This document shows, piece by piece, positions 1 through 64,000 of a stretch of 64,000 nt of DNA (the stretch's first letter is position 1; every line of letters begins with the position of its first letter). The position numbers were made by a program, and so were the translations under genes. Source of the DNA: Octopus sinensis. Lineage: Eukaryota. The stretch covers positions 140,433-204,432 of the forward strand of contig NW_021835962.1 in NCBI RefSeq assembly GCF_006345805.1, written 5' to 3'. Below the pieces are notes generated by a model. The model was given only the letters and a program-made list of their open reading frames with translations. It ran no database searches and was not told the origin of the DNA.

Positions 1-445
1 TTTTTTCCTTCATTCTGAGGCCACATCTTTATATTGAACAATTAAAATTAGAAATTTTACTGAAACAAAAAAAGCATTTAACAATCAGGTATCCTCAAAT
101 CGCCAGAAAATATAAGAGCAAAAAATTAAAAAATTAACTTTATTAAAAATTGTTGACTACTAAAAAGCATCAAAATTAGCTACTTTCAAGCATATAGAAA
201 CTCTGTTGAGTATGTGAACAATTCTGGACGATCATCTCCGAGCTATTAGTAGCTTAAGTTACCAGTACGTCTGATTTATGGAAAATAACTATTGTTTGTT
301 GTAAGTTATAAAACCGGTTGATAACTCAAATTTATGATTCAAAATCAGACCTTATAACTTGAATTATTTAGTTATCATTTTGAGCAGAAGAAATCAGATT
401 TTATCAATCCCCCCTTCGACCCAATAAAATTTTCTCCAACATTAA

Positions 446-875
446 TTACTTAATTTTCCTTTCAAATAACTCAGAGTTTAAAAGAGCGTAAAATATTGGC
501 TTATGGGACGGGTCTTGCTGCCTCAGTTCGATGATAAAATTATGAAAGATATTGAGTTTTAATGAAAAAACAAACAACAACAGAGGCATACTGTCGCCCT
601 GTAATATGCCCCTCTCTACCTTAACCTCGTATTTGTTGTAGTGCATGTTCCATCTGTCCATTACAGTCACAACAAATTTATAAAGTAAGAAGGCAAATTG
701 AGTCTTTGCAGATACTCAACAAGGTAGGCATGGTCATCTTCTTCACATCCACCCACATCGACACTAGTGAGTTTCCGTAGGCTCTCGCAAGGCATTTGTT
801 GATCAGTGCCTGTTCCTTAGCTGGCTGGCAATCCCTCCAAGTACCTGACTGGTTCTCGAACAGAATTCCATTCAC
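446..875 (-). pseudogene. Fragment of a non-LTR (R2/R4-like) reverse transcriptase
   Basis: Two adjacent minus-strand ORFs carry RT motifs: 'LVSMWVDVKK' and 'RGILQGDSMPLLLFVFSL'. Frameshifted and truncated. Confidence 0.75.
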
Positions 876-1108
876 CTCAGATTTTGCATGAATTTAAATT
901 ATCTTAACTTTTTGCTTACTTAATCTTACCACTAACGACAAACTATTATTTATATTTAATAATTACGGGTTAACACATAAAAATGGATGTAACGCTGTTT
1001 TAATAAAAGGGGCCTAAATTAACAAAAATTATTGTTCTTTCTCAAATAAACGAACAGAGGAAATCATTTGCTGTGGATGATTGCGTCGCCGTATGAGAAA
1101 AGCTGGGA

Positions 1109-1800
1109 TTGCCATTGCCATCTGATGTGACCTGCCAATCGGAGTGGACGTCGAAAGTCCACGCCAATACGTTTTCATGCCTAAAGGAAACCATGGACCA
1201 GAGAAGGTTGGCTTGTTTACAAGCGGGCAGCCAGCCCCTAAGCGGCGCGTGGCTAAACTGTTACCCTTGTAATACAACTGGCTGCCTTCTTAATGATGAA
1301 GCCGTAAGAATAGGAGTTTGTCTGCGCCTCGGTCTACGCGTCTATGCAAAACACCAATGCCGGTGCGGAATGTGGACTGACGAGTTTGGATATCACTCCC
1401 TCTCATGTCGAAACGGAATTGGACGTTCCTCACGGCATTCCGAACTGAACCAGATCATCTGTCGATCTCTTCGAACTGCTGGATTCCACACACAATTGGA
1501 ACCTGCAGGGATTTTCGTAGAGGACGGCAGAAGACCCGATGGGATGACCACATTTCCATTCCAGAGGGGAAAGTGTCTGGTTTGGGACGTCACGTGTGTG
1601 AACTCCTTTTCTAATCAGAATATCAAATTATGTCATTGAGACGTCAGGAATACAGGGGCCTTCTACTCGGACCCTACTTTAGCGCATTGCCTCATTAATC
1701 GAAAGGGTTACCGGCGACCCGTGTGAGCACCGGAATTTAATCGAAAGTATCTATAGCAATAGTCAGAGGCAATACTCTGGCTATCTGCCAATGACTATTT
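1109..1800 (+). pseudogene. 3' fragment of a CRE-clade non-LTR retrotransposon (Zn knuckle + restriction-like endonuclease)
   Basis: 'CRCG..HSLSC..SRHSELN..GRRPDG..LVWDVTC' aligns with the C-terminus of the 978-aa ORF at 10205. After an internal deletion the reading continues in another frame as 'VIETSG..DPCE..IAIVRGN'. Confidence 0.85.
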
Positions 1801-2074
1801 CTCTTTTGATTTAAAATATATTTTATATCGTCGAGAGACGGTTAGTTTTATTTAAAATTTATTATTACAATAATACGGTAAATTTAAGTAATGCGAATAT
1901 ATTGATTTTCAAAGTATTTGATCTAGTTTTATGATTTTTATATGAAATGAATGTCATTTAGACAATTTTGTATCAATTTATCATGATAGATCGCGATAAT
2001 ACCCGGATATCAACACTTATTACAATACGTTTTAATTTGTATTTTTAAACACTTATAAAAATGTCTCTAATCAT

Positions 2075-2255
2075 TCATTGAGACGTCAGGAATACAGGGG
2101 CCTTCTACTCGGACCCTACTCCAGCGCATTGCCTCATTAATCGAAAGGGTTACCGGCGACCCGTGTGAGCACCGGTATTTAATCGAAAGAATATCTATGG
2201 CCATAGTCAGAGGAAATACTCTGGCTATCTGCCAATGACGATTTTTCTCTTGACC
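2075..2255 (+). repeat. Second copy of the CRE C-terminal ~180 bp (paralog of 1633-1812)
   Basis: Near-identical to 1633-1812 with a few substitutions; both begin at tcattgagacgtcagg. Confidence 0.9.
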
Positions 2256-2819
2256 TAATTTGTTTAAAAAAATTATTGTAATTTACGTCTTGCAAACAAT
2301 ATAAGTACGTATTTGTCGTTCTGTAAATTATTAAACTACTTTGAAATGAAAACTTGTTTATATTAATTTCTTTCTGAAATTTGCTCAAAAAATGTCCTTA
2401 TATAACATGGATTTGGATGTCGAATCAAACTGAACTTGCTAGAATGTAGAGAGAGTTAAAGGGCAACCCTAAGATGAGCGTTAAAAGTTCAGCCGCGTCT
2501 TAAGGCTGTACTACAACAACCCCAAGATCCTAGAAAAGAAAAAGAATAAAAGAACACATACACATTTTATGATGAAATTTAGACCAAAAAATCCCTCTTG
2601 TAAATCTTATAAGAAATGTACGCGTATCCAGTGCTGATTTAGTAAATATGAGTCCCCACTCCCAGAATATTATTAAGATCTCTACAATATAAAATGTCAC
2701 AGTCCAGACGTGCGACCCGTACAGACGCGTTACACTTGTGTGCTTAGAAAAAAAATTGATTTTGTCAATAAAAAATTTATAAATTGACAAATACCCATTT
2801 TTGCCAAGCTAACAAACGA

Positions 2820-3125
2820 ACAAGTTTATTGTAATTAACCGAGAAAGAGAAAGTGACAGGAATTAAGGACGGTGATAGGACGAGACTGATGCCAAGGCAA
2901 CTGAACTCTTCTGAGCTTGCGTCCAATTTATCTGTCGTGAGCCAGAGTTAATAGTGGCTATGTTGCTGAATTGCTCCCTTCTAGCAGGAGCTCTTGCTGC
3001 ATATCCATATCCACTCCAAGTTTGGTCAGGGCTCCTACACAGCGGCGGAATAATTCCAGTTGGGAATCTCTGTTGTGTAGGTCCTGATCCAAGTGGGCAC
3101 CCCTACACCAATGTATACTTCAATT
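2820..3125 (-). mobile_element. Probable retroelement 3'-end fragment, related to 14715-14990
   Basis: Both segments share the plus-strand motif tttattgtaa...agtgaca..aatta.ggacgg..ata..acgagac, i.e. they end in ttacaataaa on the minus strand. GC content is higher than the flanks. No protein motif recognised. Confidence 0.4.
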
Positions 3126-3707
3126 ATGATAAAATATGGAAATCAAAATAATTGTGTTTATCATATTGAAAATGCATTGATGCTGCGTCAAAATTAGTTC
3201 ATAAACTATGTAGCCCAGTTATAATGTAGGCTTGTTTTTTACGAGAATTTCTTCTCGACGCGTAGAAAGCCAGGCAGTAAACCTCATATGTGTTTCTTTA
3301 TACTTTTCAAATAATTTCTTTTATATTGAAATTACATCACGAAATGCAAATATTTCTACATCACTGATTATTCATATTTTATTATTGTTTCTTTCTCGTG
3401 CATGGGAGTTTTTCGTTTTAGATGTAGCCTCAGAGTAAAGATACAATTTTATATTTTCATTATACTTTAATTCATAAAATTAAAAAATATACCCATGCAA
3501 GTTATTCTTCATGAACGAATAAAAAGTTCGCTCGTAACAGTTGTGGACCAGGAAATAATATAATGTACCCGAGACCCAGCTGTAATCTAGGCTTTTTATT
3601 AATAAAAAAATTTCTTTCCCCCGTAGGTGAAGTTTTCCGAAAAATACAACAGCATTTGTTTACTATGTTCATTGTACTTTAATAACATGATATTAGAAAA
3701 TATATTC

Positions 3708-4775
3708 TGTCACCGGCTGAATAATGCCCTGGGTTGGATAATGCCCCCTCAACGTTATTTTAAAAAAATAAATATTTTTTCAAATTAATTTTGATTAGAT
3801 TTTTTGATTTTCTTAATTATTTTAGTAATTTATCAAAGTTTTTTTTTCAAATTAATCTAGCGTGAAAATTTGTTTTGGTTATCTAAGTTTTCAAATTTGA
3901 AAAATAATAAGTATATTCGATCAAATCTATATTTCAGAAATGGTTTTACTCAACTTTACTAAAGATGAACTTGAAGTAATCAAAAATATTCAAATAGATG
4001 TTTTTTATATTGACCGATTTCAGAAATCTGAAAAGAAAAGATACAGATGAGGACACATTTTGGAAGAGATAAGTTGCTTTCGATATTGAGAAAGGAAATT
4101 TATGCAGTAACCCGAGACGAAATTACTGCTGTGATCTCAAAATGCGTTCACTGTCAGGTGCATATGTATTGAATTATTTTTAGTCAAAAAAGTTGATGGC
4201 GACTAAGCCAACAATCACTCCTATTATTGCAAGAGGGCCTAAAGATCGCTATATTGCAGATTTAGTGGATTTAAGAAGGTATGCTAGCCTTAATAGCGAT
4301 AATGGATTGGTATTTTTTTGTATAAATTGTAGTTGGTTGTGGTTATAGACCCAGAGCATTATCCAGCCGGTGACATGAAATATCGGAGGTTGATAAAAAC
4401 AAGTGCGTACTTAAAGATCTTAATGACGAATCATCCAAATATGTACAAAAAGTCGTATAAAAAAAATATGACTCTTATAAAAAATTTTTATATAATAAAA
4501 ATTCATGAATTTTTAATATTTATTTTTAAATGGTAGACCTAAAAAATTGTATAATTATAATAAAATACGTTATTGATTCGGAAAAATTTTTGATGCCGGT
4601 TTTTGCCGACTCTTTGAAAAATTTTTTCAATCAAAAAATTGATAAAAAATTGAATAAATCGACTTAATTCCATTATCAAGTTATTTTTAATTAATTATCA
4701 GGTTATTTTCGTTTGATTTTAAAAAAAATTTTAAGGGGGTATTATCCAACCCAGGGCATTATCCAGCCTGTGACA
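3708..4775 (+). mobile_element. Ginger2/TDD-like DNA transposon, internally deleted
   Basis: ~35-bp TIRs (tgtcaccggctgaataatgccctgggttggataat / attatccaacccagggcattatccagcctgtgaca), TGT...ACA termini, 5-bp TSD TATTC (3703-3707 and 4776-4780), and an integrase remnant inside. Confidence 0.85.
3940..4350 (+). pseudogene. Gypsy-integrase-like (HHCC + start of rve) transposase remnant with two predicted micro-introns
   Basis: Reads 'THFGRDKLLSILRKEIYAVTRDEITAVISKCVHCQ|SKKLMATKPTITPIIARGPKDRYIADLVDLRRY..NGL|LVVVID' after removing 4158-4183 and 4310-4332. Confidence 0.8.
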
Positions 4776-4856
4776 TATTCATACAAATTATTCCCGTGGG
4801 GTTCATATATTTTTTATTTATAGTAAAATTCTATTACATAATGGTTGTTTGCTAAA

Positions 4857-6725
4857 CAGTGACTCTTCTGAAATTGGCCACCTCTGAAATTGACCACACT
4901 TATAAAATTATCTTAAGAAAAATTCGAATTTCCATTGAAAGTGGCCAATTCTCAAATTGACCATAAATTTTAAAATATATTTTATATAATTTGCAAATTA
5001 ATAAAATTTCAGTTATTTTATGTCTTCGAACAATTCTCGTGGTAATTATACTCGTCTCACTTTTTATCAAAAAATACAGATTTTAACTTATAAAAATCAA
5101 AATGAAGATGTTTCATGTCAGTATTTGGCTGATAGATTTTCCCATTTGTTTAAAAAGAAGATTTCCAGAAAAACAATTAATAATATTATTTTGAAAAAGA
5201 TTTTTTTCTCAAAGAGTGTAAAAAACAAAATCTATCTTCAAAAAATGCGCATAGACTCAAGTTCCCACAGCTTGATGGTATGTTAGTTGAATGGATGGAT
5301 TCGATTGAGTCTAAAGGTAATTTGTACTAATTTATGATTAAGGTGGCTTTCTTAATGATGCTTTAATTTCAAATAAGGCTAATTTATTCGCAGCTGAATT
5401 AAAACTGGATAATTTTAAAAACTCAAATGGATACCTTCATAAATTCAAAAAGAGGCATGGTTTTCGAATGACCAAGTTACATGGAGAAATGAGAACTAAT
5501 GATCCAGTAGATGTCGACTTATTTATCGAAAAATTCATAGAAATATCAAAGAGTTATAATGCCGATCAAATTTATAACTTGGACGAAACGGGATTGTATT
5601 ACAAGCTGATTCCTTCGAAGAGTATTTGTAGAAACAGATTTCAAGGATATAAAAATTTCAAAGATCGTGTTTCTATTATGCTATGTTCAAATATGAGTGG
5701 AAATCATAAATTGAAACCTGTGATGATCTCGAAACCTAAAATGCCAAGATGCTTTAAATCTTATGACTATAAATGTTTCATTGATTATTATAGCTCAAAA
5801 CGAGCTTGGATGACAGGAACAATTTTTACTAACTGGCTATTAAACTTTGATTACCATCTCAAAAATGAAAAAAAGCAAATTTTACTTCTCATGGACAATT
5901 GTCCTTCACATTGTGTTCCATCAAATTTGGATAACATAAAAATATTGTTTTTTCCTTCAAATAGTACTGGTCTTATTCAACCTATGGATTTGGGTATAAT
6001 AAAAACATTTAAAACACATTTTACTTGACACAAGTTAATGTATTTGACTGATTTGTTGGAACAGCAAAATATTTCAGTATACAGTTCCTACAAAAAGTTA
6101 ACTCTAAAGGATACTGTAATTTTCGTAAAAATGGCTTGGGAAGATGTGTCTGAAAAAACGATTGCAAATTGTTTCGGAATTTTAAGCAACCCATTCAAAA
6201 AGAATCATGTAGTTGAAGTTCAAGATATTGCAGTAGAAAAAACTGACATTTTTGATCCCTTAGAAGTCGAAGAATTTCTTAATTTTGAATATTCTGAAAA
6301 TGATACATTTCAAGACGTTGAGGATATTGAAAATATAAAAAATGAAGAAGAAGTAGAAGCTGAAGTAGAATCCAATGAAGTAGAATCCAATGATTCAATT
6401 GACAAAGAAGACATTGTGGTTAAGTTAACTAAAATTGAAAACGACCTCCTAAAAAACATTGAGAACGAACATGAAGTTCAATTGATTACATCCATAAGGT
6501 GCTATAAGGAAAATGTCATTAAAACTCAAAAAAAGCAGATGGGCATCCAATTCTACTTTAAGAACATTAATAATGCTTAATTACTTAAAATTTTCTGGAT
6601 AAAAGTTGTTCTTATTCAAAATTTAATTTACACAAAAGATTGATTTTATTTCTCAAATTGGCCATTTCTCGAATTGACCACAAAAACACGTGGAACCAAA
6701 AATGGCCAATTTCAGAGGAGTCACG
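4857..6725 (+). mobile_element. Tigger/pogo (CENP-B-like DDE_1) DNA transposon, full length
   Basis: TIRs cagtgactcttctgaaattggcca / tggccaatttcagaggagtcacg, followed by TA on the right. A transposase is encoded between them. Confidence 0.9.
5020..6580 (+). CDS. Tigger/pogo transposase (HTH psq, HTH CENP-B, DDE_1), with one 26-nt intron and two 1-bp frameshifts that may be sequencing errors
   Basis: Motifs 'LTFYQKIQIL', 'FPQLDGMLVEW..GYLHKFKKRHG', 'YNLDETGLYY', 'LLLMDNCPSH' and 'QPMDLGIIKTFK'. Frameshifts near 5175 and 6025; intron 5317-5342. Confidence 0.85.
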
Positions 6726-7972
6726 TAGTTATTACTTCTTCAATTATTTCTTTTTTTGTTTAGTTACTTTCTAAAACATGCCGGTTTTAGCTTCCATAAT
6801 CATTTTTAAAAATACTTCAACACCAGATTTGTATAGTTTACTATCGAAAAAATTGTGTTAAACATATTGAAAATGCATTAATGTATGGGGTCATTTAAAG
6901 AGCGAATACAAAGTTCGCTCATAATTTCGTATCATTTGTACCCCAGCTATAATGTAGGATTTTAAAATAGAAAAATTTCTTTTCCTCGTAAGTGAAGCCT
7001 TCCAAAAAAATACAATCGCATATGTTTACTATGTTCATTATATTTTAATTACATAAATTAGAAAATATTCCCGTAAGTTATCATATATTTTCTATTTATA
7101 TTGAAATGCTATTACATAATCGTAGTTACCTAATAATTATTACATTCTTTATTATTCCTTTTCTTATTTGTTTACATAATGAAACAGCAGTTTTAGCTTT
7201 TATAATCATTCATTAGAAATACTCCAACAGCAGATTTTTATAGTTTGCTATCAATATAAACAATATTTTTGTCTCCATTCCAAGGGAAGTGTTAGCAGGC
7301 AAAAGTTTTCTCACTTTTTTTCTAAACTTTTGTTTAATAATAAATTTGTGAAATACGCTACATAGATCTTCAAAAGGTGGCCATTGATTATATGTTCATG
7401 TGAATGCCTGATCTAGCAACCCCACTTAGTTCTCGGGAGCAGTCTTTCTCGTGTTCTTTGTACTCACACTCATTCACCACAAAATTTTCCAAGACAGGAG
7501 ACTCGTCATTTCTTTCTAACTCTCTATTTCAGCTGGTATCTATGCCTTTGCCAATGGTCCTCAACTTTTCTCACTCTCCTTACGCTATGCTCACTCCATC
7601 AAAATTCTCCATGCCACAATGACGAACATAGTAGCCTACATACATCACTTTATCACCGACCACAACAAACAACTGGAGATTTACCGCCAGTTTAGCCAGC
7701 TATTCCAATCCTATCTGGAGAAACAACTCCGACTGAATTCCACTTCAAGAGAGTCTCAGGTTCCTCAAGAACCAAGGAAGTAGCAGTGAGTCCTCTCTTT
7801 TTATTGACAGTGCTCTTCTAGGTCGTCTAATAAGGACAGTTTTTTTAAGCTTGAAATTGAAAAATATGAAGGCAATAGATTTCCAAGAAACTTTTTCCTT
7901 CGTATGGCTTGCCATTTAGAAGGCCTTCGATAGTATCTGGCACTTAGATGTTTTCAAAAGAATTTTATAGGG

Positions 7973-8080
7973 TTTTCGGATCAATATAATAACTTTTCGA
8001 ATCATATAATAATTTTTCGAACCAATATAATAATTTTTAGAATCAATATAATATTTTTTCGAATCAATAATAATTTTTAA
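7973..8080. repeat. ~21-bp minisatellite, about 5 copies
   Basis: Repeated unit close to ttttcgaatcaatataataat. Confidence 0.8.
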
Positions 8081-8139
8081 ATTCAAAGAATTTTTAAACT
8101 CAAAGAAATTCAAAGAAAAAAAGATCAAAAAGAGTAAAT

Positions 8140-8320
8140 TATCGTTATTCTTGAATCACTTCAGAATTTGAGCATCTAACTCTTTTAAAAGAATTTAAAG
8201 CCTTGGTGACGGTTCTCAGTGATATAAATTTCAAATTAAATTTGAAAAATATCCATTCGCTCAAATCCTTCAAAGATCTGGTGCAATCTTCATCAACATT
8301 TTCAACTAATATGATGTCAT
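8140..8320 (-). pseudogene. Tc1/IS630-like transposase N-terminal HTH fragment
   Basis: My minus-strand translation is 'ENVDEDCTRSLKDLSEWIFFKFNLKFISLRTVTKALNSFKRV', the winged-HTH pattern of IS630/Tc1 transposases. No catalytic domain seen. Confidence 0.5.
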
Positions 8321-8929
8321 TTAAGAAAAAAGCTCAATATTAGCCTAAATTTTTTTTCGGGCCGCAATCTGTCGTCTTTCAGTCTGTATTTCACCTCTTA
8401 AAAGGAGTTTAGGGATCGTGTATAAAGGTCATCATGAGAATTCCGGCAATCCTCCCAGGTTCCGAATACGACGGGGAAAAAAGATGGTGGCCCATGAGAG
8501 TTTGGTATTTGTAGGTTTTCACGCGCCTCACCCCATTTTGGTTATGATATGCATTGTCCCAGTAAATAGAGATACCAGGAAACAGCGATTCACTGTAAAA
8601 TAATTATAATATTTTACGCGTGAAAACCTACGAATCGCTATATCCTGACATCTCTATTTATTATAAAAGTGATTCCCCAGTTTGCCAAATTTATAGTTCT
8701 CAGATTTTTGAGTACGTGACATAATATTTACCTTAAAAAACAAAAATCGATTCTTTTCTTTAATACGTAAATATGAAAATTTTCCGACGCCCAAACACTC
8801 CTCATTTCATAAGTATTCATAATTGCATGCTATTTTTCCTTTAAGCGTAGTTCTTTAGCTCCTCGAACTTTAAGGGTGCGAGTCTAAAACACCATGTCGA
8901 CGTAAAAATAGATTTTGTTTCATTTCTCT

Positions 8930-9900
8930 AAATATATACGTTACGGTTGATTCCATCCATAAAAATGGTCGGAATATTTTTACTCTTTCTTATTTTGCCT
9001 TCACAGCTACACTTTGAACTCAAAATTTTTATCAAAAGCAGGGTTTAAAGAGGGATATTCATATGGCCACGTGGCCATTTTTATGTTACTTTTAAATTAT
9101 AAGTAATCAATGACAGTTGTAGTCTGCTACAAAATCTTTAGTTAATTCTAGCAAATGAGTTGTTTTTATTTGAATCCATATCATTTGAAACTTTTTATAT
9201 CTACATAATTAATGAAAAAAAATCACGAAAAAGAGCTACAAAACCTTGAATATGAAGTTGAAGAGTACAAACACGAAGCCCAAATGTATGCATCTGTAAA
9301 GATGCTAGGGCGAAAGAAGAAATCTGAAATTCTATAATTTGTATGTGTAACAAAAAGTTTTAGTGTTTTTATTTAATCTTTAACTTAAATTTTTAGGTTA
9401 ATTTTTCTAGTACTTATGGTAATCAAGTTATTTTTTGGTGTATTTTTTTTATTTTTTAGCTCAAAAAATCGGCCTAGTTATTATAATTGATTTGAAGTTC
9501 GAAAAATGAACTTCCATGAAAATTGAATTTTTTGGTGTTAAAAAAAAGGCTTTTCATTTTTATGCCCCAAGCGACCCTCAGTGGTTGCATTTATTTCTGT
9601 CAGCCATATTTGTTTGATAACCTATTTTTCTTTACTTTTAGTATTTTACAGTTGCATGAAAGCAGGGTTTATAGACTGCTATCTATATGGCCATATGGCC
9701 ATTGGTAGTTTACTTTAAATTGTAAGTAATAAAGCTAATCAATGACTGTTTTAGTCTGCTACAATATTTTAATTAATTCGTCAATCATTAGTTTATTCTA
9801 AAAAATTCTGTTCAACATTTTTCAATGTTCAGTGACGTTTGATTCTGCCCAGATATTAGAATAAAGGTTTCTTATCTATATTCCCCGTTTGTGACAGCGT
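8930..9900. repeat. Dispersed AT-rich repeat family with palindromes; other pieces at 13189-13470, 24183-24400, 25850-26350, 26890-26970 and 27340-27772
   Basis: Shared blocks include aaagcagggttta..atggcca..tggccat, aatcaatgac..tagtctgctac, gaacttccatg.aaattgaattttttggtgttaaaaaa and gtttgtgacag. Confidence 0.85.
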
Positions 9901-10204
9901 GCCTTCTATAACGATTTTAATTCATTTAATTAACTGTTCGTAATTAAATAAAAAATTATCTTGAATTAGTTTGCGATTAACAGACTTTTAAAAACACTTT
10001 AAAACTAATTAACTAAGCGTTGAAATCTGCACGTTGCACGTTGTTGCTGTTGTGGTGCACTTTTTTCTTTTTCTTTTCATTGTTATTTGCTATCCAATAA
10101 TCCATTGTTGCTTCCCTTTCTCTTTTTTGTTTTTCTTTTCCTCTTTCTCTTTCTTTCTATCTCACCAATAATCCATTTATTGCTAATTCTAATTTTCCAT
10201 ATCT

Positions 10205-13141
10205 ATGTCTGTCTGTTCTGTTTGCAATATCCGTAATAATCGGAAAAAGACCATCCGTTGTGACCGTTGTTATGCCTTTTTCCATTTATCCTGCATCAAG
10301 CTTTCTAAGAAATCTGCCTCTTCCCTTTCCCGATGGGTTTGCTCTGCTTGCTCTTCTTTCCCCCCGTCATATTTCGCTCCTGCCATCTGTACCGGGTCCT
10401 CTGATTTTACTAATCCTATCCCTTCGCCGGACCCCTTCCTGCTTAATCCAGAGTCTGTCTTAAGACTCGCTCGTGATTACCGGGCGTCCTATCGTATTCC
10501 TATAAGAATTCCTCGTTCTGCCCGTTTTTCCGCGGCGAAGGCTCTGTCTGCTTTGATCGAGTCAGTCATTTGTGTTCAGTCCATTCCGAATTGGAACCGT
10601 TTGTTTTGCTTTGCCATATTTGCCCTGGGCTCCCCAGTTCAAGGCTTGGGCTCGGTAAAATCCCTTTCCTCTTCCATCAAGGAAAATATTAATAAGTTCA
10701 TGGAGGATTCCTTCATTCTGCCTCCTCTTCTGGGCAAGTCCCATGAACCAACTACTCTTAAAGATAATCGTATTCGTTTACGCAAACGTGTCAATTCCTG
10801 CCTTATGGCGCATGATGTCGGCTCTGCGGTCCGTATTCTTTCGTCTTCCGATTCCGTCCGTTCGATAACCCCGGATGTCCTCAAAATTCTCAGCGCCAAG
10901 CACCCGGCTGGCGATGTCCCTGCCTTTTGTGCCCGGACCCCTGAGGAGGTCTCGATCGCCTCTTCATCTGTCCAACAACTTTTGTTTGCTTTGAAATCTT
11001 TCAGGGGGAACAGTAGTGGTGGTGTTGACGGTCTCCGTCCCATTCACTTAATGGACCTCATCTCCAATACTGCTGAGGCTGGAAACCGTCTTTCTCAATC
11101 CATTGCCAAGCTTTGTAACCTATTTCTCCGTGGGGACATATCCGAGCATGCCAGACTGCTCTTCTTCTCTGCGAACCTGTCTGCTTTGGGGAAGAAAGAC
11201 GGCGGCATCAGACCTATTGCCGTCGGGAACGTTTTTCGTCGCTTGTTTGCAAAGGTCGGATGCAAGCTTGTAATTCCTTCTATTAGCGACGAACTCCAGC
11301 CCATTCAGTTGGGTGTGGGGGTACCTGGTGGGTGCGAGGCCTCGGTCCACGCTGCCCGGTGTTTCATTGAATCGGCTCGTCTCTCAGAGCGGCCCCAGTT
11401 ATTATTAAAATTGGATGTGAAGAACGCTTTCAATTCGCTCAATAGAAAGCATCTTCTTGAGGTTTGCAAGGCCAGAATTCCTTCTCTGCTGCCCTTCATT
11501 TTTCTTTCTTATGGTAACCCGAGCCTCTTGGTTGCTGGCGATTCTTTCATTTCGTCTTCCTGTGGCGTACAGCAAGGCGATCCTTTGGGTCCTTTATTAT
11601 TTGCCCTCTCGGTGGACTTTGTCGCCCGCAGGATTGCGTCCCCTCTTAATATTTGGTATTTGGACGACTGTACTATTGGTGGTCCGCCCGACATTTTGCT
11701 AAACGACTTGCAATCTCTACTCCCGGCGTTGTCATCTATTGGTCTTGAAATCAATTCTCTAAAATCTGAAATCGTTAATCTTAACGTCGAAGACCTCACC
11801 TTCGAAGACCTTTTTGCCCAGTTTCGTGGCCTCTTGCCCGATCTGAGGCAGACCTCTCATTCTGAACTTGAAATCCTGGGTGCCCCGATCCACCACCAAT
11901 CGGTCTCTCGTATTCTCGATTCCAAGAGAAATGCTCTTGCTTCTCTTTGTGATAAACTTGTGGACATCGATCCCCATCCCGCTTTTTTTATCCTCAAAAA
12001 CTTTCTTTTGATTCCGAGGATCAATTATGTCCTAAGGAGTTCCTGTTGCTTTTCTGTTCCCTCTGCTTTGGAGTCTTTTGACGCTCTGGTGCGTTCTTCA
12101 GCCGAGATTATTTTTAACGTCAAGTTCGATGATGTCGGTTGGCGTCAGGCCAAACTTCCTGTTCCTTTTGGTGGGCTTGGGCTCCGCTCGGCTCTCGACA
12201 TTTCTCTTCCCGCTTTCCTTTCATCGTCTTCAGGATTGTATCTTCTTGTCCATAAGATTCTTGAAAAATCGCCCGGATCTCGTTTGGACTCTGATATTAA
12301 TTCTGATATTAATTCTGCACTTTTGCTTTGGAAGGAAAAAGGGCTTGAGTTCCCTTCTGATAGGTCCCTCCAACGTGAATGGGATAAAATTCTTAGTAAG
12401 CATCATGCGGACTCGTTGGAGGCTCTCCTGAACCAGCACAGACTGGCTTGTTACCGTGCCAGCCGCCAACCGCATTCTGGCTCTTGGCTTAACTGCCTTC
12501 CTTCGACCCATTTGGACACCTGTCTTGACTCCGACGCCCTCCGTTTTGGCATTTGCCTCCGCCTCGGACTTCCGATCTGTAGTCCCCACCCCTGCCGGTG
12601 CGGATCTACTATGGACGTATACGGGCTCCATGCCCTCTCCTGCAAGAAAAGCGCGGGTCGTATTCCACGCCATTCGGCGATTAACAGAATCATTCTCGAC
12701 TCACTCGAAAAGGCCGGCTACCCTTCTGTCCTTGAGCCTAAGGGTCTCGACCGTGGTGACGGGAAAAGGCCGGACGGCTCTACGTTGTTCTCGTTTTATT
12801 CTGGGAGACCTTTGGTCTGGGATTCCACTTGTGTGGATACCTTCTCAAAGTCTTTCATCAACGAATCGGCCTCTCTTGCTGGGTCTCGTGCTAATAAGGC
12901 TGAGCTTTCGAAGTGCCGGAAATATCAGTCTTTGATGGATGACTTTTGGTTTTGGCCAATCGTTGTCGAGACTTCCGGCGTCTTTGGCTCCGGGACCCTC
13001 ACTTCCCTAAAGAAATTGGGACATCTTTGTTCTTCGCGGTCCAAGGACCCTAGGGAATTTACTTTCCTCATTCAGAGGATCCTGCTGGCTGTCATGCGTG
13101 GCAACAGCTGTTCCCTCCGTCTCGCTGGGAGAATTTATTAG
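10205..13141 (+). CDS. Intact single-ORF CRE-clade non-LTR retrotransposon protein: PHD finger - RT - Zn knuckle - restriction-like endonuclease (978 aa)
   Basis: C4HC3 at the N-terminus (CSVC..CDRC.AFFHLSC..WVCSAC). RT motifs KKDGGIRPIAVG, KLDVKNAFNS, GVQQGDPLGPLLF and YLDD. C-terminal CRCG..HALSC, RH, RPDG..D and AE..K.RKY. Pyrimidine-rich 5' leader at ~10020-10204. No TSD or poly(A) identified. Confidence 0.93.
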   Translation: MSVCSVCNIRNNRKKTIRCDRCYAFFHLSCIKLSKKSASSLSRWVCSACSSFPPSYFAPAICTGSSDFTNPIPSPDPFLLNPESVLRLARDYRASYRIPIRIPRSARFSAAKALSALIESVICVQSIPNWNRLFCFAIFALGSPVQGLGSVKSLSSSIKENINKFMEDSFILPPLLGKSHEPTTLKDNRIRLRKRVNSCLMAHDVGSAVRILSSSDSVRSITPDVLKILSAKHPAGDVPAFCARTPEEVSIASSSVQQLLFALKSFRGNSSGGVDGLRPIHLMDLISNTAEAGNRLSQSIAKLCNLFLRGDISEHARLLFFSANLSALGKKDGGIRPIAVGNVFRRLFAKVGCKLVIPSISDELQPIQLGVGVPGGCEASVHAARCFIESARLSERPQLLLKLDVKNAFNSLNRKHLLEVCKARIPSLLPFIFLSYGNPSLLVAGDSFISSSCGVQQGDPLGPLLFALSVDFVARRIASPLNIWYLDDCTIGGPPDILLNDLQSLLPALSSIGLEINSLKSEIVNLNVEDLTFEDLFAQFRGLLPDLRQTSHSELEILGAPIHHQSVSRILDSKRNALASLCDKLVDIDPHPAFFILKNFLLIPRINYVLRSSCCFSVPSALESFDALVRSSAEIIFNVKFDDVGWRQAKLPVPFGGLGLRSALDISLPAFLSSSSGLYLLVHKILEKSPGSRLDSDINSDINSALLLWKEKGLEFPSDRSLQREWDKILSKHHADSLEALLNQHRLACYRASRQPHSGSWLNCLPSTHLDTCLDSDALRFGICLRLGLPICSPHPCRCGSTMDVYGLHALSCKKSAGRIPRHSAINRIILDSLEKAGYPSVLEPKGLDRGDGKRPDGSTLFSFYSGRPLVWDSTCVDTFSKSFINESASLAGSRANKAELSKCRKYQSLMDDFWFWPIVVETSGVFGSGTLTSLKKLGHLCSSRSKDPREFTFLIQRILLAVMRGNSCSLRLAGRIY

Positions 13142-14143
13142 TTTGTTGACTTTACTTAGTTAGCTGCAAAATTGACTTTAAAAGTTATGTAATTTGTATG
13201 TGTAACAAAAATTATTTGTGTTTTTATTGTTTAATTAAGTTAAGCTTTCAAGTTAATTTTTTTAGCTTGTAGTTTAATAAAGTTATTTTTTCGTTAAATT
13301 TTTTATTTTTAGCTTGAATAATTGATTTGAAGTTTGAAAAGTGAACTTCCATGCAAATTGAATTTTTTGGTGTTAAAAAAGAGGCGTTTCTTTTTTATGC
13401 CCCATGCAACCACTGAGGGTTGCATTTACTAATCCGCCTTGTTTGTTTTATTTGTTTCATTACCTGATTCATGAGATGCACAAGTATTGAAATCTTATCA
13501 TAAAGATGCACGACAGCCAGTCGTATTATCTGTCACCCCCGATAAAATCCAACTTGGATTTCTAGCAGACTATAATTGTAAAATTTTTGTTGTATTTCAC
13601 ATGAAATATCAAGAGAAACAGATAGTTTGTCTTTTTATTAGCTTTTGCCTGTATCTTATAAATTTTTTAATGAGTCTCCCAAAGTTTATAACACAATATA
13701 TTTAATTTCAATTTATTCTAATTATTATTATTTTGTGTTAAATTAAATTAAAAGAATAAATATATTCACGCTTGTATGTCTGTTCAGGTATATTCCAAGT
13801 GTATTTTGGAAATATTAAAATTATTACGCCAAAATTCTGATTCCAACGAGGAAATTAAAGCAGTTAGAATTCTCAAATATCAATTAAATAGGTTTTTGAA
13901 TATATGAAAAATCAGCTTACTGAGTCAGACCTTCTGGTTCTTTTATCTTTATTTCACATTCTAGAAGGAACTTCCTTTTAATGAAGATACAGTTTATTGC
14001 CGACTTACATCAGCTCCGTAAGTTAACTTTGATTATCTTAAAGAGATTGTAAATTAGAGGACATTGTAGCTCTCACTAACAGTTATTATGGCTATGATAT
14101 TTTAAAAGACCAGAATATTCGACAAACTTCAGAAAGTTCAGAT

Positions 14144-14420
14144 TTGTTAACAATTAATTTCGAATCGGAAAAGGAAACTGATTATTTTTCTGCAGAAAAT
14201 AGTTCCACAGATTGTATTAAGTCAAATCGAATTTTATGGTCTATAAAAGAAGAAGCGACATTGTTGGATGCTGTTAAGGTTTATGGAAAGGATTTTGATT
14301 ATATTTCTACAATTTTACATGAGAATCAACGTTCAGCTTCGGCAAATGGGAAAAGATGTCATGTGATAAAAAGTTGTTCAAAAAAGTTAGTAAATATTGG
14401 AGAATTCATTTCAAAAAATA
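14144..14420 (+). pseudogene. Myb/SANT-domain gene remnant
   Basis: 'WSIKEEATLLDAVKVYGKDFDYISTIL' followed, after a frameshift, by 'KWEKM'. The upstream reading from ~13776 is broken by stops. Confidence 0.55.
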
Positions 14421-15033
14421 ATTCTTCATTTATTTTTTTAATATTTGTTTACAATTTTGTTTTTATTGAACATTAATTTTTTGTGTTTATTAAAATGTTT
14501 TTAAACCTTACTTGATTTAATTTTTTAGTTATATTTGTACGAGAGTGTTTCAATAATAAAACTAATTTTAGTTTTTAACCCTTTTTTAAAAGGATAGTTC
14601 TACATTTAAATTAGTAGTTTTGTTCTGTGGTTTATTGCTACATTCATTAATGTGTATTATTTAATACAAAAGTATTCCATTCCTAAAAATATTGATTCGT
14701 ACTTGACGAAACGAAACATTTTTATTGTAAAACAAAAAAGGATAGTGACAACAATTAGGACGGAAATATAAACGAGACAATTGATCATTGAAGGAACGTC
14801 CGGTTTTCTGTCTAGAGGCAAGTTATTGATTCAGACCGATAAATGGGTCGGTCACCCGAATTCGTCTCTGGAAAGACTGGAAAGATTCTTTGATGGTCTG
14901 CCGCATCTCCGAGGACTCGTAGATCTAACCTATAGGCTAGCATCTCCGAGGACTTTAGGCTGGGTCTCGTAATCTTTTCGATTTCATTAGAATTATCTTA
15001 TTTAGCATCGATTGTGACTCAAGTACTGTAAAC

Positions 15034-16109
15034 CAGTGGTTCTCAACCTTTTTTGTCCGCGAACCCCTTGTGAGTAAATGAAAAATTTCGCGGACCCCCT
15101 ACATATTTATTAAGTTTTTTGTCAAAAAAATTTTACTTATCTAAAAACAAAATTTATTATTAAATCAATAAAGAAAATTAGTGAGAAGGTTGATATTGTT
15201 TTTTCGAGGCAATTTTTTCAATAAGAGGCTCGGTTGTCGACAAGCAAACCCTGATGTCATCTTCAATATTCAGTCTTGCGCGATGATTATTTTTTATATT
15301 GAGAAGTGCTGAGAAGCCATGTTCGCATAAATATGTTGTCAGGAATATAAGCAACAAATTTAATGCATTTTCGCTTACGGAAGGATAATGCTTACACATT
15401 TCGCACCAAAATCTTGATAAAGCAAGTTTTTCATACAAATCTCTTGCGTTTGAATTATTGATCATGTCAATAAAAGCCTCTTCGATATTTTCATCGACCA
15501 AACGTGGACCAACACTGAATGGTATACGAATGAATTTCAATGAGCAACACAAGTTACCTCAATTGTTAAAATTTTTAATTCTGCTTGATCAGAAGTAACA
15601 AATCGCATCCTAAATCCACTTTTCAAGTAAAATTGTTTTTCATCATCAAATTCAAACGATTCAGACAATTTTTTAAGTCTATACTTTTGTCTTTTTGGAA
15701 TTTCAGGACAATAATAATCATTCATTTTAAAATTTTTAATTATTTGCATTTCGCTCGCAGACAGTCTCAAGTAACTCATTTTTTTCGCGTGCGATTGATT
15801 ATATTTTAGCAAAATAAAAATATTATATTTTAAAAAAATATATAATAATTTGTCATCATTAAGTCATTATTATTTGAAATGATATGTTTTTTTGTTTTAA
15901 AGTGATGTACGGTCCGGCAAATGGCGGGTCCGGCAAATGGACGGTGACAATTTATAATATATCTAAAAGATATATTATTAATTATGATTTAATTCTATTA
16001 TATATTAATTTAAAATTGTTATCATTAAATAGAAACATTTAAATAAAGTTTCAGAAAAATTTCGCGGACCCCCTGGAATCTTTCGCGGACCCCAGGTTGA
16101 GAACCACTG
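15034..16109 (-). mobile_element. hAT (Buster/Charlie-type) non-autonomous deletion derivative
   Basis: Perfect 16-bp TIRs cagtggttctcaacct / aggttgagaaccactg and exact 8-bp TSD CTGTAAAC (15026-15033, 16110-16117). hAT dimerisation remnant 'FLTTYLCEHGFSALLNIKNNHRARLNIEDDIRVCLS' at 15178-15552. Confidence 0.95.
15555..15949 (-). mobile_element. Left end of a Ginger-like element nested inside the hAT
   Basis: The minus strand begins tgtcaccg (as the TIR at 3708) with a duplicated subterminal motif ccatttgccgg. The ORF 'MSYLRLSASEMQIIKNFK..QKYRLKK' resembles the N-terminus of the integrase at 3940. Confidence 0.6.
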
Positions 16110-16129
16110 CTGTAAACAGTAAGGGCAAG

Positions 16130-17900
16130 TAATTTTCACCAGGGACCGAGGTTTTTGATCTGCTCAGTTTCTTTTGTTGATTTGGAGGTAGGCCGATTTT
16201 TCCATGGCCAGCGCGAGTCGCTTACTGATGCACCCCCACTTTATCACCTCAATGTAACTGAAAAACCGTTTTCCGACGCTTTTGTGTCCTTTGAGATGTC
16301 CAGGACGAGAACTTCGTCAGCGTATAGGAAGAAAGTTGTCGAATAGTGAAGGGAAATTGCTCATTACCAAGTTGAATAGAAGTGGACTAAGAAAAGATCC
16401 TTGCAGCACCCCCTTTTCGGAGCCTGATGTTTCTTGTATGGAAGCCAGATTCAGATACGAATGAGTTGCTGTTCGAGAGGAAGCACCGCATTCAGAGCCT
16501 CTCCTGTTGGCTTACAGATTTGTACCTTCTCCTAACAGGTCCCGATACCATTGGCTGTCGAAAGTCTTTGAAATGTTTAGGCATTAGAGAAATAGAGTTT
16601 CTTTGAACTCTATTGACTAGGCAGTTAGGAAGCTTGTCACTTTGGCGTTTGGACTGATTTCCCGCATGTAGCCTGGTTGCGTAGGTGGTTAGATAGTGAT
16701 GCATAAAATTGTTTAACTCATCACTCGCGGAGTCGATATCAAGAACAAAGCTGTACCCGTCCAAGCGACCATTGTCGTGCAGGAGTATACTCAAGGAGCT
16801 CCTGCAGTGCGGTCAGTTGATCTTTAAGAAGCTGTACTGAATGAATTGGGGAGGTTGTCCCCCCATTCTTGTCTCTATAACAGTCAAACAAATAGTCATC
16901 CCAGGATTTGAAGATGTCCGTCTGGACTTATAGCGCTACGTGCATTAGAAGTCCTTCATGGTTGAATATCAAGTAAAAATTGAAGGAAATGAGAATTTGG
17001 GGGTACACTCCCTGACTGAGACACACTTGGTGGATCAACTCGGTGATATGGTCCACTATAAAGTTGATGACGTCTTCAATGTGGGAGGGGAGTCCATGCT
17101 TCTCCAGATATGCTTGGGCAGTCTCCTGTTATGTCCAGAACTGAAAAACGACCGACAAGACATGGTATGGCTGGCAACAATAATTAAGACACTCAATAGG
17201 GGAGCCCGCAGGTTTTCTTCTTTTAGACAGTCAGATGAGTAAAGAGGTTGACTATTTATTTTAGATAAAGCCATATTGTCAGAGGAGGAGCGCGAGATTG
17301 TACTGCAGTTTGGGCACGACTGGGAAATAACATGCATGGAGATGGATGAGCGGAGAAAGTAAAGAACTTTGCATTGATATATTTGGTGGACATAACGAAG
17401 ATAGGAAATTCATTGAGAGTGCAGATATTCGACTCAACGTCTGGGGTTCAGCGTAAGGGGATACATTAGGATTTCTCCTATTTGTCTTCGCAATGGACCA
17501 TATTGCCCAATAGCTGTCAAACCCACTCCATTTCTGGTATCTTGACGATATCCATGCGTTGATATTATTTCGGATTTTAGCCAAATTGGTCTATCACTCA
17601 ATGGTTCAAGTCGAAGTTCACTCTCCTTTTTCTATTTTATTATGCTTTCGCATTCCTTTCTGAGAAGGTTGTCGGTCTCAGATTGAGAACTCCAAAAGAT
17701 CTGTTTGTCCTTGGTTTGCCAATCTTTGGTCGAGGGATATCCACATCTATTGCGGATAAGAAACGTGAGTTAATCCTAACTATGGAACAATTTTCCGAAC
17801 TTGGTGCACATGTGGGACTATTTCTCACTAAAAACTATCTTTTTGTCACTTATTTTGTCAATTCTGTTCTTTTCCCTCTTGTGAACATTTCAAACTGACT
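16130..17900 (-). pseudogene. Degenerate APE-type LINE (gag-like, endonuclease and RT remnants)
   Basis: The minus strand at ~16300-16430 reads 'GVLQGSFLSPLLFNLVM..YADE'. Cys/His knuckle-like remnants near 17300-17390. Many stops and frameshifts. Confidence 0.65.
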
Positions 17901-18188
17901 GAATTTTCTTCTGCCCACGAAATTTGGAGTGTATCTGGTCTAGTCATCCACGAGCTGGATCATTTACAAAGAAGTTGAGATTCTATTCGAAGTAAAGAGA
18001 TCGTGGAATGTTTGAAAACAAAGGCCGATCAAATCAAACTCGCCTTCATTAACGCAGCTGCGGAACTACATTCAGAAGACAGGTTAAATTCCGTCCTACT
18101 ATCTTTAGCCGGTTTACTCTTGGATGATCAAATCAAATCAAATCAAAATTTATTCCAAAGACCACCGTTAACCAAAAGAAAAAACTAA

Positions 18189-19030
18189 CTAGGTGATCCC
18201 GACGAATTTGATCATTGCTCTCAGTTTCGCTCTGTGCTGCTCTCTTGAGCCCACACAAGATCGTTGAGGACGGATCGTTTCTTTATACCATTGATGCCCT
18301 TTTGTATTCTTCTCAATGAGAGTTTCGAAGGAGATTGGTGGTTTGATAGCTTCACCTGTATACCACCTTTCGGTAAGTGTGAAAGCTCTTTTCTGGGTTG
18401 CGGAGATTTTACGGATGTTTGTATTCGAAATCAGTGACCCCCATGAGGCACAAACATATGAGATACATGGTTCAATATACTGTGAGTAGAGTGTTTTAAG
18501 TATAGGGTGATTTCCCATTTTCCATAGACCAGTTAGGCATTTCAGGAGGTTGATTTTCTTTTCACATTTGTTCAGCACATTTGTGACATGTTTAGAGAAG
18601 TTCATGTGCGTGTCATAAGTTAATCCCAATATCTTTTGCCATTTGCTGAAAGGTAATACTCTTCCCTCCACAACACCTTCGATTGAAGTTTTCGATAGTC
18701 TTTTGGCTGAGGAGTAGAGAGTTGTGACAGATTTTTCTGTGTTGATCGACATCCGGTTTACGTTAAACCACTCAACTAGGTGATCCAGGTTTTGTTGTAA
18801 CCTTCCTTTTGCTGTTTGGATGTTCTGGTCCCGTGATGCCAATACAATGTCATCTGCATAGGCCAGAAGCAGATCGTCATCGCCATTAGGCGTCGGAATA
18901 TCGGCCGTAAACAAATTGAATAGGAAAGGTGATAATGGTGAGCCCTGGGGTACACCATGAGTCAGTTTGAATTGGTACCTGTCTACGAATCGAAATCTCT
19001 TTATGCCAATACCACTTGTACAAGTGCGGA
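18189..19030 (-). pseudogene. I/Ingi-like LINE reverse transcriptase 3' fragment
   Basis: 'GVPQGSPLSPFLFNLFTADIP..AYADDIV..KILGLTYDTHMNFSKHV..LYSQYIEPCISY..WG'. Confidence 0.9.
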
Positions 19031-20589
19031 AAGTTGATAGGCTCCGATGGTCTCCACAAAAACACCAATTTGGCAGATTTGCTTATAAAACTAATTAAGA
19101 AAATTTCAGAATTATTTCACACGTTTCATCACATACACCTTGACTCATTTTTTTCCTTAGTAGAGTTGATTTAGTAAATACACCAGTTGCAGTAGAAACT
19201 ACAGTAAACACAAATATTGCTGGCTGTCCTTCATTAAGACCTCAAAACCGTGTTTTTTATGACCAATGCATAATGATAATAATATAAACACGCGATTTAA
19301 ATGATGTAAAAGTATCATATTTATCATTATTTTATAAAATCTTTAATTATTATATCAGTTTAGTCTAAAATTTTTTTGTTTATTTATTCACCAGTTTTCT
19401 CACTAAAGTCAAATAATATTAGTTAAATAGGTTTTTGCAAAAATAGATTATTTAAACAGATATTTTCTTACAATAAAATTAAGTTACCCGTCAATGCCAG
19501 TCTTTGTTCCTTTGATTTACATTCAGGATAAGAAAAATCTAGACTTTGTTTAAAATCCGATTTTATTAAGTAGAAACGCCCAAATCCGACTATAAATACT
19601 GCCAATATTATTTAGACTTTGACGAACACAAATGGCAGGAGTTAACCCCAACTGTAATTGTATGAGAATTCCATGTAAATGGCAAAACGAGGATAATTTA
19701 GGTATGAGATCCAAACAGTACAATCGGGAGTAGATATGTACAAACAGAGCAACATGCACAGCTATTCAGTACCAAAGAAGAATAGAGAAATGATTCTCAG
19801 CAGTCTTACTTTAGACTCTAAAGTAAGATGGAATCGCAGGGGATGTAATCAAAATGAGCAACACTTTCAAAGTGATTGGAATATTCAGAGGAATAATTAC
19901 TGCGTAATACGAAACGACTATTTGAGTGATCCGGACTACCACAACATTTGTTTGATTCATTTGAAAATGATTTTATTTAGATGTTCTTAATGAATCTCGA
20001 ACATACACAGCTTATTTATTAAATACGGTAATACCAGAAGAAAAACGAATTTATAACGTAATTCCAAATTTGAATGGTTTTTTAAAAGTAATTTTACATT
20101 TCTATTAGATGGACATTTAAGAAATGTCAAAAAAGGTGTTTTTTTAATTAATATAAAACTTTTTTAGACGATCCTCCAGATTTTAGCATTGATTGGTTTC
20201 TCAAAAAATAGTTTTAGTTTTGATTACTTGCTTTTTTAATAGTTTTATTGATTTCGTTAAATACTTTTTAAACTCACTTTGCGTTATTGATATTTATAAT
20301 TTGAGTTATTTAGCTTTTTATGAAATAAATTATCAATATGATTTATTTGTATTAAGAATATACGAATTAAAAAGAAATAGATACGTGTCTACAAAAATTA
20401 GTACAAAATTCCAAAAAGATTTAAATAAATAAACAATTTTAAAATCCTTACCATTAAAAAAACCGGGACTGCTTATTTTATGTAATACAGCTCGCTAATT
20501 TTAATGCACATCATTCAACAAGGACAAAGCGTAAGAAAAATTGAACGAGCGCATAGACTAGGGCTTGCTAACATGTTTAAAAATGAATA

Positions 20590-20775
20590 ATTTGCCTCTG
20601 AGCCGTGCTTGGCCGAAACTTATGTTTTTAAGCAGCTGGTCGCCACTGTGAGGATTGGAATCTGCCTACCTCTGGGTTCACTTGTATCGCCCAAACATAA
20701 ATGTCGATGAACTTGATTAACACTCTTCTTTCTGTCACGGAATTGGACGCTTTCCCCGTTACTTCGTAATTCCGG
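20590..20775 (+). pseudogene. Short CRE-clade fragment (Zn-knuckle region)
   Basis: Reads 'VRIGICLPLGSLVSPKHKCR..CHGIGRFPR', matching 'VRIGVCLRLG..KHQCR..CRNGIGR' in the 1109 ORF. Confidence 0.65.
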
Positions 20776-20961
20776 ATTTCACACAAAGATTTCACTTGAT
20801 CTTTGCAAAAACGGCAGAAGACCAGACAGTATGACGACCTTTCCTTTCAATGGAAAAATTGTCTGATTTGGAACGTCCAGAACATAAGAGAATCACTCGA
20901 AAGTCCCGGAATTCTATCCAAAGAGGCCAAAAGCAAGAAAATAATTTTAAAAACTGTAGAG

Positions 20962-21492
20962 CAGGGGTGTCAAACATGCGGCCCTCAAAAGACATAGGTG
21001 TAGCCCTCAGCGTACTTTGGCAAACATAAGTGCGGTCTGATTTAATGGCTATAAAATACAAAAAATTATTTTTTATTTTTTTATATTTAATTAAAATTTT
21101 TAATGATAATAGAATTAAAATGAAATAATTCGTTATCAATTTAATTGTATTGTATTTTTAAATCGTGTTTGTCAATGTCGCGTGCTTCTTCTGGAATAAA
21201 AAAGAAACGGTGCTTGAAAGATGAACGGAAAGTGTTTCAAGATAAATGGTAACTTCTCTATTTTTGCACAAGGGTCGATGGAAAAATACATTGTTTGATA
21301 TGTAACAAGTTTATCGCTATACCGAAAGAATACAACCCAAAGAGGCATTATCAATCTAATCATCTATCATACAATTATTTCGAACGTATTAAGTTGTTTA
21401 TTAACCAAGAAGGTCCAATTCGCGTTTCAAAGCTAAATGAATTGCGAAAAAATTTATCTGCGTTACAGGCTCATTTCACAAAAAGTCATAAC
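20962..21492 (+). mobile_element. 5' end of a hAT (SPIN/GTF2IRD2-like) element, truncated by the next hAT
   Basis: Left TIR caggggtgtcaaac. From 21176 the reading is 'ERKVFQDKW*..CLICNKFIAIPKEYNPKRHYQSNH' (BED-type Zn finger). Confidence 0.8.
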
Positions 21493-22732
21493 TAGAGCAA
21501 CATTTTTATTGACTTAAAAAAAATAAAAATTGCCCTTAAAAAGTCAATGTAATTGACCTTAAAATTTTAAAAATTGACCAAATAATTGACCGTAAAAATA
21601 CTACTTTATTTTCATATATAAACTACGTTTATGAAAATTTAAAGTAATTTTATTCATCGTTTATCGAGTTATTTACAATTAAGTAATATTTTACATTATC
21701 CACTTTAAAATTCCTATCCTTGGTTAAGATATTGTTAAGAATCGAAAATGATCGTTCTACTGCGCAATATGTTGCCTGGCATTCAATCAACAAAGAATAA
21801 TCTAAAGGTGAAATGGAATGATCATCGAAATTCATAATTTTTGTGATATCATTGGAATTCATCCTTTTGATAATATAATTTTTTATTCCACACACGTCTT
21901 CTCTAAAATCCAATGTTTTCAAATAATTGAATGCTTTTTTTATAGTAAAATTGGTCGATTCTAAATCATCAAGCAAATGTAATAAAGGTGAATATTGTGA
22001 TATTATCGTCGTTAGATCTTCATGAACTTGTTCATTAAATAAACATTCTTTCGCTCTTTTAATGAGCAAAGAATTTCCTTCTAAGGAAATGCATACTTGA
22101 ATAACATTTGGCAGGTTTGTAGCATAGTAAGAAACAACTTTAATTTCTCAATTTATAGAGCGGAATGTTTGCGGATACAAATGCTTCTGTTACGTCTGTT
22201 GCAAAATTTCTGAAGACATAATTTGGAGGAACAATATTCAATTGTTTTTTATTTGTGGATATATTATTTGTTCGGGAAGAGTGTTTCTGTGTTTCCCTGT
22301 GTTTTTTCACAAAAAATTGTTTCTTGCATGTCACATGTAACTCACATAATTTACAAAAAAAGCATTCCATTTGGTGTAATTGTAAACTCTTTAGGATATT
22401 TTTCACAAATATTTTTAGCTTTTTTAAAATTCGAAGGTTTATTTTTAGGCATAAGTACACTATAATTTAGTTTAAAATTTGTTACAATAAGAGACAAATG
22501 TCACTGCGACTATTTTAAATTTATTTTGATGCTTTAAATAATATTATTTAAATTTTTATTTAAAAATTGACCTAATTAAAAAAATTGACCTGAAAATCTA
22601 AAAAGTTGACCAAATTGACCTAAAGAACTTTTTATATAAACATTTTTTTGACTTTATTTTAATTTAATCATTATTTTTAGACTTAAGTCTAACTCTGGAT
22701 TGAAGTTGACTTTATTGACTTATGTTGCCCTA
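21493..22732 (-). mobile_element. hAT (CGGBP1-like) internally deleted element
   Basis: Ends tagagcaaca / tgttgcccta, imperfect 8-bp TSD (gtcataac vs ctaataac), aattgacc subterminal repeats. N-terminal 'CKLC..KHRETQKH..FVSANIPLYKL' and C-terminal 'CAVERSFS' remnants. Confidence 0.75.
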
Positions 22733-23479
22733 CTAATAACTCTTTCTCGCCCTGCTTTGAAAGAGGGAGCAAGCTACTCGACTTGATATACAAAATTGAC
22801 CAGAAAGTGGTAAGACAGGTCTTAGCAATGTTGAGAAAAGGCAACTGACAAATCCCAGTCTAATCTGAGTTGTCTTAATAGTCCTGCCTATTCTCACAAG
22901 AGACGGTTCTCAACTCCATGAAGTGGGACTTCTATAAATCTGCTCGCGACATACTCGCGAGAATTGAGAGACAACTTTGTTGTAAAAATGGAGAAAACAC
23001 CGATTGTGGACTCCTTCGTTGAGTAATATAGAACAGGACAACAACTTTGTTCTAGGATTGACGGAGGAGAACGTGTTTTTCCACCAATTAGAATTCGGAA
23101 GAAGGGAAGGAGATTTCCAAAATTCGGTCGTTATCATAAAGTTTGTTAATGAAAGTGATCCTATCGGTAATCTAAGCCAACAGTAAAGGTTGAAGTTCTA
23201 AGACTTGTTGGTTGTGTGGAAAAATGGAGTGATGTAATTTGAATTTTGCTGGTTAAATTGACTCATGCACGCATTTGTTTATAAATCCCACTTTTCATGC
23301 CAACCTAGATTGCTTATTTATATTATACTAATTGACAAAAATTGAGTATTTTTTGTCACTGTCTATCCAATAAACCACGCCGTTGAATAGACCGACTACT
23401 TTTCATTAAAATAAAATATAATTTTTATGAAATAGATGACCATCGAATTATTAATAGTTAATATCTTGCAACTAGATGC

Positions 23480-24183
23480 GTGCTGAATAGCTCATATCTT
23501 AGACGGCATAACGAAGTAGTCAGATGTATTCACTTACATCTCTGTCGTCAGTATGGAATAAGGAAAACTAAGAGACTAAAGACACACTCAGTTCAATCTG
23601 TTGTTAGCAATGAATTTGTGGAGATTCGTGTGGATACTACGATTAATACGGATACAGCTGTGGCGAATAACAAACATGATATATTTGTCCATGACAAAGC
23701 GAGGAATACAATCACTCTTATCGAAGTTGGGATTACTTCGCAAAATTGCCTCAAGCACGTCGAGGTTGAGAAGTTCCACAAATATGACTTATTGGCAAAT
23801 TAACTTGAAGCAATTCATCACGCAAAAGTGAAAGTAATCCCTGTTGTAATGACCTGGGATGGAATTGTCTCAAGATTTTTCAAGGGTCATCTTGATGTCC
23901 TCAAGCTGGAAGAAAGAGTGAGAGCATATATTCAGACTGTGGTTCTGAGGAAGACATTGGAGAGCATGCAGGCTGAAGAGAGGCATGGTATATCGATACC
24001 TAGTGAGGAGAAAGCTGAAACGGAATGTCAACCAAGGGCAGCCTCAGAATGTGGAGTGTGCTTCGACGAGAACACACCCATACGGTCACTGGATTATGGG
24101 CCCAAAAAGAGAAGATTAAGCTAATTAATTACTTTAACATGGATTTTTATTTTTCAATTCAATAAATAATTACTAGTAAAAAA
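23480..24183 (+). pseudogene. 3' end of an R4/NeSL-like REL non-LTR retrotransposon
   Basis: 'RRHNEVVRCIH..NNKHDIFVHDK..IEVGIT..VEVEKFHKYDLLAN..IPVVMTWDG', one frameshift near 23803, then aataaa and an A-run ending at 24184. Confidence 0.85.
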
Positions 24184-25982
24184 AGCTAATCAATGCCAGA
24201 TGTAGTCTGCTACGATATTTTAATTAATTCGTCAATCATTAGTTAATTCTAGCAAATAAGCTGTTTTTATTTTAATCCAGATCATTTGAATGTTTTTATA
24301 TCTCTGTTTAACATTTTCCCATATCTCAGTAAACGTTTGATTCTGCTCTTATATTAGAATAAACGTGTTTTTCTAAATTCACCGTTTGTGACAGATACTT
24401 TCTATTCAGATCTACTGACCACCTACGTCAACGTATAATCATACTAAATAAAAAAGCACTTCGTTTTTTATCATTGTCATCAAGGGACTACAAGGAGGTT
24501 GAAGAGCCCAATGATCACGAGTCTGATATTAGACAACATCTGACTTTTTCTAGTTGATTTTTAATTAATATTATTTTATATTTAATTTTAAACATCCAAT
24601 ATTGTATTTAATCTAGCAAAATATATTTTTAGAAAAAGAAATTTTCAAAGTAAACAAATTCCGAGATTCATTATTATTATTCATGTGTTGTGTTGAAAGT
24701 AAAAAAAATTCCAGTTTTAATGGAAATTCGCCACAATTTTTCAAAATTCAAAATTAAAATTTTGATTATCAATATGCATTGTCGCAGTAAATAGAGGTAC
24801 CGGGATTCAAAATTCAAAATTATTAATTCAAAAATTGGTAAATAATACGTTTTTTAAAAAAGGCCCACCGTCGTTTTAGTATTATAGTAAATATAGTGCG
24901 ACCTCGATTCGGGGAAAACCAAGTAGCGGAAAAACCTCTTTTTTGCTTTTGAAAAAATATTTTCCCTATCTCTATTAAATACGATGATTTTTAATGAAAT
25001 AGACCTAAGGGGAAAATTTTTGTATTATCATAAACGATTTATTGAGATATTTCTAAAATTTTTGATTTATTATTATTTATTGTAACTTGTTTTCTCATAT
25101 TAGTAATTAATTGTCAATTTATTTTTTTCAAAACAAAGTAATTAATAATTTAAAAATTTTTTTAACCTGGTAATTTAGTTAGTTAACTAATTTTTTTGAT
25201 TAAGATTCTGAAAATAAAAAAAGTCCGGAACCAAAGACAAGCTCGATCCGCGAGCATTGCCAGATAACGGTGAGATCCAGACTAAAAGAATAGCTTGAGC
25301 TTTGCCGCCCATGATTATAATTAAGATCCCCTGTCTCAGCCAAGAGGATTTGCGTTCATCCAGGTTAACTAATTAACATGCTAAAAAATTAAAATGCCTA
25401 AGTTTAAGAGATTTTTTGTAATCTCAGGTCAAAAGGTTTCCCAAACAATGGGCCAACCTTAAAACTTATTGCATGTAGAATTGTGTATAAAAATTTAAAT
25501 CATGATTTCACAGTTTCTAATTGATGGCCTTACAGATTTAAGAAACAATTCGAGTTCACAGTACGGCTTTGTGCTGACAGTCCTGTTTTTGTAAGAAAAG
25601 CACTGTTTTCCTAAGCCTTCTCTTTTTCAAAATGAAAGATGGGAGATTGGTCAGATCCTCTACGTTCTCCCTGACATTACATTTAAAATCTCGAACGGTC
25701 AAAAATTTTAAAAACTCATATAATTGATTTGAAGTTTTAAAAATAAACTCATGATTCAATTATTTTACCACACTTTCTATGCTAAACTAAGAGTCGCTTT
25801 TATCTGGTTTGTCATGGTATGTTTTTCTTGCCATGTAGCCTTTTGCAATAGTATGAAATCAGGGTGTATAGAGGGATATGCATATGGCCACGTGACCATT
25901 TTTATGTTACTTTTAAATTATAAGTAATCAATGACAGTTGTAGTCTGCTACAAAATCTTTAGTTAATTCTAGCAAATGAGTT

Positions 25983-26176
25983 TTTTTTATCCATTAATAA
26001 CAAAATGGGATATCGAACAATTATTGTCAGTATTATGTTTATGATAGATATGTAGCCTGGGGGATTGCCAAACTGTTTCCCCGGATAATGGCGATCGAGA
26101 ACCGTTGCATTAGCCAGTCCGCCTCCCGAGGATCATGGGTGCGCATTGAGATTTTGGCTCCGAGCTTGCGAAGGAA
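25983..26176 (-). mobile_element. 5'-truncated CRE-clade retro-insertion with poly(A) and 5-bp TSD
   Basis: The minus strand encodes 'FLRKLGAKISMRTHDPREADWLMQRFSIAIIRGNSLAI*' and ends in an A-run. TSD GAGTT at 25978-25982 and 26177-26181. The paralog at ~9157 has a single gagtt (empty site). Confidence 0.88.
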
Positions 26177-26229
26177 GAGTTGTTTTTATTTTAATCCATA
26201 TCATTTGAATCTTTTTATATGCACATTTC

Positions 26230-26810
26230 TAATGAAAAAAAATCACGAAACAGAGCTACAAAATTTTGAAAATGAAGTGGGAAAGTACAAACACGAAGTC
26301 CAAATCTATGCATCTGTAAAGATGCTAGGGCGAAAGATGAAATCTGAAAACCTATCAGTTCACGATGAACTTGGAAGAACCATTTACAACAACCAGGCAC
26401 AGAAACTATTGCCGACCACTTTGAAAAATATTTCAATTTTGAAAACGAAGAAAAGCATTGTCCTTTCGGTGAAGCGTCCAGAAATCTATCACAAGAAATT
26501 ACTTGATGCCAGGAATAATATCCCCATTCATATTACAAAAGTCATCTTCGAAGATGACATAGATCTCACTGCAACAGACCACCAATTAGAAGGTATTATG
26601 GACAAATTGGCCAACACATTTGAAAAATCATTCCTAAAACTTAATACTGGGAAAACAGAATACACTATAGTGAGGCGATGCGAACAACAACACGAGGAAA
26701 AATGAAGATATATAAAGAAACTTGGCACTCTCTTAGGAGATACAGAAGATATGATACAAAGAAAATCACTAGCAACTTTTGCGCTTAAAAGATTAAACAA
26801 CGTATAGTTT
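26230..26810 (+). pseudogene. Internally deleted RTE-like RT fragment (5' part duplicated at ~9210-9333)
   Basis: 'VIFEDDIDL..LKLNTGKTEY..*RYIKKLGTLLGDTEDMIQRKSLATFALKRLNNV' corresponds to RT domains 5-7. Confidence 0.7.
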
Positions 26811-27906
26811 TAGTTAACCAAATTTCTGCGTCTTTAAAAATCAAACTATACAATATGTTTGTACGTTTTTTAATATCTCTTCAAAATTTTCCCAGACCAC
26901 AGAATGTTCGATTCTGTTCTAATATTACTAATCGTTTCTTTTCCATATTTATTAATTTGTGACAGCTTTATTTAAGTCTTTAGAAAAAGAATTTCGCGTT
27001 TTCCTTAACATAAGTTGCAAATTTTGCAAACTACCCTGTGCAAATAATTACTTTATTTAACAGACGTCGGAAAGTAAGTTGCTATGTTTTTCAAAGATTA
27101 TATTTAGATTCTTTATTATCGATTAGACCGAGAAATTAAATAAAAGCCTCAATAAACTTTATTGTCTTTTCAGCATTGTTTTTTACTACATTTTCAATTT
27201 TCACAACACTTGTTTAGGGTAGACTTTAACCAGACTTTTGAACATTCCAATTGAAATCGATAAAATGAAAGTTCCATCTAAAATTCGGTCACCTCTAAAT
27301 TGCATTTTTATCCCAAATTGACGTTGTTCCATTTTTCCAAATATGGACGTTACGGTTGATTATATATAAATAGTCGGAATGTTTTTACTCTGAAGTGTCA
27401 AAAGTTTTCGTGTTTTTATTTAATCTTTAACTTAAATTTTTAGGTGAATTTTTCTAGTTCGTACAGTAATCAAGTTATTTTTTGGTTTATTTTCTTTATT
27501 TTTTAGCTTAAAAAATCGGCCTAGTTATTATAATTGATTTGAAATTTGAAAAATGAACTTCCATGCAAATTGAATTTTTTGGTGTTAAAAAAGAGGCTTT
27601 TCCTTTTTATGCCCCAAGCGACCCTCAGTGGTTGCATTTACATCCTCCATATTTGTTTCATAACCTATTTGTCTTTACTTGTAGCATTTTACAGTTGCAT
27701 GAAAGCAGGGTTTATAGACTGCTATCTATATGGCCATATGGCCATTGATAGTTTACTTTAAATTATAAGTAACTAGCTCAGCAGTTCGCTTCGCTCACTG
27801 CGAGCTAGCTCCTGCGGAGGCCCTGCTCGCTACGCTCGCAGTTTCCTTAAATAACTATAAATTTATGTAGATATATAAATGCGACCTGCTTTGATATAAC
27901 CTTATT

Positions 27907-28700
27907 CTAAGGCCTGTGGATAAACGATGTTTGCAGTCCGTCCATCCTTGGCAAATATAAATAAATTTCTCTTCTACCTACCCTTGAGCACCCCACATAC
28001 AGCTGGCCATGTGAAAAGCACTCGTTCTCTAAAAATAAGCCTACTACCTTTAAAGACTGTCCCTGGGCCTTGTTTATTGTCATAGCAAAACTTATCTTCA
28101 GCGGAAATTGTAGTCTCTTAAATCTATCGCAGGCCCTTTCATGGTCCATAATAACGTCGACCGATTTATATATTCTTTCTCTGCCAGGGATTTTCATTAA
28201 TAAATCTAAATTTATATTAAGTACCTCATCATTAAGTGGAGCTAATATAGCTCGTTCACGCAGCCAGTCGAAATTCACGTAGTGTTCAGATAGTTCGGAA
28301 TAGACGGCATTCAATAATTCTTCTGCTGTTTCTACGAAAATACATAATTCTTCCGGTAGCCTAATTTTCTGGTCGTGCATTTCTGAAGTGATTGCCCCAT
28401 TTCCAATATCTAGAAGGATTTGTGGGAATATGCTATTAACGCCTTGTAAATGTGCATGTACATTTACATCTAAGCTTACCTTTTTCACGTGTGTCCACAA
28501 ATATGACGATTTGAGGCAGGCATTCAATTCATCCGCAGGCGTCCCTCTTTGAATAATTGGCAGCGTCTGTCTAAAATCACCTGCCAATACAACTAATGCT
28601 CCCCCAAACAAATGGTCGCTACAATTCTTGATATCTCTATATGTTCGGTCAACTGCTTGAATGCGCCTTTATGAGCCATCGTACATTCATCCCAAACAAT
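27907..28700 (-). pseudogene. Helitron-type PIF1 helicase C-terminal half (no Rep domain, no Walker A)
   Basis: 'IVWDECTMAHK', 'FGGALVVLAGDFRQTLP', 'RAILAPLN', 'RLQFPLKISFAMTINKAQGQSL' and 'HGQLYVGCSRV'. Confidence 0.92.
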
Positions 28701-29424
28701 TAACCTAGAATGCATAATTCTATTACCCGTAGTTGAGTCTAACAGCAGTCCTGACCTTGTTCAGCTGTTGTCTAAGTTCCCTCACCATTTAAGCACATCT
28801 TCCCTCGTTTCTCTTTTTTTGTTATATGGTTCATATTCTCTTGTTTGTTAACATTCTCAGATCTCTCTTTATAGGACATTCTTATGATTTTGTAAACGCG
28901 AATCAGTAATTTATATTAAATTTTCTACGTAAATTTATTTAGTGAAATTTATGTAAAGTGTATTATCCAATCAAAGCCATTATACTTAATTGCCTCTATG
29001 TTTAAAGGAATTGAAACTTTAGCATAATCGAACTTGTCTGTTTCGGTAAAGAAAATGATAATCAGCTTCATCTTTGTAGTATTATAAGGAAAAAAAATTA
29101 AAGCCTGTTAAATCAAGGAGATTTAAATATAGGCAAATTGAAATTTACATGACTAATTTAAATTTTATTTGCCTCTATCTTTTAAGAAATCTAAACAGTA
29201 GCATAATCGAATTTGTCAGTTTCGGCAGTTAAAAAGAATCAATTATGTAAATCTCTAATAATTTTTGCTTTTTCCTTTTTAGTGGTTTTCAAAATCTGAT
29301 AATTGCACAGTCTATTCATGGTCGATAACAATTAGAGCTTTTATTTTATTTTTTAACGAAAATTTAACAAAAAAGAATTTATGTCATCGAAAAAAGATAG
29401 CTAAGCTAATTAATGGCCTCACGA

Positions 29425-32400
29425 GGCTTGAAGGTTGTGGAGGACCTCATCATGTGAGTCGAGGACTTTCTTGTCGTTCATTTTAACAAAAACGCAGAAA
29501 ATATTTTTTTTAATTTTTGGGCTTGAAGGTTTTGGGGGACCACATCATGTGAGTCGAGGACTTTCTTGTTGTTCATTTAACAAAAACGCAGAAAATAATT
29601 TTTTTTAAATTTTTTGGCTTGAAGGTTTTGAGGGACCACATCATGTGAGTCGAGGACTTTCTTGTTGTTCATTTTAACAAAAACGCAGAAAATAATTTTT
29701 TTAATTTTTTGGCTTGAAGGTTTTGAGGGACCACATCATGTGAGTCGAGGACTTTCTTGTTGTTCATTTTAACAAAAACGCAGAAAATAATTTTTTTTAA
29801 TTTTTTGGCTTGAAGGTTTTGGGGGACCACATCATGTGAGTCGAGGACTTTCTTGTTGTTTATTTTAACAAAAACGCAGAAAATAATTTTTTTAATTTTT
29901 TGGCTTGAAAGTTTTGGAGGACCACATCATGTGAGTCGAGGACTTTCTTGTTGTTCATTTTAACAAAAACGCAGAAAATAATTTTTTTAATTTTTTACTT
30001 GAAGGTTTTGGGGGACCACATCATGTGAGTCGAGGACTTTCTTGTTGTTCATTTTAACAAAAACGCAGAAAATAATTTTTTTAATTTTTTACCTTGAAGG
30101 TTTTGGGGGACCACATCATGTGAGTCGAGGACTTTCTTGCTGTTCATTTTAACAAAAACGCAGAAAATAATTTTTTTAATTTTTTAGCTTGAAGGTTTTG
30201 GGGGACCACATCATGTGAGTCGAGGACTTTCTTGTTGTTCATTTTAACAAAAACGCAGAAAATAATTTTTTTTAATTTTTGGCTTGAAGGTTTTGGGGGA
30301 CCACATCATGTGAGTCGAGGACTTTCTTGTTCGTCATTTAAACAAAAACGCAGAAATAATTTTTTTAATTTTTTAGCTTGAAGGTTTTGGGGGACCACAT
30401 CATGTGAGTCGAGGACTTTCTTGTTGTTCATTTTAACAAAAACGCAGAAAATAATTTTTTTTAATTTTTTGGCTTGAAGGTTTTGGGGGACCACATCATG
30501 TGAGTCGAGGACTTTCTTGTTGTTCATTTTAACAAAAACGCAGAAAATAATTTTTTTTAATTTTTTGGCTTGAAGGTTTTGGGGGACCACATCATGTGAG
30601 TCGAGGACTTTCTTGTTGTTCATTTTAACAAAAACGCAGAAAATATTTTTTTTAATTTTTTGGCTTGAAGGTTTTGGGGGACCACATCATGTGAGTCGAG
30701 GACTTTCTTGTTGTTCATTTTAACAAAAACGCAGAAAATAATTTTTTTTAATTTTTTGGCTTGAAGGTTTTGGGGGACCACATCATGTGAGTCGAGGACT
30801 TTCTTGTTGTTCATTTTAACAAAAACGCAGAAAATAATTTTTTTTAATTTTTTGGCTTGAAGGTTTTGGGGGACCACATCATGTGAGTCGAGGACTTTCT
30901 TGTTGTTCATTTTAACAAAAACGCAGAAAATAATTTTTTTTAATTTTTGGCTTGAAGGTTTTGGGGGACCACATCATGTGAGTCGAGGACTTTCTTGTTG
31001 TTCATTTTAACAAAAACGCAGAAAATAATTTTTTTAATTTTTTAGCTTGAAGGTTTTGGGGGACCACATCATGTGAGTCGAGGACTTTCTTGTTGTTCAT
31101 TTTAACAAAAACGCAGAAAATAATTTTTTTAATTTTTTGGCTTGAAGGTTTTGGGGGACCACATCATGTGAGTCGAGGACTTTCTTGTTGTTCATTTTAA
31201 CAAAAACGCAGAAAATAATTTTTTTAATTTTTTAGCTTGAAGGTTTTGGGGGACCACATCATGTGAGTCGAGGACTTTCTTGTTGTTCATTTTAACAAAA
31301 ACGCAGAAAATAATTTTTTTTAATTTTTGGGCTTGAAGGTTTTGGGGGACCACATCATGTGAGTCGAGGACTTTCTTGTTGTTCATTTAACAAAAACGCA
31401 GAAAATAATTTTTTTAATTTTTTGGCTTGAAGGTTTTGGGGGACCACATCATGTGAGTCGAGGACTTTCTTGTTGTTCATTTTAACAAAAACGCAGAAAA
31501 TAATTTTTTTTAATTTTTTGGCTTGAAGGTTTTGGGGACCACATCATGTGAGTCGAGGACTTTCTTGTTGTTCATTTTAACAAAAACGCAGAAAATAATT
31601 TTTTTTAATTTTTTGGCTTGAAGGTTTTGGGGGACCACATCATGTGAGTCGAGGACTTTCTTGTTGTTCATTTTAACAAAAACGCAGAAAATAATTTTTT
31701 TAATTTTTTGGCTTGAAGTTTTGGGGGACCACATCATGTGAGTCGAGGACTTTCTTGTTGTTCATTTTAACAAAAACGCAGAAAATAATTTTTTTAATTT
31801 TTTACCTTGAAGGTTTTGGGGGACCACATCATGTGAGTCGAGGACTTTCTTGTTGTTCATTTTAACAAAAACGCAGAAAATAATTTTTTTAATTTTTTAC
31901 CTTGAAGGTTTTGGGGGACCACATCATGTGAGTCGAGGACTTTCTTGCTGTTCATTTTAACAAAAACGCAGAAAATAATTTTTTTAATTTTTTAGCTTGA
32001 AGGTTTTGGGGGACCACATCATGTGAGTCGAGGACTTTCTTGTTGTTCATTTTAAAAAAACGCAGAAAATAATTTTTTTTAATTTTTTGGCTTGAAGGTT
32101 TTGGGGGACCACATCATGTGAGTCGAGGACTTTCTTGTTCGTCATTTAAACAAAAACGCAGAAAATAATTTTTTTAATTTTTTAGCTTGAAGGTTTTGGG
32201 GGACCACATCATGTGAGTCGAGGACTTTCTTGTTGTTCATTTTAACAAAAACGCAGAAAATAATTTTTTTTAATTTTTTGGCTTGAAGGTTTTGGGGGAC
32301 CACATCATGTGAGTCGAGGACTTTCTTGTTGTTCATTTTAACAAAAACGCAGAAAATAATTTTTTTTAATTTTTTGGCTTGAAGGTTTTGGGGGACCACA

Positions 32401-35400
32401 TCATGTGAGTCGAGGACTTTCTTGTTGTTCATTTTAACAAAAACGCAGAAAATAATTTTTTTAATTTTTTGGCTTGAAGGTTTTGGGGGACCACATCATG
32501 TGAGTCGAGGACTTTCTTGTTGTTCATTTTAACAAAAACGCAGAAAATAATTTTTTTAATTTTTTAGCTTGAAGGTTTTGGGGGACCACATCATGTGAGT
32601 CGAGGACTTTCTTGTTGTTCATTTTAACAAAAACGCAGAAAATAATTTTTTTTAATTTTTTGGCTTGAAGGTTTTGGGGGACCACATCATGTGAGTCGAG
32701 GACTTTCTTGTTGTTCATTTTAACAAAAACGCAGAAAATAATTTTTTTTAATTTTTTGGCTTGAAGGTTTTGGGGGACCACATCATGTGAGTCGAGGACT
32801 TTCTTGTTGTTCATTTTAACAAAAACGCAGAAAATAATTTTTTTAATTTTTTGGCTTGAAGGTTTTGGGGGACCACATCATGTGAGTCGAGGACTTTCTT
32901 GTTGTTCATTTTAACAAAAACGCAGAAAATAATTTTTTTTAATTTTTTGGCTTGAAGGTTTTGGGGGACCACATCATGTGAGTCGAGGACTTTCTTGTTG
33001 TTCATTTTAACAAAAACGCAGAAAATTTTTTTTAATTTTTGGGCTTGAAGGTTTTGGGGGACCACATCATGTGAGTCGAGGACTTTCTTGTTGTTCATTT
33101 AACAAAAACGCAGAAAAAATTTTTTTTAATTTTTTGGCTTGAAGGTTTTGGGGGACCACATCATGTGAGTCGAGGACTTTCTTGTTGTTCATTTTAACAA
33201 AAACGCAGAAAATAATTTTTTTTAATTTTTTGGCTTGAAGGTTTTGGGGGACCACATCATGTGAGTCGAGGACTTTCTTGTTGTTCATTTTAACAAAAAC
33301 GCAGAAAATAATTTTTTTTAATTTTTTGGCTTGAAGGTTTTGGGGGACCACATCATGTGAGTCGAGGACTTTCTTGTTGTTCATTTTAACAAAAACGCAG
33401 AAAATAATTTTTTTAATTTTTTGGCTTGAAGGTTTTGGGGGACCACATCATGTGAGTCGAGGACTTTCTTGTTGTTCATTTTAACAAAAACGCAGAAAAT
33501 AATTTTTTTAATTTTTTAGCTTGAAGGTTTTGGGGGACCACATCATGTGAGTCGAGGACTTTCTTGTTGTTCATTTTAACAAAAACGCAGAAAATAATTT
33601 TTTTAATTTTTTAGCTTGAAGGTTTTGGGGGACCACATCATGTGAGTCGAGGACTTTCTTGTTGTTCATTTTAACAAAAACGCAGAAAATAATTTTTTTA
33701 ATTTTTTGGCTTGAAGGTTTTGGGGGACCACATCATGTGAGTCGAGGACTTTCTTGTTGTTCATTTTAACAAAAACGCAGAAAATAATTTTTTTTAATTT
33801 TTTGGCTTGAAGGTTTTGGGGGACCACATCATGTGAGTCGAGGACTTTCTTGTTGTTCATTTTAACAAAAACGCAGAAAATAATTTTTTTAATTTTTTAG
33901 CTTGAAGGTTTTGGGGGACCACATCATGTGAGTCGAGGACTTTCTTGTTGTTCATTTTAACAAAAACGCAGAAAATAATTTTTTTAATTTTTTGGCTTGA
34001 AGGTTTTGGGGGACCACATCATGTGAGTCGAGGACTTTCTTGTTGTTCATTTTAACAAAACGCAGAAAATAATTTTTTTTAATTTTTTGGCTTGAAGGTT
34101 TTGGGGGACCACATCATGTGAGTCGAGGACTTTCTTGTTGTTCATTTTAACAAAAACGCAGAAAATAATTTTTTTTAATTTTTGGCTTGAAGGTTTTGGG
34201 GGACCACATCATGTGAGTCGAGGACTTTCTTGTTGTTCATTTTAACAAAAACGCAGAAAATAATTTTTTTTAATTTTTTGGCTTGAAGGTTTTGGGGGAC
34301 CACATCATGTGAGTCGAGGACTTTCTTGTTGTTCATTTTAACAAAAACGCAGAAAATAATTTTTTTTAATTTTTTGGCTTGAAGGTTTTGGGGGACCACA
34401 TCATGTGAGTCGAGGACTTTCTTGTTGTTCATTTTAACAAAAACGCAGAAAATAATTTTTTTTAATTTTTTGGCTTGAAGGTTTTGGGGGACCACATCAT
34501 GTGAGTCGAGGACTTTCTTGTTGTTCATTTTAACAAAAACGCAGAAAATAATTTTTTTAATTTTTTAGCTTGAAGGTTTTGGGGGACCACATCATGTGAG
34601 TCGAGGACTTTCTTGTTGTTCATTTTAACAAAAACGCAGAAAATAATTTTTTTTAATTTTTTGGCTTGAAGGTTTTGGGGGACCACATCATGTGAGTCGA
34701 GGACTTTCTTGTTGTTCATTTTAACAAAAACGCAGAAAATAATTTTTTTAATTTTTTAGGCTTGAAGGTTTTGGGGGACCACATCATGTGAGTCGAGGAC
34801 TTTCTTGTTGTTCATTTTAACAAAAACGCAGAAAATAATTTTTTTAATTTTTTGGCTTGAAGGTTTTTGGGGACCACATCATGTGAGTCGAGGACTTTCT
34901 TGTTGTTCATTTAACAAAAACGCAGAAAATAATTTTTTTTAATTTTTTGGCTTGAAGGTTTTGGGGGACCACATCATGTGAGTCGAGGACTTTCTTGTTG
35001 TTCATTTTAACAAAAACGCAGAAAATAATTTTTTTAATTTTTTGGCTTGAAGGTTTTGGGGGACCACATCATGTGAGTCGAGGACTTTCTTGTTGTTCAT
35101 TTTAACAAAAACGCAGAAAATAATTTTTTTTAATTTTTTGGCTTGAAGGTTTTGGGGGACCACATCATGTGAGTCGAGGACTTTCTTGTTGTTCATTTTA
35201 ACAAAAACGCAGAAAATAATTTTTTTAATTTTTTGGCTTGAAGGTTTTGGGGGACCACATCATGTGAGTCGAGGACTTTCTTGTTGTTCATTTTAACAAA
35301 AACGCAGAAAATAATTTTTTTTAATTTTTTGGCTTGAAGGTTTTGGGGGACCACATCATGTGAGTCGAGGACTTTCTTGTTGTTCATTTTAACAAAAACG

Positions 35401-38400
35401 CAGAAAATAATTTTTTTAATTTTTTGGCTTGAAGGTTTTGGGGGACCACATCATGTGAGTCGAGGACTTTCTTGTTGTTCATTTTAACAAAAACGCAGAA
35501 AATAATTTTTTTAATTTTTTGCTTGAAGGTTTTGGGGGACCACATCATGTGAGTCGAGGACTTTCTTGTTGTTCATTTTAACAAAAACGCAGAAAATAAT
35601 TTTTTTTAATTTTTTGGCTTGAAGGTTTTGGGGGACCACATCATGTGAGTCGAGGACTTTCTTGTTGTTCATTTTAACAAAAACGCAGAAAATAATTTTT
35701 TTAATTTTTTGCTTGAAGGTTTTGGGGGACCACATCATGTGAGTCGAGGACTTTCTTGTTGTTCATTTTAACAAAAACGCAGAAAATAATTTTTTTAATT
35801 TTTTGGCTTGAAGGTTTTGGGGGACCACATCATGTGAGTCGAGGACTTTCTTGTTGTTCATTTTAACAAAAACGCAGAAAATAATTTTTTTAATTTTTTG
35901 GCTTGAAGGTTTTGGGGGACCACATCATGTGAGTCGAGGACTTTCTTGTTGTTCATTTTAACAAAAACGCAGAAAATAATTTTTTTTAATTTTTTGGCTT
36001 GAAGGTTTTGGGGGACCACATCATGTGAGTCGAGGACTTTCTTGTTGTTCATTTTAACAAAAACGCAGAAAATAATTTTTTTAATTTTTTGGCTTGAAGG
36101 TTTTGGGGGACCACATCATGTGAGTCGAGGACTTTCTTGTTGTTCATTTTAACAAAAACGCAGAAAATAATTTTTTTTAATTTTTTGGCTTGAAGGTTTT
36201 GGGGACCACATCATGTGAGTCGAGGACTTTCTTGTTGTTCATTTTAACAAAAACGCAGAAAATAATTTTTTTTAATTTTTTGGCTTGAAGGTTTTGGGGA
36301 CCACATCATGTGAGTCGAGGACTTTCTTGTTGTTCATTTTAACAAAAACGCAGAAAATAATTTTTTTAATTTTTTGGCTTGAAGGTTTTGGGGGACCACA
36401 TCATGTGAGTCGAGGACTTTCTTGTTGTTCATTTTAACAAAAACGCAGAAAATAATTTTTTTAATTTTTTGGCTTGAAGGTTTTGGGGGACCACATCATG
36501 TGAGTCGAGGACTTTCTTGTTGTTCATTTTAACAAAAACGCAGAAAATATTTTTTTTAATTTTTTGCTTGAAGGTTTTGGGGGACCACATCATGTGAGTC
36601 GAGGACTTTCTTGTTGTTCATTTTAACAAAAACGCAGAAAATAATTTTTTTTAATTTTTTGGCTTGAAGGTTTTGGGGGACCACATCATGTGAGTCGAGG
36701 ACTTTCTTGTTGTTCATTTTAACAAAAACGCAGAAAATAATTTTTTTTAATTTTTTGGCTTGAAGGTTTTGGGGGACCACATCATGTGAGTCGAGGACTT
36801 TCTTGTTGTTCATTTTAACAAAAACGCAGAAAATAATTTTTTTTAATTTTTTGGCTTGAAGGTTTTGGGGGACCACATCATGTGAGTCGAGGACTTTCTT
36901 GTTGTTCATTTTAACAAAAACGCAGAAAATAATTTTTTTAATTTTTTGGCTTGAAGGTTTTGGGGGACCACATCATGTGAGTCGAGGACTTTCTTGTTGT
37001 TCATTTTAACAAAAACGCAGAAAATAATTTTTTTAATTTTTTGGCTTGAAGGTTTTGGGGGACCACATCATGTGAGTCGAGGACTTTCTTGTTGTTCATT
37101 TTAACAAAAACGCAGAAAATAATTTTTTTAATTTTTTGGCTTGAAGGTTTTGGGGGACCACATCATGTGAGTCGAGGACTTTCTTGTTGTTCATTTTAAC
37201 AAAAACGCAGAAAATAATTTTTTTAATTTTTTGCTTGAAGGTTTTGGGGGACCACATCATGTGAGTCGAGGACTTTCTTGTTGTTCATTTTAACAAAAAC
37301 GCAGAAAATAATTTTTTTTAATTTTTTGGCTTGAAGGTTTTGGGGACCACATCATGTGAGTCGAGGACTTTCTTGTTGTTCATTTTAACAAAAACGCAGA
37401 AAATAATTTTTTTTAATTTTTTGGCTTGAAGGTTTTGGGGGACCACATCATGTGAGTCGAGGACTTTCTTGTTGTTCATTTTAACAAAAACGCAGAAAAT
37501 AATTTTTTTAATTTTTTGGCTTGAAGGTTTTGGGGGACCACATCATGTGAGTCGAGGACTTTCTTGTTGTTCATTTTAACAAAAACGCAGAAAATAATTT
37601 TTTTTAATTTTTTAGCTTGAAGGTTTTGGGGGACCACATCATGTGAGTCGAGGACTTTCTTGTTGTTCATTTTAACAAAAACGCAGAAAATAATTTTTTT
37701 TAATTTTTTAGCTTGAAGGTTTTGGGGGACCACATCATGTGAGTCGAGGACTTTCTTGTTGTTCATTTTAACAAAAACGCAGAAAATAATTTTTTTTAAT
37801 TTTTTGGCTTGAAGGTTTTGGGGGACCACATCATGTGAGTCGAGGACTTTCTTGTTGTTCATTTTAACAAAAACGCAGAAAATAATTTTTTTAATTTTTT
37901 GGCTTGAAGGTTTTGGGGGACCACATCATGTGAGTCGAGGACTTTCTTGTTGTTCATTTTAACAAAAACGCAGAAAATAATTTTTTTAATTTTTTGGCTT
38001 GAAGGTTTTGGGGGACCACATCATGTGAGTCGAGGACTTTCTTGTTGTTCATTTTAACAAAAACGCAGAAAATAATTTTTTTAATTTTTTGGCTTGAAGG
38101 TTTTGGGGGACCACATCATGTGAGTCGAGGACTTTCTTGTTGTTCATTTTAACAAAAACGCAGAAAATAATTTTTTTTAATTTTTTGGCTTGAAGGTTTT
38201 GGGGGACCACATCATGTGAGTCGAGGACTTTCTTGTTGTTCATTTTAACAAAAACGCAGAAAATAATTTTTTTAATTTTTTGCTTGAAGGTTTTGGGGGA
38301 CCACATCATGTGAGTCGAGGACTTTCTTGTTGTTCATTTTAACAAAAACGCAGAAAATAATTTTTTTAATTTTTTGGCTTGAAGGTTTTGGGGGACCACA

Positions 38401-41400
38401 TCATGTGAGTCGAGGACTTTCTTGTTGTTCATTTTAACAAAAACGCAGAAAATAATTTTTTTTAATTTTTGGCTTGAAGGTTTTGGGGGACCACATCATG
38501 TGAGTCGAGGACTTTCTTGTTGTTTATTTTAACAAAAACGCAGAAAATAATTTTTTTAATTTTTTGGCTTGAAGGTTTTGGGGGACCACATCATGTGAGT
38601 CGAGGACTTTCTTGTTGTTCATTTTAACAAAAACGCAGAAAATAATTTTTTTAATTTTTTGGCTTGAAGGTTTTGGGGGACCACATCATGTGAGTCGAGG
38701 ACTTTCTTGTTGTTCATTTTAACAAAAACGCAGAAAATAATTTTTTTAATTTTTTAGCTTGAAGGTTTTGGGGGACCACATCATGTGAGTCGAGGACTTT
38801 CTTGTTGTTCATTTTAACAAAAACGCAGAAATAATTTTTTTTTAATTTTTTGGCTTGAAGGTTTTGGGGACCACATCATGTGAGTCGAGGACTTTCTTGT
38901 TGTTCATTTTAACAAAAACGCAGAAAATAATTTTTTTAATTTTTGCTTGAAGGTTTTGGGGGACCACATCATGTGAGTCGAGGACTTTCTTGTTGTTCAT
39001 TTTAACAAAAACGCAGAAAATAATTTTTTTTAATTTTTTGCTTGAAGGTTTTGGGGGACCACATCATGTGAGTCGAGGACTTTCTTGTTGTTCATTTTAA
39101 CAAAAACGCAGAAAATAATTTTTTTAATTTTTTGGCTTGAAGGTTTTGGGGGACCACATCATGTGAGTCGAGGACTTTCTTGTTGTTCATTTTAACAAAA
39201 ACGCAGAAAATAATTTTTTTAATTTTTTGGCTTGAAGGTTTTGGGGGACCACATCATGTGAGTCGAGGACTTTCTTGTTGTTCATTTTAACAAAAACGCA
39301 GAAAATAATTTTTTTAATTTTTTGGCTTGAAGGTTTTGGGGGACCACATCATGTGAGTCGAGGACTTTCTTGTTGTTCATTTTAACAAAAACGCAGAAAA
39401 TAATTTTTTTAATTTTTTTTGAAGGTTTTGGGGGACCACATCATGTGAGTCGAGGACTTTCTTGTTGTTCATTTTAACAAAAACGCAGAAAATAATTTTT
39501 TTAATTTTTTACTTGAAGGTTTTGGGGGACCACATCATGTGAGTCGAGGACTTTCTTGTTGTTCATTTTAACAAAAACGCAGAAAATAATTTTTTTAATT
39601 TTTTAGCTTGAAGGTTTTGGGGGACCACATCATGTGAGTCGAGGACTTTCTTGTTGTTCATTTTAACAAAACGCAGAAAATAATTTTTTTAATTTTTTAG
39701 CTTGAAGGTTTTGGGGGACCACATCATGTGAGTCGAGGACTTTCTTGTTGTTCATTTTAACAAAACGCAGAAAATAATTTTTTTTAATTTTTTAGCTTGA
39801 AGGTTTTGGGGGACCACATCATGTGAGTCGAGGACTTTCTTGTTGTTCATTTTAACAAAAACGCAGAAAATAATTTTTTTTAATTTTTTGGCTTGAAGGT
39901 TTTGGGGGACCACATCATGTGAGTCGAGGACTTTCTTGTTGTTCATTTTAACAAAAACGCAGAAAATAATTTTTTTAATTTTTTGGCTTGAAGGTTTTGG
40001 GGGACCACATCATGTGAGTCGAGGACTTTCTTGTTGTTCATTTTAACAAAAACGCAGAAAATAATTTTTTTAATTTTTTGGCTTGAAGGTTTTGGGGGAC
40101 CACATCATGTGAGTCGAGGACTTTCTTGTTGTTCATTTTAACAAAAACGCAGAAAATAATTTTTTTAATTTTTTGGCTTGAAGGTTTTGGGGGACCACAT
40201 CATGTGAGTCGAGGACTTTCTTGTTGTTCATTTTAACAAAAACGCAGAAAATAATTTTTTTTAATTTTTTGGCTTGAAGGTTTTGGGGGACCACATCATG
40301 TGAGTCGAGGACTTTCTTGTTGTTCATTTTAACAAAAACGCAGAAAATAATTTTTTTAATTTTTTGGCTTGAAGGTTTTGGGGGACCACATCATGTGAGT
40401 CGAGGACTTTCTTGTTGTTCATTTTAACAAAAACGCAGAAAATAATTTTTTTTAATTTTTTGGCTTGAAGGTTTTGGGGGACCACATCATGTGAGTCGAG
40501 GACTTTCTTGTTGTTCATTTTAACAAAAACGCAGAAAATAATTTTTTTAATTTTTTGGCTTGAAGGTTTTGGGGGACCACATCATGTGAGTCGAGGACTT
40601 TCTTGTTGTTCATTTTAACAAAAACGCAGAAAATAATTTTTTTTAATTTTTAGCTTGAAGGTTTTTGGGGGACCACATCATGTGAGTCGAGGACTTTCTT
40701 GTTGTTCATTTTAACAAAAACGCAGAAAATAATTTTTTTTTAATTTTTTGGCTTGAAGGTTTGGGGGACCACATCATGTGAGTCGAGGACTTTCTTGTTG
40801 TTCATTTTAACAAAAACGCAGAAAATAATTTTTTTTAATTTTTTGGCTTGAAGGTTTTGGGGGACCACATCATGTGAGTCGAGGACTTTCTTGTTGTTCA
40901 TTTTAACAAAAACGCAGAAAATAATTTTTTTTAATTTTTTGGCTTGAAGGTTTTGGGGGACCACATCATGTGAGTCGAGGACTTTCTTGTTGTTCATTTT
41001 AACAAAAACGCAGAAAATAATTTTTTTAATTTTTTGGCTTGAAGGTTTTGGGGGACCACATCATGTGAGTCGAGGACTTTCTTGTTGTTCATTTTAACAA
41101 AAACGCAGAAAATAATTTTTTTTAATTTTTTGGCTTGAAGGTTTTGGGGGACCACATCATGTGAGTCGAGGACTTTCTTGTTGTTCATTTTAACAAAAAC
41201 GCAGAAATAATTTTTTTAATTTTTTGGCTTGAAGGTTTTGGGGGACCACATCATGTGAGTCGAGGACTTTCTTGTTGTTCATTTTAACAAAAACGCAGAA
41301 AATAATTTTTTTTAATTTTTTGCTTGAAGGTTTTGGGGGACCACATCATGTGAGTCGAGGACTTTCTTGTTGTTTATTTTTAACAAAAACGCAGAAAATA

Positions 41401-42363
41401 ATTTTTTAATTTTTTGGCTTGAAGGTTTTGGGGACCACATCATGTGAGTCGAGGACTTTCTTGTTGTTCATTTTAACAAAAACGCAGAAAATATTTTTTA
41501 ATTTTTAGCTTGAAGGTTTTGGGGGACCACATCATGTGAGTCGAGGACTTTCTTGTTGTTCATTTTAACAAAAACGCAGAAAATAATTTTTTTTAATTTT
41601 TTTAGCTTGAAGGTTTTGGGGGACCACATCATGTGAGTCGAGGACTTTCTTGTTGTTCATTTTAACAAAAACGCAGAAAATAATTTTTTTTAATTTTTTA
41701 CCTTGAAGGTTTTGGGGGACCACATCATGTGAGTCGAGGACTTTCTTGTTGTTCATTTTAACAAAAACGCAGAAAATAATTTTTTAATTTTTTAGCTTGA
41801 AGGTTTTGGGGGACCACATCATGTGAGTCGAGGACTTTCGTTGTTTATTTTAACAACAAAACGCAGAAAATAATTTTTTTTAATTTTTTTAGCTTGAAGG
41901 TTTGGGGGACCACATCATGTGAGTCGAGGACTTTCTTGTTGTTCATTTTAAAAAAACGCAGAAAATAATTTTTTTAATTTTTTAGCTTGAAGGTTTTGGG
42001 GGGACCACATCATGTGAGTCGAGGACTTTCTTGTTGTTCATTAACAAAAACGCAGAAAATAATTTTTTTAATTTTTTGGCTTGAAGGTTTTGGGGGACCA
42101 CATCATGTGAGTCGAGGACTTTCTTGTTGTTTCATTTTAACAAAACGCAGAAAAAATTTTTTTAATTTTTTAGCTTGAAGGTTTTGGGGGACCACATCAT
42201 GTGAGTCGAGGACTTTCTTGTTGTTTATTTTACAAAACGCAGAAAATAATTTTTTTAATTTTTTAGCTTGAAGGTTTTGGGGGACCACATCATGTGAGTC
42301 GAGGACTTTCTTGTTGTTCATTTTAACAAAAACGCAGAAAAATAATTTTTTTAATTTTTTAGC
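29425..42363. repeat. 95/96-bp satellite, array A (~135 monomers)
   Basis: Monomer GCTTGAAGGTTTTGGGGGACCACATCATGTGAGTCGAGGACTTTCTTGTTGTTCATTTTAACAAAAACGCAGAAAATAA(T7-8)AA(T6)G repeated head-to-tail; highly homogeneous. Confidence 0.99.
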
Positions 42364-44997
42364 AGCGAAGTCTCACATATTGATTATCAATGACTAAGCT
42401 GAAGGAAGCTACGAGGGTGGAATTCGAAAGGCTATAAGTCATTAATATACCATGGAAAATAAACTCAGTGGCGGGGACAGGAACCTCAGTCTACTACAGG
42501 GCGAACCTTAAGGTAAGAACATCAGAATTGTGGAGGAGTCACTCTGTGAACTTATTGTGCTCGAGCTGCACACGACTGCTGGCTGGCTAACCGTCGGGGG
42601 AATGTACTCAAAGTCGCTAAGGGCGCTATTCAAACGTTATTGGGACGTTCTTTGAGGAAAATGCCGTCAATCCTAGCAGGAGATCTTAATGCCAAAATGT
42701 GAGTTATGGATGTGAAACTACGAATATGGATGGAACTGTCCTTGAGGACTTGGCCAGTAGCTTGGGTTTTTCGGTCTTTACATCGGAAGAACTGAATCAT
42801 TATGCAGACAGAGGCAGGGCTGATCGCTTGGGTCTCTTTCTATGCTCGGCATCAATTAGTCCTTTATGTTTACATACCGAGGTTGGAAGCGGACATTGGC
42901 TCTGACCACGTGCCGCAAACGATGTTGATAAAGATGACTATGAATGTTACGGAGGACTTGTTCATTGGTTACAACCTCGTGAACATGAACTGGAGTTTAT
43001 TCGAATCATATATGCGGGATTCTCTTCGAAATGTCGTGTCCAGCCTCTGAGAAGCAGAGATGATATTGACAATCTCGATGATCACCTTAGATCGTCAATC
43101 ATAAAATTCCTGGATGTTTATGCATTAAAAAATGTATGGAAACCCAAAGGAACGCAAAAGCGGATGAATTCGAAACTTGTCACTCTGATCAGAACGAAAG
43201 TACCCTGGAAAATCGCAGGAGAAGATGTCGGGTTGAGTCAATCAAATGCCGCCTGAAATTGGAGATCGACAAGATAAAATTTACTATTGCAAAAATGGCC
43301 AAGACTGAGGTCGAAAGTAAATGGAGGTCTGAATGCAGAAAACTGGATAAGCGAAACCCTAATTTCTGGAAAGCATATCAACGCCTTACCAGAAATGATG
43401 CCAAAGGATTTGAAATTTCACTAAAAGAACCAGACGGGAAATATATCTCCTCTGATCGTATCCCGGAAGTACTCAGGAACCAACTGAGTCAGGTTCAAGA
43501 GGTCGAATCTACCGTTCCACGAGGGACTTATGACCGAATTGTGAAGAAGCTTGGCTCTTCGCAATTATCGGAGGGACCATTATGTGGGGCGATAACACAG
43601 GAAGAGGTTGAAAGGGCAATTGCTGGGTTGAAGAACAAGGCGCCTGGCTTCGACTACATCCCTCCGAAGTTGTTAAAGAAGGCCCCTGAAATCTTGATAC
43701 GAGCATTGACTATGTTGTTTCACGCCAGCTGGACGTTCGGACACCTTCCATCGGCGTGGAAGCATACGATTGTTCGAATGATTCCAAAATCTGGTAAATC
43801 GACACTGCTGGCACAGAACTACCGGCCAATTAGCCTCATTTGTGCTTTCTCTAAGACAATGGAAAAGATTGTCTTTAACAGACTCTCTGGTCATATAGAA
43901 TCACAAAATTTGCTTTTACCTGAACAATGGGGATTTCGTGGAGGAAGATCCACAGGGGACTGCCTCAGGGAGTTAGAGCACCAATTATCCCGTGCTGACA
44001 GAAATGAAGCATGGCTAACTGTGGTGTGTCTGGATCTGGCCAAAGCCTTCGATAGCGTGTGGCACCTGGGCCTACTCTCCAGAATCCATGACATCGGAGC
44101 CGGGATAAAGACCTATCGATGGCTGGAGAGCTTCTTGTCAGGAAGACAATCATTTGTCCGCTGTGGAAACCGCCTATCGGGGTGTGTGGAACTTAGAAGG
44201 GGAGTCCCGCAGGGATCTATCTTGAGTCCACTTCTGTTCAACCTCTTCTTGGCGGACATTCCTCTGCCGTCGACACGTACTGGCAAGCTCGTTATCTATG
44301 CTGACGATATCCTGGTCATGGATACCTCGAAAAGGATATCGCAGTCTTGGAGACGACTGAAATCATACATTGCAACGCTAAAGATGTGGACTATAGAGAA
44401 GGGTTTGACCCTAGCACCGGAGAAGAGCACCATTTCATGGTTGCGGAGAGGGAGTCGCTATGCGGAGTCTTGTGCATATGCGATGAGTAGCTATGTGATG
44501 GATCTCTCGAAAAGAAAAAATCTTTCTTACCTGGGAGCAACCATTAACTGTCGTGGCTCGTACGTAGAGCATATAGCAAATCAGAGAAAGAGGAGTGTGA
44601 GGATCCTCAAAAGCTTAACCAGGTTCCATCTGGATCCGGAAACGTACATCTACGTATACAAAACGTGTGTGCAGCCAGTCCTCACATATGGCTACGAGGG
44701 CTGGTACGGTACGGAGGAGAGTGACTACCTGATCGAACAGTTGGAAAGACAAGACGTTTCGCTATGAAATTGGCTTACGGAGTACAACTTGACGGAAGGC
44801 TAAAAGACTCACAAGAATCCTCTGTGCCCACGATCCGGATGGTCTTGGAGAATTGTCGTCAAACATGACTAGTATTGGGGATACGCATGGAAAGAGACAC
44901 TTCGGTGCCTTGTTTTTATCTCCCCGCCGATGTTTTTCTTCCTTGTTTTTCTTTTTCTTTTCGCTCAATAAACACTATTCTATTCTATTCTTCTATA
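42364..44997 (+). mobile_element. I/Jockey-group LINE, copy 1, 5'-truncated within the APE domain
   Basis: Near-identical to 56216-58841. RT motifs NYRPISL, DLAKAFDSVWH, GVPQGSILSPLLFN and YADD. 3' end aataaac(ctatt)n. Flanks ttttttagc / tttttac suggest an ~8-bp imperfect TSD. Confidence 0.95.
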
Positions 44998-47900
44998 TTT
45001 TTACTTGAAGGTTTTGGGGGACCACATCATGTGAGTCGAGGACTTTCTTGTTGTTCATTTTAACAAAAACGCAGAAAATAATTTTTTTTAATTTTTTGGC
45101 TTGAAGGTTTTGGGGGACCACATCATGTGAGTCGAGGACTTTCTTGTTGTTCATTTTAACAAAAACGCAGAAAATAATTTTTTTAATTTTTTAGCTTGAA
45201 GGTTTTGGGGGACCACATCATGTGAGTCGAGGACTTTCTTGTTGTTCATTTTAACAAAAACGCAGAAAATAATTTTTTTAATTTTTTGGCTTGAAGGTTT
45301 TGGGGGACCACATCATGTGAGTCGAGGACTTTCTTGTTGTTCATTTTAACAAAAACGCAGAAAATAATTTTTTTAATTTTTGGCTTGAAGGTTTTGGGGG
45401 ACCACATCATGTGAGTCGAGGACTTTCTTGTTGTTCATTTTAACAAAAACGCAGAAAATAATTTTTTTAATTTTTTGGCTTGAAGGTTTTGGGGGACCAC
45501 ATCATGTGAGTCGAGGACTTTCTTGTTGTTCATTTTAACAAAAACGCAGAAAATAATTTTTTTAATTTTTTGGCTTGAAGGTTTTGGGGGACCACATCAT
45601 GTGAGTCGAGGACTTTCTTGTTGTTCATTTTAACAAAAACGCAGAAAATAATTTTTTTAATTTTTTAGCTTGAAGGTTTTGGGGGACCACATCATGTGAG
45701 TCGAGGACTTTCTTGTTGTTCATTTTAACAAAAACGCAGAAAATAATTTTTTTAATTTTTTGGCTTGAAGGTTTTGGGGGACCACATCATGTGAGTCGAG
45801 GACTTTCTTGTTGTTCATTTTAACAAAAACGCAGAAAATAATTTTTTTAATTTTTTGGCTTGAAGGTTTTGGGGGACCACATCATGTGAGTCGAGGACTT
45901 TCTTGTTGTTCATTTTAACAAAAACGCAGAAAATAATTTTTTTTAATTTTTTGGCTTGAAGGTTTTGGGGGACCACATCATGTGAGTCGAGGACTTTCTT
46001 GTTGTTCATTTTAACAAAAACGCAGAAAATAATTTTTTTAATTTTTTGCTTGAAGGTTTTGGGGGACCACATCATGTGAGTCGAGGACTTTCTTGTTGTT
46101 CATTTTAACAAAAACGCAGAAAATAATTTTTTTTAATTTTTTGGCTTGAAGGTTTTGGGGGACCACATCATGTGAGTCGAGGACTTTCTTGTTGTTCATT
46201 TTAACAAAAACGCAGAAAATAATTTTTTTTAATTTTTTGGCTTGAAGGTTTTGGGGGACCACATCATGTGAGTCGAGGACTTTCTTGTTGTTCATTTTAA
46301 CAAAAACGCAGAAAATAATTTTTTAATTTTTTAGCTTGAAGGTTTTGGGGGACCACATCATGTGAGTCGAGGACTTTCTTGTTGTTCATTTTAACAAAAA
46401 CGCAGAAAATAATTTTTTTAATTTTTTGGCTTGAAGGTTTTGGGGGACCACATCATGTGAGTCGAGGACTTTCTTGTTGTTCATTTTAACAAAAACGCAG
46501 AAAATAATTTTTTTAATTTTTTAGCTTGAAGGTTTGGGGGACCACATCATGTGAGTCGAGGACTTTCTTGTTGTTCATTTTAACAAAAACGCAGAAAATA
46601 ATTTTTTTAATTTTTTACCTTGAAGGTTTGGGGGACCACATCATGTGAGTCGAGGACTTTCTTGTTGTTCATTTTAACAAAAACGCAGAAAATAATTTTT
46701 TTAATTTTTTGGCTTGAAGGTTTGGGGGACCACATCATGTGAGTCGAGGACTTTCTTGTTGTTCATTTTAACAAAAACGCAGAAAATAATTTTTTTAATT
46801 TTTTGGCTTGAAGGTTTTGGGGGACCACATCATGTGAGTCGAGGACTTTCTTGTTGTTCATTTTAACAAAAACGCAGAAAATAATTTTTTTAATTTTTTG
46901 GCTTGAAGGTTTTGGGGGACCACATCATGTGAGTCGAGGACTTTCTTGTTGTTCATTTTAACAAAAACGCAGAAAATAATTTTTTTTAATTTTTGGCTTG
47001 AAGTTTTGGGGACCACATCATGTGAGTCGAGGACTTTCTTGTTGTTCATTTTAACAAAAACGCAGAAAATAATTTTTTTTAATTTTTTGGCTTGAAGGTT
47101 TGGGGGACCACATCATGTGAGTCGAGGACTTTCTTGTTGTTCATTTTAACAAAAACGCAGAAAATAATTTTTTTAATTTTTTAGCTTGAAGGTTTTGGGG
47201 GACCACATCATGTGAGTCGAGGACTTTCTTGTTGTTCATTTTAACAAAACGCAGAAAATAATTTTTTTAATTTTTTGGCTTGAAGGTTTTGGGGGACCAC
47301 ATCATGTGAGTCGAGGACTTTCTTGTTGTTCATTTTAACAAAAACGCAGAAAATAATTTTTTTAATTTTTTGCTTGAAGGTTTTGGGGGACCACATCATG
47401 TGAGTCGAGGACTTTCTTGTTGTTCATTTTAACAAAAACGCAGAAAATAATTTTTTTAATTTTTTGGCTTGAAGGTTTTGGGGGACCACATCATGTGAGT
47501 CGAGGACTTTCTTGTTGTTCATTTTAACAAAACGCAGAAAATAATTTTTTTAATTTTTTAGCTTGAAGGTTTTGGGGGACCACATCATGTGAGTCGAGGA
47601 CTTTCTTGTTGTTCATTTTAACAAAAACGCAGAAAATAATTTTTTTAATTTTTTGCCTTGAAGGTTTTGGGGGACCACATCATGTGAGTCGAGGACTTTC
47701 TTGTTGTTCATTTTAACAAAAACGCAGAAAATAATTTTTTTAATTTTTTGGCTTGAAGGTTTTGGGGGACCACATCATGTGAGTCGAGGACTTTCTTGTT
47801 GTTCATTTTAACAAAAACGCAGAAAATAATTTTTTTAATTTTTTAGCTTGAAGGTTTTGGGGGACCACATCATGTGAGTCGAGGACTTTCTTGTTGTTCA

Positions 47901-50900
47901 TTTTAACAAAAACGCAGAAAATAATTTTTTTAATTTTTTAGCTTGAAGGTTTTGGGGGACCACATCATGTGAGTCGAGGACTTTCTTGTTGTTCATTTTA
48001 ACAAAAACGCAGAAAATAATTTTTTTAATTTTTTGGCTTGAAGGTTTTGGGGACCACATCATGTGAGTCGAGGACTTTCTTGTTGTTCATTTTAACAAAA
48101 ACGCAGAAAATAATTTTTTTAATTTTTTGGCTTGAAGGTTTTGGGGGACCACATCATGTGAGTCGAGGACTTTCTTGTTGTTCATTTTAACAAAAACGCA
48201 GAAAATAATTTTTTTAATTTTTTAGCTTGAAGGTTTTGGGGGACCACATCATGTGAGTCGAGGACTTTCTTGTTGTTCATTTTAACAAAAACGCAGAAAA
48301 TAATTTTTTTAATTTTTTACCTTGAAGGTTTGGGGACCACATCATGTGAGTCGAGGACTTTCTTGTTGTTCATTTTAACAAAAACGCAGAAAATAATTTT
48401 TTAATTTTTTAGCTTGAAGGTTTTGGGGACCACATCATGTGAGTCGAGGACTTTCTTGTTGTTCATTTTAACAAAAACGCAGAAAATAATTTTTTTAATT
48501 TTTTAGCTTGAAGGTTTTGGGGACCACATCATGTGAGTCGAGGACTTTCTTTCTTGTTGTTCATTTTAACAAAAACGCAGAAAATAATTTTTTTAATTTT
48601 TAGCTTGAAGGTTTTGGGGGACCACATCATGTGAGTCGAGGACTTTCTTGTTGTTCATTTTAACAAAAACGCAGAAAATAATTTTTTTAATTTTTTGGCT
48701 TGAAGGTTTTGGGGGACCACATCATGTGAGTCGAGGACTTTCTTGTTGTTCATTTTAACAAAAACGCAGAAAATAATTTTTTTAATTTTTTAGCTTGAAG
48801 GTTTTGGGGGACCACATCATGTGAGTCGAGGACTTTCTTGTTGTTTTTTTACAAAAAAACGCAGAAAATAATTTTTTTAATTTTTTGCTTGAAGGTTTTG
48901 GGGGACCACATCATGTGAGTCGAGGACTTTCTTGTTGTTCATTTTAACAAAAACGCAGAAAATAATTTTTTATTTTTTGGCTTGAAGGTTTTGGGGGACC
49001 ACATCATGTGAGTCGAGGACTTTCTTGTTGTTCATTTTAACAAAAACCAGAAAATATTTTTTTTATTTTTTTTGGCTGAAGGTTTGGGGGACCACATCAT
49101 GTGAGTCGAGGACTTTCTTGTTGTTCATTTTAACAAAAACGCAGAAAATAATTTTTTTAATTTTTTGGCTTGAAGGTTTTGGGGGACCACATCATGTGAG
49201 TCGAGGACTTTCTTGTTGTTCATTTAACAAAAACGCAGAAAATAATTTTTTTTAATTTTTTGGCTTGAAGGTTTTGGGGGACCACATCATGTGAGTCGAG
49301 GACTTTCTTGTTGTTCATTTTAACAAAACGCAGAAAATAATTTTTTTAATTTTTTGGCTTGAAGGTTTTGGGGGACCACATCATGTGAGTCGAGGACTTT
49401 CTTGTTGTTCATTTTACAAAAACGCAGAAAATAATTTTTTTTAATTTTTGGCTTGAAGGTTTTGGGGGACCACATCATGTGAGTCGAGGACTTTCTTGTT
49501 GTTCATTTTAACAAAAACGCAGAAAATAATTTTTTTAATTTTTTTGCTTGAAGGTTTTGGGGACCACATCATGTGAGTCGAGGACTTTCTTGTTGTTCAT
49601 TTTAACAAAAACGCAGAAAATAATTTTTTTTAATTTTTTACTTGAAGGTTTTGGGGGACCACATCATGTGAGTCGAGGACTTTCTTGTTGTTCATTTTTT
49701 TTTTTTTTTGTAAGGTTTTCAAAAATGTGAGTCGAGGGTTCTTGTTGTATTTAACAAAAACGCAGAAAATAATTTTTTTAATTTTTTAGCTTGAAGGTTT
49801 TGGGGACCACATCATGTGAGTCGAGGACTTTCTTGTTGTTCATTTTAACAAAAACGCAGAAAATAATTTTTTTTAATTTTTTGGCTTGAAGGTTTTGGGG
49901 GACCACATCATGTGAGTCGAGGACTTTCTTGTTGTTCATTTAACAAAAACGCAGAAAATAATTTTTTTTTTAATTTTTTGGCTTGAAGGTTTTGGGGGAC
50001 CACATCATGTGAGTCGAGGACTTTCTTGTTGTTCATTTTAACAAAAACGCAGAAAATAATTTTTTTAATTTTTGGCTTGAAGGTTTTGGGGGACCACATC
50101 ATGTGAGTCGAGGACTTTCTTGTTGTTCATTTTAACAAAAACGCAGAAAATATTTTTTTTTAATTTTTGGGCTTGAAGGTTTTGGGGGACCACATCATGT
50201 GAGTCGAGGACTTTCTTGTTGTTCATTTTAACAAAAACGCAGAAAATAATTTTTTTAATTTTTTGGCTTGAAGGTTTTGGGGGACCACATCATGTGAGTC
50301 GAGGACTTTCTTGTTGTTTATTTTAACAAAAACGCAGAAAATAATTTTTTTAATTTTTTAGCTTGAAGGTTTTGGGGGACCACATCATGTGAGTCGAGGA
50401 CTTTCTTGTTGTTCATTTTAACAAAAACGCAGAAATAATTTTTTTTAATTTTTGGCTGAAGGTTTTGGGGGACCACATCATGTGAGTCGAGGACTTTCTT
50501 GTTGTTCATTTTAACAAAAACGCAGAAAATATTTTTTTTATTTTTTTGGCTTGAAGGTTTTGGGGGACCACATCATGTGAGTCGAGGACTTTCTTGTTGT
50601 TCATTTTAACAAAAACGCAGAAAATAATTTTTTTTATTTTTTGGCTTGAAGGTTTTGGGGGACCACATCATGTGAGTCGAGGACTTTCTTGTTGTTCATT
50701 TTAACAAAAACGCAGAAAATAATTTTTTTAATTTTTTGGCTTGAAGGTTTTGGGGGACCACATCATGTGAGTCGAGGACTTTCTTGTTGTTCATTTTAAC
50801 AAAAAACGCAGAAAATAATTTTTTTAATTTTTTGGCTTGAAGGTTTTGGGGGACCACATCATGTGAGTCGAGGACTTTCTTGTTGTTCATTTTAACAAAA

Positions 50901-53900
50901 ACGCAGAAAATAATTTTTTTTAATTTTTTGGCTTGAAGGTTTTGGGCCACATCATGTGAGTCGAGGACTTTCTTGTTGTTCATTTTAACAAAAAACGCAG
51001 AAAATAATTTTTTTTATTTTTTGGCTTGAAGTTTTGGGGGACCACATCATGTGAGTCGAGGACTTTCTTGTTGTTCATTTTAACAAAAACGCAGAAAATA
51101 ATTTTTTTTAATTTTTTGGCTTGAAGGTTTTGGGGGACCACATCATGTGAGTCGAGGACTTTCTTGTTGTTCATTTTAAACAAAAACGCAGAAAATAATT
51201 TTTTTAATTTTTTAGCTTGAAGGTTTGGGGGACCACATCATGTGAGTCGAGGACTTTCTTGTTGTTCATTTTAACAAAAACGCAGAAAATAATTTTTTTA
51301 ATTTTTGGCTTGAAGTTTTGGGGGACAACATCATGTGAGTCGAGGACTTTCTTGTTGTTCATTTTACAAAAACGCAGAAAATAATTTTTTAATTTTTTGG
51401 CTTGAAGGTTTGGGGGACCACATCATGTGAGTCGAGGACTTTCTTGTTGTTCATTTTAACAAAAACGCAGAAATAATTTTTTTTATTTTTTGGCTTGAAG
51501 GTTTTGGGGACCACATCATGTGAGTCGGGACTTTCTTGTTGTTCATTTTAACAAAACCGCAGAAAATAATTTTTTTTTAATTTTGGCTTGAAGGTTTTGG
51601 GGGACCACATCATGTGAGTCGAGGACTTTCTTGTTGTTCATTTTAACAAAAACGCAGAAAATAATTTTTTTAATTTTTGGCTTGAAGGTTTTGGGGGACC
51701 ACATCATGTTAGTCGAGGACTTTCTTGTTGTTCATTTTAACAAAAACGCAGAAAATAATTTTTTTTAATTTTTTTGTCTTGAAGGTTTTGGGGGACCACA
51801 TCATGTGAGTCGAGGACTTTCTTGTTGTTCATTTTAACAAAAACGCAGAAAATAATTTTTTAATTTTTTACCTTGAAGTTTTGGGGCCACATCATGTGAG
51901 TCGAGGACTTTCTTGTTGTTTCATTTAACAAAAACGCAGAAAATAATTTTTTTTTAATTTTTTGGCTTGAAGGTTTTGGGGGACCACATCATGTGAGTCG
52001 AGGACTTTCTTGTTGTTTTTTTAACAAAACGCAGAAAATAATTTTTTTAATTTTTTGGCTTGAAGGTTTTGGGGGACCACATCATGTGAGTCGAGGACTT
52101 CTTGTTGTTCATTTTAACAAAAACGCAGAAAATAATTTTTTTAATTTTTTAGCTTGAAGGTTTTGGGGGACCACATCATGTGAGTCGAGGACTTTCTTGT
52201 TGTTCATTTTAACAAAAACGCAGAAAAATTTTTTTAATTTTTTGGCTTGAAGGTTTTGGGGGACCACATCATGTGAGTCGAGGACTTTCTTGTTGTTCAT
52301 TTTAACAAAAACGCAGAAAATAATTTTTTTAATTTTTTAGCTTGAAGTTTTGGGGGACCACATCATGTGAGTCGAGGACTTTCTTGTTGTTCATTTTAAC
52401 AAAAACGCAGAAATAATTTTTTTAATTTTTTACCTGAAGGTTTTGGGGGACCACATCATGTGAGTCGAGGACTTTCTTGTTTGTTCATTTTAACAAAAAC
52501 GCAGAAAATAATTTTTTTAATTTTTTAGCTTGAAGGTTTTGGGGGACCACATCATGTGAGTCGAGGACTTTCTTGTTGTTCATTTTAACAAAAACGCAGA
52601 AATAATTTTTTTTTAATTTTTGGCTTGAAGGTTTTGGGGGACCACATCATGTGAGTCGAGGACTTTCTTGTTGTTTTTTTTTAACAAAACGCCAGAAAAT
52701 AATTTTTTCAATTTTTGGCTTGAAGGTTTTGGGGGACCACATCATGTGAGTCGAGGACTTTCTTGTTGTTCATTTTAACAAAACGCAGAAAATAATTTTT
52801 TTTTAATTTTTGGCTTGAAGGTTTTGGGGACCACATCATGTGAGTCGAGGACTTTCTTGTTGTTCATTTTAACAAAAACGCAGAAAATAATTTTTTTAAT
52901 TTTTTGGCTTGAAGGTTTTGGGGGACCACATCATGTGAGTCGAGGACTTTCTTGTTGTTGTTTTTTAACAAAAACGCAGAAAATAATTTTTTTAATTTTT
53001 TGGCTTGAAGGTTTTGGGGGACCCATCATGTGAGTCGAGGACTTTCTTGTTGTTCATTTTAACAAAACGCAGAAAATAATTTTTTTTAATTTTTTGGCTT
53101 GAAGGTTTGGGGACCACATCATGTGAGTCGAGGACTTTTGTTGTTCATTTTAACAAAAACGCAGAAAATAATTTTTTTAATTTTTTAGCTTGAAGGTTTT
53201 GGGGGACCACATCATGTGAGTCGAGGACTTTCTGTTGTTTATTATTTTAACAAAACGCAGAAAAATAATTTTTTTAATTTTTTTAGCTTGAAGGTTTTGG
53301 GGGACCACATCATGTGAGTCGAGGACTTTCTTGTTGTTCATTTTAACAAAAACGCAGAAAAATTTTTTTTTAATTTTTTATCTTGAAGGTTTTGGGGGAC
53401 CACAATCATGTGAGTCGAGGACTTTCTTGTTGTTCATTTAACAAAAACGCAGAAAATAATTTTTTTTTAATTTTTGACCTTGAGGTTTGGTGGGACCACA
53501 TCATGTGAGTCGAGGACTTTCTTGTTGTTCATTTAACAAAACGCAAGAAAATAATTTTTTTAATTTTTTGGCTTGAAGGTTTTGGGGGACCACATCATGT
53601 GAGTCGAGGACTTTCTTGTTGTTCTTTTAACAAAAACGCAGAAAATAATTTTTTTAATTTTTTAGCTTGAAGGTTTGGGGGACCCACTCATGTGAGTCGA
53701 GGACTTTCTTGTTTTTCATTTTAACAAAAGCAGAAAATAATTTTTTAATTTTTAACCTTGAAGGTTTTGGGGGACCACATCATGTGAGTCGAGGACTTTC
53801 TTGTTGTTTATTTTACAAAAACGCAGAAAATAATTTTTTTAATTTTTGGCTTGAAGGTTTTGGGGGACCACTCATTTAGTCGAGGACTTTCTTGTTGTTC

Positions 53901-54961
53901 ATTTTACAAAAACGCAGAAAATAATTTTTTTAATTTTTGGCTTGAAGGTTTTGGGGACCACATCATGTGAGTCGAGGACTTTCTTGTTGTTCATTTAACA
54001 AAAACGCAGAAAATAATTTTTTTTTAATTTTTTGGCTTGAAGGTTTGGGGGACCACATCATGTGAGTCGAGGACTTTCTTGTTGTTTATTTTAACAAAAA
54101 CGCAGAAAATAATTTTTTAATTTTTAGCTTGAAGGTTTTGGGGACCACATCATGTGAGTCGAGGACTTTCTTGTTGTTCATTTTAACAAAAACGCAGAAA
54201 TAATTTTTTTAATTTTTTGGCTTGAAGGTTTTGGGGGACCACATCATGTGAGTCGAGGACTTCTTGTTGTTCATTTGAACAGAAACGCAGAAGAATAATT
54301 TTTTTAATTTTTTACCTTGAAGGTTTTGAGGGACACAACACTCATGTGAGTCGGACGGACTTTCTTGTGGTTCATTTTAACAAAAACGCAGAATAATTTT
54401 TTTTTAAATTTTTTTGGCTTGAAGGTGTTGGGGGGACCACATCATGTGAGTCGAGGACTTTCTTGTTGTTCTTTTAACAAAAACGCAGAAAATAATTTTT
54501 TTAATTTTTTGGTTGAAGGTTTGGGGGACCACATCATGTGAGTCGAGGACTTGTCGTGTTGTTCATTTTAACAAAAACGCAGAAAATATAATTTTTTTAA
54601 TTTTTTGGCTTGAAGGTTTTGGGGACCACATCATGTGTGAGTCGAGACTTGTCTTGTTGTTCATTTTAACAAAAACGCAGAAAATAATTTTTTTAATTTT
54701 TTAACCTTGAGTTTTTGGGGACCACATCATGTTGGAGGTCGAAAATCCGGACTAGTCTTGATGGTGTATGGGTTTACATAAGACGCAGAAAATATTTTTT
54801 GTTTTATATTTTGGGCTTGAAGGTTTTGGGGGACCACATTTGAAAAGGGGAGGGCAACATCAGATCCGAAGGACTTTCTTGATGTTCAATTTAACAAACC
54901 GCAGAAAATAATTTTTTGTAAGGGAATTATCAGTTGAAGGGTTGGGGGACACAACAATCAT
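44998..54961. repeat. 95/96-bp satellite, array B (~104 monomers); quality degrades toward the right end
   Basis: Same monomer; indel noise increases from ~49 kb. Confidence 0.98.
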
Positions 54962-55004
54962 TTAATGAATTTAATTATAGCTGAGGTGCGTTTCGTTTCT
55001 GGTT

Positions 55005-56153
55005 GTGCAAATAGCAAAATTGAAAACAAAATTAATGTTAATTTCAAACAAGAAAAAAAATCGGAAAGTGTCGATAATTGTACGTGTGTCAAACACCTCT
55101 TTTGATTCAATTGAGGTTGCCAACATCATCTGTAATTCGAAAACTGCCCTCAAGGCGAGAATCTCCCGTCGCTTTGATGGCTCATACGAACTTGTCTTTA
55201 ATTCGGACGGGATTTCGAGTCTTTTAAAAACGATTGGAAATGAAGCTTCCTTTTGGTGACAATGGGCACACAATAGAGCACCGAACACCGGGATTCGACC
55301 TTAATGATGAGGAATCTACCTTTTTGGGTGATAACGAGGATCTACACAGCTTTTGTCGAAAGTGCTATCCCCAGGGTTCAAACTGGAAAGATTTAGTAAA
55401 ATGGGAAAAATCTGCCACTTGGCAAGCTTACTATCCAGGACAGAAACGAAGCACAGTCGTTGATCACCCTAGGTCTTAAAATTGGCTTCAACCAAATCCG
55501 TTTTACTACCTGGTACAAAAATCCCGAGGCAATGCTATCGATGTTACAATTTGGACACATCTCGTTATACTGTAAAGAGACAGTGCGCTGTTTTGTTGTG
55601 TGGTGATGCACACGATCGCACCCAATGTACGATCGGAACACACGTCAAACTCCCGTGCATCAACTGCGGATCACATGGACACCGGGCGAACTGGTTGGGC
55701 TGTCCGGTGGCGAAACAATCGACAAAGAAGAAACTGGAAGTGACTCCCACTAAGAGAAATCGTGTAAATGCAATACAAATGTCTGGCATACAAATGTCTT
55801 GGTCGAAGAAGTTACTTAATCCGAAATGCGATATTGGTGTTCAAACTGACGTTATCGTCATGAACTTGATCGAATCAGGAAGTCAGACCTGCTTCATTAA
55901 CACGGGAATTCAAACGGACCCATGCCCAGAAACAAAACCCGCCGCCCCGAAGGCGAGAGCAGTGAAGAAAACTGCAGTAGCAAAATCTGGAGTTCAGCTG
56001 CCAAGCCCTGAAGCCCGGCTGGAGGACGATGGGACGCCTCCAGAGCCGGCTGAAACCGGTGGCAAACGGAAAGCAGGCAGACCCCCTTTACCGAAAAAGG
56101 TGGCGCTCCCACGGGAGGTCAGCCACCCATGTCGGAAGGATTCCTTGCTCTGA
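55005..56153 (+). CDS. LINE ORF1, gag-like with three CCHC zinc knuckles (frameshifted in this assembly)
   Basis: Reconstructed across 1-bp shifts: CYRCYNFGHISLYC, C.LCGDAHDRTQC and CINCGSHGHRANWLGC, followed by a basic/Pro-rich tail. Confidence 0.8.
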
Positions 56154-58723
56154 CAATTCTAAATGCCCGCTCGCTTGCGAGACGGGCATCGGAGCTGAGG
56201 CTCCTGCTGGCCACAGCGAAGTCTCACATATTGATTATCAATGAGACTAAGCTGAAGGAAGCTACGAGGGTGGAATTCGAAGGCTATAAGTCTATTAATA
56301 TACCATGGAAAATAAACTCAGTGGCGGGGACAGGAACCTCAGTCTACTACAGGGCGAACCTTAAGGTAAGAAACATCAGAATTGTGGAGGAGTCACTCTG
56401 TGAACTTATTGTGCTCGAGCTGCACACGACTGCTGGCTGGCTAACCGTCGGGGGAATGTACTCAAAGTCGCTAAGGCGCTATTCAAACGTTATTGGGACG
56501 TTCTTTGAGGAAAATTGCCTGTCAATCCTAGCAGGAGATCTTAATAATGCCAAAATGTGAGTTATGGATGTGAAACTACGAATATGGATGGAACTGTCCT
56601 TGAGGACTTGGCCAGTAGCTTGGGTTTTTCGGTCTTTACATCGGAAGAACTGAATCATTATGCAGACAGAGGCAGGGCTGATCGCTTGGGTCTCTTTCTA
56701 TGCTCGGCATCAATTAGTCCTTTATGTTACATACCGAGGTTGGAAGCGGACATTGGCTCTGACCACGTGCCGCAAACGATGTTGATAAAGATGACTATGA
56801 ATGTTACGGAGGACTTGTTCATTGGTTACAACCTCGTGAACATGAACTGGAGTTTATTCGAATCATATATGCGGGATTCTCTTCGAAATGTCGTGTCCCA
56901 GCCTCTGAGAAGCAGAGATGATATTGACAATCTCGATGATCACCTTAGATCGTCAATCATAAAATTCCTGGATGTTTATGCATTAAAAAATGTATGGAAC
57001 CCAAAGGAACGCAAAAGCGGATGAATTCGAAACTTGTCACTCTGATCAGAACGAAAGGTACCCTGGAAAATCGCAGGAGAAGATGTCGGGTTGAGTCAAT
57101 CAAATGCCGCCTGAAATTGGAGATCGACAAGATAAAATCTACTATTGCAAAAATGGCCAAGACTGAGGTCGAAAGTAAATGGAGGTCTGAATGCAGAAAA
57201 CTGGATAAGCGAAACCCTAATTTCTGGAAAGCATATCAACGCCTTACCAGAAATGATGCCAAAGGATTTGAAATTTCACTAAAAGAACCAGACGGGAAAT
57301 ATATCTCCTCTGATCGTATCCCGGAAGTACTCAGGAACCAACTGAGTCAGGTTCAAGAGGTCGAATCTACCGTTCCACGAGGGACTTATGACCGAATTGT
57401 GAAGAAGCTTGGCTCTTCGCAATTATCGGAGGGACCATTATGTGGGGCGATAACACAGGAAGAGGTTGAAAGGGCAATTGCTGGGTTGAAGAACAAGGCG
57501 CCTGGCTTCGACTACATCCCTCCGAAGTTGTTAAAGAAGGCCCCTGAAATCTTGATACGAGCATTGACTATGTTGTTTCACGCCAGCTGGACGTTCGGAC
57601 ACCTTCCATCGGCGTGGAAGCATACGATTGTTCGAATGATTCCAAAATCTGGTAAATCGACACTGCTGGCACAGAACTACCGGCCAATTAGCCTCATTTG
57701 TGCTTTCTCTAAGACAATGGAAAAGATTGTCTTTAACAGACTCTCTGGTCATATAGAATCACAAAATTTGCTTTTACCTGAACAATGGGGATTTCGTGGA
57801 GGAAGATCCACAGGGACTGCCTCAGGGAGTTAGAGCACCAATTATCCCGTGCTGACAGAAATGAAGCATGGCTAACTGTGGTGTCTGGATCTGGCCAAAG
57901 CCTTCGATAGCGTGTGGCACCTGGGCCTACTCTCCAGAATCCATGACATCGGAGCCGGGATAAAGACCTATCGATGGCTGGAGAGCTTCTTGTCAGGAAG
58001 ACAATCATTTGTCCGCTGTGGAAACCGCCTATCGGGGTGTGTGGAACTTAGAAGGGGAGTCCCGCAGGGATCTATCTTGAGTCCACTTCTGTTCAACCTC
58101 TTCTTGGCGGACATTCCTCTGCCGTCGACACGTACTGGCAAGCTCGTTATCTATGCTGACGATATCCTGGTCATGGATACCTCGAAAGGATATCGCAGTC
58201 TTGGAGACGACTGAAATCATACATTGCAACGCTAAAGATGTGGACTATAGAGAAGGGTTTGACCCTAGCACCGGAGAAGAGCACCATTTCATGGTTGCGG
58301 AGAGGGAGTCGCTATGCGGAGTCTTGTGCATATGCGATGAGTAGCTATGTGATGGATCTCTCGAAAAGAAAAAATCTTTCTTACCTGGGAGCAACCATTA
58401 ACTGTCGTGGCTCGTACGTAGAGCATATAGCAAATCAGAGAAAGAGGAGTGTGAGGATCCTCAAAAGCTTAACCAGGTTCCATCTGGATCCGGAAACGTA
58501 CATCTACGTATACAAAACGTGTGTGCAGCCAGTCCTCACATATGGCTACGAGGGCTGGTACGGTACGGAGGAGAGTGACTACCTGATCGAACAGTTGGAA
58601 AAGACAAGACGTTTCGCTATGAAATTGGCTTACGGAGTACAACTTGACGGAAGGCTAAAAGACTCACAAGAATCCTCTGTGCCCACGATCCGGATGGTCT
58701 TGGAGAATTGTCGTCAAACATGA
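56129..58723 (+). CDS. LINE ORF2: APE endonuclease + reverse transcriptase, no RNase H seen (frameshifted in this assembly)
   Basis: 'ILNARSL..INETKL..LAGDLN..GSDHVP' (APE), then RT motifs. Frameshifts fall at different positions than in copy 1. Confidence 0.88.
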
Positions 58724-58841
58724 CTAGTATTGGGGATACGCATGGAAAGAGACACTTCGGTGCCTTGTTTTTATCTCCCCGCGATGTTTTTCTTCCTTGT
58801 TTTTCTTTTCTTTTCGCTCAATAAACACTATTCTATTCTAT

Positions 58842-60437
58842 CATATCATGTGAGTCGAGGACTTTTCTTGTTTGTTTCTTTTACAAAAACGCAGAAATAA
58901 TTTTTTTAATTTTTTAGCTTGAGGTTTTGGGGGACCACTCATTGAGTCGAGGACTTTCTTGTGTGTTCATTTTAACAAAAAACGCAGAAAATACTTTTTT
59001 TAATTTTTTAGCTTACTGTTTTGGGGGACCACATCATGTGAGTCGAGGACTTTCTTGTTGTTCACTAATTTACAGCAAAACCGCAGAAAATAATTTTTTT
59101 AATTTTTTAGCTTGAAGGTTTGGGGACCACATCATGTGAGTCGAGGACTTTTCTTGTTGTTCATTTAACAAACGCAGATATTTTTTCATTTTTTACCTTG
59201 AAGGTTTTGGGGACCACATCAGTGAGTCGAGGACTTTCTTGTTGTTCATTTTTAACAAAAAACGCAGAAAATAATTTTTTGTTTAATTTTGGCTTGAAGG
59301 TTTTGGGGGGACCCATCATGTGAGTCGAGGACTTTCTTGTTGTTTATTTTAACAAAAACGCAGAAATATTTTTTTCAATTTTTTTGGCTTGAAGGTTTTG
59401 GGGACCACATCATGTGATCGAGGGGACTTTCTTGATGTTCATTTAACAAAACGCAGAAAATTTTTTTTTTAATTTTTGGGCTTGAAGGTTTTGGGGGACC
59501 ACATCATGTGAGTCGAGGACTTTCTTGTTGTGTTATTTTAACAAAAACGCAGAAAATATTTTTTTAATTTTTGGCTTGAAGGTTTTGGGGGAACCACATC
59601 ATGTGGAGTCGAGACTTTCTTGTTGTTCATTTTAACAAAAACGCAGAAAATAATTTTTTTTAATTTTTTGGCTTGAAGTTTTTGGGGGACCACATCATGT
59701 GAGTCGAGGACTTTCTGTTGTTATTTTTAACACACACCACAGAAAATAATTTTTTTTAATTTTTTAGCTTGAAGGTTTTGGGGGACCACATCAGTGAGTC
59801 GAGGACTTTCTTGTTGTCATTTTACAAAAACGAGAAAATAATTTTTTTAATTTTTGGCTTGAAGGTTTTGGGACCACATCATGTGAGTCGAGGACTGTCT
59901 TGTTGTTTCATGTTTAACAAAAACGCAGAAAAATATTTTTTTTAATTTGGGCTTGAAGGTTTTGGGGACCACAATCAAATGTGAGTCGAGGACTTTCTTG
60001 TTGTTCATTTAACAAAACCGCCAGAAAATAATTTTGTTTAAATTTTTTGGCTGGAATTTTTGAGAGGACCACATCATGTGAGTCGAGGACTTTCTTTTTG
60101 TTCATTTTAAAACAAAAACGCAGAAAATAATTTTTTTTAATTTTTTAGCTTGAAGGTTTTGGGGGACCACATCATGTGAGTCGAGGATTTCTTGTTGTTC
60201 ATTTAACAAAAACGCAGAAAATAATTTTTTTTAATTTTGTTGGCTTGAAGGTTTTTGAGGACCACATCATGTGAGTCAGGAACTTTCTTGTTGTTCATTT
60301 TATTACAAAACGCAGAAAATAATTTTTTAATTTTTTACTTGAAGGTTTTGGGGGACCACATCATGTGATTCCGAGAACTTTCTTGTTGTTCATTTAAACA
60401 AAAATCGCAGAAAATTGACTTGAAGGTTTTGGGGACC
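58842..60437. repeat. 95/96-bp satellite, array C (~17 noisy monomers)
   Basis: Same monomer with many indels. Confidence 0.95.
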
Positions 60438-60648
60438 TTTCATCGAGGATATTCTTTCTTATTAAAATTTTTGACAGGAATGTTCTTAGATATACAATCA
60501 AACCTTTTAGTGTTCCTCATTATATAATAACCCAAAGGGAAGGTTTTTGGACAATTGATCTGTTTTGATAACAATTTGAATGTGGGTGTGCACATAAGAC
60601 AGAACACAACAGACGACAGCATACCACCATAAATTTTCATTATTAAGA
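60438..60648 (-). other. Unique ~210-bp segment, candidate Helitron 5' end
   Basis: The minus strand starts TCTTAATAATGAAAAT followed by a GT/CT-rich low-complexity run, and grades into a degenerate satellite monomer at ~60480-60438. Confidence 0.55.
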
Positions 60649-60779
60649 CTAGCTCAGCAGTTCGCTTCGCTCACTGCGAGCTAGCTCCTGCGGAGGCCCT
60701 GCTCGCTACGCTCGCAGTTTCCTTAAATAACTATAATTTATGTAGATATATAAATGCGACCTGCTTTGATATAACCTTA

Positions 60780-61570
60780 TTCTAAGGCCTGTGGATAAAC
60801 GATGTTTGCAGTCCGTCCATCCTTGGCAAATATAAATAAATTTCTCTTCTACCTACCCTGAGCACCCCACATACAGCTGGCCATGTGAAAAGCACTCGTT
60901 CTCTAAAATAAGCCTACTACCTTTAAAGACTGTCCCTGGGCCTTGTTTATTGTCATAGCAAAACTTATCTTCAGCGGAAATTGTAGTCTCTTAAATCTAT
61001 CGCAGGCCCTTTCATGGTCCATAATAACGTCGACCGATTTTATATATTCTTCTCTGCCAGGGATTTTCATTAATAAATCTAAATTTATATTAAGTACCTC
61101 ATCATTAAGTGGAGCTAATATAGCTCGTTCACGCAGCCAGTCGAAATTCACGTAGTGTTCAGATAGTTCGGAATAGACGGCATTCAATAATTCTTCTGCT
61201 GTTTCTACGAAAATACATAATTCTTCCGGTAGCCTAATTTTCTGGTCGTGCATTTCTGAATGATTGCCCCATTTCCAATATCTAGAAGGATTTGTGGGAA
61301 TATGCTATTAACGCCTTGTAAATGTGCATGTACATTTACATCTAAGCTTACCTTTTTCACGTGTGTCCACAAATATGACGATTTGAGGCAGGCATTCAAT
61401 TCATCCGCAGGCGTCCCTCTTTGAATAATTGGCAGCGTCTGTCTAAAATCACCTGCCAATACAACTAATGCTCCCCCAAACAAATGGTCGCTACAATTCT
61501 TGATATCTCTATATGTTCGGTCAACTGCTTGAATGCGCCTTTATGAGCCATCGTACATTCATCCCAAACA
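60780..61570 (-). pseudogene. Second copy of the PIF1 helicase remnant
   Basis: Same motifs as 27907-28700, split by indels. Confidence 0.9.
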
Positions 61571-62294
61571 ATTAACCTAGAATGCATAATTCTATTACCC
61601 GTAGTTGAGTCTAACAGCAGTCCTGACCTTGTTCAGCTGTTGTCTAAGTTCCCTCACCATTTAAGCACATCTTCCCTCGTTTCTCTTTTTTTGTTATATG
61701 GTTCATATTCTCTTGTTTGTTAACATTCTCAGATCTCTCTTTATAGGACATTCTTATGATTTTGTAAACGCGAATCAGTAATTTATATTAAATTTTCTAC
61801 GTAAATTTATTTAGTGAAATTTATGTAAAGTGTATTATCCAATCAAAGCCATTATACTTAATTGCCTCTATGTTTAAAGGAATTGAAACTTTAGCATAAT
61901 CGAACTTGTCTGTTTTCGGTAAAGAAAATGATAATCAGCTTCATCTTTGTAGTATTATAAGGAAAAAAATTAAAGCCTGTTAAATCAAGGAGATTTAAAT
62001 ATAGGCAAATTGAAATTTACATGACTAATTTAAATTTTTTGCCTCTATCTTTTAAGAAATCTAAACAGTAGCATAATCGAATTTGTCAGTTTCGGCAGTT
62101 AAAAAGAATCAATTATGTAAATCTCTAATAATTTTTGCTTTTTCCTTTTTAGTGGTTTTCAAAATCTGATAATTGCACAGTCTATTCATGTCGATAACAA
62201 TTAGAGCTTTTATTTTATTTTTTAAAACGAAAATTTAACAAAAAGAATTTATGTCATCGAAAAAAGATAGCTAAGCTAATTAATGGCCTCACGA

Positions 62295-64000
62295 GGCTTG
62301 AAGGTTGTGGAGGACCTCATCATGTGAGTCGAGGACTTTCTTGTCGTTCATTTTAACAAAACGCAGAAAATATTTTTTTTTAATTTTTGGGCTTGAAGGT
62401 TTTGGGGGACCACATCATGTGAGTCGAGGACTTTCTTGTTGTTTCATTTAACAAAAACGCAGAAATAATTTTTTTAAATTTTTTGGCTTGAAGGTTTTGA
62501 GGGACCACATCATGTGAGTCGAGGACTTTCTTGTTGTTCATTTTAACAAAAACGAAAAATAATTTTTTTTAATTTTTTGGCTTGAAGGTTTTGAGGGACC
62601 ACATCATGTGAGTCGAGGACTTTCTTGTTGTTCATTTTAACAAAACGCAGAAAATAATTTTTTTTAATTTTTTGGCTTGAAGGTTTTGGGGGACCACATC
62701 ATGTGAGTCGAGGACTTTCTTGTTGTTTTTTTAACAAAAACGCAGAAAAATAATTTTTTTTAATTTTTTGGCTGAAAGTTTTGGGGACCACATCATGTGA
62801 GTCGAGGACTTTCTTGTTGTTCATTTTAACAAAAACGCAGAAAATAAATTTTTTTAATTTTTACCTTGAAGGTTTTGGGGGACCACATCATGTGAGTCGA
62901 GGACTTTCTTGTGTTCATTTTAACAAAAACGCAGAAAATAATTTTTTTAATTTTTTAGCTTGAAGGTTTTGGGGGACCACATCATGTGAGTCGAGGACTT
63001 TCTTGTTGTTCATTTTAACAAAAACGCAGAAAATAATTTTTTTTAATTTTTTTGGCTTGAAGGTTTTGGGGGGACCACACACATCATGTGAGTCGAGGAC
63101 TTTCTTTTGTTCATTTTAACAAAAACGCAGAAAATAATTTTTTTTATTTTTTTGGCTTGAAGGTTTTGGGGGACCACATCATGTGAGTCGAGGACTTTCT
63201 TGTTGTTCATTTTAACAAAAACGCAGAAAATAATTTTTTTAATTTTTAGCTTGAAGGTTTTGGGGGACCACATCATGTGAGTCGAGGACTTTCTTGTTGT
63301 TCATTTTAACAAAAACGCAGAAATAATTTTTTTAATTTTTTGGCTTGAAGGTTTTGGGGGACCACATCATGTGGAGTCGAGGACTTTCTTGTGTTCATTT
63401 AACAAAAACGCAGAAAATAATTTTTTTTAATTTTTTGGGCTTGAAGGTTTTGGGGACCACATCATGTGAGTCGAGGACTTTTTTTGTTGTTCATTTTACA
63501 AAAACGCAGAAAATAATTTTTTTTAATTTTTTGCTGAGAAGGTTTTTGGGGGACCACCATCATTGAGTCGAGGACTTTCTTGTTGTTCATTTTAACAAAA
63601 CGCAGAAAATAATTTTTTTTAATTTTTTTTTGGCTTGAAGTTTTGGGGGACCACATCATGTGAGTCGAGGCTTTTCTTGTTGTTCATTTAAACAAAACGC
63701 AGAAAATAATTTTTTTTAATTTTTGGCTTGAAGTTTTTGGGGGACCACATCATGTGAGTCGAGGACTTTCTTGTTGTTTCATTTTAAACAAACGCAGAAA
63801 GAATTTTTTGTTAATTTTTTTGGGCTGGAAGGTTGTTTGGGGGACCACATCATGTGAGTCGAGGACTTTCTTGTTGTTCATTTTAAACAAACGCAGAAAA
63901 TAATTTTTTTTATTTTTTGCTTGAAGGTTTTGGGGGACCACATCATGTGAGTCGAGGACTTTCTTGTGGTTCATTTTAACAAAAACGCAGAAAAAGCATT
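62295..64000. repeat. 95/96-bp satellite, array D (~18 monomers, truncated by the window)
   Basis: Starts with the same ordered variant monomers as array A. Confidence 0.97.

Follow-up and report, generated by a model that had tools for sequence, protein, structure and literature searches.

The window, a 64,000-nt stretch of an Octopus sinensis contig (NW_021835962.1), carries in its right-hand part a dispersed repeat interrupted by a Helitron 3′ end, followed by a 95-bp satellite array with two LINE insertions and by a second copy of the same Helitron end with its own satellite start. From left to right, the features are:

27400–27772, plus strand: target site, the left part of the interrupted dispersed repeat (92.8% identity to 9353–9729), ending ...TAAATTATAAGTAA, then the Helitron 3′ end
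27773–27845, minus strand: Helitron 3′ terminus of copy 1, a GC-rich hairpin region with a CTAG end, then the flanking T (GC 0.63 vs 0.29–0.34 nearby)
27905–28735, minus strand: C-terminal remnant of a Helitron-type PIF1 helicase, ~280 aa, 2B domain deleted (Pfam PF05970, E = 7.9e-16)
28736–29424, minus strand: AT-rich non-coding spacer of copy 1, from the helicase remnant to the satellite
29425–42360, no strand: satellite block 1 of copy 1, 136 monomers of 95 bp, 97% matches, private variants in the first six
42363–44988, plus strand: 5′-truncated LINE, 2,626 bp, a secondary insertion outside the Helitron proper (Pfam RVT_1, E = 1.4e-35)
45004–54732, no strand: 95-bp satellite block 2 of copy 1, ~102 monomers, indel noise climbing toward the right end
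54733–54965, no strand: ~2.4 diverged satellite-like monomers (~80%), in phase with the array and directly 5′ of the full-length LINE
54966–58841, plus strand: full-length copy of the same LINE, ~3.9 kb, endonuclease trace and RT, also inserted secondarily, at another monomer phase
58845–60415, no strand: last satellite block (3) of copy 1, 16.6 monomers of 95 bp with 84% matches and 9% indels
60416–60648, minus strand: 233-bp unique segment, putative Helitron 5′ end of copy 1, starting TCTTAATAATGAAAAT directly after the CTAG of copy 2
60649–62294, minus strand: copy 2, with 3′ terminus, helicase remnant and spacer as in copy 1 (0 substitutions and 14 one-base indels vs 27773–29424)
62295–64000, no strand: satellite start of copy 2, with the same start base and first six private monomers as copy 1, running off the window

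The initial annotation had considered a microsporidia-like genome; this was overturned by an intact retroelement in the window, which is 100% identical in protein to an O. sinensis entry. A ciliate host was ruled out by long ORFs that are intact under the standard code. Another O. sinensis locus (L006) was rejected as the locus of the window, being merely another copy of the PHD+RT retroelement. Rfam and tRNA scans of the window found nothing, and exact look-ups of its 978-aa and 543-aa ORFs yielded no record.

Within the window, BLAST pairs 27762–29424 with 60639–62294 at 98.98% identity. Global alignment of 27773–29424 with 60649–62294 bore out the near-identity claimed initially: there were no substitutions, and the 14 single-base indel columns fall mostly in homopolymers; the 11 extra bases of the BLAST match are a gapped pairing between two AT-rich stretches. 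Identity breaks off at exactly A|CTAG in each copy, beside GC hairpins, as had been noted before. The terminal 73 nt have a GC content of 63%, above that of the remaining segment (34%) and the flank (29%), and fold into GC stems at −17.9 kcal/mol, with a z-score of only −1.9. These hairpins consist of perfect 9-bp arms (ACTGCGAGC/GCTCGCAGT) and a second, imperfect stem that stops 3 nt short of the end. A CTRR terminus and a GC-rich hairpin just upstream of it characterize Helitron1, and both are present here, the former as CTAG on the minus strand of each copy. The 36-nt terminus occurs at only two places in the window: the ends of copies 1 and 2. The spacer at 28736–29424 holds a two-copy repeat (28986–29058 and 29165–29237, 179 bp apart).

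Alignment with three uninterrupted paralogues placed the break in the dispersed repeat after AAGTAA. The paralogous empty site at 9729 reads aagtaa|taaagc, and the other two intact paralogues (9015–9165 and 25836–25990) read AAGTAA|TCAA, in agreement with the A|T target proposed from the first site. In the interrupted copy the sequence is AAGTAA|CTAG..., corresponding to A|T when read on the strand of the element, the 3′ side of the site alone being visible. Judged by the three paralogues, insertion took place between A and T and produced no target-site duplication, as for Helitron1. The sequence establishes both the Helitron 3′ end and the A|T site into which it inserted, and these features support the assignment of the 1.65-kb segment as the 3′ end of a canonical (Helitron1-type) Helitron in minus-strand orientation. 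Nowhere in 27773–64000 does the right half of the target repeat occur, and the insertion therefore measures at least 36.2 kb. Past its far end the target would resume with T(A/C)AA...TGAC.GTT.TAGTCTGCTACAA.

The nearest kin of the helicase remnant are Helitron-type PIF1 proteins (45–50% identity), and Helitron_like_N genes adjoin those relatives whose loci were looked up. A tblastn search with the helicase of a relative covered only residues 24–201 and 287–359. With a relative as query, no Rep domain was found in the window, so the element is regarded as non-autonomous; RepHel is represented solely by a deletion derivative, the C-terminal helicase remnant. None of the closest helicase relatives (45–50%) has termini in common with this element. 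A helicase remnant of Octopus bimaculoides (P0045, L007) was rejected as a counterpart: it belongs to an older, different element and has no 95-bp satellite nearby. Helentrons have asymmetric terminal inverted repeats, T/T insertion and endonuclease-encoding partners. Here, a comparison of the first 30 nt with the last 300 nt gave only AT-rich 9–10-mers with a mismatch, and the target is A|T and not T/T; the absent terminal inverted repeats and the A|T target rule out a Helentron assignment.

Copy 1 contains ~255 satellite monomers of 95 bp with 92–97% matches (84% in the last short block), a total of 24,236 bp in three blocks, and copy 2 contributes ~18 monomers up to the window end. Being long, head-to-tail and built of one homogeneous non-coding monomer, the array qualifies as satellite DNA. 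Given initially as ~25 kb, it is not uninterrupted: it is broken by the two LINE insertions and ~230 bp of diverged monomers. The start base of the satellite is identical in both copies. Three private variants (TTGTGGAGGACCTCATC, CTTGTCGTTC and GAAAGTTTTGG) are confined to 294xx–299xx and 623xx–627xx, a fourth (TTTTGAGGGACC) occurs exactly twice per copy, and monomers 1–6 match in both copies, as expected from the earlier reading that identity runs into the satellite with shared private variants. The satellite physically belongs to the duplicated unit, its junction and first monomers having been copied along with the 3′ end; the proof of co-duplication rests on six monomers only, the array of copy 2 being visible to 64000. 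Past monomer 8 or so, the monomers stay close to the consensus and give no indication of order; monomer-by-monomer colinearity of the copies could be followed only up to that point. Array monomers show 1–2 substitutions each relative to the consensus, whereas matching monomers of the two copies, like the 1.65-kb parts, show none between them; the variation in the array therefore predates the duplication. In a degenerate-monomer test, the flanks of the array resembled the monomer only ~2 SD above shuffles, and capture of an existing satellite would explain the origin of the array equally well as expansion of a central repeat. Pattern scans of metagenome contigs and prokaryotic genome contigs gave no match to the satellite core and 3′ terminus, and these contigs yielded neither a further copy of the element, its ends or the satellite nor an autonomous partner; a literature search did not find the monomer sequence.

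The two LINE insertions, which the first reading had overlooked, are near-identical and together make up ~6.5 kb of the array. The truncated one carries an intact 543-aa RT ORF (43136–44767); aligned with 56214–58841 over 2,638 columns, it shows 1 substitution and 22 indel columns. The reading frames of the full-length copy are broken by 1-bp indels. Relatives of the LINE ORF reach only 32% identity. Also overlooked was the climb of consensus noise from 48 to 64 kb, with indels per monomer rising from ~0.7 to 5–7 between 46 and 64 kb. Consensus quality drops across 48–64 kb, which leaves the number of monomers in the array, and indeed the connection between its two ends, dependent on assembly across 24 kb of nearly identical repeats.

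Read along the minus strand, TCTTAATAATGAAAATTTATGGTGG..., the sequence named in the initial annotation, comes immediately after the CTAG at 60649, and the two copies abut as CTAG|TC at 60649/60648. The 5′ segment had been given as 210 bp; this figure is approximately right for the part after a degenerate partial monomer (~208 bp), but the non-satellite segment as a whole measures 233 bp (60416–60648). In the window there is no second copy of this segment, no visible empty site for the putative 5′ end and no flank in which an A precedes the TC, and the segment shares no inverted repeat with the 3′ subterminus. The TC dinucleotide is the one feature that suggests 60648 as a true Helitron 5′ end, and only its C is informative because the A|T target rule already demands the T.

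We interpret the locus, with a probability of roughly 0.55, as two abutting copies of a non-autonomous Helitron1-type Helitron whose satellite-bearing unit integrated as a rolling-circle concatemer. Copy 1 would be complete at 32.9 kb (27773–60648, 32,876 bp, matching the ~32.9 kb estimated at the outset) and would later have been struck by the two LINEs, and copy 2 leaves the window. The unit would consist, in order, of 5′-TC, ~230 bp of unique sequence, the 95-bp array, a 690-bp AT-rich spacer, the C-terminal helicase remnant, GC hairpins and CTAG-3′. A RepHel enzyme acting in trans would start at the TC end and peel off a strand that runs across the satellite as far as the hairpin-CTAG terminator. 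If synthesis ran past this terminator on a template that was circular or tandem, more than one unit length could be made or joined, and a head-to-tail dimer or longer concatemer would thereby be integrated. The satellite would be internal cargo, with a copy number that shifts by unequal exchange. We infer that the pair was made as a rolling-circle concatemer, and not by adjacent or nested insertion, and that the entire 24-kb array was mobile cargo. The wider proposition, that a canonical Helitron of an animal replicated an almost all-satellite unit of >25 kb, several lengths of which went into the chromosome as one rolling-circle concatemer, appears doubtful to us.

Copy 2 could instead be an independent insertion at an A|T inside copy 1, in which case the 233-bp segment would be internal and the 5′ end of copy 1 would lie beyond copy 2. 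A T is obligatory after any Helitron, so the C alone favours a terminus, with a chance of ~1 in 4–6 at 33% GC; the segment is AT-rich, like Helitron targets, and the surroundings are full of transposon remains with insertions nested in one another, among them the array LINEs and those that hit the target repeat. However, a 33-kb element offers thousands of alternative A|T sites, and the break lies just 233 bp beyond the array end and exactly at TC, as the head-to-tail arrangement predicts, which makes nesting unlikely. The same CTAG|TC would arise with no multi-round synthesis if a second copy had landed precisely on the A|T where the A of the flank meets the first T of the resident copy's 5′ TC. 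We judge such successive insertions to be distinctly unlikely: one specific A|T among millions is required, unless the enzyme is drawn to its own 5′ end, and zero substitutions between the copies fit a single event at least as well. On the other side, the predicted sequence is identical to the one observed, and double insertions through site preference are on record as one way in which transposon dimers form (McGurk and Barbash, per PMC12628747).

Neither the unit of 32.9 kb nor the tandem in the chromosome would be real if the ends of copy 1 came from different loci joined in the satellite, or if CTAG|TC came from a circular intermediate or a chimeric read. An array of 24 kb with 97%-identical monomers is difficult to assemble, the duplicated parts differ exclusively by 1-bp indels concentrated in the right-hand copies, and the climb in indels per monomer between 46 and 64 kb points the same way. 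Such an assembly artefact is nevertheless very improbable: a base-exact junction at both Helitron termini is unlike random chimeras, the CTAG|TC junction is necessarily in at least one read, and LINEs with their own short flanking repeats at two monomer phases mark the array as real genomic DNA. Hardly credible is a segmental tandem duplication or unequal crossing-over in the satellite that made the second copy with no Helitron activity. Satellite arrays do undergo unequal exchange, and monomer-level order differences between the copies hint at it, but the boundary coincides to the base with the Helitron 3′ terminus, which is independently set by three empty sites, and no flanking homology would put a recombination junction there.

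Both tandem Helitron arrays of rolling-circle origin and satellites borne by Helitrons have been described before (PMC12628747, PMC11934779, PMC12001565, PMC4595182, PMC7492417). The Helitron satellites of Caenorhabditis elegans, described as one set of 345 satellites, short for the most part and divided among six families, have Helitron1-type TC...hairpin-CTAG ends at A|T, which the octopus unit resembles in its hairpin-CTAG end and, putatively, in its TC; both have internal tandem repeats, and the satellites spread with the transposon (PMC4595182). The octopus unit differs in retaining no more than a remnant of the helicase, in its 24-kb array in one copy and in the head-to-tail abutment. 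Helentron/HINE elements likewise have conserved ends around a central satellite-like array that is able to expand into a classical satellite, with DINE-1 and DINE-TR1 as Drosophila cases (PMC4067079; Dias et al. 2015 per PMC12628747) and, in molluscs like the octopus, the oyster Cg170/pearl-type elements with central tandem repeats (PMC7492417, PMC8268682, PMC11136912). In contrast, the octopus element has no terminal inverted repeat, an A|T target, a CTAG end and a PIF1 remnant.

Plant tandem Helitrons (Xiong, Dooner and Du 2016 per PMC12628747; Arabidopsis per PMC11934779) are similar in consisting of units in direct tandem, and are attributed to failure of rolling-circle termination. The plant arrays have mostly truncated units, many 5′ ends and a single 3′ end, whereas the octopus pair keeps a 3′ end per visible unit and shows a 3′-to-putative-5′ junction, a ~33-kb unit and an animal host. 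As in the octopus, minisatellites dominate non-autonomous animal copies of Heli2Xen of Xenopus (PMC12001565) and the Helitron-like subtelomeric repeat of Hydractinia (PMC11934779); their monomers (166 bp; 372 and ~150 bp, respectively), element type and location are different, and the available parts of these two papers report no precise CTAG|TC dimer junction.

The octopus locus is a clean new example of a known route by which transposons carry and spread satellite DNA, and not a new kind of element: such structures are already on record in molluscs, flies, nematodes, frogs and plants, and the current picture of Helitron biology is unchanged by the finding. If reads and other copies confirm the arrangement, it would be a well-resolved canonical animal Helitron with a long satellite cargo, whose preserved base-exact head-to-tail junction bears on rolling-circle tandem copying and on the seeding and relocation of satellites; the link between satellites and Helitrons/Helentrons, known in bivalves, would be extended to cephalopods with their very repetitive, little-studied genomes. 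Should the reading as a multi-unit concatemer be true, CTAG|TC would be a footprint of multi-round rolling-circle transposition, and Helitrons could relocate whole satellite arrays, beyond a few seed monomers, in cephalopods.

Two near-identical Helitron 3' ends lie on the minus strand of the window; they belong to copy 1 (27773-60648) and to copy 2, which starts at 60649 and runs off the window end. In a self-comparison of the window 27762-29424 and 60639-62294 were 99% identical, and global alignment of the 1.65-kb segments proper (27773-29424 and 60649-62294) was free of substitutions; its 14 gap columns are one-base indels, most of them in homopolymer runs. In each copy A|CTAG marks the precise limit of identity, beside the GC hairpins noted in the initial annotation. 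The five observations made there (the near-identity, this limit, the private variants common to the initial ~6 satellite monomers, the sequence directly following the CTAG of copy 2 and the A|T target) were all confirmed far beyond chance; for example, the 36-nt 3' terminus was found twice in a window scan with 0 matches expected.

Parts of the duplicated 1.65-kb segment, all on the minus strand
AT-rich non-coding stretch of 690 bp with a two-copy repeat
Last ~280 residues of a PIF1-type helicase (Pfam PF05970, E = 7.9e-16)
AT-rich sequence of ~60 bp between helicase remnant and terminal region
Terminal region of 73 nt, 63% GC, stem-forming, with CTAG at its end

The proteins nearest to the helicase remnant are PIF1-like, from arthropods and octopuses, with 45-50% identity. 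Two of these relatives were looked up and both are immediately preceded by genes with a Helitron_like_N domain; they therefore belong to genuine RepHel loci. When a RepHel query was used in tblastn, helicase residues 24-201 and 287-359 alone matched in both copies and a Rep domain was detected in neither. With a partial helicase and no Rep, the element is thus a non-autonomous deletion derivative. The two-copy repeat of the AT-rich spacer (28986-29058 and 29165-29237 in copy 1, 79% identical, 179-bp spacing) is present in both Helitron copies and may be another tandem repeat at an incipient stage.

The flank at 27400-27772 is part of a dispersed repeat, whose copies span 9035-9779 and 25836-27772. 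The sequence TAAATT(A/G)TAAGTAA|T(A/C)AA...TGAC.GTT.TAGTCTGCTACAA is intact in three paralogous stretches, whereas at 27683-27772 it is cut off behind AAGTAA and gives way to CTAGCTCAG. On the element strand CTAG is followed by T; the insertion thus lies between A and T (A|T), and no duplication is visible. The target repeat's right half (TGAC.GTT.TAGTCTGCTACAA) occurs at 9111, 9743 and 25932 and, less well matched, at 24194; since it is absent from 27773-64000, the inserted DNA measures at least 36.2 kb and extends out of the window. Members of this repeat family (9035-9779, 25836-27772) carry direct repeats of ~115-150 bp at both ends, each with ATGGCCATATGGCCAT (or ATGGCCACGTGGCCAT); the 25.8-27.8 kb copy has two additional internal insertions compared to the 9-kb copy, and 13190-13448 holds a third copy with more divergence. 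Immediately beyond the two CTAG ends (27762-27772 and 60639-60648) we observed a gapped resemblance on the minus strand, TTACTTATAAT versus TCTTAATAAT. In AT-rich DNA such a match probably arises by chance; alternatively, it might point to a preference for targets similar to the 5' end of the element itself.

The right half of the window consists mostly of a 95-bp tandem repeat. Two copies of a single LINE, not recorded in the initial annotation, split it.

Satellite blocks and LINE insertions
29425-42360: 95-bp tandem repeat
42363-44988: LINE, 5'-truncated, with an intact 543-aa ORF
45004-54732: 95-bp tandem repeat
~54966-58841: LINE, ~3.9 kb
58845-60415: 95-bp tandem repeat
62295-63994: 95-bp tandem repeat

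The satellite of copy 1 totals 24,236 bp (~25 kb in the initial annotation) and is broken by the two LINEs. It starts at the identical base after both 1.65-kb segments, and where it is well resolved each monomer has 1-2 substitutions relative to the consensus. The first six monomers match variant for variant between copies 1 and 2, and the variants listed in the initial annotation are confined to them. As the 1.65-kb segments are free of substitutions too, the internal variation of the array predates the duplication, and at least 570 bp of array were copied along with the Helitron end. Past monomer 8 the monomers are consensus-like, so that the order can be compared between copies in the earlier monomers only; junction-type markers hint that the copies differ by one or two whole monomers. 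Unique sequences flanking the array resemble the monomer at only ~2 SD above shuffles, and the array may have grown from internal sequence or, alternatively, may have been captured. Minus-strand ORFs of 105-128 aa at 30306-37862 within the satellite are not genes, but artefacts of a frame without stops across a few monomers.

At 30-46 kb there are ~0.7 indels per monomer; the number rises steadily over 48-64 kb and reaches 5-7 at 54-64 kb. The duplicated parts differ exclusively by 1-bp indels, mainly in the right-hand copies, and for both duplicated elements such indels alone break the reading frames on the right-hand side. The noise at 48-64 kb probably reflects a poorly polished long-read consensus in a repeat, so array length and long-range linkage have to be treated with caution.

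A single substitution and 22 one-base indels separate the LINE copies, which carry a reverse transcriptase (RT) with a weak endonuclease trace and end in a (TATTC)n-like tail; identity to the best relatives in the database is only 32%. Given their different monomer phases and short flanking repeats (ATTTTT(T)A; ATCAT(GT)), they are two independent recent insertions, and with an intact 543-aa ORF in one copy the family has been active in the very recent past. Immediately 5' of the long LINE, ~2.4 satellite monomers (54733-54965) are diverged to ~80% and in phase with the array; a LINE that sat in an older array of this satellite could have brought them along by 5' transduction, or they could result from scrambling at the LINE insertion.

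On the minus strand the CTAG of copy 2 at 60649 is directly followed by TCTTAATAATGAAAATTTATGG..., which gives a CTAG|TC junction with the putative 5' end of copy 1. This 233-bp segment (60416-60648, 33% GC) grades into the satellite. It looks as a Helitron 5' end abutting the 3' end of the previous unit would, on evidence that is thin: a T is obligatory after any Helitron 3' end, so the C of TC alone is informative, and neither a second copy nor an empty site was found in the window. With this putative end copy 1 would be a complete unit of 32,876 bp (~32.9 kb in the initial annotation). No inverted repeat was found between the putative 5' end and the 3' subterminus. This and the A|T target rule out the Helentron/Helitron2 type and fit a canonical Helitron.

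We favor, with a probability of roughly 0.55, a head-to-tail pair of one non-autonomous Helitron with the satellite as internal cargo. In this reading RepHel, provided in trans, would make its nick at the TC end, its helicase would open the DNA across the array as far as the hairpin-CTAG terminator, and read-through on a circular or tandem template would yield a dimer or longer concatemer that then integrated at the A|T site. The concatemer of the initial annotation is borne out in its 3' end, its target, the joint duplication of satellite and end, and the abutment of the units; its 5' end, origin in a single event and mobility of the full array are presumed. The same abutment might have arisen by nested insertion of copy 2 within copy 1, which we consider unlikely, or, with somewhat lower odds, by a second insertion precisely at the 5' boundary of the copy already in place. 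Less probable again is an error of assembly or the inclusion of a circular intermediate in the contig, the noisy consensus at 48-64 kb notwithstanding. Plain segmental duplication is very improbable; it does not account for a boundary that matches the Helitron terminus to the base.

The left 27 kb look like nested transposon debris, including RT fragments; no host gene was detected there.

Coding remains in the left 27 kb
5342-6577; 15181-15558; 21653-22466: pogo-type DDE_1 transposase in two ORFs, hAT dimerisation and BED-like fragments
10205-13141: intact 978-aa ORF with N-terminal PHD finger, RT domain and Cys/His-rich C-terminal part

The region of the 978-aa ORF has 47% GC against a background of ~30%. 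Over 56% of its length the protein matches Octopus sinensis LOC115229063 with 100% identity, and the genome, initially likened to those of microsporidia, is instead that of an octopus of the O. sinensis/vulgaris group. At the DNA level the element is 99.3% identical to a further copy at a separate locus on O. sinensis VCDQ01001009.1, suggesting that the retroelement family is young; 1097-1636 contains a related fragment from the C-terminal part.

Central tandem repeats of Helitron/Helentron elements that grow into satellites are textbook cases in oysters (PMC7492417, PMC8268682, PMC11136912; review PMC12628747) and, with DINE-1 and DINE-TR1, in Drosophila (PMC4067079; review PMC12628747). In C. 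elegans satellites were spread by canonical Helitrons (PMC4595182). Also described are minisatellite-rich Helitrons in Xenopus (PMC12001565), Hydractinia subtelomeres filled by a Helitron-like repeat with a minisatellite (PMC11934779) and tandem Helitron arrays in plants, attributed to rolling-circle replication (Xiong et al. 2016, via PMC12628747 and PMC11934779). In the literature searched, no paper linked octopus, Helitrons and satellites, and the 95-bp monomer sequence was quoted nowhere. Given these documented satellite-bearing and tandem Helitrons, the octopus pair is a further case of a known kind of structure; it stands out by how large an array a canonical Helitron contains and by its exact CTAG|TC junction.
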